From the sequence record NC_020204.1: a stretch of 48,814 nt of DNA. One strand, written 5' to 3'. Origin of the DNA: Klebsiella phage JD001. Of this stretch, positions 1-48,814 are shown one piece after another (position 1 is the first letter of the stretch; every line of letters starts with the position of its first letter). A program made the translations under genes and the position numbers. The notes beneath the pieces are model-generated. The model ran no database searches. It had not been told where the DNA came from and saw only the letters and a list, made by a program, of their open reading frames with translations.

Positions 1-54
1 CGTGTCATTGGTGACGTTCTGTAAAAACGAGCGGCGCTGGTTAATGTCGGTCAT
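1..54 (-). CDS. 5' end of a minus-strand gene running off the left edge (MTDINQRRSFLQNVTNDT...); probable true N-terminus of the baseplate spike gene if the window ends are joined
   Basis: ATG at 54..52 preceded by strong RBS GGAGGG; 18 codons to position 1 with no stop; in frame with 48814..48194 across a virtual end-join. Confidence 0.4.
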   Translation of the reverse strand, partial: MTDINQRRSFLQNVTNDT

Positions 55-89
55 GTCGCCCTCCTGTGAAAATAATGTCAAGTATACTA

Positions 90-118
90 TTGACACTCAC
101 GTCAAACAATGTAATTAT
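90..118 (+). promoter_or_regulatory. early-type promoter, palindromic -35 TTGACA-CTCA-CGTCAA plus AATTAT -10
   Basis: one-mismatch member of the TTGACG-N4-CGTCAA promoter family found at 9 other sites; 17-nt spacer to -10-like hexamer; fires into a region without a convincing ORF. Confidence 0.35.
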
Positions 119-444
119 TTATTCACAGGCATGTAGCACATGTGTCTTTAGCGGTCCGGGGTGTCCTATTCCTTCGCATCAGCGGGTAGCCGAAATGTGT
201 AGCCAGACATGCACGAATGCGGCTGGTCACCGTGGCGGTTCGACCAATACAACAGGTAAGAGCATTGGGTAATGTCAGCCTTGGTTCGAAGTCGAAAGAC
301 ATGTGGTAATATCCAGCCCAAGTTCCAGTGCTCTTTCCTGTTGTAACCATCGAGTGAGGTGGTCCAATCTTGCTGACGGGTAAGCCGTAAGTGACTGGAG
401 TAATGTTGCAAACCATAATCTCTCTGTTGTGCTCCTCCATGTTT

Positions 445-468
445 GCCCCGGTTCCCGGGGCTTTTTTT
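445..468 (+). terminator. rho-independent terminator (plus orientation)
   Basis: GCCCCGG-TTC-CCGGGGC hairpin followed by TTTTTTT on the plus strand; the minus-strand version lacks a U tract. Confidence 0.6.
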
Positions 469-1117
469 ACAAATCTAAAAGTGTCGTAACCTGATTGGCG
501 ACATTCGTTGCGGCTGTCTTCACATTGATGTAACCACGCTCAATCAGTCCGGATATGGATGTACTGGAAACGTCGTTACTGTTCAGCTGATACTGTGCCG
601 GTTGTGAACCGTTCGCCACGCGGTCAAGAGTGACAATCTGCTGCAGTTCGGCAACAAATATCAGTCCGTTCTCATTCTCCGGGTCTTTAGAGCGCCCGAT
701 ACGCTGAATGACCATATTGTTCAGCGTGATTTCACCCGTATCCACTGTGAATACCTGACCGGAGTACATGAAATCAAGCAAAGTGTTCAGTGTCGTACTG
801 GAGCGAGTTTCGTTTGAGCCGCTCAACCACCCTGCGAACAGACCCGCACCCGCGGCAATGAACGGATTGTCATCGACGAGATTCATCAACGCACCTGTGA
901 AATCAGTGATACTAACTTTCAGTGGGTTGTTCGATACTGCACCCGTCATCGTGTAACGAATAGGCCGATAAATAATGTGATCCGCAATCGGCGTACCTGT
1001 CTCAATGGGATACTGCACAATGTCCACACTGGCGTCAAGGTCATCAGACAGGACAGCATCGAACTGAAGCGACCCAAGCTGTGGGCCGCGCTTTACCAGA
1101 AGGTTAATTAAACTCAT
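467..1117 (-). CDS. putative baseplate/tail assembly protein
   Basis: 216-aa ORF translationally coupled (ATGA overlap) to the upstream hub gene, between the hub and the spike gene in tail-gene order. Confidence 0.4.
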   Translation of the reverse strand: MSLINLLVKRGPQLGSLQFDAVLSDDLDASVDIVQYPIETGTPIADHIIYRPIRYTMTGAVSNNPLKVSITDFTGALMNLVDDNPFIAAGAGLFAGWLSGSNETRSSTTLNTLLDFMYSGQVFTVDTGEITLNNMVIQRIGRSKDPENENGLIFVAELQQIVTLDRVANGSQPAQYQLNSNDVSSTSISGLIERGYINVKTAATNVANQVTTLLDL

Positions 1118-2538
1118 AACATGTACGCCTTACCTTGTCTGAATCGTTCCTCAACACGTCGCCACACGTCACCAACAGTAATGTAACCTTTATAGTCCGT
1201 GTCAAGCCCTGCATTCTGATTGTACGCTGTAGAAGGTGATGAGTACATCACGGTTGTGGAAGGTTTACCGATGAATGCCGGACTGAATACAGCCATGTAC
1301 ACATCGCCCATTGTTTTGTAACGCCCTTTATACTGGTTGAGATAATCAGTAATCGGACCCCTCACCTGTTCGGCTGCGGTCATTGACAGGATAATATTTT
1401 TATTGCGACCGTACTTACTCTGAAATGCACTTGTCCATCCGGTGTCGGTAAACTGAAGCAAGCCCACTGCGCCAGATTTACTGTTCTTCGACTGTGGATT
1501 GAAGTTAGACTCCGCAGAGATTACAGCCATAATCCAATTAGGACTGATGCCCAGGATTTGCCCGAGTTTACGCACCTCGGTACGGAAATCCTGCTGCTGA
1601 CTGGCATCCTCACCCTGTACACCAACACGCCCGTAAATAAGACGATTGCCGACATCACTATTTGTCGTGGTGGTATCCATTGACCCGGCGCGCACAGCTT
1701 TGACAAATGTGTACCAGTCGGGACCATGTGTATCGCCAGTGTGTTGAATGGTCTGAACGTTCCAGTCACCTTCCAGTTTAGCGTCAACGGTTGACTGGAA
1801 CTCCACCGCGCCGAAATCGAATTTAGGCCATTTCGATTCGATGTTAAGTACCGATGCGGGTGTCATACGGGGGTCAAGACGCATTTTAACGTCACAGAAT
1901 ACGCCATCAATGCCGCCGTGAAGCGTGGGCGCATCAATCATCCCGGTCGCGGAACTGATTTTGATGGGAGTGGCTTTACGGTCATCAGATGGAAATCCGA
2001 CGAACACCTGTCCAGCGTACAGATGCCATTCGAAGCCATACGCTTTGGCCAGAATATCAAGTTCTTTGCTAATGTCGGAGCTGACGTTGTAGCCGCCAGC
2101 CATGACAATAGAAGTAAATTTATCCACGCCATTGACAAGGTATAATGGCTTCGACCAGTCCTGTGCGAGACTGGTCAAGACGTCAAACAATGTCACACCC
2201 TTGCCGAAACTCGCACTCGTTGTCCCACCGTCGAGCACATTGCTGCCGCTGCGACACGTCACACGTGTGATGATGTCAGTACCGTCACGAATAGTGAAAA
2301 CGTTGGTGACAAATCCGGTAAAAATCTGACCAATGCGCGACTGATACCCGGCGCGAAAAACAACGGTCTGATTCGGTTCAATCTTCGTTGTGGGTGCGAG
2401 GTTCCACAAACGAAACTCACAGGTACTCAGACTGTCGCCGGTATACGTTGTCACATCGAACGAGCACCGAAGCATCGGGTACGACTGTGTGATGAAATTC
2501 TTTGTGTCAATGAGTATTTCATACTGGCGCAAATCCAT
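1114..2538 (-). CDS. tail/baseplate hub-associated protein with lytic transglycosylase (SLT) domain
   Basis: 474 aa; N-terminal part resembles P2 gpD/Mu hub-type proteins (recall); C-terminal region carries an SLT signature ...AVISAESNFNPQSKNSKSGAVGLLQF...; directly downstream of the tape-measure-like gene. Confidence 0.65.
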   Translation of the reverse strand: MDLRQYEILIDTKNFITQSYPMLRCSFDVTTYTGDSLSTCEFRLWNLAPTTKIEPNQTVVFRAGYQSRIGQIFTGFVTNVFTIRDGTDIITRVTCRSGSNVLDGGTTSASFGKGVTLFDVLTSLAQDWSKPLYLVNGVDKFTSIVMAGGYNVSSDISKELDILAKAYGFEWHLYAGQVFVGFPSDDRKATPIKISSATGMIDAPTLHGGIDGVFCDVKMRLDPRMTPASVLNIESKWPKFDFGAVEFQSTVDAKLEGDWNVQTIQHTGDTHGPDWYTFVKAVRAGSMDTTTTNSDVGNRLIYGRVGVQGEDASQQQDFRTEVRKLGQILGISPNWIMAVISAESNFNPQSKNSKSGAVGLLQFTDTGWTSAFQSKYGRNKNIILSMTAAEQVRGPITDYLNQYKGRYKTMGDVYMAVFSPAFIGKPSTTVMYSSPSTAYNQNAGLDTDYKGYITVGDVWRRVEERFRQGKAYML

Positions 2539-2540
2539 TG

Positions 2541-3878
2541 TCAGTAACTCCTTTGCCGGGTCTGGTCAATTGCCTGCGGATACACCTGCGTCTCAAGATG
2601 ATTCACGGTGTAGCGACCAATTGCATTACCGTCCAGTATCACGTCGCCCTGTGTGGTGAAATTGCCGTTAAGCTGAATCGGACGGTTTATGGACTCCATA
2701 ATCTGAGTCAGCTGCTGACTTTGCTGTGCGTAATTATTGGTCACCGGACTTGCTTCGGCACCATATGAACCGTCATTAGCGCCCATTGCCCACGGGGGTA
2801 ATTGTTCGTTGTTTGTGCTACCGTTAATAATTGAATCATTAATGGACTTACCGTTATTATTGAGAAAATCCTGTGTGTTTTTGCCGACGTTCCGGGGGTC
2901 AAATCCTGTTTTATCACCAATCCATGCGGCGGCTTTGTCAGCACTTCCCACCACATACTTGTCATACCATGAGCCGCTGGATATATCGTCAATGAGGTCA
3001 CGGTGATTGTTCATCCAGTTGGTAACACCGCTGGCAAGCGTCAACAGGTCATCAGTCAGGGTTTTAATGCTGGGCGCAAGAATGTCGGCAATGGTGTTAC
3101 CCAGTCCTTCCATTTTCTGCTGCGTGTCGAGAATGGTCTGATTGATTGCATTCAGCGCGGCATTGTGCTGCTCGGTGTAACCCAGTTCAGCGGCACGGGC
3201 TTTTGACACTTCCAGCGTTGTAGCGCCGAACTCCTGCCACACTCTGACGGTAGCCGGGTCGAGACCTAAAACCTCCGCTACGTTGCTCTGACGCGTCGTA
3301 TCGAGGCGCTGGAACTGTCCGGCAATGTCGCTGTAAATATCTTCGCGTGTACGCCCCGTGGGATTATCGATGCGGATTCCCGCGACTGCCAGTTGCTGAA
3401 TCATCCCGGCATCACCAGTCTGAATGCGGTTAATCCCACGCTCAATATTTAAAAGGCTGTTTGTCGTTGCTTGTCGGTCGCCGCCGCGCTGTTCAGCCAG
3501 TGCACCAAGTCCGTAAACCTCAGTGGGTCCAAACTGGCTGGTCACGAGCTGGTTATTCAGGTCGTAAGCCTGTTGCGCTTTCTTCGACTCAAACGCCCAC
3601 GCTGCGCCGACTCCCGCGGCAACACCTGACATCGCAAGTCCGGCAGCTTTGAAAGTGGTGACCAAACTCATAATGCGTGATTTTGAATTTTCTACGCCGG
3701 TCTTAACGCCCTTGTCAAGGGACTTACCGACATCGTCCATCTGGCCACCGGCTTGCTCCGCTGATTTGCCGAGATTGTCAATGTCTTTTTCAGCCTGTTC
3801 AGCACCCTTACCATCGTAAGAGATGCCGAGACCGATGAGGAACTGCGTGATGATGTTAGCCATTATTCGGGTACCCAC
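2541..3878 (-). CDS. putative tail tape measure protein
   Basis: 445 aa, Ala/Gly-rich hydrophobic segment (AAGLAMSGVAAGVGAAWAF), Gln/Asn-rich C-terminus; positioned after tube and chaperone-sized genes. Confidence 0.45.
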   Translation of the reverse strand: MGTRIMANIITQFLIGLGISYDGKGAEQAEKDIDNLGKSAEQAGGQMDDVGKSLDKGVKTGVENSKSRIMSLVTTFKAAGLAMSGVAAGVGAAWAFESKKAQQAYDLNNQLVTSQFGPTEVYGLGALAEQRGGDRQATTNSLLNIERGINRIQTGDAGMIQQLAVAGIRIDNPTGRTREDIYSDIAGQFQRLDTTRQSNVAEVLGLDPATVRVWQEFGATTLEVSKARAAELGYTEQHNAALNAINQTILDTQQKMEGLGNTIADILAPSIKTLTDDLLTLASGVTNWMNNHRDLIDDISSGSWYDKYVVGSADKAAAWIGDKTGFDPRNVGKNTQDFLNNNGKSINDSIINGSTNNEQLPPWAMGANDGSYGAEASPVTNNYAQQSQQLTQIMESINRPIQLNGNFTTQGDVILDGNAIGRYTVNHLETQVYPQAIDQTRQRSY

Positions 3879-4159
3879 AGAAGATGGTTATCAACGCCGA
3901 GGTTATCAATGGTTACCTCATCACCCACGAAGAAGAAGCGGCCCAGTCCGGCGCGGTATGCCTTACTAACCTCAGCATTTGGGACAAGCATTGCACCGGT
4001 GATGTAGTTAATACCATCCTGTGAGACAGTCATTGTCCACGCGGGCTTGTCGGTATAGCTGATGTAATCCAGCGCAAAGTCGAGAACATTGTCGCCCAGC
4101 TTGACCGTGAAGGTCTGATGAGAGTTGGACGCACCGTTATTTAGGGGAATTTCTTGCAT
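3863..4159 (-). CDS. hypothetical tail assembly protein
   Basis: 98-aa ORF overlapping the start of the tape-measure-like gene; position typical of tail assembly chaperones. Confidence 0.35.
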   Translation of the reverse strand: MQEIPLNNGASNSHQTFTVKLGDNVLDFALDYISYTDKPAWTMTVSQDGINYITGAMLVPNAEVSKAYRAGLGRFFFVGDEVTIDNLGVDNHLLWVPE

Positions 4160-4345
4160 TGTTTATCGCCTCAATATACTTACCCTGCAACTCATCCATC
4201 GCAAAGTGAAATTGTTCGACTTCAGCAAGCGATATTGTACCATCTTTTAACTGCGCCCATGTGCAAAGAGGCGGGCACACTCCCTCGATACCCGTGCAAA
4301 CACGCATGAAGTACCAGTTAACCGGGCTGGGTCGCCCGGTGCCCC

Positions 4346-4720
4346 TTACTCGTCTTTGTTTGCGTTTTGCACGTAATCGAAAAAATCAGCGTAAACCCAC
4401 AGAAACAATTCGGCCAGCAGAGTGTTTAGCGTCATCATTTTACCGGGGAAATCATTCACCGTGATTTTCGTGTTGGTACCCGCTGTCATTGCTTTACTCA
4501 GGAGCACCTCGGCAATGCGTTGCTTGATGTGATGCGGTACAGCGGTGAGCAACAGGGTTACATCTTTAACACCGAGTTCACCGCCGTTTTTGTAAACGTT
4601 GGCGGCATGTGCGATAAACTGTGCGCTCACCAGGGATAACAGTTCATCCTGCTCAATTGCGGAAGGCATCGCGGCGTTCACGGTGATGTCGCCAGCGGTA
4701 AAAGTTTTAATGAGTGACAT
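4346..4720 (-). CDS. hypothetical tail assembly protein
   Basis: 124-aa ORF between tube-like and tape-measure-like genes. Confidence 0.35.
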   Translation of the reverse strand: MSLIKTFTAGDITVNAAMPSAIEQDELLSLVSAQFIAHAANVYKNGGELGVKDVTLLLTAVPHHIKQRIAEVLLSKAMTAGTNTKITVNDFPGKMMTLNTLLAELFLWVYADFFDYVQNANKDE

Positions 4721-4780
4721 TGTTATTTCTCCGGTTGTTAGTCGCTACAGTGTACACTTGACGAAATCATCATTCAATTG

Positions 4781-4809
4781 TTGACGGCGGCGTCAAGGTG
4801 GGTTATAGT
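4781..4809 (+). promoter_or_regulatory. early promoter: TTGACGGCGGCGTCAA palindrome (-35), 17-nt spacer, TATAGT (-10)
   Basis: read directly; an extra non-palindromic TTGACG at 4758..4763; 30 nt upstream of the 4840 start. Confidence 0.5.
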
Positions 4810-4839
4810 TACCCCAACAGAACAACAGGGGAGTACAAA

Positions 4840-5400
4840 ATGATTCGCGAACAAGACCGTAAAGCATGGCGCAAATTTAAAATTCAGTCGACAGTCATCA
4901 TGGCTGCAGCACTGTCGGCGACAATTTACTGCAACAGCGCCCACGCTGCGACAATCAACGTTGATGTAAGCACGTTAGACAAGCCATATGCGATAACAAT
5001 TCTGAAGAAGTACGATGTGGCTTGTGTGTGGACAAGAAACGAATACGGCAACCTATCGAGTGAAAATGCCGCATACGAGGGTACGGGCGTATGTTGGGAC
5101 GCCACCGCACTGGCAGATGCGGAAAAAAAAGATAAAGAAGGAAAATTGAAATGGATTTCCAACGAGAAATCACCGGAAGAACTGCTCAGGTCGTTGCTAT
5201 CGGATTCAATTGCGGCTTGTGAGGCTGGAATGTATGGTACCGCTACAGGTAACTGGAAACAATACACAGGTATACTCACTTCATTACTCAGTAAATATGG
5301 AGGGAATGCTGGGGCAATGGACAGAATTGGTACGGCTTATGAATACGGTAGGCTGATGAGTAGGTCCAAAGTAGACTGCATAAACTACGTTATGTATTAG
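4840..5400 (+). CDS. secreted protein of unknown function (moron-like, inside tail operon)
   Basis: start chosen at the ATG with RBS GGGGAG (in frame inside track ORF 4798..5400); N-terminus MIREQDRKAWRKFKIQSTVIMAAALSATIYCNSAHA-AT reads as a Sec signal peptide with AHA cleavage site; own promoter and terminator. Confidence 0.5.
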   Translation: MIREQDRKAWRKFKIQSTVIMAAALSATIYCNSAHAATINVDVSTLDKPYAITILKKYDVACVWTRNEYGNLSSENAAYEGTGVCWDATALADAEKKDKEGKLKWISNEKSPEELLRSLLSDSIAACEAGMYGTATGNWKQYTGILTSLLSKYGGNAGAMDRIGTAYEYGRLMSRSKVDCINYVMY

Positions 5401-5424
5401 TTATTCCAAACCAGAAATAACTAA

Positions 5425-5450
5425 GGGGCCAATTGGCCCCCTTTCGTTTA
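5425..5450. terminator. hairpin terminator between convergent genes (GGGGCC-AATT-GGCCCC then CTTTCGTTT)
   Basis: 6-bp GC stem, T-rich tail on plus strand; lies between the 5400 and 5448 gene ends. Confidence 0.5.
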
Positions 5451-5864
5451 GCTTGCTGGACCCTTTGACGCAGTCCACGAACTGAACTCAAAAATCCACT
5501 GGTCATCGGTAATTGTCTGACCGCCGCGCCCGCGCGGACCATCGTTCACAATCACACCTTCTGTACCCACAGCGGCGTCAAGTGTGCCGATTTGAGTATA
5601 GGTCAACTCGATGTTGGCCTTACTCTGAAACAGTCCGTTAATATACGCGGAGTCAGCCGAACCGGGGTTTAGGTTCAGTGTGACACGACGACCCGGGTTG
5701 ATACGGTCCAGACGAATAGCATTACCACCCAGACCACGACGTAATACGGTGGACGCGTCAATTGGTTCATCGGTATACGGCGGGTCAGACTCACCCCAGT
5801 CCGTTATAATTCTTCCCCCGATTGTAACCACCATATTACTTGTGCTAAAATTTTCGATACTCAT
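5448..5864 (-). CDS. putative tail tube protein
   Basis: 138 aa from the internal ATG with RBS GAGGTG (the longer track ORF upstream is antisense to the 5901 homing-endonuclease gene); size and position next to the sheath-like gene; resembles DUF3277-type tube proteins (recall only). Confidence 0.45.
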   Translation of the reverse strand: MSIENFSTSNMVVTIGGRIITDWGESDPPYTDEPIDASTVLRRGLGGNAIRLDRINPGRRVTLNLNPGSADSAYINGLFQSKANIELTYTQIGTLDAAVGTEGVIVNDGPRGRGGQTITDDQWIFEFSSWTASKGPAS

Positions 5865-5900
5865 AAAACACCTCTTCACATGTGAGGAATCAATTATATT

Positions 5901-6788
5901 ATGAACACAGAAGAATTCATAGCCGAGGCTAGACTGGTTCATGGGGACAGGTACGACTATTCGAAGGCAGTTTATCATTACCGAACCCCCGTGACCATAA
6001 CCTGCAAAATACACGGAGATTTTCAAATTCGCTACGACCACCACATCGGGAAGAAGCGCGGCGGTTGTAGACAGTGCTACTTTGACTCGATGAGGGGAAC
6101 AAAAGAAGAATTCATAGCCAAGGCTAGACTGGTTCATGGGGACAGGTACGACTATTCGAAATTTGAGTACGTAAACTCACAAACCAAATCGATAATCATC
6201 TGCCCAAAACATGGTGAATTCACGCATACTCCCGCATCACATCTCAACAAATGCGGATGCCCTACGTGTAGGAGCATAAGGCAGCGAATCCCGCTATCGC
6301 AGTTTGTTGAAAAAGCAAAATCTATTCATAACAATAAGTATGACTACTCAAAAGCGGTATACAATGGCAGTAACGAATACTTAAAAATAATTTGTCCGGA
6401 ACATGGGATTTTCGAAAAAACTCCGGATAATCATTGTCACAAGACGAGACCTCAAGGGTGTCCAAAATGTGTCGAATACTTTGGATATCGTGACATTCTT
6501 CCGGGGTACTTGTATCTGTTCCTGAGCGATGATTCCAAATTCATAAAGATTGGGATATCGAATAACCCCAAAAAAAGAATAAAAAAATTAAAAAAATCAA
6601 CACCTTTTGACTTTAACGTTTTGGAAATTGTTAAATTTAACGACGGTTCCGAGGCGAGAAAATGGGAAAGGACATTCCACAAAATGTACCAATCGGCTGA
6701 ACTTTCGGGTTTCGATGGGTGTACCGAATGGTTTAAATACGATAAGGCTGTTGCCGATTGGTACAGATGGTTAAAAGGGGCCAAATAG
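5901..6788 (+). CDS. homing endonuclease-like protein: tandem zinc-ribbon DNA-binding modules plus C-terminal T5orf172/GIY-YIG-like domain
   Basis: repeated EEFIA(E/K)ARLVHGDRYDYSK ... C..HG.F......GCP.C modules; C-terminal GYLYLF...IKIGIS...KRIK...F motif block; inserted on the opposite strand between sheath and tube genes. Confidence 0.6.
   Translation: MNTEEFIAEARLVHGDRYDYSKAVYHYRTPVTITCKIHGDFQIRYDHHIGKKRGGCRQCYFDSMRGTKEEFIAKARLVHGDRYDYSKFEYVNSQTKSIIICPKHGEFTHTPASHLNKCGCPTCRSIRQRIPLSQFVEKAKSIHNNKYDYSKAVYNGSNEYLKIICPEHGIFEKTPDNHCHKTRPQGCPKCVEYFGYRDILPGYLYLFLSDDSKFIKIGISNNPKKRIKKLKKSTPFDFNVLEIVKFNDGSEARKWERTFHKMYQSAELSGFDGCTEWFKYDKAVADWYRWLKGAK
5910..5965 (+). repeat. intragenic 56-bp direct repeat, copy 1 (copy 2 at 6105..6160, 1 mismatch)
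   Basis: gaagaattcatagcc(g/a)aggctagactggttcatggggacaggtacgactattcgaa seen twice inside the 5901 gene. Confidence 0.85.
6105..6160 (+). repeat. intragenic 56-bp direct repeat, copy 2
   Basis: see copy 1 at 5910..5965. Confidence 0.85.
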
Positions 6789-6797
6789 GCCCCTTCA
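6776..6797. terminator. hairpin AGGGGCC-AAATA-GGCCCCT overlapping the stop of the 5901 gene
   Basis: 7-bp stem; on the minus strand it is followed by TTTTAACC, a plausible attenuator after the sheath-like gene; similar to the 5425 hairpin. Confidence 0.4.
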
Positions 6798-6802
6798 ATT
6801 CA

Positions 6803-7936
6803 TTAATAAACGTCAACGGTGACGTCACAGATGCGGATGCTGCCAGCTTTGAACACACGCATGTTAATCGGTGCAGACTTACGTGCCGCGCGGTCAGAAT
6901 CGGATAGGTCGAGAATATCCGTCGCTTTGGTCAGCACTTCGAAGCCATCGGTGTACGCTTCCAGACCAGTGTCGGGGCTGGTGTAATTGCGCGGGCCGAG
7001 ATAGCGGTTACGGATGTACTGTTTACCGACACGTTTGGCCGCACCAATGAGCGCTTCCTGACCAACCGGAGTCTGCGGAAGTTTGGTGGTCTGGTTAACG
7101 ATGGTGTTGTACAGTTCCACGCGCAGAGAGTTTACAAATGCGTCCAAATCGACGATATCGGAAATAGACTCACCGTAGGTACTGTGTGACCACGTCTGCA
7201 GCCAGCGACCGCTGTCGGTGCTGCCCTGCAGGTCAAGCACGCTGTAGAATGCGCAACGTTTGGCGACCATCGCGTTCTGTTCAGTGTCGGACAGGTCTTC
7301 GGCAGCAACACCCGGAGATTTCTTAAACTCAGTGTCAATAGTGCTGTTGTCGGCGCTGTAATTGACCGAGGCGGAATGCTTGATGAGTGCATAAGCCGCA
7401 TACGGGTCGGTTGCATGAGCCACAGTGAACGCGTGACGATAGCCCAGCGTGTTCAGCTTCGAACAGATGTCATCACCGGCGTCCGGGTTGCGAATTTTAA
7501 CCACAGCCTCACCGGTCTGACTGTTCGGGAACATGATGCTGTTCTCTTCACACCAGGATGCAATCGACAATACGTCCGCCTCTGTTGCCAGCACGTCTTT
7601 GGTAACGAGGGTCCAGTACCAGTAATGCTTGTCAAATGCTTTGGTCAGCGTTGCCTTGATATCAGCATCATCGTCAGCGGTAGCCCACACGGTGAGTTTC
7701 GGTACCGCCGGAGTAGAGCCGAGGAATTTGGCACCGGCCTTGTACGTCTCGGTTGTGGTGGCAAAGTCAGCAGCGAGGGAAGCGGTGGAATAGTAGGTGC
7801 GCACCGTGTCTTCGGTGAAACCTACCGGGAGTTCAGAGTTTTTGGCAAACAACATCGCGGAAGCGAAGTTTGCTGTACTCAATCCCACCGGAGAAATCCG
7901 GGTTGTAATCGGGATGATTTGTTCAATTGGAAACAT
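6803..7936 (-). CDS. putative tail sheath protein
   Basis: 377 aa, first large gene upstream of the tube-like gene; resembles DUF3383-type sheath proteins by recall only. Confidence 0.45.
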   Translation of the reverse strand: MFPIEQIIPITTRISPVGLSTANFASAMLFAKNSELPVGFTEDTVRTYYSTASLAADFATTTETYKAGAKFLGSTPAVPKLTVWATADDDADIKATLTKAFDKHYWYWTLVTKDVLATEADVLSIASWCEENSIMFPNSQTGEAVVKIRNPDAGDDICSKLNTLGYRHAFTVAHATDPYAAYALIKHSASVNYSADNSTIDTEFKKSPGVAAEDLSDTEQNAMVAKRCAFYSVLDLQGSTDSGRWLQTWSHSTYGESISDIVDLDAFVNSLRVELYNTIVNQTTKLPQTPVGQEALIGAAKRVGKQYIRNRYLGPRNYTSPDTGLEAYTDGFEVLTKATDILDLSDSDRAARKSAPINMRVFKAGSIRICDVTVDVY

Positions 7937-7978
7937 GTTTACGAGTCCTCGTAAGTTACAGTGTGCACACGTTGACCA

Positions 7979-8560
7979 TTATATCGAAATTTCGCCGGAT
8001 TGATAGAGTATACCGGATTCTGTTTCCACATAACGTAATTGGACCGTTCCGTTCTCGAAATAGACTTCGGCGTTACCGTCGGCAATGCTGAACGGTACCT
8101 GACGAATGTTATTCACAGTTACCGTATTGACCGACTCGTATAACAACTTGATGGTTATCTGTGACCGTTCTTCGAAATTACTGGCTTGCAGCGCGGTGAG
8201 GTTTTGTATTGGTTCGGTCCCACCCCAACCAATACCCAACTTCCACAGGGGCCAGCACACGTCCGGGCGTTTATGACACTCCTTGAGTAGTTCGGCGTAT
8301 CGCATCGCTTCACCGCGAAAGAAATTGACATCACAGTCGGCGACGATTTGAGCACGAACTTCATACACAATAGTGTCATTCTCGCCGTCTCTCATGACGA
8401 TGTTCGCCTGACCCCGCTCACGAATCGATTGTCGCGGCCTCAGAGAGGCGTAGGGACCTTCCGGAGCCATACCATTAGGGTCGGCAAGGATACACTCAGA
8501 AATGCCCGTCACGTTGATTATATGTGGTCTGAGAGCCGCAAAGATTTCATTGTTGGTCAT
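7979..8560 (-). CDS. hypothetical virion protein (tail completion/neck region)
   Basis: 193-aa ORF in the late operon between head-tail joining genes and the sheath-like gene. Confidence 0.35.
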   Translation of the reverse strand: MTNNEIFAALRPHIINVTGISECILADPNGMAPEGPYASLRPRQSIRERGQANIVMRDGENDTIVYEVRAQIVADCDVNFFRGEAMRYAELLKECHKRPDVCWPLWKLGIGWGGTEPIQNLTALQASNFEERSQITIKLLYESVNTVTVNNIRQVPFSIADGNAEVYFENGTVQLRYVETESGILYQSGEISI

Positions 8561-8900
8561 ACCGATCTACCACCACCCTACAATATTTCCGCCACGGACG
8601 ATTATCGGTTTGGATTACTTTCCAGCGCTGACCCAGGAACACCCATTCGCCATCGAGTGCGATTGAGTCAAGGTCACCATTGTTAACGTATATTTTACGT
8701 GGGTCAACGATGCGCTGACCACCCTGACGCAGAAAATCAATTTCCTTGTCGTTCAGTGGCTGAATGTTCACCGTGAATGCAACTGGTCCGGATGTCGAGG
8801 TGACCCAGATGCCGTCCACGTATGTGCCAGATTTACCCACGTGTGTCGCCGGTACAGATTTAAACACGTTGTCAATATGACCACGCATTGACAGACTCAT
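8547..8900 (-). CDS. hypothetical virion protein
   Basis: 117-aa ORF, overlapping starts and stops within the late operon. Confidence 0.35.
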   Translation of the reverse strand: MSLSMRGHIDNVFKSVPATHVGKSGTYVDGIWVTSTSGPVAFTVNIQPLNDKEIDFLRQGGQRIVDPRKIYVNNGDLDSIALDGEWVFLGQRWKVIQTDNRPWRKYCRVVVDRYDQQ

Positions 8901-9400
8901 AAGATACCCTCGTCAGGTTTTTCGTTGGTTACCTTGTACGTTACGCTTGCGCGTAAAGCACCGGTGTCGATAAGTGCATTGTCCGAACCTTTCTGTTCGA
9001 TTGTGTAATCGCTGTTCGGTGGCGTGCGAAGGTCAGTCATGTACTGCTGCACCGCACCGGCTGCGAATGCACCCACTTGTTCAAGCACCTGGTCAAGCGG
9101 TAAATCATTAGCCACGCCGTGAGCGATGGTGTCCACGATATCCTGCTTACCGCTCTGTACGCCGGGTATCAGCCAGGGTCGAGGCGGGATAGGTGCGGGA
9201 TTACCGTATAATTTGTTATCAGGGTTACCGTAATTCAGCAATGCGCCAAGCTGGGCATTTGTCATACCGGAGTCAGGATGCTCACCTGCGTCCGAATGGA
9301 TGCCGACAGTCACAGTCTTCTGACTGACTTTAGCGTATTGCTCCAGTTTCGAACGTATTGCCTGTTTGGCTTGCTGTAGCGCTTTAATGTTGACTGACAT
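8897..9400 (-). CDS. putative head-tail joining/virion morphogenesis protein; first gene of the tail operon
   Basis: 167 aa, RBS GAGGG; C-terminal ...NALIDTGALRASV... reminiscent of HK97 gp10-type proteins (recall); immediately downstream (minus sense) of repeat copy 1. Confidence 0.4.
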   Translation of the reverse strand: MSVNIKALQQAKQAIRSKLEQYAKVSQKTVTVGIHSDAGEHPDSGMTNAQLGALLNYGNPDNKLYGNPAPIPPRPWLIPGVQSGKQDIVDTIAHGVANDLPLDQVLEQVGAFAAGAVQQYMTDLRTPPNSDYTIEQKGSDNALIDTGALRASVTYKVTNEKPDEGIL

Positions 9401-9424
9401 AGTGTGCCCTCGTTTGTCAAGACA

Positions 9425-9433
9425 TTATCACAC
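9425..9433 (-). promoter_or_regulatory. candidate late promoter -10 (extended -10-like TGTGATAAT) for the tail operon
   Basis: read on the minus strand, ~25 nt upstream of the 9400 start and 17 bp downstream of the repeat edge. Confidence 0.3.
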
Positions 9434-9449
9434 AACGTTGCGCCAGTAT

Positions 9450-9735
9450 CCACATACCCCGTTGAAACTCGTTCGGGGTACTTCATCGGGGTATCAAAAA
9501 CTCTTTAACTTTCAGTACTATACTACTTATTACCCCTATACCCCTATAAAATAGTAATTAGTAGTAATAGAAAGTATATAATATATAATATAAATGTAGT
9601 ATAATACATAATGTATACTTTATATAGTTTATAAGAGGGAAGAAGGGAAGAATGTACGGGGTTTTCGGTTATGCGCGTAAGCTGCTGATTGTGAAAGTAA
9701 ATTCGCCACCCCTATGCCTCGGGTATTTCGGGGTG
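9450..9735. repeat. 286-bp direct repeat, copy 1 (copy 2 at 22984..23269)
   Basis: ungapped alignment with ~12 mismatches; GGGGTA/TACCCC motifs, a ~100-bp AT-rich core full of TATAAT-like hexamers, GAGGGAAGAAGGGAAGA purine tract. Confidence 0.9.
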
Positions 9736-9748
9736 TTTTCGGGTAATC

Positions 9749-9840
9749 GTTCACTTTTTGATCGGAATGAAATTATACGGTAGTACACTGTAATTATATT
9801 GTACTACAAAGTTGTTCACTTTTTGATCGGAATGAAATTA
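9749..9840. repeat. two perfect 27-bp direct repeats (9749..9775, 9814..9840) flanking a palindrome TAGTACA-N12-TGTACTA (9781..9806)
   Basis: gttcactttttgatcggaatgaaatta occurs twice 65 bp apart; only beside repeat copy 1. Confidence 0.8.
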
Positions 9841-9862
9841 GCCTTGACGTCATCGCGTGGTA

Positions 9863-9891
9863 TTGACGGATTCGTCAACCATTGATACAGT
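9863..9891 (+). promoter_or_regulatory. early promoter: TTGACGGATTCGTCAA palindrome, 17-nt spacer, TACAGT
   Basis: read directly; an additional TTGACGTCA at 9844..9852; upstream of the 9931 gene. Confidence 0.5.
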
Positions 9892-9930
9892 CAGTACACG
9901 AATTAGAAAGAGAGAGAGGGTTTATAAATT

Positions 9931-10227
9931 ATGGGAAGCCTTGTTGAAGATATCCTGCGTCATGTCCCCACGAAACAATGGCGTAAGAAGTGTGACAGGA
10001 TTGCGTCGCGTGAGTTACATCTCGCGCGAGTTCCCGGGATTCATCACAGGTATGGTAAGTGGGAGGCGGTGGTCTTCTACAGGAATGTCACGCTGACGAT
10101 CGGTTGTTTCAATACTCCACATCGCGCGTTGTTGGCAAGAAAACTGTGGTACTTCTGGCGTGAGCGCGGATTCACTCCGCAGGAGATACCGAAAGGTCCA
10201 AAACGCGAACCATATTCGAGGTCATGA
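9931..10227 (+). CDS. hypothetical early protein
   Basis: 98-aa ORF with a purine-rich RBS region downstream of the 9863 promoter. Confidence 0.4.
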   Translation: MGSLVEDILRHVPTKQWRKKCDRIASRELHLARVPGIHHRYGKWEAVVFYRNVTLTIGCFNTPHRALLARKLWYFWRERGFTPQEIPKGPKREPYSRS

Positions 10228-10358
10228 TGAGAACAAAACACTATCGTAGCTTCTTCATTATCAGAGGTATCGTGGTTGAGGATGAAGGTTATTTATGTGC
10301 TGACAAGGTCATCATGAAGTATTACGGTCGTCACTACGCCGGGAGGATTGGTGAATAA
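10224..10358 (+). CDS. small hypothetical protein (44 aa)
   Basis: ATGA-coupled to the 9931 gene; ends just before the hairpin. Confidence 0.25.
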   Translation: MMRTKHYRSFFIIRGIVVEDEGYLCADKVIMKYYGRHYAGRIGE

Positions 10359-10374
10359 AGCCCCGTGAGGGGCT
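10359..10374. terminator. hairpin AGCCCC-GTGA-GGGGCT between convergent genes
   Basis: 6-bp stem; weak T tracts on both sides. Confidence 0.35.
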
Positions 10375-10382
10375 CATATTAA

Positions 10383-11012
10383 TTAGTTCGATGCAATAAT
10401 GCCAGAGGTACGCAGCTGGGTAAGTAGGTCATTTAATTTTGTCGCAACCACGTTAACAGCCGTGGTTGCCGAGGTAGCCACGGCTGTCGCATCCTCTCCC
10501 GATACCGTCTGCGATCCGACATTGGATACCGCTGAGCCTTGCGCGAACTTATCACCAGCCATTGCCGTTGTTGCAGTTGTGCCAATGACCAGACTTGAAG
10601 TGCCCGCGCCAATTGCGGTACGTGCTTCGGCGGCGTCCGCACCCGCAGCGATAACAGCGGGTTTCCCGGTAATATCACCCCACGCCACAGAGCCGCCACT
10701 TGAAGGGGTCACAGTTCCCATCATTTGAATCATTGTATTGTTGCGGATGATTGGCGCACCTAATGGCTGAATCTCATCAGTCATGACAGCCATTACAGCG
10801 TCAGCCAGACCCTGGGGGTCTACACCAACAACAGCCTGATAATCGTCGGAGATGTACCCGCTTACCGGCTCACCTGTGACAACTACCTGTCGAGGCGCAC
10901 CACCTCGGATGAATATCTCACCAAGTGGCGTTTTACCTGTTGCAGCATTGACGAGTGCAACGAGTTCGCTAACTGTATTAGCAGAAAGAACTTCGTAAGT
11001 TGTTACCGACAT
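10383..11012 (-). CDS. hypothetical virion structural protein (Ala/Thr/Gly-rich)
   Basis: 209-aa ORF in the head-tail region of the late operon. Confidence 0.4.
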   Translation of the reverse strand: MSVTTYEVLSANTVSELVALVNAATGKTPLGEIFIRGGAPRQVVVTGEPVSGYISDDYQAVVGVDPQGLADAVMAVMTDEIQPLGAPIIRNNTMIQMMGTVTPSSGGSVAWGDITGKPAVIAAGADAAEARTAIGAGTSSLVIGTTATTAMAGDKFAQGSAVSNVGSQTVSGEDATAVATSATTAVNVVATKLNDLLTQLRTSGIIASN

Positions 11013-11021
11013 TTAATTACC

Positions 11022-11441
11022 TCATATGGCTAATGCGCCCATACCGACGCGTTTACGGAGCCTGTAGAACTGCTGCCCATATACGGACCAGGTTAGCCAG
11101 TCATTGTTGACCTCAAGCATTGCCGGGACACGATATGAAATAGACTCATCCCCTACGGATTTTGTCGCCACGTTAAGACGTGCTTCCTGATTGACATCAC
11201 TGTTCAGTCCTTCCGGATAGTAAACAGCGAGCCAGTGTGCGGCATAATAGAACATTCCGCGTTGTTTCAGGTTCCCGCACGCCGCCTCGTAACTTCCCCA
11301 GCGCTTACTACCCGTCTCGGTATCAGCCTCACACAATGCGTACTGAATGAGGCTGTCCGGGAAATCGGTAGTGGACGAGAAAGCCTGACCGCCGAGCGGC
11401 CAGATGCGAAAATCTGCGATAACTTCGGCGGTGATATCCAT
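11022..11441 (-). CDS. putative head-tail connector/adaptor protein
   Basis: 140 aa from the ATG at 11441 (TAA-C-ATG junction with the upstream gene); resembles DUF4054-type proteins by recall only. Confidence 0.35.
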
Positions 11442-11442
11442 G

Positions 11443-11799
11443 TTACATACCCACAGTGAATACAGCGACGACTTTGGCAATGTCAGTACCAGTGATACCA
11501 GACAGTACGATACGACCTTTCGTTGCAGACGTGTTGAACACCGGGGGACTGTATGTCGCAGCGGCACCGCATTTCGTTGCATCCACGCTCACATCACCGG
11601 TGCCGGGTGCCATCCACTGACCGGGAAGTAACTGCATCGTTGGTGTGACGGTGCCGGCTGTCGGCGTAACGATAGCACCACTGGAGTTATAGAACGCCAC
11701 ACGGAAGTCGCATTTGTTGTGATTCTGGTCAATGAGTCCAGTCTCATACGTGCCGTCTGCCGTTGTAGCCAGTGTGATAGTGTATTGATAACCACTCAT
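11443..11799 (-). CDS. hypothetical virion protein
   Basis: 118-aa ORF in the late operon. Confidence 0.35.
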
Positions 11800-12380
11800 A
11801 GATTGACCCCGTTGTAGCTTACAAACTGACCATTCTGAATGACCAGTCCTGGAATTGTTGGTGGTTCGGCCCAGCGCAAATGTGTTGCAATGTTCTGCGC
11901 CGCGTTAGTGTCACGATTCGTCAGTACCAGATTAAGCACTGCGCCAGGTAAAATCAATTGTGGACTTGATATTGCACTTAATGCTGCGCCTCTGGACTGG
12001 TTACTGGTATTACCGAAAATATATTTTACCGAACGGGTCTGGATACCGTCTGCCGTCACCGTTGCACCGCTGTAGATGTTGGCCGTATTGGCCTGTGCAA
12101 TGATGTCGTTGGCGTTGTTAATTTCAGTAACAAGTGTGCCACCGGTGTACGTGGGCGCGCGAAAGATTGCGGCGTTCACACCGACGCCATCGTATGACAA
12201 CTGACGGTCGAAGAGGATTACCGGACGTGACCCGGCGACGAAGATGGTTTTATTCGATGCACCTGCGGCAACGCTGGTAACAGTGGAAGCCTCAAAGACA
12301 TACCCCTGTCTCTCCCAGATATTCAGGAGTTCAGACAGGGGCTGTTGTGAGGGTGGAATTACATTTGACGGAAAAGCCAT
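11796..12380 (-). CDS. hypothetical virion protein
   Basis: 194-aa ORF in the late operon. Confidence 0.4.
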   Translation of the reverse strand: MAFPSNVIPPSQQPLSELLNIWERQGYVFEASTVTSVAAGASNKTIFVAGSRPVILFDRQLSYDGVGVNAAIFRAPTYTGGTLVTEINNANDIIAQANTANIYSGATVTADGIQTRSVKYIFGNTSNQSRGAALSAISSPQLILPGAVLNLVLTNRDTNAAQNIATHLRWAEPPTIPGLVIQNGQFVSYNGVNL

Positions 12381-12398
12381 TTCACACCCCTATGTTAA

Positions 12399-12716
12399 TT
12401 AAGAGGCGGCTTTTGCTGCCTCGATTTCTTGCTGAAGTCGTGACTTCTTCCAGCGCGCATCAACTTTGATACCCAGTTCTTCGGCTTCTGCGCGAAGTTC
12501 GTCAATGGTCACATCGTCTGCGTCTGAGTCAGGGTTGACCAGTTCACCGGAAATAACCTCCAGTTCACCCGCGTTCACGTATGTCGATACGAACTTATAT
12601 ACCGGAATCGTTAGTTCAATCTCCTTCGCATCACCCGGCGCAACAACTCGCTCGTGAATGTCGCCCTTACCCGGAAACGCGAACGCACGCAGTGAGACAT
12701 TCTTTACAGTAATCAT
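12399..12716 (-). CDS. hypothetical head-associated protein
   Basis: 105 aa, acidic, first gene after the post-capsid terminator. Confidence 0.4.
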   Translation of the reverse strand: MITVKNVSLRAFAFPGKGDIHERVVAPGDAKEIELTIPVYKFVSTYVNAGELEVISGELVNPDSDADDVTIDELRAEAEELGIKVDARWKKSRLQQEIEAAKAAS

Positions 12717-12770
12717 AAAATCACCCTTAGTTGTAATACATACCCGTCATTATTCTACCCTTTCCGATAA

Positions 12771-12798
12771 TCAAAGAAAAGCCCTCCGAAGAGGGCTT
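12771..12798 (-). terminator. rho-independent terminator downstream of the major capsid gene
   Basis: AAGCCCTC-CGAA-GAGGGCTT hairpin followed by TTTCTTTG on the minus strand. Confidence 0.6.
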
Positions 12799-12820
12799 GG
12801 GATGCTACTGAGGGTAGGTA

Positions 12821-13855
12821 TTACAGCATATCGAGGTAGATCGCACTCAAAGGATAGCGAATTTCCACACCTGAAATTTTGTACTCTGCTGGTACAGTTA
12901 CAGCCAGACCCTTATTCTGCGGTGCCAGCATACGGAAAGGAATCGGCTTGGCAACACCCAGGTTGCGGTCGTTCTTCTCGTAGATGAACACACGGTCTTT
13001 TGAACCGTTGGACACACCACCTGCGGTCAGTTCCGCAGCGGTCAGCTGGAAACGGATTGCGATGTCGATTTCCTGACCGGTCATCAGAGTGTACGCGTTG
13101 TTGGTTTTGAAAAACTCCATCACGGTGGTGTCGGAGTAACCAGTCATCAGCAGGCTGTTCATGCGTTTCCACAGGTCCGGGAACACACGGACGGTATTCG
13201 GAACATGGAAATTTTTGGACAGTTTGATGATGTCAAACAGTGGGTCATTGAGCATGTCGAACAACTCTTGACCAGTGGCGGTGGTGTAGTCAACAGTCGC
13301 CGAAGTGGTCGTCACATTCGAGTTGTTGAACAGACCGGCCATTCCCAGCTGTGAGTCACCGAAGTAAGCCACTTTCTGACTGTGCTCTTCGTAGCCACGA
13401 TATGCCAGCTGCTGCTGCATGGTGTCAATCGGCATGTTCTGAGACGCAGTGGTGCGCAGCTCGTCAATACTATAGTGGCACTCGATGCCGCCGTAGTTCA
13501 GAGGTACAGTGTGGAGTTTCGCAGACTGAGCAACACGCGGCAGGTCGGATGCGTTTGCGCCGATGAACTTCCCAATAGTGCGCCCATCATAGCTCCGGTA
13601 CACCCAATGGTTCGCATGTTCCGGGATGCCGGATACAACCGGGATGTCCTGTAGATAAGTAATATCCGCATACGGAGTTGCATAGATGGTCTGCTCAATC
13701 TGTGCCAGCTGAGAGATGTAGAACGCGATGCCACCGTCAGCATCACGGAATTCAGCCGGAACGTTGATAGCATTCTGACCATCCAGATACTGTTTGACCC
13801 ACGGGTTACCCGCGATAGTCTGTGCGTCAAGTACAACGCTGTTTAATTTGTCCAT
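12821..13855 (-). CDS. major capsid protein
   Basis: 344 aa, follows the protease/scaffold and decoration genes, followed by a strong terminator (classic capsid-gene arrangement). Confidence 0.7.
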   Translation of the reverse strand: MDKLNSVVLDAQTIAGNPWVKQYLDGQNAINVPAEFRDADGGIAFYISQLAQIEQTIYATPYADITYLQDIPVVSGIPEHANHWVYRSYDGRTIGKFIGANASDLPRVAQSAKLHTVPLNYGGIECHYSIDELRTTASQNMPIDTMQQQLAYRGYEEHSQKVAYFGDSQLGMAGLFNNSNVTTTSATVDYTTATGQELFDMLNDPLFDIIKLSKNFHVPNTVRVFPDLWKRMNSLLMTGYSDTTVMEFFKTNNAYTLMTGQEIDIAIRFQLTAAELTAGGVSNGSKDRVFIYEKNDRNLGVAKPIPFRMLAPQNKGLAVTVPAEYKISGVEIRYPLSAIYLDML

Positions 13856-13857
13856 TA

Positions 13858-14346
13858 TTAACCCCCAACAACCAGAGACAGTTTAGCCAGACCACCGGCT
13901 GTTGCGGCAGTGAGGAATTTAGCACCAGGAATGGCAACCGACAAGGTTGCTTCGGAACCCGCTGCTTTAGCGAAATCGCCGGTCTGAGTCGCACCGACAC
14001 GCAGATACGCGGCGTCACCAACGGCAACATCCTCTGCTACGGTTACCCAGATTACGCCAGCGGTGAGTACGGATGCCGGACGGTCAATCGGAGCACCGAA
14101 AGTTGCACCGTCAGCGTAAGAGCGGTTCAGTTCACGAACCAGTACGCCCACGAAGTTGCCGGCTGTGGAAACAGCAGTTGCGGCCTTAAAGCCTTTCTCG
14201 CCGCTACGCACAACACCTTTTCCATATGCGACGGTTGCGGTGTCATCGTTAATTTTGGAAACGATATTTGCTACTTGTCCGTCGGCGACCATCCCGGTAA
14301 AGGCTGCGTCGTGATTCAGACCGTAGCTGGTTGCAGTAATAGCCAT
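13858..14346 (-). CDS. putative head decoration/cement protein
   Basis: 162 aa Ala/Gly-rich protein between protease/scaffold and capsid genes. Confidence 0.45.
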   Translation of the reverse strand: MAITATSYGLNHDAAFTGMVADGQVANIVSKINDDTATVAYGKGVVRSGEKGFKAATAVSTAGNFVGVLVRELNRSYADGATFGAPIDRPASVLTAGVIWVTVAEDVAVGDAAYLRVGATQTGDFAKAAGSEATLSVAIPGAKFLTAATAGGLAKLSLVVGG

Positions 14347-14357
14347 CTATGTCACCC

Positions 14358-15500
14358 TTATTTAAGTTTACCAGTCTGACGCAGCAGTGCTTCTTGTGCG
14401 CGGGACAGTACAGGTTTTGCGTCGGCTACCGGCTGTTTGATGTCTTTAGCGCCATCTTTAGCCAGTTGCTCAAGCTGTGAGTCTACCACAGGTTTCACCG
14501 GTTCTTCCACAGCCATGTCGAAAGCGGCTTCAACATAGGCGGCAGATTTTTCGGCCCAGTCAACAGACGGACGTTTAACAGCGAGAGCGGCACGTTTGAT
14601 TGCGACCGGGTCCATGCTGTCACAGGTGAATTCATCGCCAGCAACTTTACGCGCTGAGGAGGTAACACGTGCAATTGCTTCCACGCGTGCTTTCAGGGCT
14701 TCGTCGCTGCATTTGGTGGTCAGGTCGGCAACCTGTTCCAGTGCTGCGTCGAGTTGGGCCTGTACGGTTTCTTTGGCGGCTTCGGCGTCACTGACACGCT
14801 GTTCTAAGCGTTTGAACGCGTCCACCACCGCAGCATCCGCCACGTCAACTTTTAGCCCGGTGTCAGTGGTGATTTGATACATGGGTTTTTTCTCCATATT
14901 ATCGAAGATACGCGCCATTGCACCCGCACGAGCACGGTCAACAATTGCAACGTGGTTAATTTTAATCTGAGTCTGTCGGAAGTCGTATGGTTCACCTTCC
15001 GGCGTTGTCCCTGGTGTATCATCATACACCGCCGTGTAACCCGCTGACAACTCACACTTACCAGTTTCAACAGCCTTAATCGCGTCTTTATCCTTGATAA
15101 CCATGTCCACAACGACGAAATCGCCGTCCTGACGACCAACACTCGTTACAACACCGACGGAAGTGTTACGGTACGTGGAAGCATTGATAAGTGTAGGAGG
15201 ATGGTTATTCGTGACATCTGCGCCGAGATAGCTCTGAAGTGATTCATCGTTAAACACTTCTTCGGCGGGACGATACACACGGATAATGTCGTTCGGCGCG
15301 CGGTCTTTCAGTCCCAGTTCCGAAGCGAGATATTCCTGAATACCAGTACGAGCGGCTTTACCCGGCACACGCAGAAATCCCTCATCCGTGTAAACACGTT
15401 GGGAATTCAGTGCAAAACTTTTACGGTCATTGTGTGTTACGGTAATTTGCATGTTGACGAGTCCGTCAGAGTATGCCATAGTGATAATCGTTGAACACAT
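14358..15500 (-). CDS. prohead protease/scaffolding fusion protein
   Basis: N-terminal region with ...INHVAIVDRARAG... resembling DUF2213-type prohead proteases (recall); C-terminal Ala/Glu/Lys-rich coiled-coil typical of scaffolds. Confidence 0.55.
   Translation of the reverse strand: MCSTIITMAYSDGLVNMQITVTHNDRKSFALNSQRVYTDEGFLRVPGKAARTGIQEYLASELGLKDRAPNDIIRVYRPAEEVFNDESLQSYLGADVTNNHPPTLINASTYRNTSVGVVTSVGRQDGDFVVVDMVIKDKDAIKAVETGKCELSAGYTAVYDDTPGTTPEGEPYDFRQTQIKINHVAIVDRARAGAMARIFDNMEKKPMYQITTDTGLKVDVADAAVVDAFKRLEQRVSDAEAAKETVQAQLDAALEQVADLTTKCSDEALKARVEAIARVTSSARKVAGDEFTCDSMDPVAIKRAALAVKRPSVDWAEKSAAYVEAAFDMAVEEPVKPVVDSQLEQLAKDGAKDIKQPVADAKPVLSRAQEALLRQTGKLK
15454..15482 (+). promoter_or_regulatory. 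early promoter: TTGACGAGTCCGTCA palindrome, 17-nt spacer, CATAGT
   Basis: read directly; upstream of the 15529 gene. Confidence 0.45.
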
Positions 15501-15528
15501 AATACATATATTTCACAGGAGATACAAC

Positions 15529-15993
15529 ATGACCACGTGGAACTACATTATCGGTGACGAGAAAGACTTCGAATGTGCGCCGGATTGGTGTAAGCAGGTG
15601 ATAAGAGAGTTGGGAACTGGCGACATCGGATACGAGGAAAACTGTAACGGTTTGCAAAGTGTGGGGGACAGAATTTGGTGGCCCAATGAGTCAAGTCTTG
15701 ATAATTGCAATACGCTTGATGAAAGAGATGTTAACGGTACTTCCAACATTGAAATTATCGCTCAACGCGAACCTGTAGCAACCAATGACAGCAAATACAA
15801 TCGCCCTTGTAAGGGTATCACTATTGACGTTTATGACGTTCTCAAAGCGTTCAATGTCACATGTCCCGCACTTCAACACCTGATTAAAAAGGCTTTAGCG
15901 GTCGGCCAGCGTGGACACAAGGACGCAAGTGAAGATTTAAAAGACATCCTGGCGAGCGCCAAACGTGCAATTGAACTGTCGGAGGGTGAGTAA
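15529..15993 (+). CDS. hypothetical early protein
   Basis: 154 aa from the ATG with RBS AGGAG (in frame inside track ORF 15430..15993); Cys-rich N-terminus. Confidence 0.45.
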   Translation: MTTWNYIIGDEKDFECAPDWCKQVIRELGTGDIGYEENCNGLQSVGDRIWWPNESSLDNCNTLDERDVNGTSNIEIIAQREPVATNDSKYNRPCKGITIDVYDVLKAFNVTCPALQHLIKKALAVGQRGHKDASEDLKDILASAKRAIELSEGE

Positions 15994-16191
15994 ATGAACA
16001 TCACGTGGTTTAGCCGTAAATTTACATATAATTGGTTCATGTGCCTGCTGGGGGTATGGTGTGCTAAATGGTTCGGAATGGATGATGCCCTATGGTGGAC
16101 ATTGATTCCCGCATTGTCTTTCGGTTTATCGAGAGATACCGAGTATTCACACGGATATTGGTTCTTAGAAAATAAGGAGAACAACAAATGA
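15994..16191 (+). CDS. small membrane protein (65 aa)
   Basis: RBS GGAGGGTGAG; Trp/Phe-rich hydrophobic segments. Confidence 0.4.
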   Translation: MNITWFSRKFTYNWFMCLLGVWCAKWFGMDDALWWTLIPALSFGLSRDTEYSHGYWFLENKENNK

Positions 16192-16373
16192 ACACACCAT
16201 ACGCATACGAAGTGACAACTAACCGCGGTACGACATATCTGGTCCGCGCGGGCAGTGTGGCGCATAACAACGCTGTTATGTTCGGGTATCAATTGAAACC
16301 GTTGTATGAGGGTGACGAAATGACATGTTATGTAACCCACTGGCAACCATTGCCCGAGCCGCCGCAGGAGTGA
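16188..16373 (+). CDS. small hypothetical protein (61 aa)
   Basis: RBS AAGGAGAA; ATGA-coupled. Confidence 0.4.
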   Translation: MNTPYAYEVTTNRGTTYLVRAGSVAHNNAVMFGYQLKPLYEGDEMTCYVTHWQPLPEPPQE

Positions 16374-16430
16374 TGTTATGGAATATTTACTCCTTTGTGT
16401 CGGCGTTGTGATTTGGGTCGTATATTTAAG

Positions 16431-16460
16431 TTGACGAGTTCGTCAGGGATGACATATACT
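16431..16460 (+). promoter_or_regulatory. early promoter: TTGACGAGTTCGTCA palindrome, 18-nt spacer, TATACT
   Basis: read directly. Confidence 0.5.
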
Positions 16461-16492
16461 CAGTTCATCAACAACAGAGAGGGTGAGACAAA

Positions 16493-16642
16493 ATGAACAC
16501 TTTACTTCCTGGCTACAACCGCCCCGTATCAGAGGCACGCATTGTCGATAAACAACTCTTACAGGCCGCACAACAGCTTGCACGTAGGCATGAAGGTTGG
16601 GCGCTCGCTAACGCTGTGTTACGTGAGGCGTATGGAAAATGA
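16493..16642 (+). CDS. small hypothetical protein (49 aa)
   Basis: RBS GAGAGGGTGAG; ATGA-coupled to the next gene. Confidence 0.3.
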   Translation: MNTLLPGYNRPVSEARIVDKQLLQAAQQLARRHEGWALANAVLREAYGK

Positions 16643-16836
16643 ACTATAAACCTGTCAAAGCGGTAACGCTCCGCAACAATGACAAGTTCATCGATGTGGA
16701 CGGTGTTGTCACCGTGACAAACTTCAAAATGAACTTCCGCGAAGATATCGTGACATTCACTGCGACTAAAGAGGACGGTTCGGTATCTGAGCGTTGGATA
16801 GCGATGGACCGACTTGTTAATAAGGTGGTGAACTAA
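16639..16836 (+). CDS. small hypothetical protein (65 aa)
   Basis: track ORF, translationally coupled. Confidence 0.4.
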   Translation: MNYKPVKAVTLRNNDKFIDVDGVVTVTNFKMNFREDIVTFTATKEDGSVSERWIAMDRLVNKVVN

Positions 16837-17024
16837 TGGGTATTATTAAAGGTGTACTAATCATCCTGCTTGCAGGGTGGGTAATTCTGGCAACAATCGC
16901 CACGCTGCCTCTGGAACTGGAATACAAGTGGCAGGCATGGGCAATTGTTGCATTTGGTCCTGTTGCTGTATTTGCTGGACTGTGGGAAGTGGCGAGCCGG
17001 GTGTTCAGAGGACGTGGGAAATAA
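16836..17024 (+). CDS. small two-TM membrane protein (62 aa)
   Basis: two hydrophobic helices (GVLIILLAGWVILATIATL / WAIVAFGPVAVFAGLW), basic C-terminus. Confidence 0.35.
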   Translation: MGIIKGVLIILLAGWVILATIATLPLELEYKWQAWAIVAFGPVAVFAGLWEVASRVFRGRGK

Positions 17025-17030
17025 CAGTGT

Positions 17031-17078
17031 CATCGCTTAACATTTGGGTCGGTTTTACCGGCCCTTTTGTTAAGCGTT
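17031..17078. terminator. nested hairpin (outer CGCTTAACA/TGTTAAGCG, inner GTCGGT-TTT-ACCGGC) with T-rich tail
   Basis: read directly between convergent genes. Confidence 0.35.
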
Positions 17079-17085
17079 AATCATT

Positions 17086-17703
17086 TTAACCGATGTATCT
17101 TGCACCTTTCGATGTATTTTCAGAAGCCCATAAAGGTTGTAAATTCGACAGTGAATTTATGATTTTAGAATCTGTGATTCCCCACTCCACCAATATCGAT
17201 ATGGGTATGATATGGTCGACATGCCACTCGCCATGATTTTCCCAAGTCATACCTGGTCTGAATAAAGACTCTATATGATTCTTAAATTCATCAATTGAGT
17301 ATCCTAGTTTCCTAATACTCACATTACTTCGGTTCCCATCTAAATATCTGTAGATAAGTTTATTTAGACAACCTCGGATAACGCACGACAATTTATAATT
17401 TGAGTCAGTTCTATATCTATTTTTGTGCCGCGTGTTTATTTTTATTCTGTTCTCTGGTTTTGCTCTATATTCACGTTGGTACTGTTTCTTTTGTTCTCTG
17501 TTTTCATTGTATTTTCTCTTTTCCTTTTGTTTAATCTTATCTGATTGTTTGACGTACGCCCTTTTACAGATTTCCCTACCGCACTCTACACAGGTGTGAT
17601 TACAAGTGAATCGCTCAGAAAGATGCCCGTTTCTACATGGTTTACCGGTGAAATAACGAGGGTAACCATTTTCCAATGCTTCAACTCTGGATGTGATTTT
17701 CAA
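17086..17703 (-). CDS. HNH homing endonuclease
   Basis: ...EWHVDHIIPISIL...NLQPLWASENTSKGA... HNH core; Cys-rich zinc-binding N-terminus; TTG start per track; embedded between MuF and protease genes. Confidence 0.65.
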   Translation of the reverse strand: MKITSRVEALENGYPRYFTGKPCRNGHLSERFTCNHTCVECGREICKRAYVKQSDKIKQKEKRKYNENREQKKQYQREYRAKPENRIKINTRHKNRYRTDSNYKLSCVIRGCLNKLIYRYLDGNRSNVSIRKLGYSIDEFKNHIESLFRPGMTWENHGEWHVDHIIPISILVEWGITDSKIINSLSNLQPLWASENTSKGARYIG

Positions 17704-17786
17704 AATTTACCTCTGGTCCGAAGGTGGTCAAAATGAAAAAACGGCAAATAGTGACCAACTATCTTTCGGATGCCTCCTAGCCGTTT

Positions 17787-18629
17787 TTACTTTTTCATTT
17801 TACTGTTTTTAATATGTTTTTCAACTTTAAAATCTGGTACAGCGATACTTACACATCTGCAATTTATTGGTTGCCCCGGAAAAGTAGGAACACCGTCGAC
17901 AACCGGTAAATCATCCCAGCGGAATACGCCCGGACCATATCCTACATCACGTTTAGCTACCTCCACGTGGCTATGACGTACCCGTTCATCGTGCGATGTG
18001 GTCCATTTAAAGTAATTTATTCCCGAATTAACCTGACGAATGCGGTTCATGTCGCCCTGTATTTTCGATGTCTGATCGCGGGCAATTAATTTAGCACGAC
18101 GTTCCGTGATGCCAAATTGTTTAACGAGTGCTTCCTCGATGTAACTGGGGCGCATACCGTTACGCATATTGGTCATGACGATATTCTGCACCTGCTCCAG
18201 ATACTGAGCCGGAATAGACTGAATGAGTTTAGCATTCTGATACGATGCCGCGCTCAGATATTCCTGTAGCTGTGTATCACCGCCGAACAGATTGATAGCG
18301 AATGAGCGAGCGTTATCCTTTGCCGCAGTCTGTACAAACTGTGACGCGATAGTCTCCGCCTGATGACGAGCAAACGCACCTAGCCACCGTGTAAGCAACT
18401 GGTTAATCGCCGAGGTGATGGTGTCACTCCAGCCGTCGGCGGTGTACTCCGGCGCAAGCTGTTTCACCAGTGGTACGATGTTGGCATCCACATCCTCACG
18501 AACGAGCCGTGCAACCTGTTTCAGCTGGCGATAATAATTTAGCTCTGTTTGTCGTGACATGCTTGACGACCTCGTCAGTATGGTGTAGAGTGTACATATT
18601 ATCACAGGAGATGAGAGATGAGTAAACAA
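17787..18629 (-). CDS. head morphogenesis protein (SPP1 gp7/Mu F family)
   Basis: C-terminal ...WTTSHDERVRHSHVEVAKRDVGYG...NCRCVSIAV... signature of the MuF domain. Confidence 0.8.
   Translation of the reverse strand: MFTHLSSPVIICTLYTILTRSSSMSRQTELNYYRQLKQVARLVREDVDANIVPLVKQLAPEYTADGWSDTITSAINQLLTRWLGAFARHQAETIASQFVQTAAKDNARSFAINLFGGDTQLQEYLSAASYQNAKLIQSIPAQYLEQVQNIVMTNMRNGMRPSYIEEALVKQFGITERRAKLIARDQTSKIQGDMNRIRQVNSGINYFKWTTSHDERVRHSHVEVAKRDVGYGPGVFRWDDLPVVDGVPTFPGQPINCRCVSIAVPDFKVEKHIKNSKMKK
18563..18591 (+). promoter_or_regulatory. early promoter: TTGACGACCTCGTCA palindrome, 17-nt spacer, TAGAGT
   Basis: read directly; overlaps the 5' end of the minus-strand MuF gene. Confidence 0.5.
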
Positions 18630-18941
18630 TATGAGGCGACCGGCTGGGACGGTACAAATTTGCCGCCGGTTGGTGTTGAGTGCGAGATTAAATTCCTCAA
18701 ATACACACCACCTGATGAATGGTTTTCATTTAAATTGATTGAGGTGCATGATGAAATTGTGATTATAACGTTAGACGGAGAGAACAAATGGCAACATATA
18801 TCGAAATTATCACCAGATAAAGTAACATTCCGCCCACTCCGCACCGAAGCAGAACGCGCGATTGACGAAATGATTCGGTTGTCCGGCGTGTCAATCGGTG
18901 CGGCTAAGATTCTGTATGATGCGGGGTATCGGAAAGCATAA
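18618..18941 (+). CDS. hypothetical early protein
   Basis: 107 aa, RBS AGGAGATGAGAG. Confidence 0.4.
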   Translation: MSKQYEATGWDGTNLPPVGVECEIKFLKYTPPDEWFSFKLIEVHDEIVIITLDGENKWQHISKLSPDKVTFRPLRTEAERAIDEMIRLSGVSIGAAKILYDAGYRKA

Positions 18942-18948
18942 ACACATG

Positions 18949-18970
18949 TCCCGGCGCAAGTCGGGATTTT
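18949..18970 (+). terminator. hairpin TCCCG-N8-CGGGA followed by TTTT
   Basis: read directly after the 18941 stop. Confidence 0.4.
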
Positions 18971-19000
18971 CAACTTCAGTATCATCACAGGTGACATAGT

Positions 19001-19621
19001 ATGACTAAACCAAAGCAAAAAGAAACCGAAACAGACAGCGAGTATGCTCTTAGAATTTCAGAATGGAAAGAAATGAGAAAAGAGTACAAGAGAAAGTGGA
19101 ATGAACAGAATCGGTCACATACTTCCCAATATAACAAGAAATGGCAATCTGAGAATGTAGAAAAAGTTTCACGGTATAGAGAGGAGTATTACAAACAAAA
19201 CAAACACGTCATTACTGAAAGGGTGATTGATTGGCAAAGAAAAAATCCTGAGAAGTATGCCGATAAATCAAAAAGACATTATCTTGCCAATAAGGATAAG
19301 TTTGCAACCAGATTGGTCAAAAGAAGAGCGAACTTAATACAGGCCTCAATCGGTAAAGATGTGGGAAAAGTCTATTCGCAACTATACAGATACGCGAAGC
19401 TACTTGGCGGCAACCTCGAAGTAGACCACATCATTCCGTTGCAAGGCGTGGATGTCAGAGGGTTACATACCTCGGAAAATCTCTGCCTATTGCCGAGAGA
19501 AATAAATCGTTCGAAAGGTAATAAATTCGACCAAGAAGCATACTTCTACTTTTTCAAAAGATACCCGAGATGTACCGCTTCGAGACTGTACGCAAGGTAC
19601 ATCTCGGGTAGATTAGGATAG
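19001..19621 (+). CDS. HNH homing endonuclease
   Basis: ...LEVDHIIPLQGVDVRGLHTSENLCLLPREINRSKGNK... HNH core; Lys/Glu-rich N-terminus; inserted between MuF and portal genes. Confidence 0.7.
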   Translation: MTKPKQKETETDSEYALRISEWKEMRKEYKRKWNEQNRSHTSQYNKKWQSENVEKVSRYREEYYKQNKHVITERVIDWQRKNPEKYADKSKRHYLANKDKFATRLVKRRANLIQASIGKDVGKVYSQLYRYAKLLGGNLEVDHIIPLQGVDVRGLHTSENLCLLPREINRSKGNKFDQEAYFYFFKRYPRCTASRLYARYISGRLG

Positions 19622-21025
19622 TTTTGCCATTATCTCATCGTGAGACAGACCATCGGTCACGTACTGGTTATAACGTATCCAGAATGCGTCCTGTTGTTCG
19701 GTGAGTTTCGGTTCTTCATCTGGAGGAGACGCGACATAATCCGACTCAACCGAAGCTTGTTTATCTATCTCGCCATCTTCAAACTGATATTCTTCGGACG
19801 ATTCGAGATTGCGCATGATTTGTGATGGTCTCACTATCCCCTCCGCCAGATATGCTAAATCCTTATCAGCGCGGATTTTGGCAGCTTGTGCAATCTGCAA
19901 TTCATTAGGTTGTGCGAGTGGTCGCCACTCATAGTTAAAGTCGTCAGGCCAGTAACCCAGTGCGCTACGCACCAGCACCTCATCAAGCTGGCGCAACCCC
20001 GGGTCAACCTGTGTCAACTGTTTAGAGCGGATAGAGTTGTTGTAGTTGTTCATGTCCCCTTCACCAGTGGCATTCATACCCTTAGCGGAGGTACCGAACA
20101 GGCGCGTAACAGGAATGTCAGCTGCACCACTAATCCACGTCATGAACGTCTCAAGCACTGGCGCAACACCGCCCAGGTCGAGCGTCTTACGTTCGTATGA
20201 CTCATCACCGTCAAGCAGAGCCATTTGCACCAGTGACTTCATCTGGCTGAACAGGGTGTAACGTGACACAATTGCGTCGTCCTGGTCACTGGCTAACTCA
20301 TCGGACAGCCCTTCACGTTTGACCACATCGACGTTTGCCTCCTGCATCAGTTCCGCGATGCCGTCCTTCGACGCAACCATGTCCATGATGTCATCAAGGC
20401 ACACGCGTAACTCACTGTCACCCCATCCCTGAGTCTGGACCATCTGGCGACGAGGGATACGCTTGCCACTGAAGCGCGCAAAATGGGTCCAGTGGATTTG
20501 CTGCCCGCCGCCGGTAATGGTGTAATACTCCGGCATCATGTAGTTAGGTGCCAGAATGTCCCAGGTGTTCATGGTGAGCGGTGACATGTCGTGACGGTCA
20601 AACACGATGCAACGCTTCAAATCACCTTTGCGAATACGGCGAACGTCAAGCGGCTTTGACAGGTCCTGACCGGTCAGCATGAGAATACCACCGCCGCCGT
20701 ACAGACGCGCCCATGTGACAGCCTCCTGCACAACGGCAGGTATCATCAGTCGGTCCTCTTCGATACGGATGTCATCGGCTTCCTTGCACTTGATGGTGCG
20801 CCACTCACGGCACATGTCCTCTGCGGGTATTTCCACAATCTGACGGGCCAGCCAGTTAGTCTGATAAGCTGCGTCAAGTTGTTGCCAGTTGGACAGCGCG
20901 GCATACTGGAACGCGTTGTGAGAGCGTTTCGCTTTCCACGTTCCGAGACCAGATACGACGTTTACCAGCCCGTCGGCTGTTGTAGCTGGCATGAGATGAA
21001 GGTTTGTTTTAGCAGCCTTAGCCAT
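19613..21025 (-). CDS. portal protein
   Basis: 470 aa between large terminase and MuF genes; acidic C-terminus. Confidence 0.7.
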   Translation of the reverse strand: MAKAAKTNLHLMPATTADGLVNVVSGLGTWKAKRSHNAFQYAALSNWQQLDAAYQTNWLARQIVEIPAEDMCREWRTIKCKEADDIRIEEDRLMIPAVVQEAVTWARLYGGGGILMLTGQDLSKPLDVRRIRKGDLKRCIVFDRHDMSPLTMNTWDILAPNYMMPEYYTITGGGQQIHWTHFARFSGKRIPRRQMVQTQGWGDSELRVCLDDIMDMVASKDGIAELMQEANVDVVKREGLSDELASDQDDAIVSRYTLFSQMKSLVQMALLDGDESYERKTLDLGGVAPVLETFMTWISGAADIPVTRLFGTSAKGMNATGEGDMNNYNNSIRSKQLTQVDPGLRQLDEVLVRSALGYWPDDFNYEWRPLAQPNELQIAQAAKIRADKDLAYLAEGIVRPSQIMRNLESSEEYQFEDGEIDKQASVESDYVASPPDEEPKLTEQQDAFWIRYNQYVTDGLSHDEIMAKLS

Positions 21026-21027
21026 GT

Positions 21028-22476
21028 TTATAAAATCTCCGAAACGGTTGCTTTGCCATTGTGGAGCATTTGACTAATTGCATCACACATTGGGTCAATC
21101 TGGTCATCGTGAGCGTGTGTATCATCGGCAGTGAACGCTTCACACTCCGTAACGAAGTCATGAACCCATGGGGCATCTTCGGGTATCTTAACATATCCTG
21201 ACTCAATGTAACCCTGTACGTCCATCACACGGGTTAATTTATTTGCCGCCGGTCCACGTGGTATCTCCCGCACGGGTATCACGGGCTTAATTTTGCGGCG
21301 AATCTTCTGGATAAGTTCTGTACCGGATGATTTATCTTCGACAGCCATGTAACGTAAACGACCGTTTTTATCATTGCGGTGTTTGTTCCAGAAGTCAGGG
21401 ATTTTTACCTCAAGCTCATACGCTTCGAACTTGTCACGCATGACGTCGAGGAGATACAGATATCCATCCTCACCGAGTCCCCACAGTTCGGCAACCTGAT
21501 AGTCGTTATGCTCTTTGGCTTTCTGTGCCGTATCGATGAATACCGCTTTGTATTTCAGTTTCGGTACAACGGTGTAACGTCCGAACCATGACCCCTTCAG
21601 AATGCCACCTCCAAGCGGTGAGGGGCGTTGCTGCATCTGACCGGAGAACATGTACGAGTTTTTCTTCTGCATCGCCTTGAGGGCCTCCAGAGAGTGTTTC
21701 TGGGGCCACAATGCGCGCTCTGTCGGTAAACCTTCATCGACAATGGCGGGGAGTACCAGGTGACGGAAATTATACTCCTCGTCCTTCAGCAGTGTGCCGC
21801 AGAAGTCCTCTTCGTGAAGACGCTGCATGATGACGATACACGGTGTCTTCGTGGAGTTAAAACGTGATTTGATTGTTTCATCCCAGCGACGGTTAACACC
21901 GTTACGTTTTGGGTCAGAATACGCATCATCTGGTTTTAACGGGTCATCGATGATAATCGCACCGCCAAAGCCGTTACCGTTCTCAAAGTCGTCCAGTTTA
22001 CCGGCACCGAAACCGGTGATAGGACCGCCCGCCGCCGTCGCATAGAACACACCACCCTGGTCAGTACCCCATGCCTTCTTCGAATCCTTGTTCGCCTTAA
22101 TGGCCACATGAGGCCACAGTTTCTGAAACTCTTCGGACTTCAAAACTGACTTAATTGATTCAGAGTTATCCAGTGCGAGAATATCGGCATAGGACAGATG
22201 AATAAATTCACACTTGGGGTTTTTAACGTAGCACCATGCGGAAAATAACTTTACAGCCAGTTCGGTTTTTGAATAACGCGGCGGCATATTAATTATTAAA
22301 TGAGTGGTGCGACCGTAAAACACATCCATCAACGCATCACAAATTACATGATGATGGTCACTGAATACAAATTTAGTCCCTTTTAAAACTTTGAAAAAGA
22401 AACGAGCGAATAAAGTGAAATCTTCCTCAAGTGCGAGGCGCAGTAATTTTAATTCTTTTGGGGAATCAAAATTCAT
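21028..22476 (-). CDS. terminase large subunit
   Basis: 482 aa; deviant Walker A (NMPPRYSKTE) in the N-terminal ATPase part, acidic nuclease-type C-terminal half; adjacent to small terminase and portal. Confidence 0.85.
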   Translation of the reverse strand: MNFDSPKELKLLRLALEEDFTLFARFFFKVLKGTKFVFSDHHHVICDALMDVFYGRTTHLIINMPPRYSKTELAVKLFSAWCYVKNPKCEFIHLSYADILALDNSESIKSVLKSEEFQKLWPHVAIKANKDSKKAWGTDQGGVFYATAAGGPITGFGAGKLDDFENGNGFGGAIIIDDPLKPDDAYSDPKRNGVNRRWDETIKSRFNSTKTPCIVIMQRLHEEDFCGTLLKDEEYNFRHLVLPAIVDEGLPTERALWPQKHSLEALKAMQKKNSYMFSGQMQQRPSPLGGGILKGSWFGRYTVVPKLKYKAVFIDTAQKAKEHNDYQVAELWGLGEDGYLYLLDVMRDKFEAYELEVKIPDFWNKHRNDKNGRLRYMAVEDKSSGTELIQKIRRKIKPVIPVREIPRGPAANKLTRVMDVQGYIESGYVKIPEDAPWVHDFVTECEAFTADDTHAHDDQIDPMCDAISQMLHNGKATVSEIL

Positions 22477-22936
22477 CGTTGAACGCCTTTTTAAATACTT
22501 TCACATCTTCGGCGGTAATGTTGATGTTTGTATTCGTATTATCCAGACCACCGGACAACTGAACCAGTTGCTTATCCAGTCCCATCAGTTTCGCTTTACC
22601 GAGCACCGCTGCCACAGCTGCGGAGGATTGCGGCGTCTCGGCAGACAGCGCAACGTTTTTAATTTCTTCCAGTTCTGCAACGAGTGAATCAACTGTCACG
22701 TTGTGGCGCTTTGAATGAACTTGACGAAGTGAGGCAATTCTCCCCGCAACTGCCCCGTTATCCAGCATTTCAGATGCACGTTTGGCGATGGTGTTTACGG
22801 CCATGCGGGAAGTGTTATACGAGCGACGATATGACTCGGATGCGTTACCCGTTTCCACGAATGCCTGAGCAAACTTCTCCTGCTGCTCTGTCACACCATG
22901 TTCGTTAAGTTTAGCCCTTGCCATGCTTGCCCCCAC
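22466..22936 (-). CDS. terminase small subunit
   Basis: 156 aa (GTG start; ATG at 22924 with GGGGG RBS is the likelier start); helix-turn-helix-like N-terminus; overlaps the large terminase start. Confidence 0.55.
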   Translation of the reverse strand: MGASMARAKLNEHGVTEQQEKFAQAFVETGNASESYRRSYNTSRMAVNTIAKRASEMLDNGAVAGRIASLRQVHSKRHNVTVDSLVAELEEIKNVALSAETPQSSAAVAAVLGKAKLMGLDKQLVQLSGGLDNTNTNINITAEDVKVFKKAFNDEF

Positions 22937-22957
22937 GCTATTGTCTCTAATGCCACG

Positions 22958-22966
22958 ATTTTACCA
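22958..22966 (-). promoter_or_regulatory. candidate late promoter -10 (extended -10-like TGGTAAAAT) for the head/packaging operon
   Basis: read on the minus strand, 18 bp downstream of the repeat edge, ~35 nt upstream of the start. Confidence 0.3.
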
Positions 22967-22983
22967 TGACTGTACCGTCATTG

Positions 22984-23269
22984 CCACATACCCCGTTAAA
23001 ACTCGTTCGGGGTACTTCATCGGGGTATCAAAAACTCTTTAACTTTCAGTACTATACTACTTATTACCCCTATACCCCTATAAAATAGTAATTAGTAGTA
23101 ATAGAAAGTATATAATATATAATATAAATGTAGTATAATACATAACGTATACTTTATAAGGTTTATAAGAGGGAAGAAGGGAAGAATGTACGGGGTTTTC
23201 GGTTATGCTCGTAAACCTATGATTGTGAAAGTAAATTCGCCACCCCGATAGCTCGGGTATTTCGGGGTA
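22984..23269. repeat. 286-bp direct repeat, copy 2
   Basis: see 9450..9735. Confidence 0.9.
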
Positions 23270-23279
23270 AAATGAGGTG

Positions 23280-23309
23280 TTGACCTGTAATTCTCTATTA
23301 TTTTATAGT
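23280..23309 (+). promoter_or_regulatory. sigma70-like promoter TTGACC, 17/18-nt spacer, TATAGT
   Basis: read directly 11 bp right of repeat copy 2; upstream of the 23335 gene. Confidence 0.45.
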
Positions 23310-23334
23310 ATATACTCTACAAAAGGAGAGAAAC

Positions 23335-23913
23335 ATGATTCATCTTATAGATAATTGTCACGGCACTACAAAATTTAAAGAAACAGAATTGTGCAGTATT
23401 TGTGCACTTCATGACCACCATGATTTTGTGAAAGCGAAAAACATGGGCCTTCCCGCACGCAATGAACTCTATCAGAAAGTTCTCGACGGTCTTAATGATG
23501 GTCGCTCATGGAGAGTACAGAAGAAACCGAACAGTGAATGTGGACATCCGGGCGTCCGTAACACTGCTGGTAAATGCGTCTTTTGCTTGACCGAGCAACG
23601 CATGACGGGGGAGTGGAAAAAACCAAAAGCAACCATTGTTGACACCGCTGGTGAAGCCGACGCATTGCGTGAAAACATTGCCATGATTGAGCATAATATT
23701 TCTGTTTTGAATGAACAGTTAGAGACGATGAAAAACGCCCTGTTACTGAGTGAATCGGGAATTCACGTTGGGGTCATTAAAATCAAATCACCGCGCCAGC
23801 AGGCCATCGCTGACGGCAAACGCTGGTATATTCCGTATGAGCCTTGCAAGCATTGTAATATTATTGCGGAACGTTATGTGGCAAATGGTAAATGCCGTAA
23901 TTGTGGGAGATAA
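23335..23913 (+). CDS. Cys-rich putative zinc-binding protein
   Basis: 192 aa with CxxC/CxxC pairs at both ends (CSICALHDHH, GKCVFC, CKHC, GKCRNC) and a central coiled-coil; RBS AAGGAGAG. Confidence 0.45.
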   Translation: MIHLIDNCHGTTKFKETELCSICALHDHHDFVKAKNMGLPARNELYQKVLDGLNDGRSWRVQKKPNSECGHPGVRNTAGKCVFCLTEQRMTGEWKKPKATIVDTAGEADALRENIAMIEHNISVLNEQLETMKNALLLSESGIHVGVIKIKSPRQQAIADGKRWYIPYEPCKHCNIIAERYVANGKCRNCGR

Positions 23914-23917
23914 TAAA

Positions 23918-24091
23918 ATGTACAAGATGAGTAAGAAAAGTCTCACTGGGAGGATAATCGTACTACCTGTATTCATTATTATTTTAGTTGTTGAGTCGAT
24001 ACTAAATAAGGCCGATGACTGGAGTTACTCCGTGAAGAGATTGAGAATTAGGATGAACGAATGGATTGATAAAAAATTTCCACTTGGATAA
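23918..24091 (+). CDS. small single-TM membrane protein (57 aa)
   Basis: hydrophobic LTGRIIVLPVFIIILVVESIL segment; in frame within track ORF 23750..24091. Confidence 0.35.
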   Translation: MYKMSKKSLTGRIIVLPVFIIILVVESILNKADDWSYSVKRLRIRMNEWIDKKFPLG

Positions 24092-24097
24092 AACAAA

Positions 24098-24122
24098 GCC
24101 CGCTAAATGCGGGCCTTTTATT
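24098..24122. terminator. bidirectional rho-independent terminator
   Basis: GCCCGC-TAAAT-GCGGGC with CTTTTATTT on plus and TTTGTTTT on minus, between convergent genes. Confidence 0.7.
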
Positions 24123-24131
24123 TACCTGATA

Positions 24132-25274
24132 CTATTCCAGTCCATACTGGTCCTTAATCATCTCTACGGGAATTGATATTCTACCAATCTCACCGTAGTC
24201 TCGATGATATGTTATGACGGTAGCGCTTCTTCCAGAGTCGTAACCTCCGTTACTTGAATACTCGTCTTTGGCCGCCAGAGTTTGGTGCATCTCGGTAATG
24301 AACATGTTGCTCTCTGCTACTTTCCGATGATGATAATGTCCCATGTGTAGATATCCAAACTTAGTACGACCGTAAATCTCCCGGAACTTACTGGCAAATA
24401 CTGCGTCCAGCTTTTCCATCCTGGAACAGTGCCCGTGATGTACGCCAATCATTACTTTGCCGAATTCGATTGCGTAGTAGGGACTCTGTTCGTCCACAAT
24501 GGTCACGCGGGGATTATCGCGATACACCTCTTTAAACATCTCTCGCAACCACACGGCTGACGCGAGGTCGTGGTTACCAGTGGCAATTAGCAGCGTCACT
24601 TTCCGATGCTTCTCCAGACACATATTCACGGCTCGCTTAATCACGCGGATAGCGGTCTGTACCACTTTGAAGAAACGCGTATCAGAGTCGAGAATATGTC
24701 CGGATGTTGGTGTAACCGCCTTCAGGCCGTCGAAGTGCAGGAAATCCCCCTGCAGGTTAATGAGGCACTCTGTTGCGTTGGGTGCTAATGATGTCGCCGA
24801 TTTGAACCACGACGATATGAGATGTTCCGCAATGTTGGTATCGTAATCGTCTCCGCCCTCTTCTTCACATGCCAACATACCAATGTGTGCATCTGTTACT
24901 GTGTACATGTTCAGGAGGGTGCTATCCTCATCACGGGATATTAAGTTAATTTCCTCTAGTGGGGATAAGCACTCTGTAAGCGCCACAATTGCTTCCTGCA
25001 TCATTTTCAGCTGGCGCTCGGCGTCCACATCAGTCTTGACCCATTGCAGCGCTACAGTCCCGTCCTCCTTCACCAGTGACGATGTACCTTTTACCTTGTA
25101 ACCGTCCGGCACAAAACGGGACACATTACCACCGTGACCCAGACCGCGTGCACCGAGACGTTTAATGCGGCGGTTAATGTTACCCGGACTCATGCCGTAC
25201 TTTTTCGCAATAGCGTGACCACTCATTCCTGCAGCCACGTCGGCCAGTAACTTCTCGTCAGTTAGTATACTCAT
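24132..25274 (-). CDS. calcineurin-like metallophosphoesterase with N-terminal helix-turn-helix domain
   Basis: N-terminal ...GHAIAKKYGMSPGNINRRIKRL... HTH; phosphoesterase motifs GDFLHFDG, TGNHD, GVHHGH, HMGHYHH. Confidence 0.6.
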   Translation of the reverse strand: MSILTDEKLLADVAAGMSGHAIAKKYGMSPGNINRRIKRLGARGLGHGGNVSRFVPDGYKVKGTSSLVKEDGTVALQWVKTDVDAERQLKMMQEAIVALTECLSPLEEINLISRDEDSTLLNMYTVTDAHIGMLACEEEGGDDYDTNIAEHLISSWFKSATSLAPNATECLINLQGDFLHFDGLKAVTPTSGHILDSDTRFFKVVQTAIRVIKRAVNMCLEKHRKVTLLIATGNHDLASAVWLREMFKEVYRDNPRVTIVDEQSPYYAIEFGKVMIGVHHGHCSRMEKLDAVFASKFREIYGRTKFGYLHMGHYHHRKVAESNMFITEMHQTLAAKDEYSSNGGYDSGRSATVITYHRDYGEIGRISIPVEMIKDQYGLE

Positions 25275-25564
25275 TACACTTTGCTCCGGCTTTTAACTAA
25301 CTGGTCAATAACAACCGTGAAGAACTGGTTACATCCGACATTCGGGTAGTCAATGCCGAACTTGTAACCTTTGATGATGAGGTCGGTCGCCGCAGGATTG
25401 CCGCCGGGATTAACCCGTTTAATTGTTTCCTGCACGCCCATCTGCGCACGTTGAGCGCTACAGCCGTTAAAGAGCAGATTAGCAATCTGTGATTCATTTG
25501 TTTCAGCAGTAACAGCTGCATGAGCAGTACCACACAGCAACAGACAGAATAGTAATTTACGCAT
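25274..25564 (-). CDS. small secreted/periplasmic protein (96 aa)
   Basis: start at the ATG with GGAG RBS; MRKLLFCLLLCGTAHA-AVTA signal peptide; 4 Cys. Confidence 0.4.
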   Translation of the reverse strand: MRKLLFCLLLCGTAHAAVTAETNESQIANLLFNGCSAQRAQMGVQETIKRVNPGGNPAATDLIIKGYKFGIDYPNVGCNQFFTVVIDQLVKSRSKV

Positions 25565-25865
25565 TTCCATATCTCCAGGTATGCACACCTGCGCATTTGA
25601 GCGCGTGCGCCATAACTTCATCATTGACAACCGCAAACATCAGATTCGTGGCGTCAATCGTAATGTGACGACCGGCTAACAGGTCATCAAATGTCACATC
25701 GTGTTTGCGTAACCATTCATACACATCACGTGGACCAGTCACCAGTACATCGTGACCCGCACAGTACAGCGCCCTTGCGAGCGCAATATTGTCCTTAATG
25801 GGTTCGCCCTGCGCATCCCGCAGTACACCATCCAGGGCGAATAACACCGATTTCATTTGGTACAC
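25557..25865 (-). CDS. hypothetical protein
   Basis: 102-aa ORF; LFALDGVLRD loosely HAD-motif-I-like. Confidence 0.35.
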   Translation of the reverse strand: MYQMKSVLFALDGVLRDAQGEPIKDNIALARALYCAGHDVLVTGPRDVYEWLRKHDVTFDDLLAGRHITIDATNLMFAVVNDEVMAHALKCAGVHTWRYGNA

Positions 25866-26281
25866 TCGCGCAGCTGCTGGGCAAATCGCGGAGCATGAGT
25901 GTACCGGACTATTTCAATGGCCCTTGTGAATCCGTCTTCGTAACATTTCTCATCTCGAAAGGTGTATGGACTACCGAGAGTTTTAGCAAAGAGTTCCACT
26001 GCGCGAGCGCCAGCCTCATTGCGTAATTCATTTAGCACCACGTTAGTGGCGGTCGTTTCGACTTCGGCCATTACCTGGAGAGCCAGGTCGTAGAATTCGT
26101 CTTTTACACAATCTGTGTATGCGATGCCGTCAACAGTGTTCAGGTGTCCGTGGTTGTAACCTGCCGCATAAACTTCCTCAGACTGTTCACGAATAGCCAC
26201 GTTCTCCGCAGCCAGTTCCACCACCTGCGCCTCAGCTGCTAACATGCGCTCCATTAATTGACAATAACTTAGTGCTTCCAT
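25853..26281 (-). CDS. hypothetical acidic protein
   Basis: 142-aa ORF in the early minus-strand operon. Confidence 0.35.
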   Translation of the reverse strand: MEALSYCQLMERMLAAEAQVVELAAENVAIREQSEEVYAAGYNHGHLNTVDGIAYTDCVKDEFYDLALQVMAEVETTATNVVLNELRNEAGARAVELFAKTLGSPYTFRDEKCYEDGFTRAIEIVRYTHAPRFAQQLRECTK

Positions 26282-26282
26282 A

Positions 26283-26927
26283 TCACAACTCCACTCTCAT
26301 GGACTCAATTTTCATTAATAAACAATTGAAAAATGATTCGTTAATGTCATCACAAATTGGTTTGAATTTGTGGGCTATTGAAATCTTTCTTTCATACCAT
26401 GACTCATGCGCTTCTTTTTCGGTATCGTATAACCCCAGTGTTATGAGTTTTCCATTGTCCCATATTCTGGCTCTGAACTTACCCCGGGGTTTGTCATATG
26501 TTACTCCAATTGCATAAATATTCCCTCTTGCTTCACAATCGGTTACAAACTCGTTTAAATCTGGTGGAACAAATACACATGATTCCGGAGAATAAACCTT
26601 GTTACCCGGTGAAGTAATATCTTTATCTATCTGATATCCTTCTTTAAAGTTTGTTTTCCACCATTTGAGAAAATTGGAAAACAGTTTCCACTCTTCACAG
26701 ATTGAACAACCGGAATATGTCGGATAGTTCTTTTGAAACTTATTGGAATAGCAACGTTGTAAGATTCCTTTCCACGTTGCGTATGCACTATGTTGTACTT
26801 TTTGATTATTGCACCACATTGTCACTTGGAATTGAGAATCGTTTATCCCAACCCCATACACTTTACGATTATCGAATCTAATTCTCGGAGTGCTTTCTAA
26901 AACCTCATCCAAGTAGCGTCGGTTCAC
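26283..26927 (-). CDS. AP2-domain DNA-binding protein, homing-endonuclease-like
   Basis: ...PRGKFRARIWDNGKLITLGLYDTEKEAHESW... matches the AP2 (integrase-type) DNA-binding domain common in phage HNH/HEG proteins; GTG start per track. Confidence 0.5.
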   Translation of the reverse strand: MNRRYLDEVLESTPRIRFDNRKVYGVGINDSQFQVTMWCNNQKVQHSAYATWKGILQRCYSNKFQKNYPTYSGCSICEEWKLFSNFLKWWKTNFKEGYQIDKDITSPGNKVYSPESCVFVPPDLNEFVTDCEARGNIYAIGVTYDKPRGKFRARIWDNGKLITLGLYDTEKEAHESWYERKISIAHKFKPICDDINESFFNCLLMKIESMRVEL

Positions 26928-26929
26928 AA

Positions 26930-27106
26930 TTAATCCCTCTTCCAGATGGTTTGTTCCACAACTTTACCTTCAACAATGAGACGAGTGACACACAGTCCGT
27001 CCCGGTCAGCCTGTGCACGCATACGTGACAGTGTGTTCAGCGCCTGAACCTCGGTCATATTACCCAGCAGGTCAGACAGTTTGTGATGACTGATAATGTT
27101 TTTCAT
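26930..27106 (-). CDS. small hypothetical protein (58 aa)
   Basis: RBS GAGAGGAA; first gene after the 27156 promoter. Confidence 0.3.
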   Translation of the reverse strand: MKNIISHHKLSDLLGNMTEVQALNTLSRMRAQADRDGLCVTRLIVEGKVVEQTIWKRD

Positions 27107-27141
27107 TTGGTTATTCCTCTCTGTTGTTGTTCCGATGAGTT

Positions 27142-27171
27142 AAAGATAACCCACCTTGACGGACTCGTCAA
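27142..27171 (-). promoter_or_regulatory. early promoter (minus orientation): TTGACGGACTCGTCAA palindrome, 17-nt spacer, TATCTT
   Basis: read on the reverse complement; the spacer GGTGGGT is identical to the 4781 promoter. Confidence 0.45.
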
Positions 27172-27180
27172 CACTATTCG

Positions 27181-27202
27181 CAAAAAAAGCCCCGAAGGGC
27201 TT
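27181..27202 (-). terminator. rho-independent terminator of the primase-helicase gene
   Basis: AAGCCC-CGAA-GGGCTT hairpin overlapping the stop codon, followed by TTTTTTTG on the minus strand. Confidence 0.6.
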
Positions 27203-29558
27203 ATTTAGTTTCCACAAAGGCTAACGCACTTGTATCACCCTGTGCCGCTGCATAATGACGTGCCACGTCCGCCGCATTTGTGAGGTTGGCGTGAATGTGT
27301 CCAATCTTGATATACAGCCGTGGTTTACCACCATCAATCATTATCACATTGTTCACACGCCCATCTTTAAGCGCCGGGTGCCAGTCGTAACCCAGTTGAC
27401 GCATCATGTCACGACGTTTACCTACTGGTACGGCTCTGTCAGCACGCATCTGACGCAACAGGTTGTCCAGTGCCTTACTGCTCACCCAACCACCTGCAAA
27501 GCCCTGCCGACCCTCGTCAATTGCTTCCATGATTTCCTGCTCAACACTACCGAGTGATGCTGTCACAGCCTCGTGGGTACTACTGGTCTCTGGTGCACGC
27601 TGACAATGTGTCGCCGGGTTAAATTGTGCGGGAATATCGTAGTTCTCCAGATAATGCGTTACTGCTGCGAATCCACCACCACGTTTGAGCCAGTCGTACA
27701 GGTTGGGGAAGTAGTCACCACCCATACCATCACGCACGATATCGATATGCTCCTGCTGCGCGGTGTAAAAGATGGCAAAGCGGCGGTCATTAGCCGTCTT
27801 GCGCACGGCGTTCTTGTGGTTACTGTTAAACATGAAGTTAGCACACAGGCGGTGCATTACCTGGTCCTGCTGCATTGCACGTTTAGCGAGGTACTCGCCG
27901 GTAATCATCGGCTTGAGTGTTTCAATCAGTTCAAGTTTCTGCTCCGGAACGTAAATATCTTCCACGCCGATAAATATTTTATCGAACAGCCACGCGTTGA
28001 ACTTCTCGCCAATTTCCTGCGCTGGCGGCATGTGGCTGTAACGTGAACCGACCGCTTCCATTACGCATAGTGTGAACAGTGTTTTGCCGTTACCTTCAAC
28101 ACCCTGCAGCAATGGCGCCCACTTGAACTTGGTCCCTTTGTACTGCACACACGCTGCCATGTAGGACAGCAGGATGTCTCGGTCACGCTCGACGGGTAAA
28201 AGTTTGGTCAGATGAGTGAGGAAAGGTGTCACATCGCCCGGGACGCTCGCCACTGTCACCGGTACGTATGCATTGACATGACGCAGACCGTCTTCTTCGA
28301 TAATGGCACCCTGCGGCAGGTCCGGACGAAATGTTGAGCGGTCAACTTTCGGGAACATGATGCACTGGTTCTCGGTGAACGCTTCAAAAGCCTTTTTGGT
28401 GGTCTTCTCATTGCCGTCATCCAGCGCAAACACATAACCTCCGTACATTGCATTAAACTGCTCAGATTTCAGCATCTGACCGTTAGGCGTGAGAATACGG
28501 TGACTGTCTGCCACATACACGCAACCTTTGAAGTGGTCAATAAGCTGCGAGCCGCCAATAAACTGATAGCCACTGCGGATAACCGGCGCACCCGTCTCAA
28601 TGACCTGAGCAGGAGTTATCAGTTCAATCGGTGCGCCGACACTGTAATAGGTGGTCTGACGTGCGCAAGCGCCCAGAATGGTACGCCGCATGTACGACTT
28701 GTGACTATCCCATTTAGGGCGTGCCAGCGCAGACAGACGCATCAGGCGTTCGATACGTTCACAGTTGCCACCGGTCCAGAACGTCAGATGCTGGGCTAAT
28801 GCGGCATCAGCGCTTGACCCGTCATACTCGCGGTCCTCATCCGGATACGCATCACTTAGTACCTCGACGTTACGCGTCCACAGGTCTTTGAATGTTGCTT
28901 TACCGCCGAAAATAGCCGCGACACCGCCTTTACTTGAACAGGCTTTTTCGATGAGTTTCGCATCATCCTCAATCGGGCATGAACCTTCAGCGTGAGTTGT
29001 TGACCACTCCACCGCTGCAGCTTGTTCGGTCTGCGGGAAATAACGTGCAACAGTGGTGTTGAGCGGTGCGGATGCGTTAAACATCATGTCACCCTGCGCG
29101 CTGCTTCCCAGGCAGATAAAACGGTCAGAGGTATACAGCTCGATGTGCAGCGGGATATTTTTACAGGCGTGCTCGGGGATGGACGGGCTATAACCAAAAA
29201 TGTGCAAGCCTTTACCGCTGTTGCTTACTTCCACGTAACAACCGGCAAAAGTGGTGCATAACTCCAGTGCAAGCGGCGACCAGGTGTTATCGTTCTGTAG
29301 TGCTCCGTCGATATCCACGCAGAAACGTCCGTCACCAGTGAGAATAACCGCGGGACGATATGACTCACCCAGTGCGGAAGCCGTCGCAACCGCCTGAGCG
29401 TGAGACATCCGGTCCGCAACGTGCAGACTGACTACTTCGCCAGCAGCATTACACGGCATCTTCTCCGTGCGCCCCGGCTTCTTCTGTGAAGGTACTGTTT
29501 TGCAGACGATAAAGTGCAGGGAATCGGCCCCCTGCACAGGGGGATTCACATGTGTCAT
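27201..29558 (-). CDS. DNA primase-polymerase/D5-type (SF3) helicase fusion
   Basis: N-terminal prim-pol signature ...SNSGKGLHIFGY...; C-terminal P-loop LLQGVEGNGKTLF of the P4/D5 primase-helicase C-terminal domain. Confidence 0.8.
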   Translation of the reverse strand: MTHVNPPVQGADSLHFIVCKTVPSQKKPGRTEKMPCNAAGEVVSLHVADRMSHAQAVATASALGESYRPAVILTGDGRFCVDIDGALQNDNTWSPLALELCTTFAGCYVEVSNSGKGLHIFGYSPSIPEHACKNIPLHIELYTSDRFICLGSSAQGDMMFNASAPLNTTVARYFPQTEQAAAVEWSTTHAEGSCPIEDDAKLIEKACSSKGGVAAIFGGKATFKDLWTRNVEVLSDAYPDEDREYDGSSADAALAQHLTFWTGGNCERIERLMRLSALARPKWDSHKSYMRRTILGACARQTTYYSVGAPIELITPAQVIETGAPVIRSGYQFIGGSQLIDHFKGCVYVADSHRILTPNGQMLKSEQFNAMYGGYVFALDDGNEKTTKKAFEAFTENQCIMFPKVDRSTFRPDLPQGAIIEEDGLRHVNAYVPVTVASVPGDVTPFLTHLTKLLPVERDRDILLSYMAACVQYKGTKFKWAPLLQGVEGNGKTLFTLCVMEAVGSRYSHMPPAQEIGEKFNAWLFDKIFIGVEDIYVPEQKLELIETLKPMITGEYLAKRAMQQDQVMHRLCANFMFNSNHKNAVRKTANDRRFAIFYTAQQEHIDIVRDGMGGDYFPNLYDWLKRGGGFAAVTHYLENYDIPAQFNPATHCQRAPETSSTHEAVTASLGSVEQEIMEAIDEGRQGFAGGWVSSKALDNLLRQMRADRAVPVGKRRDMMRQLGYDWHPALKDGRVNNVIMIDGGKPRLYIKIGHIHANLTNAADVARHYAAAQGDTSALAFVETK

Positions 29559-29580
29559 CTCTGTCTCTCCGTTTTAGTTG

Positions 29581-29898
29581 TTAAAGCAGGGTGGTCAGCG
29601 CGCGGGCGCGTAGCTCCAGTGGCGCGGATTTGGCAACGCTATCACCCAGCGCCATCCCCTGTCCAATCAATTCGAGGTTTTCTTCTTCTACTGCTCGTTG
29701 CATCACTGCTTCACGAAGTGCGGACATCTTAACCCAGTGATGGTTGACGCTTCCCATAGCCACACCGGCTTCAGCCGCAACACCATCGCGGGTAAGAGTG
29801 CCAAAGCCGTCGCGCTGTGCCATCGTGTAAGCTACTTCTAAAATGTATTCTTTCCTCATGAGTTCGGTTCCATTAGGTAATTTATTGCAGTATGGCAC
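29581..29898 (-). CDS. small TetR-family-like HTH regulator
   Basis: ...ILEVAYTMAQRDGFGTLTRDGVAAEAGVAMGSVNHHW... matches the TetR N-terminal HTH signature; only ~92 aa if started at the Met at 29859. Confidence 0.45.
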   Translation of the reverse strand: MPYCNKLPNGTELMRKEYILEVAYTMAQRDGFGTLTRDGVAAEAGVAMGSVNHHWVKMSALREAVMQRAVEEENLELIGQGMALGDSVAKSAPLELRARALTTLL

Positions 29899-29913
29899 AG
29901 GTTGACGGGGTGG

Positions 29914-30198
29914 TCAATCCCTTACCCTGTCGTTCAGCATCTGTTGGAGTTTTTTGGATGCCAGCACAATTACGTCCGCATTGTACAATTCTTGTCTTTC
30001 GTAAGCCAAAAGGTTAGCTCCTTGACTGGTTGAGACACCCGTGCAGAATCGCTTACTGAAAATACGTATCAATTCGACCAGTTGTTTCTCTCCGCCGGAT
30101 TGTAAAATTAACTCGACGAGTGTTTCGTACTGCCCGTTGTGTTTTTCAGCGGAACTACTTTCTACACCACATAGGTTACATCTGCACATACCCATCAC
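29914..30198 (-). CDS. hypothetical protein with N-terminal CxxC pair
   Basis: 94-aa ORF, ATGA-coupled. Confidence 0.35.
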   Translation of the reverse strand: MMGMCRCNLCGVESSSAEKHNGQYETLVELILQSGGEKQLVELIRIFSKRFCTGVSTSQGANLLAYERQELYNADVIVLASKKLQQMLNDRVRD

Positions 30199-30665
30199 AA
30201 CTCCCCCTCACCATTCCAGAATTTAAAGTCCCCGCCCAGCCCGATAATGAGTGTCCCAAATGCGAGCTGTGCCTTTTCGTGTTCCGTACCTTTATACTTC
30301 CACCCGGCTTTTTTCACCTCACGCGCCACAAACTGTCCAATGGTTGACCCGACCATATCAGACGTGATAACCACGGGGCGGATGCCAATGAGGTCGCTCG
30401 ACTTGATACGTTTGTTCATCGCCGGGGAATCATTGCAGATGCCGTACCGCACTGGTACACCCCGCTCATCTTTCAGTACCCCGACATTATTGCGAAAAAG
30501 TCGCCAGCCCATCTTACTTGCCAGCAGCCGCGCCTCATCCTGTACGCGCGCTTCGGGTGTATCTTTGGTTGAGCGTGGGGCATCCAATCCCACCATCGTC
30601 ACAAGGTCAGCCAATGCCTCCCCTGTGATACTGTGTTTACGTTGCCATTCGAGAAGGTTGTTCAT
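30195..30665 (-). CDS. VRR-NUC domain nuclease
   Basis: ...LFRNNVGVLKDERGVPVRYGI...SDLIGIRPVVI...QFVAREVKK... PD-(D/E)XK pattern of VRR-NUC. Confidence 0.55.
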   Translation of the reverse strand: MNNLLEWQRKHSITGEALADLVTMVGLDAPRSTKDTPEARVQDEARLLASKMGWRLFRNNVGVLKDERGVPVRYGICNDSPAMNKRIKSSDLIGIRPVVITSDMVGSTIGQFVAREVKKAGWKYKGTEHEKAQLAFGTLIIGLGGDFKFWNGEGEL

Positions 30666-30696
30666 GATACACTCCTAATTCATTCACATCGGGAAC

Positions 30697-30725
30697 ATGT
30701 TAGTGCGTTTTGACGAGTCCGTCAA
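30697..30725 (-). promoter_or_regulatory. early promoter (minus orientation): TTGACGGACTCGTCAA palindrome, 17-nt spacer, TAACAT
   Basis: read on the reverse complement; drives the 30665 start; overlaps the 3' end of the helicase gene. Confidence 0.45.
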
Positions 30726-33396
30726 CGTCATTTTGTATTTTTTCCATAAGTGTTAGTGCATCATCTTTTTTCAGGCCTTGTGCACTCAACCAGTCGACGT
30801 GATAAGTCAGGAAAAATTTACGAAATATTTCTTTGTCGCTCATGCCGTCGTGTCGCCAGTAACCGGCAATAGTCGCCATCAGACCATCCAGTCGTCCCAG
30901 CACTTCCAGGCGCTCACTTTGACGCTTGACATTAGCCATCACTCCAGCGGGTGGTACATTCATCGCCGTCAGCCTGTTGCGCATTGCCTCGGGTGTCTCA
31001 CGTGCTCCCACAACCTCATTGCGCATCTGTGCCAGTACATCCGGGTCAAGCTCGTACAGGTCGCCGTCCACCTGCATCGGGCCGGAGCGGTCTGCCGGTT
31101 TAGGTACAGGCTCGCCGCAGTCCGGACATGCGTCGAGGAACCGCTCATACACTGCCGCACAAGCTGTACACACGCGCACCGTCGATGGTTCACTTTTACC
31201 CGTGCGACGCTCCCGGCGGTCAAGACTCCACTCACGCGGTGCATCCGGTAAACCGTGGCGCATAACGTTGCCCACATGATCAATAATAATCGCGTGGGTT
31301 TTGCCTGGTAACGGTCTGAGGGCGCGACCAAACATTTGACTGTACATACTGTACGATTCGGTTGGACGACCAAATGAAACAACCTCAATACCGGGGCAAT
31401 CAAAACCCTCAGTCAGAATTTCCGAGTTAACTAACTGTAATATCTCTTTATTTTTAAATTTTCGCACTGCTGCGAATCGTTCAAGGTCAGGAGTGTTACA
31501 GCTTATTGCCGCTGCCGGCACACCTGCTTTATTATATTGTTCCGCGATTTCCTCAGCACTCGCCACGTCGACGGTGAATGTCACGCCTGATTTACCACGG
31601 GCAATTTTCAGATATTGAGCAACAACATCACCAGTGATGGTTTTCTCATCGTGTGCCACCAGTGATGAACCGTTAACGACTTCGCGCATCTGGTTCAGGT
31701 TAAAATCCCCCGTGGACTCACTCACTTTAATTTGTTCACGTGAGAAACTACTCGGAGGTGCGAAGATTTTATAATCGGTCAGATACCCATCTCGTATGAG
31801 TTCCCCCATTGCCACGCCTTCGAACATTGTGTCAAACACGCCATCCGCGTGACTCCCCAGACCGTTACCATCCGCACGACACGGTGTAGCTGTAACCCCC
31901 AGCCCGCGAGCATTGGGAAACATCTGTACAGCCTTACCCCATTTGTTATCTTTAAGTACATGGTGCGCCTCATCGATGACCCACAGACGAACAGACGGTA
32001 ACCAGTTAGCAAGTTGCTCACCGCGCCGGATAATTGTATCCACACTGGCAACCGCGTGTTTACTTCCAGCGTCGTAAAATGTCTTACCCAGTTCGTCCAT
32101 GTGAATCTTCACGCAGTTTTTCACGGTTTTATTCGAACCGACAATACGGTGATAGATACCGTTTTTGGCAAGCGTGAGACTCATCTGGCTGACAAGTTCC
32201 TGGCGGTGCGCAATAGCACATGTCGCACCTTGTTCAGCAGCGATGATAGATGAGAAAATTACCGTGTTATGCGTAACAGTGAAATCACCCAACATGAACA
32301 ATCTGTCACCATCTATTTCAAATCCGTAGTAATCGTCCACTTCAAGTGGTTCGACTTTAATTCCAGTGACTAAAACAGATTTCTTCTGTTTCCTTTCCAC
32401 GACATTGTCTTTGTGTCGATTGCGCACGAATGGTAAACCAGAGAAATCACCGCTAATGGTCATGCGCCAGTAATCACCAGTAAACCCGTTTTGACAGCTT
32501 TTTTTACATGGTTTCATGTAACAAGCAAACCCCAGCGAGCGAGCGATAAAAGTCAAATCATCTGCGAGCTGTTTGACTTTCAGAGTCACCTCGAAATAAC
32601 CGTTCGACAAGTAACCGTCACTATCAAGTAACCCCGCGAGAACTTGTTCTCGAACCCGACGAGAAGTGGTTTTATAAACCTCAGGGATATGTTTATTGAG
32701 ATACAAATTGTATTTTCTTAACGCTGAAAGCATTGACCCCGTGTGCTTACCGTCTTTCGGCAAGAAATATGTCTGAGCTTTATTGTCCGGTCGATTCCTG
32801 AATTCTCTCACCCGGTGACCAGTTTCATTAGCGTAATTGTAGATGTATTCGACTATTTCACTGTCTGCAGTCGTTATCGCAGCCCCATTCGAATTGCCAT
32901 CACCTAACCACAATCCCAGTAAATACGGAGGTAGAATTGGGTCAAAATCTTTCTCATCCCAATCGACAGCGGCACGCCAACCCTTGTAAAGGTGTTTCCA
33001 GTGTTTTGATTTATTCAAATAGTCACGTACTGAAATGTTTTCTATCTCCCCGACCTTATCGTCACGCCCTGTGTTCGTGCGCTTGAGACTGAGAATATGA
33101 CTCTCATTAACTACATACGGGTCACCCTTGACGGGTGTTACTTTGTACATTTGTTCACGGCCTCTCGCCAAAGAAAGTACCCGGCGAGGCTTACTGTCAG
33201 GCCCCATTAAAGTGTCGCCCACGATTATATTTTCCACGGGGGTTATCGTCCCATCGTACATTAGCACAGGTGTCCCCTTACCCAGACATTTGCCCCCACC
33301 AGTGGCGAGTACCGCAAGTGCCTTACCGGTCGGATGTGCTGAGTGGTATTCGTTCAGTTTATCTACTATCGATTGTTGATACGGTCGTAACTGCAT
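30700..33396 (-). CDS. SF2 (DEAH-box) DNA helicase interrupted by an intein
   Basis: LRPYQ...ATGGGK|C...HN|TVIF: Walker A GGGKT reconstituted on intein removal; motif II VIDEAHH; motif III GVTATP. Confidence 0.8.
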   Translation of the reverse strand: MQLRPYQQSIVDKLNEYHSAHPTGKALAVLATGGGKCLGKGTPVLMYDGTITPVENIIVGDTLMGPDSKPRRVLSLARGREQMYKVTPVKGDPYVVNESHILSLKRTNTGRDDKVGEIENISVRDYLNKSKHWKHLYKGWRAAVDWDEKDFDPILPPYLLGLWLGDGNSNGAAITTADSEIVEYIYNYANETGHRVREFRNRPDNKAQTYFLPKDGKHTGSMLSALRKYNLYLNKHIPEVYKTTSRRVREQVLAGLLDSDGYLSNGYFEVTLKVKQLADDLTFIARSLGFACYMKPCKKSCQNGFTGDYWRMTISGDFSGLPFVRNRHKDNVVERKQKKSVLVTGIKVEPLEVDDYYGFEIDGDRLFMLGDFTVTHNTVIFSSIIAAEQGATCAIAHRQELVSQMSLTLAKNGIYHRIVGSNKTVKNCVKIHMDELGKTFYDAGSKHAVASVDTIIRRGEQLANWLPSVRLWVIDEAHHVLKDNKWGKAVQMFPNARGLGVTATPCRADGNGLGSHADGVFDTMFEGVAMGELIRDGYLTDYKIFAPPSSFSREQIKVSESTGDFNLNQMREVVNGSSLVAHDEKTITGDVVAQYLKIARGKSGVTFTVDVASAEEIAEQYNKAGVPAAAISCNTPDLERFAAVRKFKNKEILQLVNSEILTEGFDCPGIEVVSFGRPTESYSMYSQMFGRALRPLPGKTHAIIIDHVGNVMRHGLPDAPREWSLDRRERRTGKSEPSTVRVCTACAAVYERFLDACPDCGEPVPKPADRSGPMQVDGDLYELDPDVLAQMRNEVVGARETPEAMRNRLTAMNVPPAGVMANVKRQSERLEVLGRLDGLMATIAGYWRHDGMSDKEIFRKFFLTYHVDWLSAQGLKKDDALTLMEKIQNDVDGLVKTH
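32266..33288 (-). other. intein (341 aa) with LAGLIDADG homing endonuclease domain
   Basis: starts with Cys directly after GGGK, ends ...TVTHN followed by Thr; two LAGLIDADG motifs (LLGLWLGDGN and LAGLLDSDGYL). Confidence 0.75.
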
Positions 33397-33473
33397 GATG
33401 CTTTCCTCACCCTGTTGTAATAGTCGATTACATTACCTGACCCAGTTGATGGTTGTCAAATTTAAAATTAGTG

Positions 33474-33502
33474 TTGACGGCTGCGTCATGGTGGTATAGA
33501 GT
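33474..33502 (+). promoter_or_regulatory. early promoter: TTGACGGCTGCGTCA palindrome, 17-nt spacer, TAGAGT
   Basis: read directly; upstream of the 33537 start. Confidence 0.5.
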
Positions 33503-33536
33503 TCACCACATCGACAACAACGGAGGACAGAGAGAC

Positions 33537-34430
33537 ATGAGTAATATCACATTAACCATCCCGAACGACGACCACATTGCGCTGCGTGCGTTCGGTAAAG
33601 CACTGGAAGAAATGGCACTCGCGCATGGTGCTGAGCCACGCAAGACCGTCGGTGAACTGTCGTATAAATTGAACATTGACACGAGCGCAGCGACTGCTGC
33701 GCTGGAGCGTCTCAATGCTGCCACTGGCGAATTAATGCAAGCCGCGCCGCAAATGATGGGTGAGGCAGAAATTGACACCACCGCTCAACAGGTTGAGTCG
33801 CTGGCTGCGCCAATGGTGGACGATGAAGAGCAAACGCCACCCACCACCGACTCAACCGGTACACCGTGGGACGAGCGTATCCACTCCGCCAGCAAAGCGC
33901 TCAATGCGGACGGTACGTGGCGTCTGCGTCGTAAGCCGAAGGATATGGATGAGGAGCAGTGGGTGGCATTTGTTGAGACGGTTAAACTGGAACTGAACCA
34001 CGGTGAAGAAATCCGTGAAGCAATGGATAAAGCTGAACGTGGCGAAGCTGTTTATTATACCAGTGAAGAAGCTGAACAGAAGATGGACGAATTTAAAGAG
34101 TCTGTGCGTCAAAGCATCGAACCACCTGTAACACCGCCGGGCGATGATTTCCACACCGATGCAGACGTGGTAACCGAGCAAACTGTTGTAGGTATTCCAC
34201 CACTGCCTGTACCACCACCGGTAGTTGTTGCGCCACCTGTACCGGAAGTGGTGGAGTGGGACTTCCCGCGCCTCATGACCTTCCTGACCGAGCGTCACGG
34301 CAAGATTGATGTGGCAACGGTGAACACGCTGCTGGCGCAGGATGGTATGTCGTCGGTGCAGGAACTGAACGCCCACCCGGATAAAATCGGTCCGTTCGTG
34401 GCACGTGTTAAAGCGCATTTGGGGGAGTAA
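33537..34430 (+). CDS. acidic, proline-rich hypothetical protein carrying the GTPWDERIH motif
   Basis: 297 aa from the ATG with RBS GGAGGACAGAGAG; PVPPPVVVAPPVP linker; GTPWDERIH at 33858..33884. Confidence 0.45.
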   Translation: MSNITLTIPNDDHIALRAFGKALEEMALAHGAEPRKTVGELSYKLNIDTSAATAALERLNAATGELMQAAPQMMGEAEIDTTAQQVESLAAPMVDDEEQTPPTTDSTGTPWDERIHSASKALNADGTWRLRRKPKDMDEEQWVAFVETVKLELNHGEEIREAMDKAERGEAVYYTSEEAEQKMDEFKESVRQSIEPPVTPPGDDFHTDADVVTEQTVVGIPPLPVPPPVVVAPPVPEVVEWDFPRLMTFLTERHGKIDVATVNTLLAQDGMSSVQELNAHPDKIGPFVARVKAHLGE

Positions 34431-34436
34431 TAAAAT

Positions 34437-34682
34437 ATGTCTGACAAAGTAATCGCGTATATGACGTCTGACAGAAAAATGTTGATTTTCGCAGACTCAC
34501 CAAACATGTTGAACGCTGATAAAACTGGACTTATACCATTATTTGAAGATAACACCCTGTCATGTGACCGTGCATACGTTGCTGGTCTCAAGAATGGTTA
34601 TGGTCTGGGTCAGTATGACAACGAGTCTGAGTTTCAGGAAACTGTCGAACGTTATCAAAAGCATATGAGGGAATATGACTAA
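34437..34682 (+). CDS. hypothetical protein
   Basis: 81-aa ORF. Confidence 0.35.
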   Translation: MSDKVIAYMTSDRKMLIFADSPNMLNADKTGLIPLFEDNTLSCDRAYVAGLKNGYGLGQYDNESEFQETVERYQKHMREYD

Positions 34683-35799
34683 TTTACCCAAAGTATCCGA
34701 TGCTTCCATGTGGATGTCCTGTAACGGGTCATTCCGGGCGCAACAGGCTTATCCACCACTGGACGTTGAACCGTCGCAGTCACGTCTCGAAGGGCGTGCT
34801 GCACACGAAGTGGCTCAGAAGTTATTCAAAAATGAGCCATTCAGTGACCTGGTGGGCAGTCTGTCAAAGGATGGAATTGTCATCACGGATGAACTGTTTG
34901 ACGCTGCCCGTGAGTATTTTAACGAGGTGTGGGGCTTCTGTAACACGCATGGGCGACTGCACGACCTTCACGTTGAGGAAGTGTGTCCTGTGCCGGGTTA
35001 CGGCGACTGGTACTGCATTCCCGATGCGTGGGTGTATGTACCGGAAGGGAAGGTGTTACGCGTCTGGGATGCTAAATTCGGTCATCGCATTGTTGACCCG
35101 TTTGAAAATTGGCAGTTGTTGATCGAAGCATTCAGTATCTGTGAACAATTCCAGACACCGCCGGACATTATCGAACTGGTCATCGTGCAGCCTCGCGGAT
35201 TCACCAGTGACGGTACGGTGCGCAAATGGGCGCTCACATATGATGAATTGTGTGCATACCGGCAGCAGGTGAACGAGACGATGTCCCGCGTACTGGATGT
35301 CACGCCGATGTGTACACCCGGACCACATTGTCTCGATTGTAGCGCGCGTGCACACTGTGACACGCTGAAGCAACAGAGTTATGTCGGTATCGATTACGTA
35401 CAGTCGTTACAGACGCACAACCTGTCCGGTCATGCACTGGGTGTTGAATTGCGACTCCTGCAACGGGCGCAGGAGATGATTAAAATGCGCCTCAGTGGTC
35501 TGGAGGAACAAGCGCTGCACGAGATTAAACAGGGGCAACACGTGACGTTCTACAGTGCTAAAACCACGTACGGTCGTAAGCGCTGGAAGAAAGATGTTCC
35601 GGTGGACCAGGTAATTATGATGGGGGATTTACTCGGTCAGAATTTGCGTAAGCCGCAGGAACTGGACACACCCGCACAGTGTGTGAAAAAAGGTATCGAC
35701 CCGTCCGTTATTGAACAGTACGCCGAAACACCCGTCACGGGTGTCAAGCTGGAACAGGTCGATGAACGTGCAATTAAAAATGTGTTTTCCCGAAAATAG
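34675..35799 (+). CDS. PD-(D/E)XK nuclease with C-terminal Cys cluster (Cas4/RecB-like)
   Basis: ...CIPDAWVYVPEGKVLRVWDAKFG... nuclease core; four C-terminal Cys (CTPGPHCLDCSARAHC). Confidence 0.5.
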   Translation: MTNLPKVSDASMWMSCNGSFRAQQAYPPLDVEPSQSRLEGRAAHEVAQKLFKNEPFSDLVGSLSKDGIVITDELFDAAREYFNEVWGFCNTHGRLHDLHVEEVCPVPGYGDWYCIPDAWVYVPEGKVLRVWDAKFGHRIVDPFENWQLLIEAFSICEQFQTPPDIIELVIVQPRGFTSDGTVRKWALTYDELCAYRQQVNETMSRVLDVTPMCTPGPHCLDCSARAHCDTLKQQSYVGIDYVQSLQTHNLSGHALGVELRLLQRAQEMIKMRLSGLEEQALHEIKQGQHVTFYSAKTTYGRKRWKKDVPVDQVIMMGDLLGQNLRKPQELDTPAQCVKKGIDPSVIEQYAETPVTGVKLEQVDERAIKNVFSRK

Positions 35800-35802
35800 T
35801 TG

Positions 35803-35831
35803 TTGACGTACCCGTCAAACTAACGTAGTAT
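35803..35831 (+). promoter_or_regulatory. early promoter: TTGACGTACCCGTCAA palindrome, 17-nt spacer, TAGTAT
   Basis: read directly; followed by a 7-bp stem hairpin GGGAGAC-AGAGG-GTCTCCC (35842..35860) in the 5' UTR. Confidence 0.5.
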
Positions 35832-35885
35832 TCAAATCACCGGGAGACAGAGGGTCTCCCACACTTAGCAGAGAGGATTTACAAG

Positions 35886-36698
35886 ATGGCTCAATTTACT
35901 TTCGTTACCCCTGTCGCTCGCCTGATTCACGGTCATCCGCTGAAGCAAAATGTACGCACTGATGATGCCACAAAGCAGCCGGTTATCGGTAAAGATGGTC
36001 AACCGGTTAAAGAAATTTACATCGGTATCGCAATTCCCAAAACCGGTGAAGCAGACTGGAAAGATACTGAATGGGGTAAACAAATCGTAATGGCGGCACT
36101 GGACGCTGAAAACGGTTATGACGCTGGCACTACTCGCCGCGCAGACTTCTCGTGGAAGGTGGTCGACGGTGATAGCGACATCCCGAACAAAGCCGGTCAC
36201 GCGCCGAACAGTGACCCGTACAAACGCGGCCACTGGGTCTTACACCTGAACACCCGCATTCCGTACAACTGTTATCATGTCGGCAAATATAACCCGCTCG
36301 ATGCGATTCAGGACGCAAATGCTATTAAACTCGGTGATTACGTTCGTGTGAACATCGTGGCGAAAGGTAATAAACCGTCCAAAACTCCGGGCGTGTATCT
36401 GAACCCGAACCTGCTTGAACTGTCACGTCCTGGCGAAGCAATTGTTCGTGAAGGTAGTGGTCCTGATGCTGCAAGTGTGTTCGGCGGTAGTGCACCCGCA
36501 CAGGTGGCACCAACCCCGACCCCAGCTGCTCCGGCACCCGCAACACCTCCGCCAGCAACTGACCTGCTGGTAACACCTCCGCCGGTTGTCGAAGAGAAGT
36601 ACAGTTACAACGGCACGGTGTATACCAAAGCACAGTTACTCAGTATGCCTGGCTGGAGCGAAGAGTTAATCGCACAACACTGTCAGAAAGTAGCATAA
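35886..36698 (+). CDS. hypothetical protein, possibly ssDNA-binding protein
   Basis: 270 aa, Pro/Ala-rich linker near the C-terminus; position between nuclease and polymerase; family assignment from weak recall only. Confidence 0.3.
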   Translation: MAQFTFVTPVARLIHGHPLKQNVRTDDATKQPVIGKDGQPVKEIYIGIAIPKTGEADWKDTEWGKQIVMAALDAENGYDAGTTRRADFSWKVVDGDSDIPNKAGHAPNSDPYKRGHWVLHLNTRIPYNCYHVGKYNPLDAIQDANAIKLGDYVRVNIVAKGNKPSKTPGVYLNPNLLELSRPGEAIVREGSGPDAASVFGGSAPAQVAPTPTPAAPAPATPPPATDLLVTPPPVVEEKYSYNGTVYTKAQLLSMPGWSEELIAQHCQKVA

Positions 36699-36747
36699 CC
36701 ACAACGCCCCGGTGCGAGCCGGGGTAACTCAACAGAGAGGGTGCATC

Positions 36748-36879
36748 ATGACCGACCAAGACCAACGACTAAAACAGTTTGATGACAAGTTAGCCGAACT
36801 GGAAAAGGCTATTAAACAGGTGCAGGAGCAACGCCGGGAATACATCAACCAGAGAGGGCTTAATAAATGTTCGGAGTAG
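36748..36879 (+). CDS. small coiled-coil protein (43 aa)
   Basis: RBS AGAGAGGGTG; overlaps the next start. Confidence 0.3.
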   Translation: MTDQDQRLKQFDDKLAELEKAIKQVQEQRREYINQRGLNKCSE

Positions 36880-37031
36880 GCGACCTGGTAGTTCTTAAAA
36901 GTGGCGGACCGGTGATGGTGGTTATCCGCACATCAACCATCGGCGCAGAATGTCAGTTCTACAATGAGAAACGTGGTGAATATGACTCAATTGTCATCAT
37001 ACACGAAGCGCTGGAGGAGTTTGGACAATGA
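36867..37031 (+). CDS. small DUF2158/YodC-like protein (54 aa)
   Basis: MFGVGDLVVLKSGGPVMVV... matches the conserved N-terminus of that family (recall). Confidence 0.4.
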   Translation: MFGVGDLVVLKSGGPVMVVIRTSTIGAECQFYNEKRGEYDSIVIIHEALEEFGQ

Positions 37032-37205
37032 ACAGTCTGGACGCCACCGTGACTTCTGTCGGTACGCCGGTCTGGTGTGAAGAATATCAGACGTGGCGTG
37101 TTGAAATTGAATATAATTGCTAGGGTCACGTATCCACAACCGAAAGGTGGTACAAAGACCGTAACAAAGCCTTCGCTTTAAAAGTAGGTGACAGTATTAT
37201 CGTTT

Positions 37206-37229
37206 AGCCCCTTAACTGGGGCTTTTCTT
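37206..37229 (+). terminator. rho-independent terminator upstream of the polymerase gene
   Basis: AGCCCC-TTAACT-GGGGCT then TTTCTT. Confidence 0.5.
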
Positions 37230-37245
37230 ACAGAGAGGAACAGAG

Positions 37246-38769
37246 ATGCACTATTTATCGAAATGTGAGGATGCAACTTGCGGTAAAAATTATCCCGCTG
37301 ACCTCCACAATTGCCCTCACTGTGGGGCTGATTCGGCGTTCTCCAGTATTGCACCACTGGACCCACGGGACTGGGGGTGGGACATCGAGACATATCCGAA
37401 TATATTTACCGCCTCATTTATTCACGCTGCGACGGGTATGGAGTTAATCTTCGAAATCAGTGACCGCAAAAACGAGCAGCCGCAATTAATCGAATTTGTG
37501 TTCAACCTGGGACGTAGTATGGCCCGTGGGATTGGATTTAATAACCTGGCATTCGACTATCCGGTGCTGCACTACGTGGTCAATGCACCGGGTTGTACAC
37601 TGGAACAGATTTACGCAAAAGCGCAATCACAGATTAAGCCCGAAGGTCAGTGGCCAGAAATTATATGGGACCGCGATCAGATTTTCGAGCAGATTGACCT
37701 GTACAAGATAAACCACTTCGATAATAAAGCCCGACGCACTAGTCTGAAGGCGTTGGAAGTGGGTATGCAGTCCCCTAACGTAAAAGACCTGCCATTCCTG
37801 GTCGGAATGATGCTGGACGATACACAGAAAGACATTCTCATCGCATACAACAAGCACGACGTTCGCGAAACACTTAAATTCTTTGTACGTTCACTCGACA
37901 AAATTCATTTCCGCGAGGAACTGACAAAGCAATACGGACGTAACTTTATGAACCACGCCGATACAAAAATCGGCAAAGATATATTCGTTCACGAACTGGA
38001 AAAGGCCGGGGTAGATTGCTCCGGGGTAACCATTCGTGAACGTATTGCTCTCGCAGATTGCATTCCCCCTTATATCAAATTCGAACGACCGGAGTTCAAT
38101 CAAATTCTGGAACGCATTCGTGGGGTTGTACTCACAAAGAAACAGCAGGACGAATTGCTGACCACAAAAGGTGTGTTTAGTGATATGACCGTCGTGGTCG
38201 ATGGTGTCGAATATTCGTTCGGATTGGGAGGTATTCACAGTAGTATTCCGAACTACGTTGTGCATTCCGGCAACGGTAAGTTATTGAAAAATAAAGATGT
38301 TACAAGCATGTACCCGTCCATTAGTATAAAGAACAGGTACTATCCGGAACACCTTAGTGAAACTTTTTGTGATGTATACGAACAACTGTTCATTCGTCGC
38401 CGTGATGCTAAGCGAGCGGGAGATAAAACAGTTGATGCCGCATTGAAACTCGCCCTCAACGGCACATTCGGGAACATGGGGAGTAAATTCAGCCCATTCT
38501 GCGACCACAAGTGTCTTCTGAGTATCACCATTACGGGGCAACTTTGTTTGGCAATGTTGATTGATAGATTGATAACGCGAGTTCCAGACATGATTATCCC
38601 GCAATCGAATACTGACGGGGCCGTCATGTACTACCCCGAACAATATGATTCGTTAGTTGAATCTATTTGTGCGGAATGGGAGAAAGACACAATGTTGGGA
38701 CTTGAGACGGACGAAGTAAAATCTCTTTATCAGCGTGATGTGAACAATTACATAATGGTAATAGAATGA
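37246..38769 (+). CDS. family-B DNA polymerase (exonuclease + palm/fingers), apparently lacking the distal thumb
   Basis: Exo I WDIET, Exo II NLAFDYP, Exo III YNKHD, motif A DVTSMYPS, motif B KLALNGTFGNMG, motif C QSNTDG, KxY-region KSLYQRDVNNYIMV immediately before the stop; N-terminal C4 zinc finger. Confidence 0.75.
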   Translation: MHYLSKCEDATCGKNYPADLHNCPHCGADSAFSSIAPLDPRDWGWDIETYPNIFTASFIHAATGMELIFEISDRKNEQPQLIEFVFNLGRSMARGIGFNNLAFDYPVLHYVVNAPGCTLEQIYAKAQSQIKPEGQWPEIIWDRDQIFEQIDLYKINHFDNKARRTSLKALEVGMQSPNVKDLPFLVGMMLDDTQKDILIAYNKHDVRETLKFFVRSLDKIHFREELTKQYGRNFMNHADTKIGKDIFVHELEKAGVDCSGVTIRERIALADCIPPYIKFERPEFNQILERIRGVVLTKKQQDELLTTKGVFSDMTVVVDGVEYSFGLGGIHSSIPNYVVHSGNGKLLKNKDVTSMYPSISIKNRYYPEHLSETFCDVYEQLFIRRRDAKRAGDKTVDAALKLALNGTFGNMGSKFSPFCDHKCLLSITITGQLCLAMLIDRLITRVPDMIIPQSNTDGAVMYYPEQYDSLVESICAEWEKDTMLGLETDEVKSLYQRDVNNYIMVIE

Positions 38770-39596
38770 AAAAGTTAACTATCGAAGATGTGAATAAACG
38801 TATTCAGAGTAGGGGCTTATCGTGTCTTGAATATAATGGGGCATTGACTACTTCTACCTTCATTTGTTCAAATTCCCATATATGGTATGCGTTACCCAGT
38901 AATATATTCGCCGGGAATGGATGTCCAACCTGCGCGGGTATCCGCCGATATAAATTCACCGATGTAAAAACGGAACTGGCAAAACGAAAAATCGAATGCG
39001 TTGAATACGGTGGTACTACCCACAGTAAATCGACTTTTCAGTGTGAGATGGGTCATACATGGAAAACTACATATTCCCACCTTATGAAGGGGATAGGTTG
39101 CCCTTGGTGTTCCAACAGGTTTCCCTATGATTTAGAAAGAATCAACAGAGAAATAGCCATGAAGGGAATAACATGTACTTTCTTTTGTGGAAATGTGAAA
39201 GGAAAATCAACATTCGAGTGCAAGTGTGGACACAAGTGGTCAACAAGGGCTACCAATGTATTAAATAAAACAGGTTGTCCAGCCTGTTCGAAGGCTGGAT
39301 ATAAATCGAATAAGCCGGGATATTTATATCTCTTATGTTCTGAGACTGATTCATCTCTTAAAGTCGGTATAACAAATGATATCAAATCAAGAATATCCAC
39401 CCTAATGAGAAAGACACCATTCGAATTCAAACTTTTGGAATATATCCGTTTTAACAATGGAATTGACGCCATGTTGATGGAAAAAGAATTACTTAAATCT
39501 TACAAGACCGCTAATTTTTCTGGTTTTGATGGTGCCACCGAATGGCTATTGTGGGACTCTAAAATTTTAAAGGAATTTAGAAATGTCAAAAGTTAA
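38766..39596 (+). CDS. homing endonuclease-like protein: three zinc-ribbon modules plus T5orf172/GIY-YIG-like domain
   Basis: three Y.G...STF.C..GH.W......GCP.C repeats; C-terminal GYLYLL...LKVGIT...F motif block paralogous to the 5901 gene; overlaps both flanking ORFs. Confidence 0.6.
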   Translation: MKKLTIEDVNKRIQSRGLSCLEYNGALTTSTFICSNSHIWYALPSNIFAGNGCPTCAGIRRYKFTDVKTELAKRKIECVEYGGTTHSKSTFQCEMGHTWKTTYSHLMKGIGCPWCSNRFPYDLERINREIAMKGITCTFFCGNVKGKSTFECKCGHKWSTRATNVLNKTGCPACSKAGYKSNKPGYLYLLCSETDSSLKVGITNDIKSRISTLMRKTPFEFKLLEYIRFNNGIDAMLMEKELLKSYKTANFSGFDGATEWLLWDSKILKEFRNVKS

Positions 39597-40179
39597 AAGA
39601 AAAGGTGCATACGAATATGAATATCAATATCACCAAGACCCCAGTGCGATGGTAGTACCCAAAGCTGCCGAAGCCGCACTCCTGTTTGACACTGACATCC
39701 GTACATTCATCACACGACATCGTGACCCGTTCGACTTTATGTTAAGGGTTAAAATCCAAAGAAACGCACGTCTGGTAATGCGTTGGCCGGAATGGGGCGC
39801 TGAACGAGAAATGCAGAATACCACACGTGTGTTTATCTCGCGTAACGGTGGGTCACTGGTCAAGCTGTTACCACCAACGGGCGTACCGGGTACATGGAAG
39901 CGCAAGAACGGTGTCAAAGACGACGTGTACAACGCGGTAATGCGTGAGATTACTGGTCAATCGGGAGACCTCGACAGCATCGGTACACCGTGGGACGAGC
40001 GTATCCACACGAAGAGCCGCAGCAAGCATGATGCAATGCGTGAAACCGGGATGTATGTCGGATGGAAGGTGACAGAGTGTGCCGACGCTAAGGACTTCGA
40101 CTGGAGCAGTCTGGACTACGAATATTATGTGAAAGAAGCGGAAAAGTTAGTTTTACCGTTGTTGGGGGTCACAAAATGA
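39583..40179 (+). CDS. hypothetical protein; candidate C-terminal (thumb) fragment of the split polymerase; carries the GTPWDERIH motif
   Basis: 198 aa; ...RVFISRNGGSLVKLLPP... loosely like protein-primed PolB thumb tips; GTPWDERIH at 39982..40008. Confidence 0.4.
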   Translation: MSKVKRKGAYEYEYQYHQDPSAMVVPKAAEAALLFDTDIRTFITRHRDPFDFMLRVKIQRNARLVMRWPEWGAEREMQNTTRVFISRNGGSLVKLLPPTGVPGTWKRKNGVKDDVYNAVMREITGQSGDLDSIGTPWDERIHTKSRSKHDAMRETGMYVGWKVTECADAKDFDWSSLDYEYYVKEAEKLVLPLLGVTK

Positions 40180-40862
40180 AAGTTCTCATAACAGGTGGGT
40201 GGGATTATTCGGATTTTGATGCGTTTGAAAAAGCTATAGAGATGTTGTCGTTCAAAATCGAATTAATTATCCGTGGTGGTGCGAGAGGCGTGGATAGTAT
40301 TGCCGACATGTGGGCGAAGAAACACGGTGTGTTCGTTATGAGAATGGATGCCCTGTGGAATGCGCATGGTAAAGGGGCCGGACCGAAGCGAAATTGGGCA
40401 ATGTTAAACTTTGGAAAACCCGATTACTGTGTTGCGTTTCCCGGCGGTAATGGGACTGCGGATATGGTGAGGCAATGCGAAAAGCATCCGTGGTCGTGTG
40501 GAAGCCTTACGGTTAGTGAAACTACCGGCGCATTACTGCGCCGGTTTGTTCATCTTTTGACGCATTTCGGCAAGTTCAATTTCTGCCTTTTCACGTTCGA
40601 TTCGCCTAATAATTTCCTCCTCCCTGCGCTCGGCAGACTCATTACGAATTCGTTGTATGTGACCACAAATCATGACAACCGTCAGTATAATACCACACAA
40701 GGTGGCGAAGATACCGACGGTTTCCGGGGTAATGCCGTATTTAGTCATCAGTCCCGTTATCGTCGTCCCGCTCGCCACTACTGTTCCGACTTGTGTGTTT
40801 CCAGTAAAGCTCATAGCGTTTTCTCGCTTCAATGTACCACTCGACAACCCGCACCAACATGA
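40176..40862 (+). CDS. DUF2493/SLOG-like protein (N-terminal ~110 aa); C-terminal extension doubtful
   Basis: ...ITGG...IIRGGARGVDSIADMWA...HGKGAGPKRN...AFPGGNGTADMV... matches the DUF2493 pattern (recall); the distal 330 nt are low-complexity and antisense to a better-looking minus-strand gene. Confidence 0.45.
   Translation: MKVLITGGWDYSDFDAFEKAIEMLSFKIELIIRGGARGVDSIADMWAKKHGVFVMRMDALWNAHGKGAGPKRNWAMLNFGKPDYCVAFPGGNGTADMVRQCEKHPWSCGSLTVSETTGALLRRFVHLLTHFGKFNFCLFTFDSPNNFLLPALGRLITNSLYVTTNHDNRQYNTTQGGEDTDGFRGNAVFSHQSRYRRPARHYCSDLCVSSKAHSVFSLQCTTRQPAPT
40533..40847 (-). CDS. membrane protein, pinholin/antiholin candidate
   Basis: weakly hydrophobic Gly/Thr-rich TMD1 (GTVVASGTTITGLM), strong TMD2 (VGIFATLCGIILTVVMIC), highly charged coiled-coil C-terminus; alternative start at 40814. 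Confidence 0.35.
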   Translation of the reverse strand: MSSGTLKRENAMSFTGNTQVGTVVASGTTITGLMTKYGITPETVGIFATLCGIILTVVMICGHIQRIRNESAERREEEIIRRIEREKAEIELAEMRQKMNKPAQ

Positions 40863-41251
40863 GAACGATGGCCAGAGTTGTCGATATGAACCGCAATACC
40901 TCCAGCATCGTCACTGTCCTTTTTCAGTATCGTGAAGATTGCCACGCAGTACAGCATCGTGAACGTTGCCGCATAGATGTCGAGTGGTCGATAGAAAAAC
41001 CACAGAAACCACCCCATTAGGTTAATCAACATGGAGACAATGCTGATGAGCATCATGTCGAGAGACTTCCGGGATGTTCCAAACCGATACAGAATGCCGA
41101 CCACTGCGAAATCACAAAATGCGGCGAGGAAAAAGTAAATCGAACCATCCAGATTGCTGCACAACTTCTGGAAAAGAGTCGCCACCATCACGAAGAGAAA
41201 CGAGGCTCCTCGAGGTCTGGCGATTACCGAGGCAATCAGGAGGGCGTACAT
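40829..41251 (-). CDS. multi-pass membrane protein, holin candidate
   Basis: 140 aa with 3-4 hydrophobic helices; preceded by a 38-aa basic ORF (41255..41371) with GAGGA RBS. Confidence 0.35.
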   Translation of the reverse strand: MYALLIASVIARPRGASFLFVMVATLFQKLCSNLDGSIYFFLAAFCDFAVVGILYRFGTSRKSLDMMLISIVSMLINLMGWFLWFFYRPLDIYAATFTMLYCVAIFTILKKDSDDAGGIAVHIDNSGHRSHVGAGCRVVH

Positions 41252-41425
41252 TGTTTACTTGGTCCGCCGTTTTACTTTCGCGTCACCGGTTTTACCACGA
41301 GGTTTAACACACGCCCCACCGGCGTCTCCTGCCTTACGTGGTTTAACTGCAGCTGACTTGGTCTTGTACATTTTATCATCCTCATATGTTAATATTAAGC
41401 TTAATTGTACAGTAGGTGTTACCGA

Positions 41426-41983
41426 ATGAGAAATCCTCTAAGCAAACAAATGACTGCTCTTCTCACCGCATTTGCGATGGGTGGCACAGGTACCGCGGTA
41501 GTCACACAGACAGATCTGCTCAATCAGTTCCTGAACGAGAAGGAAGGGAACAGGTTGACAGCATATCTGGACAGTGCGAATCCTCCCATCTGGACCATCT
41601 GCCGGGGTGTGACACGCATCGATGGTAAACCGGTGACAAAGGGCATGCGGCTTACCGAAAGACAATGTGACCTTCTGAACGATAAAGAAGCACAGAAGTC
41701 ACTCAAATGGGTGCGCGACAATATCCCGGTAAAACTGAACCCGGTGCAACAGGTTGGTATCGCGTCGTTCTGTCCGTATAACATTGGACCTACCAAATGC
41801 AAGGGGTCAACATTCTTTAAATTGCTGCAAAAAGGCGACTGGAAGAACGCGTGCAAACAGATTCCTCGTTGGGTATTTGACGGTGGTAAAGACTGTCGTA
41901 TCAAAAGCAACAACTGTTCCGGACAGCCAATTCGTCGGGAGCAGGAAGAGTATTTGTGCCTGTATACATTGGGGGAGAAATGA
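41426..41983 (+). CDS. SAR-endolysin (GH24 T4-type lysozyme with N-terminal signal-arrest-release domain)
   Basis: catalytic E-D-T block ...NEKEGNRLTAYLDSANPPIWTICRGVT...; N-terminal Gly/Ala-rich weakly hydrophobic segment MTALLTAFAMGGTGTAVV; RBS AGGTG. Confidence 0.8.
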   Translation: MRNPLSKQMTALLTAFAMGGTGTAVVTQTDLLNQFLNEKEGNRLTAYLDSANPPIWTICRGVTRIDGKPVTKGMRLTERQCDLLNDKEAQKSLKWVRDNIPVKLNPVQQVGIASFCPYNIGPTKCKGSTFFKLLQKGDWKNACKQIPRWVFDGGKDCRIKSNNCSGQPIRREQEEYLCLYTLGEK

Positions 41984-42309
41984 TGCGCACAATTATAGCC
42001 GCAATCGCTGGAGCACTTGCATTACTTGCACTGGCGTTCTGGTGGGGATATTCGCAAGGGAAGCAGTCGGTCAAGCTGGACGATTTCAAAGAATATAAGG
42101 CAGCCGTCGAAGCCCGTGACGCGCTGCAGGAAAAACTAAACGCTTCCGATGTGGAATTGCAGAAAAAGCAACAGGAACTGAAAGAAGCCCGGGCCAAAAA
42201 AGTCGTTGAGAAAGTCACCATCTACCGTGACCGAATCAAAGACTCCGCCACCGCTCAGTGTGTCAAAGAGAGCGGCATCCTCGACCTATATGATGCGACC
42301 GTAAAATGA
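41980..42309 (+). CDS. i-spanin (Rz-like)
   Basis: N-terminal TM helix IIAAIAGALALLALAFWWGY then coiled-coil periplasmic domain; ATGA overlap with the endolysin stop. Confidence 0.65.
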   Translation: MMRTIIAAIAGALALLALAFWWGYSQGKQSVKLDDFKEYKAAVEARDALQEKLNASDVELQKKQQELKEARAKKVVEKVTIYRDRIKDSATAQCVKESGILDLYDATVK

Positions 42310-42542
42310 AAAAACTTACCCTGCTGATATCCGTACTTGTTTTAACAGCATGTACTCAGGAAGTGAGTACATGTCCGCCACCATCTAACGACCTGCTTAC
42401 GCCGAGTGGTGAATTGTGGACAACCGATGGCGACCCCGAAAAGGCCGCTACGGTAATTCCACATAACGGGGAAGTTCTGATGGCCGACCGGGACAGAGTG
42501 TCCCGGTGGCAAAACTGGTGGGAAGGTTGTAAAACCTTATGA
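42306..42542 (+). CDS. o-spanin (Rz1-like lipoprotein), separate (non-embedded) architecture
   Basis: lipobox LLISVLVLTAC, Pro-rich 78-aa protein, ATGA-coupled to the i-spanin. Confidence 0.7.
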   Translation: MKKLTLLISVLVLTACTQEVSTCPPPSNDLLTPSGELWTTDGDPEKAATVIPHNGEVLMADRDRVSRWQNWWEGCKTL

Positions 42543-43394
42543 ATATTCCTCGACAATCAGAATACCGGCAGTACCTGCTCCGCCGGTATACGATGTTCCA
42601 CTGAGTGCGGTGTCATAAGCACCACCACCACCAGAGCCTGGCGCTTTACCAGCGATACCACCACCCGCACCGGCACGACCACCGCCGCCCATGTAGGAAG
42701 ATGCACCGTTGCCGGTTACAAAATAGGTTCCGGTTTGTCCGTCGCTACCATCACCGCCGCGAATGTTAACAAGACCGCCGGTAGCGGTACCGCCAGCGCC
42801 ACCCGGGGTGTTAGTCGCCGATGTTCTGGATGCACCACCACCACCGCCAGCGGTCAGACTACCGAATACACTACTACCGCCAGCGGAACCCGCTGCAGCA
42901 CCTACACCGCCCGCACCACCAGTACCGATGGTCACGGAATACGATGATGCCGGAGAAGTAATCCATGCGATAACAGTTGCACCGGCACCACCGCCACCAC
43001 CGGAGAAAGTGGATGAGGTTGCCGAAGCCTGACAACCACCACCACCACCGCCGCCACCCACCAGTGTGACTTTAATGGCCTTTGTACCAGTGGTGGGAGT
43101 GTAAATTGCCGAAGATGTGAGTGTACGCACATTCAACAACCGACCCGGTGTAGCGGTCATGAGTGCGTCGTACATCTGACTGTCTGACCCCGTGTCGATA
43201 TCACCATTTGGCGTAACACCCGCCACGTTGAGCACACGAGCAAAAAAACCATCCCAGTCATTGGCCCAGTCTGCTTCAAAGTAAGAACCATCTTCCGCCG
43301 TTGGTGATGTGCGGTTTTTAAATGCACCCTGGGGTGATGCAGTTGTGGGATTCTCAAACCTTCCCGGGTAACGGTTGCTACGGTCTAAAGCCAT
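42537..43394 (-). CDS. glycine-rich tail fibre-like protein
   Basis: ~100-aa structured N-terminus then GGGGGGGG runs and Gly/Ala/Thr/Ser repeats to the C-terminus. Confidence 0.5.
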   Translation of the reverse strand: MALDRSNRYPGRFENPTTASPQGAFKNRTSPTAEDGSYFEADWANDWDGFFARVLNVAGVTPNGDIDTGSDSQMYDALMTATPGRLLNVRTLTSSAIYTPTTGTKAIKVTLVGGGGGGGGCQASATSSTFSGGGGGAGATVIAWITSPASSYSVTIGTGGAGGVGAAAGSAGGSSVFGSLTAGGGGGASRTSATNTPGGAGGTATGGLVNIRGGDGSDGQTGTYFVTGNGASSYMGGGGRAGAGGGIAGKAPGSGGGGAYDTALSGTSYTGGAGTAGILIVEEYS

Positions 43395-43397
43395 TGT

Positions 43398-44111
43398 TTA
43401 AACTCCTACAAATCCGGTCGCTTGTGCCAATGAGTCACCAAATTGCATTGATGAGTCACCTGCCTGTACATAATCGTAAGCCTCAAGGAAACCATTGAAT
43501 TTTACACCCTGCGGCTTCGGAACAAAAGAGGCATTGACGAGCGCCCACCGTTCGAGGTCTGTAATTTCTCCGTAGAATTCTACGGAGAAACTCATATCCT
43601 CACCATCAACCAGACGGGTGACCTGTGCATTGGGTAACAGGAAATTCATCCCATTAATAATGTCTTCAATAGTCGCGTATGAGTTGTTTTTGAGAATTTT
43701 AGATTTAATTGCCAGGCGATATAAGTTGTCCGACATGCTCTCGTCTGAATCGATACTCGGCGTGCTGCACATTGCGGAGGTATCACCGAATTCGGCCGGA
43801 CCATTGACATCGCTGGCACACATGGCGGTATCCATGGATACCTTTCCCATGAAATCACGAGATATAACGACTATTCGCCCAATAACATCGAGTTGTTCAC
43901 CTTCCACCATATCAATCGAATACATGATACGCACAGCTGCGGCCACATCTGCAATCTGTGTGGCCAGGCTACGTGTGATGTTATACCACGCAACGGCCTT
44001 TGGCTTGTTACGGTACTGAGCGTAGATGCGATTCGGAGCATCTGACTCATTTGCGACGTAGCCGCTGACAATTGTCAGCGGTACGAAGTAGGGAGCGGGG
44101 AAGAAGTTCAT
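43398..44111 (-). CDS. hypothetical tail/baseplate-associated protein
   Basis: 237-aa ORF between the fibre genes. Confidence 0.35.
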   Translation of the reverse strand: MNFFPAPYFVPLTIVSGYVANESDAPNRIYAQYRNKPKAVAWYNITRSLATQIADVAAAVRIMYSIDMVEGEQLDVIGRIVVISRDFMGKVSMDTAMCASDVNGPAEFGDTSAMCSTPSIDSDESMSDNLYRLAIKSKILKNNSYATIEDIINGMNFLLPNAQVTRLVDGEDMSFSVEFYGEITDLERWALVNASFVPKPQGVKFNGFLEAYDYVQAGDSSMQFGDSLAQATGFVGV

Positions 44112-44114
44112 TCG

Positions 44115-44372
44115 TTAACCCAAGAGTAACGTGAGTGTTTCCTCTACAATTGCTTTTTGCGTAGCGCCATCACCGTCTGCACTGATGAACCGCTCCTGAA
44201 GTTCCAAAACCTGCTCATCCAGTGAGTCGTCGCAGATGATACCATTATCGGCAACAATCTTGTCTCGCTTCGACAACATTTCCACTGTTGCATCGAGAGC
44301 GGAAATTGTTGAAAAATATTCAATTATTCCGCGATAAAGAGTGCTGGCGTCTTTTGATGCTGTACCTTTCAT
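44115..44372 (-). CDS. hypothetical small acidic protein (fibre assembly?)
   Basis: 85-aa ORF immediately downstream of the tailspike gene. Confidence 0.3.
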   Translation of the reverse strand: MKGTASKDASTLYRGIIEYFSTISALDATVEMLSKRDKIVADNGIICDDSLDEQVLELQERFISADGDGATQKAIVEETLTLLLG

Positions 44373-44375
44373 TTA

Positions 44376-46649
44376 TTACCCCCAATATGAGATGCGAATT
44401 TCTTTCATGTAGTTGTCGATTACATTGTTGTACATATACAAGTGTACATACCATGAGTTATCAAGTCCATTGGTTGTGTCCGTCATTTTCACAAGGCCCG
44501 GACTGACGCTAGTACTGTATTGCGCGGTTAGAGTCGTATCCGTTTGTCCTGTTGTCGCCACCCTCGTGTTTGAAAACGCACTGTAAGGTGCTGTAGATAT
44601 ATTACCATCAAACGCGACCATCTGAATCAATTCGGCCCGAATGGTCGAGCCAGCAGTAAAAGCGGCATCACCGTTTGCGTTAAAGCTGCAAAATAGAGAA
44701 ATAGTGTCAAGTGCTTTAAAGCTGGCCGGAACTTCCCATAAGAAATGTAAGTCCGTGGATGCTTTAGTTCTCACTATCTTACCGTATGACCACGCGGTGG
44801 TATCACTCTTGCTGTTCGTAAGTATGTCGGCAGGACGAAGATATTTATACCGGCGTAAATAACCTTTAACGGTGTTATTCTGGAGATACTGTCTGAAGAA
44901 TACGGTTGCACTCTCAATCACACCGAATGATGCTGGTTCGTTCCGCACGATGTTACCACTGGCGTTCACGTTAGCGAACAAGATGTCATAAGGCGTTGTA
45001 CTATCGGCGTTAAAATCGGAAAAAATATCGTATTTTGACGCTACAGAAATCAACGCTACGGTTGCTTGTCCGCTCACATTACTAATGTAGTTGGGTTTGG
45101 TCGAATCCAGATATGATACATTCGTGTAGAAGGTCGCAACCGTGCGTTTGCAGTTTCTCACATTGATGTTGGAAACTGTACACCCTTTCGAATTGTTGAG
45201 TAAAACACCCTCAGCAGTATTAGACAGCCCAAGGTTGGGTACGTTCATGTTTGTAATTGAGCAGTTTTCAACAACATTTGTAGCAACGCATGAGCCGTGG
45301 TCAATATCCGCAGGATAAGAGCTGTGTTGCCACATTTTATCGATGGAACAATCCGTACTATTGGAAATAAAGCCAACGCTGTAAAAAGTCCTTACCTGGT
45401 TAGGCTTATCGACATGTAAGTTCCAAGCGTGACAGTTATAGCACGATGGAGTTTCGGGTGGAGTATCAGACCCCATACCTATCAACTGAGTCCATCCGTC
45501 ACCACCACCCCATATGTTATACGCAACACAATTCTGTGCGTTAACAAAATTGATACCGTAACCACCGTGTGTATTTGTTCCGGTATATGTGGCAACTAAA
45601 TACAAATCGTGAATCTTAGCCCCAGTAATTTGTACAAAAGACTGGTTGTCACGAAGAAATGTTCCGAGGGTTGGGTTTACAAATGATGTGTTTTCGGTGG
45701 ACGCAGCAGGGTAAGTACCAGCGCGATAATTCGCCAGTGTTGTATCTCTGTTAGCCTCCACGGATGACCCCATAACAAATCCACCGCGGCCTTTGTTGAA
45801 TATTGGGTCTTGAAATATAATTCTTGAACCTCTACCGGCACCATATACTTCGACATTGTCGAAGAGATGAACCGGGTATGTCATCAGGTAGCCACTGGTT
45901 GTCGGTGGGATATAAATAGATGCACCACCCAAACTCTGAGCAAACAAACACGCTTGCTGGAGTTTCCACGCATTATCAGTAGTACCATCGGCTACAGGTT
46001 CCCATTCAATAAATGAGATATTACCGTTGTTTTTTAATTTCCACCGCTTTCCTCCTGTGGTAACAACCACACCCCCTGACAGGTCTTCACTTGTAGTATC
46101 GGACGCATCGTGATAGTAGACAGACCCCCACGACATGGTGATTCGCTGTCCGTCTGTCACCGGTTCAACGGTGCGTAGAGTTGCGATATCCGGACAAGCC
46201 CCAATCAGACCAAACCCCTCTGTAGCGCTGAGATTGTCACGCAATATCTGGTCACTGTCTACCGCCCAAAACCCAACAGCAATACCACCCGTACCCGCAA
46301 CCGTGGAACCAGCCGGTACGGTCACAGGATAAGTACCCGTCCAGTAATACAGATAAGTACCGTCACTGATACGGTCAAGATTACTGTTCAAAGTACCACC
46401 AGTCGTGAAAGTGACAGTGCTCTTAACAGCGCTCACAATTGCTGTGGCAGCATTAGACGCGGAGTTAGCTGCATCTAATGCGCTGTTTGCGGATGCTGTG
46501 GCGCTACTCGCAGCGGCTGCAGCTGAAGCCGATGCACTCGATACGGCCGCTGATGCGGCGGCTGTCAAATCATCGACCTGCTGGAAATTGTTGTCCAGTT
46601 CGTCCCACGTTAAGGGTCGACCCAGGTCTGCGCGTTTGATAATGGTCAT
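44376..46649 (-). CDS. tail fibre/tailspike protein, beta-helix type
   Basis: 757 aa; N-terminal Ala/Ser-rich fibre-like segment; long C-terminal region rich in Asn/Gly/Ser/Thr turns consistent with a parallel beta-helix depolymerase fold (inference). Confidence 0.55.
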   Translation of the reverse strand: MTIIKRADLGRPLTWDELDNNFQQVDDLTAAASAAVSSASASAAAAASSATASANSALDAANSASNAATAIVSAVKSTVTFTTGGTLNSNLDRISDGTYLYYWTGTYPVTVPAGSTVAGTGGIAVGFWAVDSDQILRDNLSATEGFGLIGACPDIATLRTVEPVTDGQRITMSWGSVYYHDASDTTSEDLSGGVVVTTGGKRWKLKNNGNISFIEWEPVADGTTDNAWKLQQACLFAQSLGGASIYIPPTTSGYLMTYPVHLFDNVEVYGAGRGSRIIFQDPIFNKGRGGFVMGSSVEANRDTTLANYRAGTYPAASTENTSFVNPTLGTFLRDNQSFVQITGAKIHDLYLVATYTGTNTHGGYGINFVNAQNCVAYNIWGGGDGWTQLIGMGSDTPPETPSCYNCHAWNLHVDKPNQVRTFYSVGFISNSTDCSIDKMWQHSSYPADIDHGSCVATNVVENCSITNMNVPNLGLSNTAEGVLLNNSKGCTVSNINVRNCKRTVATFYTNVSYLDSTKPNYISNVSGQATVALISVASKYDIFSDFNADSTTPYDILFANVNASGNIVRNEPASFGVIESATVFFRQYLQNNTVKGYLRRYKYLRPADILTNSKSDTTAWSYGKIVRTKASTDLHFLWEVPASFKALDTISLFCSFNANGDAAFTAGSTIRAELIQMVAFDGNISTAPYSAFSNTRVATTGQTDTTLTAQYSTSVSPGLVKMTDTTNGLDNSWYVHLYMYNNVIDNYMKEIRISYWG

Positions 46650-47854
46650 ACGATGGTCACCGTGATGTTTGAGGTTGTCCAGCGGGATAATTCATTAAAG
46701 TCAATGGTAACATTCGCAGTGCCACCATTCAACGTCATACTGTTAACGTAACTGTTACCGTATGAACCAATAACTTTGTTAATAGGTGTGTAAAGTGAAC
46801 TGTACGGAACTGTTTCACCGATATCAAACCCGTCCGGCTTAAAACCGTACTCTGTAGGAATCAGACCGCCCGCGGCGTATTCCATGATGGCATCCTGAAT
46901 GAGTGGTTCGAGGGTTGCCTGAGACGGCAGCGTACCATCGTCTTTAATCTCAATGACTACCACCATGTCCACATACACGGGGCGACTGAATTTGATATCT
47001 TTGGTCATTGTCGGATAAGTAGGTGATGTGACTGTGACCGTTACTGGTGTACCAGCCTGATAAAGTGTGACACCCGGATTCTTTTTAAGGTAAATAGCCA
47101 TTGCTACGTTGTCGTCCGTACCACCATCGACGATAGGTGCAATACTGTGACCGGGCTGACCGTTGCTGTCGGTTGTGGCTTCGTCGTTCTCATAGACACG
47201 TACACGACGTACACCATCCACATTGAACAGTTGACCCAACATTGAATCGACCTGGTTACTACCCGGCAGACCTACAGCCGTTGCTCGTTTGAGGCGTAAC
47301 GACCCATCCGATTCAGCAGATGTACCGGGTGTTGCTGGAGTGGGGTTATTAACTGACACCAGACCGGCAACCGTGTCCACAATGGTCGTGATGGTGTTGG
47401 CATCTGCTTCGATTTCACCAACCGTGGTACATGTGATATCGACCGTTGCGGTACCTGAGCTATCCAGCGTCCACGTCTGGTCGAGCGTGAATCGATAACC
47501 CGTCACAGACGACTCAAAGCGCGTACCAGCGGGAACCTGAGTGCCAGGGGTACCCGTTAACACGAAACCCGTAACAGTGGACGCAGTACCTTCACTCCTG
47601 ACGGTACCTGTCAGCGCGCAAATCACGTCGAGGTCGTAGCCGCTGGCTTTGTTCGGGTCTTTGGAGTTGTACGCCTGTTGTAATACCTCATCGAGCGCGG
47701 AGAAGATTTCAGCATCATGTGCAATCTTCAACCCATCGGGGGTGGACGGGTCAAGATTCCAGTTACTGTCGATATCCAGATACAACTGTTTTTCTTCGTC
47801 GAACCAGTCATTCTGTGATTTTACGCTATAGCCGGTACTGGTTAATTCAGCCAT
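46646..47854 (-). CDS. baseplate J-like protein
   Basis: 402 aa between the W-like gene and the tail fibre, matching V-W-J-fibre order. Confidence 0.45.
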   Translation of the reverse strand: MAELTSTGYSVKSQNDWFDEEKQLYLDIDSNWNLDPSTPDGLKIAHDAEIFSALDEVLQQAYNSKDPNKASGYDLDVICALTGTVRSEGTASTVTGFVLTGTPGTQVPAGTRFESSVTGYRFTLDQTWTLDSSGTATVDITCTTVGEIEADANTITTIVDTVAGLVSVNNPTPATPGTSAESDGSLRLKRATAVGLPGSNQVDSMLGQLFNVDGVRRVRVYENDEATTDSNGQPGHSIAPIVDGGTDDNVAMAIYLKKNPGVTLYQAGTPVTVTVTSPTYPTMTKDIKFSRPVYVDMVVVIEIKDDGTLPSQATLEPLIQDAIMEYAAGGLIPTEYGFKPDGFDIGETVPYSSLYTPINKVIGSYGNSYVNSMTLNGGTANVTIDFNELSRWTTSNITVTIV

Positions 47855-48194
47855 TCTCGGTCACCGTTAATAATCCGTAGGAGGTCAACACGCTGGCGGT
47901 GACCGTATAAGTTTTGTTGTCGATGTCGAAATCGGTACTAAAACTGGTTAACTGCTGGACACCCGGAGTACCGGAGATGCGTTCACGGAGGCGTGCTTCG
48001 CGGACATCCATAGAAGTTTGTTTGTTGAGTATCTCCTGAAACCACGGGGTACCGTCGGTCACATCCCGGAAATACTCACCCAGAAACAAACGCAGGCGAG
48101 TGCGTATCGTCTGTTCTATTTCCAGTTGTTCAGTGATGAACATCGAACCCTGAGTAACGATATCACCATCTTCATCTAATTTACGTACTGTCAT
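47847..48194 (-). CDS. baseplate wedge protein (gpW/gp25-like)
   Basis: 115 aa, position between spike and J-like genes. Confidence 0.4.
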   Translation of the reverse strand: MTVRKLDEDGDIVTQGSMFITEQLEIEQTIRTRLRLFLGEYFRDVTDGTPWFQEILNKQTSMDVREARLRERISGTPGVQQLTSFSTDFDIDNKTYTVTASVLTSYGLLTVTENG

Positions 48195-48802
48195 CAGTTA
48201 TTCGGCCCCGTATTAGAACCACCGGAAGCAACGCCGCCATGAGTGTGACCATTGAGTTCTTTACCATCCAGCACCAGAGAGTTCAGTGCGGTAATGTTCC
48301 CGTCTTTATCGATGGTCACGCCATTAATGCTCACTGTGCCGTTTGCAAGAAGCTGAACGTTGCCGTTCCCATTAGCCATTATGCATGAACCATCACCCTT
48401 TAACCAGACGTGCTGTGATGCGTCAGCATTGCGCAAGCGTATCCCATCGTTGGAAAAACTTGCAATCAGGTTATCAAGTGAACGAATTCCCGGTACGAAC
48501 ATTGCGTCCTGTTTGTGATGAAAGCGTTTGACGGGGTTAGTAGCAATGCCGCCGGTCTGCTTCCATCCATCAATGCAACGTTGACTGAAATGTACCATAC
48601 CCTCACAACCCGGATTGACGGCAAATTCCAGTACGAAGTCATCGCCCGGGAAACTTACGGGAACGTCCACAATGGGCGGTGGGTCGAACGTAGTTTTAGC
48701 GACATCATCGGTCCGGGTGATTCCTAGTTGAATCTGCGCACGTTGGGTATCCGGGTCGAATGTCAGCACGTAACCCGGGATACACGTGTACACGTCCTTC
48801 AT
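48194..48802 (-). CDS. baseplate central spike/hub protein (gpV/Gp138-N-like); probably extends to the window edge and beyond
   Basis: C-terminal ...LNGHTHGGVASGGSNTGP... motif typical of P2 gpV-type spikes; no RBS at the 48802 ATG; open frame continues to 48814. Confidence 0.55.
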   Translation of the reverse strand: MKDVYTCIPGYVLTFDPDTQRAQIQLGITRTDDVAKTTFDPPPIVDVPVSFPGDDFVLEFAVNPGCEGMVHFSQRCIDGWKQTGGIATNPVKRFHHKQDAMFVPGIRSLDNLIASFSNDGIRLRNADASQHVWLKGDGSCIMANGNGNVQLLANGTVSINGVTIDKDGNITALNSLVLDGKELNGHTHGGVASGGSNTGPNN

Positions 48803-48814
48803 GTTCTCGAAAAA

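Follow-up and report, generated by a model that had tools for sequence, protein, structure and literature searches.

A family of promoters with a palindromic -35 region in Klebsiella phage JD001 and a TetR-like protein as its candidate repressor

Promoters and gene blocks

The 48,814-nt sequence analysed here (NC_020204.1; referred to below as the window) is that of Klebsiella phage JD001, a complete Jedunavirus-like Klebsiella myophage, a member of a phage group described as lytic (PMC8472413). The window contains a family of eleven promoters whose -35 region is part of a palindrome (dyad). They are listed below with the genes that each is predicted to drive, together with two promoters that lack the dyad.

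90..118, plus strand: P90; dyad TTGACActcaCGTCAA at 90-105, -10 hexamer AATTAT at 113-118; faces the gene-free gap 54-466
4781..4809, plus strand: P4781; dyad TTGACGgcggCGTCAA, 17-nt spacer, -10 hexamer TATAGT; 4840-5400 (186 aa)
9863..9891, plus strand: P9863; dyad TTGACGgattCGTCAA, -10 hexamer TACAGT; 9931-10358
15454..15482, plus strand: P15454; dyad TTGACGagtcCGTCAG, -10 hexamer CATAGT; 15529-16373
16431..16460, plus strand: P16431; dyad TTGACGagttCGTCAG, 18-nt spacer, -10 hexamer TATACT; 16493-17024, followed by the terminator 17046-17064
18563..18591, plus strand: P18563; dyad TTGACGacctCGTCAG, -10 hexamer TAGAGT; 18618-18941 and 19001-19621 (endonuclease VII/HNH-like)
27143..27171, minus strand: P27171; dyad TTGACGagtcCGTCAA, -10 hexamer TATCTT; directly past the primase terminator 27187-27202; genes from 27106 to 24132
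29889..29917, minus strand: promoter of the candidate regulator gene; variant dyad TTGACCaccCCGTCAA at 29902-29917, TG-extended -10 hexamer CATACT at 29889-29894
30697..30725, minus strand: P30725; dyad TTGACGgactCGTCAA, -10 hexamer TAACAT; at the 3' end of the helicase gene, inside its final codons; 30665-29914 (a nuclease and a 93-aa ORF)
33474..33502, plus strand: P33474; dyad TTGACGgctgCGTCAT, -10 hexamer TAGAGT; 33537-35799, including an exonuclease gene
35803..35831, plus strand: P35803; dyad TTGACGtaccCGTCAA, -10 hexamer TAGTAT; a Gp2.5-like SSB gene (35886-36698) and later genes
33430..33459, minus strand: dyad-free helicase-operon promoter; TTGACA, 18-nt spacer, TAATGT
23280..23309, plus strand: dyad-free, second strong intergenic promoter-like site; TTGACC, 18-nt spacer, TATAGT; 23335-24091

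All eleven dyad sites comprise a TTGAC(G/A/C) box, a spacer of 17 nt (18 nt at one site) and a -10 hexamer that agrees with TATAAT in three to five of its six positions, and from the end of this hexamer it is 27-55 nt to a start codon preceded by a ribosome-binding site, which supports their assignment as predicted sigma70-type promoters preceding replication genes and small blocks of accessory genes. The GenBank record of KpV79 already lists the equivalents of 9863, 16431, 18563, 33474 and 35803 as promoters. The initial annotation of the window had placed the family upstream of gene blocks, as found here, and had given a spacer of 17-18 nt, which is correct (17 nt at ten sites, 18 nt at 16431); its TA(T/G/C)AGT-like consensus for the -10 hexamer fits about half of the sites, the others reading, for example, TATCTT, TAACAT or AATTAT.

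Terminators follow most of the blocks, as had been proposed, and six were located (445-461, 5425-5440, 10359-10374, 17046-17064, 24095-24117 on the minus strand, and 27187-27202 on the minus strand). The description of the blocks as scattered cassettes also stands: several accessory cassettes lie reversed within the head and tail gene modules, and their gene content differs between close relatives, with a nucleotide coverage of 0-20% for several blocks in KpV79 and PEAT2, compared with 85-100% for the flanking core genes. P15454 abuts the start codon of a late protease gene on the opposite strand. The block of P27171 codes for, among others, an HNH-AP2 endonuclease and a DNA-repair exonuclease, while annotation searches assigned no Pfam or PHROG function to many of the small early proteins.

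The dyad motif

The motif TTGACGNNNNCGTCA occurs exactly at nine places in the window (4781, 9863, 15454, 16431, 18563, 33474 and 35803 on the plus strand, 27156 and 30710 on the minus strand), giving 14 strand-matches against 0.05 expected, a number reached in none of 100 shuffled sequences, so that the motif scan suggested earlier bears out the family. The ten sites listed at that time comprised these nine and the one at 90, which has a single mismatch (TTGACActcaCGTCAA); an eleventh member, also with one mismatch (TTGACCaccCCGTCAA at 29902-29917, minus strand), had been missed. The A at position 6 of P90 is kept in KpV79, RCIP0081, PEAT2 and Pantoea phage AAM22. The palindromes were expected to be commoner upstream of genes than in coding regions, and all eleven are indeed intergenic or confined to the initial or final few codons of a neighbouring gene. 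Degenerate dyads at 22966, 36997 and 38612 are not accompanied by a promoter at any of the three positions.

The putative operator is 16 bp long, TTGAC(G)-N4-(C)GTCA(A), and spans -35 to -20, its left half being the -35 hexamer itself; since the spacer is 17 nt, the dyad is centred at -27.5. An unselected check gave the same register: among 22 candidates in the window with TTGAC and a -10 hexamer, 12 have GTCA at offset +11, and these are the eleven promoters and the opposite strand of 4781. Two known arrangements were considered and rejected. A class II site of a CRP/FNR-type activator has its dyad near -41.5, and a MerR-type promoter has the operator in a spacer of 19-20 nt.

The candidate regulator

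29581..29859, minus strand: candidate regulator gene; 92 aa, a TetR_N helix-turn-helix (residues 6-52) and a helical tail of ca. 40 aa

The encoded protein matches the Pfam TetR_N domain (PF00440) with 29.1 bits (cut-off 24), and a PDB profile search matched it to TetR regulators over their N-terminal domains (E = 7.6e-10), the matches covering only residues ca. 9-66 of chains of 186-220 aa. Canonical TetR-family proteins have ca. 190-220 aa and dimerise through the C-terminal domain, and it is this ligand-binding/dimerisation domain that the candidate lacks. The AlphaFold model of the 92-aa protein is mediocre (mean pLDDT 74.6, below 50 in the recognition helix) and gave no significant structural match; the dimer is therefore an assumption. 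A TetR-like protein encoded here had been put forward as a candidate for the regulator in the initial annotation, and its domain, its synteny and the operator at its own gene speak for the proposal, though not for the start at GTG 29898. The start is likely ATG 29859, since the close homologues are all 92 aa long and the longer ORF would extend over the -10 hexamer of its own promoter. The presence of TTGACCaccCCGTCAA at the promoter preceding this ATG is what autoregulation would call for. A profile search with the family (E <= 1e-10) yielded 642 cluster representatives; among the best 150 of the 642 almost all proteins have either 82-122 aa or ca. 162-179 aa, the latter class mostly with two matched stretches.

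Conservation in related phages

The promoters were surveyed in 40 related loci, in which 374 non-redundant candidates with TTGAC and a -10 hexamer were collected. GTCA is found at offset +11 in 180 of them, in 0-2 at each of the other offsets from 6 to 20, and in 11 at offset 21. In 142 non-redundant promoters the C at -25, a position not used for selecting them, is invariant (2.0 bits), while the N4 centre of the dyad contains 0.2-0.6 bits and the remaining spacer at most 1 bit. The right half CGTCA varies as little as the -35 box does and the centre is nearly free, which indicates selection beyond the needs of RNA polymerase. This agrees with the original remark that RNA polymerase does not account for the symmetry, as does the occurrence of the dyad in a second register, at -10/+1.

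TGACG-N4-CGTCA is the top palindrome of the window (10 copies), KpV79 (10), RCIP0081 (11), PEAT2 (12) and AAM22 (10). TGAC-N6-GTCA, in the same register, also heads the palindromes of relatives whose hosts belong to four further genera. Vibrio phage CP-T1 has nine copies of it, Edwardsiella phage MSW-3 has 12 and Acinetobacter phage Scuro has five, against fewer than one expected in each. In all these relatives the dyad lies at the -35 box and is followed 16-18 nt further on by a -10 hexamer. In KpV79, PEAT2 and Scuro an additional copy overlaps the -10/+1 region of the helicase-operon promoter (e.g., CACAATGACGgaagCGTCAA, CATAATGACAttatTGTCAA), a position that fits a repressor and would be senseless for an activator.

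The TetR-like gene is syntenic in all eight motif-bearing genomes, preceding the primase gene, and seven of these genomes have a dyad promoter immediately before it. Among 37 IMG/VR loci, 34 (protein identity 97-57%) have TTGACC...CGTCAA at the site upstream of this gene, as do four further genomes; two Edwardsiella-type loci (identity 33-34%) have TTGACA...CGTCAA, and the one remaining locus of the 37 has no dyad site there. In most IMG/VR loci the C..C variant is confined to the site of the TetR-like gene, among 4-8 sites of the G..C type, and in the four further genomes, too, TTGACC is present at none of the other sites. The more distant phages Psp6, R9Y1, CKB-S1 and 367.14 have a TetR-like homologue and no such promoter motif.

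The recognition helix (S/T)(V/I)NHH(W/F/Y) accompanies half-sites of the G..C type. In Scuro the helix is TVLRYY and all five sites have A..T half-sites, reading TTGACA-N4-TGTCA, whereas in CP-T1 (TVSFAF) and MSW-3 (IVSYYY) the inner base of the half-site is free. Scuro is the one lineage in which helix and half-site covary cleanly.

Proposed mechanism and alternatives

The co-occurrence of the gene with the motif and the covariation of helix and half-site indirectly support specific binding of the putative operator by the TetR-like protein, and the dyad is most likely a docking site for a phage repressor of this kind. From this we infer, for its binding and dimerisation as well as for repression and early timing, the following course of events, towards which we lean slightly. 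Host sigma70 RNA polymerase would read the eleven promoters, driving the replication genes and the small accessory cassettes, and the 92-aa TetR_N protein would be produced from these same promoters. Bound to the dyad as a dimer, it would exclude sigma region 4 from the -35 box, so that early transcription would fall once the protein has accumulated. The overall result would be a shut-off resembling that by lambda Cro, combined with negative autoregulation, in which the variant TTGACC operator at the regulator gene presumably has a different affinity. The lack of a dyad at the helicase-operon promoter and at 23280 in the JD001 window counts against this operator model, as does the absence of the promoter motif from the four more distant phages with a TetR-like homologue.

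That the dyad is an operator for some other factor seems to us rather unlikely. Small phage proteins could supply one, as Pfam and PHROG assign no function to most early proteins, and among host regulators there is RutR of E. coli, a TetR-family protein that binds the 16-bp dyad TTGACCAnnTGGTCAA (PMC2475637). This consensus has the length and the outer bases of the phage dyad, and the site of the regulator gene, TTGACCACCCCGTCAA, agrees with it in 12 of 14 positions. However, the motif spans phages of Klebsiella, Vibrio and Acinetobacter hosts, and the TetR-like gene is the only conserved gene for a DNA-binding protein identified in all of them. It carries its own operator in 36 of the 37 IMG/VR loci, and in Scuro the half-site is altered along with the recognition helix of its product. 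The TetR-like protein could alternatively be an activator, the dyad promoters being "middle" ones and the dyad-free 33459 (minus strand) and 23280 (plus strand) the true early promoters. The TetR-like gene does lie downstream in the operon begun by promoter 33459, and the centre of the dyad at -27.5 is near the position of the box, at -30, used by the activator MotA of T4. Nevertheless we consider activation improbable. The dyad promoters should need no activator, because their -35 box matches at five or all six positions, the 17-nt spacer is optimal and the -10 hexamer is usable; where the dyad covers the -10/+1 region of the helicase-operon promoter (KpV79, PEAT2, Scuro), it can only hinder polymerase, and TetR-family regulators are overwhelmingly repressors.

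Two further explanations dispense with a protein reader. The palindrome might act through its structure, by forming a hairpin or a cruciform, or it might be a hotspot of recombination that shuffles accessory genes, for which the promoter-early stem-loops (PeSLs) are a precedent (PMC2839356). The variable coverage of the cassettes next to well-conserved core genes would suit such a role, as would the composite of a true terminator and a promoter at 27143-27202, yet we hold it to be still less probable than activation. The hairpins are weak (-4 to -8.5 kcal/mol). A mismatch at the fifth pair, frequent in CP-T1 and MSW-3, reduces the stem to 4 bp and widens the loop to 6 nt, but TGAC/GTCA itself stays fixed. 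No compensatory changes were seen except for the switch in Scuro; it is the sequence that is conserved and not the pairing. Recombination at conserved promoters may be a side effect, but it leaves the fixed register to the -10 hexamer unexplained. Finally, the promoters might be plain ones that retain the second half-site only through being copies of one another. Some promoters of the same genome are extensively similar, such as 4781 and 27171, which share ...CGTCAAggtgggtTAT...; across genera, however, the centre and the distal spacer are near-random and CGTCA is invariant, and the dyad recurs in another register at a different promoter, that of the helicase operon. We regard common descent as a very improbable explanation of the second half-site.

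Comparison with known systems

Literature searches found no paper on this operator or regulator, and no transcriptome or transcription start-site data for the Jedunavirus-like phages. Control of early genes by a TetR-like protein is an ordinary kind of regulation, but it is undescribed for this group.

The closest parallel to the proposed repressor is Cro of phage lambda, which turns off the early promoters PR and PL in lytic growth. In both cases a small phage helix-turn-helix protein, a dimer in lambda and presumably also in JD001, is encoded under early promoters, and dyad operators overlapping the promoters would serve early turn-off. The JD001 protein differs in having a TetR_N instead of a Cro fold and in having eleven or more dispersed single operators instead of two tripartite ones, and neither a CI partner nor a lysogeny switch was seen in JD001. 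P1 C1 and mycobacteriophage L5 gp71 resemble the proposed system in that one regulator serves about a dozen sites dispersed over the genome, including regions of structural genes. They are immunity repressors of temperate phages with asymmetric sites (in L5, "stoperators"), whereas JD001, from a lytic phage group, has symmetric sites that coincide with the -35 box.

RutR and the phage protein belong to the same helix-turn-helix family, TetR; the RutR operator and the phage dyad are both 16 bp long with the outer pentamers TTGAC...GTCAA, and each regulator has such a site at its own gene. In contrast to RutR, the phage protein of 92 aa has no ligand-binding/dimerisation domain of ca. 130 aa, and effector control is therefore not expected. 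Moreover, the inner bases are CG in the phage dyad and CCA/TGG in the RutR box, and the phage operator doubles as a -35 box.

In T4-type phages, PeSLs are repeated cassettes with strong sigma70-type promoters that flank small non-essential genes and form hypervariable regions among core genes (PMC2839356, PMC4122927). The JD001 promoters likewise lie at hypervariable genes, judging by the coverage of the cassettes. However, the stem-loop of a PeSL is a separate strong terminator beside the promoter, while the dyad of JD001 is a weak hairpin inside it, and only P27171 has a true terminator adjacent to it.

Genome and its layout

The 48,814 bp of the window make up the entire genome, circularly permuted, of a Jedunavirus-type Klebsiella myophage. 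It is 99.7% identical to Kpn112 across the shared part and 97–98% identical to RCIP0081, and the record of its well-annotated relative KpV79 (NC_042041) already contains 29-nt 'promoter' features at several dyad sites. The main blocks are the following:

ca. 22.9–0.47 kb, and the right end to ca. 42.5 kb, minus strand: structural genes
Between 24 and 41 kb: replication genes
Start at position 53, with its continuation at the right-hand end, minus strand: baseplate-spike gene

Jedunavirus-type phages are under development against Klebsiella pneumoniae, and we know of no description of their gene-expression programme. A literature search found no account of the dyad motif or of a role for the regulator, nor any transcriptome for this group of phages; the 'tetR-like cellular regulators' of phiPLPE, CP-T1, and 138 are only listed by Comeau et al. 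2012 (PMC3391216).

Anatomy of the dyad promoters

The dyad over the −35 box occurs as TTGACGNNNNCGTCA at nine places in the window, against 0.05 expected. The promoter list of the initial annotation holds for these exact sites, while its site 90 carries one mismatch and a minus-strand site at 29902–29917 was overlooked. The spacing between the −35 and −10 elements is 17 nt at 10 of the 11 sites and 18 nt at 16431, each of the eleven is followed, 27–55 nt past the −10, by a start codon that has a ribosome-binding site, and most of the blocks so headed end at intrinsic terminators. A scan requiring only TTGAC and a −10 hexamer returns 22 candidates in the window, 12 of them with GTCA at offset +11; the ten that do not have it comprise eight intragenic and two intergenic promoter-like sites. 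The variant, dyad-free, and degenerate sites are:

90: TTGACActcaCGTCAA, one-mismatch member of the same class
29902–29917, minus strand: TTGACCaccCCGTCAA, one-mismatch member of the same class
23280, plus strand: dyad-free intergenic promoter-like site (TTGAC and −10 scan)
33459, minus strand: helicase-operon promoter, dyad-free in the window (TTGAC and −10 scan)
22966–22981: ATGACTgtacCGTCAT, degenerate dyad without a promoter, 42 nt ahead of the start of terS (22924)

The last of these is kept in KpV79, RCIP0081, and PEAT2 and could be a weak operator or related to packaging.

Conservation of the second half-site

TGACG-N4-CGTCA is the sole outstanding palindrome in the window (10 copies), KpV79 (10), RCIP0081 (11), Pectobacterium phage PEAT2 (12), and Pantoea phage AAM22 (10). 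In three more distant phages its core, TGAC-N6-GTCA, is in similar excess, with nine copies in Vibrio phage CP-T1, 12 in Edwardsiella phage MSW-3, and five in Acinetobacter phage Scuro against less than one expected in each, and its register relative to the −10 hexamer is identical in these three phages. Forty loci of the strict clade, when pooled, gave 374 non-redundant TTGAC and −10 candidates, among which GTCA stands at offset 11 in 180, at each of the other offsets from 6 to 20 in none to two, and at offset 21 in 11.

The symmetry could be read as a property of the promoter itself, of the transcript, or of a protein site. The initial annotation held that it exceeds what RNA polymerase needs and suggests an overlaid operator, a reading supported by selection on the right half, CGTCA: among the 142 GTCA-bearing candidates whose spacer is 17 nt, the C at −25, a position not used in selection, is invariant (2.0 bits), whereas the N4 centre of the dyad holds only 0.2–0.6 bits. 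RNA polymerase is not known to require CGTCA at −25 to −21, which leaves another factor to read it. A −35 element serving both strands was rejected, as the opposite strand offers a plausible −10 only at 4781 (TTGACG, 16 nt, AATGAT). A hairpin or terminator was rejected both on stability, since the dyads folded as RNA reach only −4 to −8.5 kcal/mol, and on the lack of conserved pairs, as the fifth pair is often mismatched in CP-T1 and MSW-3 with TGAC and GTCA remaining fixed. It is thus the sequence and not the pairing that is conserved, which points to a protein as the reader of the dyad. Moreover, in KpV79, PEAT2, and Scuro a dyad copy lies outside the −35 register, over the −10 and start site of the helicase-operon promoter, by its placement a putative repressor position; in Scuro this copy doubles as the −35 of a divergent promoter.

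Candidate regulator

The ORF 29581–29859 (minus strand) codes for a 92-aa protein whose helix-turn-helix is of the TetR_N type (Pfam score 29.1 bits, cut-off 24) and whose only matches in a PDB profile search are N-terminal domains of TetR regulators (E = 7.6e-10). Homologues are present in 95 phage records. In all the genomes with the motif that were examined, the gene lies ahead of that for the primase, and a dyad promoter lies directly upstream of it in seven of eight genomes. Among 37 IMG/VR loci compared, with regulator proteins down to 33% identity, the upstream site is TTGACC-N4-CGTCAA in 34 (97–57% identity) and TTGACA...CGTCAA in two Edwardsiella-type loci (33–34% identity), while one has no dyad site there. 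In most of these loci the C..C variant is confined to the regulator site, the other four to eight sites per locus being G..C. The recognition helix (S/T)(V/I)NHH(W/F/Y) accompanies G..C half-sites and the Scuro helix TVLRYY accompanies A..T (5/5 sites), while CP-T1 and MSW-3 have other recognition helices and a free inner base; the inner base thus appears to track the helix, in a covariation that relies on one clean lineage. The earlier proposal of this small protein as the regulator is therefore strengthened by its synteny with the motif, its own variant operator, and the match of helix and half-site.

The canonical TetR dimerisation domain is missing from the protein. Its AlphaFold2 model is weak (mean pLDDT 74.6, below 50 in the recognition helix) and Foldseek gave no PDB match at E ≤ 0.001, so the model offers no structural argument for a dimer. 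Four distant phages with a TetR-like homologue, Psp6, R9Y1, CKB-S1, and 367.14, have no promoter-associated dyad; their apparent palindrome excesses fall within GC-rich coding regions and were attributed to composition. A search for other regulators with Pfam and PHROG on 37 window ORFs, mostly early products, gave only a marginal winged-helix match, in the 380-aa exonuclease.

A search with the profile of the 92-aa protein across 1.84 billion representatives yielded 642 clusters at E ≤ 1e-10. Nearly all of the best 150 of the 642 representatives are 82–122 aa or ca. 162–179 aa long, and the longer class (about 50 of these 150, and also Scuro 21424–21924) mostly shows two matched stretches. 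These longer homologues could represent the regulator in tandem, single-chain form; Pfam finds one TetR_N only in each of three of them.

Relation to known systems

In its parts, the phage system is a truncated TetR system. The TetR-family protein RutR of E. coli binds TTGACCAnnTGGTCAA, a box equal in length to the phage dyad and with identical outer pentamers (PMC2475637). The regulator's own operator (29889–29917) reads TTGACC-A(C/T)NC-CGTCAA in 34 of the 37 IMG/VR loci; its left half, TTGACCA, matches a RutR half-site perfectly, and over the whole site 12 of 14 positions agree with the consensus for RutR. The genome architecture is similar to that of the T4-type PeSL cassettes (PMC2839356), but the window promoters do not have the PeSL anatomy.

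In function, the proposed role of the regulator resembles the turn-off by lambda Cro. A similar likeness exists to P1 C1 and L5 gp71, which control regulons with dispersed operators.

Genes under the promoters and a model of their control

The replication genes served by the promoters code for the intein-containing helicase, a nuclease, the TetR-like protein, the primase, a 297-aa conserved protein, an exonuclease, a Gp2.5-like single-strand-binding protein, the split B-family polymerase, and a DNA-repair exonuclease. The other targets are cassettes made up of small ORFs together with genes resembling homing endonucleases (4840–5400, 9931–10358, 15529–17024, and 18618–19621). Cassettes do lie within the tail and head modules, as had been noted, and in reverse orientation to them. 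Their content is highly variable among close relatives, several blocks having 0–20% nucleotide coverage in KpV79 or PEAT2; that of the flanking core genes is 85–100%.

In the proposed model, host polymerase would fire the dyad promoters immediately; the 92-aa protein would then build up, cover −35 to −20, and reduce early transcription, that of its own gene included. We infer binding, oligomeric state, sign of regulation, and timing from sequence. A possible rationale is that several early cassettes lie head-on to late operons, abutting late-gene starts at 15454 and 18563, so that ongoing firing would collide with late transcription. Should the model be right, a single 92-aa protein and a single 16-bp site would control all replication and accessory genes in phages from five or more host genera; engineering would gain a repressor/operator pair that is compact and effector-free and whose operator doubles as a −35 box, and the small, unannotated TetR_N proteins of a large family (PHROG 8723; 642 cluster representatives) would acquire a function. 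The dyad also gives a simple annotation rule for early promoters in such genomes.

More speculatively, and with the odds rather against it, the widespread mini-TetRs of ca. 90–110 aa (helix-turn-helix and a short helical tail, effector-free; some ca. 165 aa) might be a self-contained timing device of a multi-genus lytic clade. The −35 would serve as an operator half-site, making every strong early promoter automatically half an operator; conserved variants of one base (C in the promoter of the regulator, A in that of the gap RNA) would grade affinity and order the shut-off, itself needed as the cassettes oppose late operons.

Other elements

The helicase gene (30700–33396, minus strand; 898 aa) contains an intein with Hom_end_hint and LAGLIDADG homing-endonuclease domains, while the KpV79 helicase has 557 aa and no intein; the region upstream of the window gene differs accordingly and does not have the downstream dyad of KpV79 and PEAT2. 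Inserted between the genes for tail tube and sheath is a 295-aa GIY-YIG/T5orf172/MUG113 homing-endonuclease-like gene (5901–6788, plus strand), which comes with a non-dyad promoter-like site (5875–5902) of its own and is missing from all four relatives compared. The polymerase gene is split into 37246–38769 and 39583–40179 by ORF 38766–39596 (plus strand), which has no nucleotide similarity in KpV79, RCIP0081, PEAT2, or AAM22; an endonuclease is annotated at the equivalent place in KpV79. A degenerate dyad, CTGACGgggcCGTCAT, lies at 38612, 150 nt upstream of this ORF, and the RCIP0081 dyad there has a different centre.

An A/C-rich leader motif, CATCgACAACAACaGAGAGG, leads into the ribosome-binding site after the dyad promoters P4781, P16431, P27171, and P33474 (e.g., 33503–33536) and is seen again in leaders of PEAT2, AAM22, and MSW-3. 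A terminator–promoter composite, AAGCCCTTCGGGGCTTTTTTTGCGAATAGTG and then TTGACG, follows the primase gene (27143–27202, minus strand), and its junction, tttttgca(a)t..gtg/gta TTGACG, is conserved in PEAT2, AAM22, and MSW-3.

The dyad promoter P90 is directed into a gap of ca. 410 bp (54–466) with no annotated gene in RCIP0081, KpV79, PEAT2, AAM22, or CP-T1, closed by a terminator (445–461) functional on the plus strand only. The predicted plus-strand RNA of ca. 340 nt (ca. 124–466), a candidate early non-coding RNA, folds better than its shuffled versions (z = −3.05); conservation of its first ca. 130 nt covers Jedunavirus and PEAT2 and is weak in AAM22 and CP-T1. PHROG gave no match for ORF 123–440 on the minus strand, and Rfam (gathering thresholds; permissive on 1–520) and ARAGORN return nothing except terminator look-alikes. 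Within the gap, a 96-bp imperfect hairpin (249–344) resembles a small mobile element of the MITE kind, with ACAACAGGTAAGAGCA...TGCTCTTTCCTGTTGT as its terminal inverted repeats. It is missing from KpV79, is replaced at the equivalent place in PEAT2 by a shorter relative, and matches with 96–98% identity and sharp boundaries intergenic spots in unrelated phages, namely Klebsiella LASTA, the E. coli podophage ShWW44, and ca. 79 Salmonella seszw/PSH-1 records; this shared hairpin accounts for the Salmonella matches in a BLAST search of the window.
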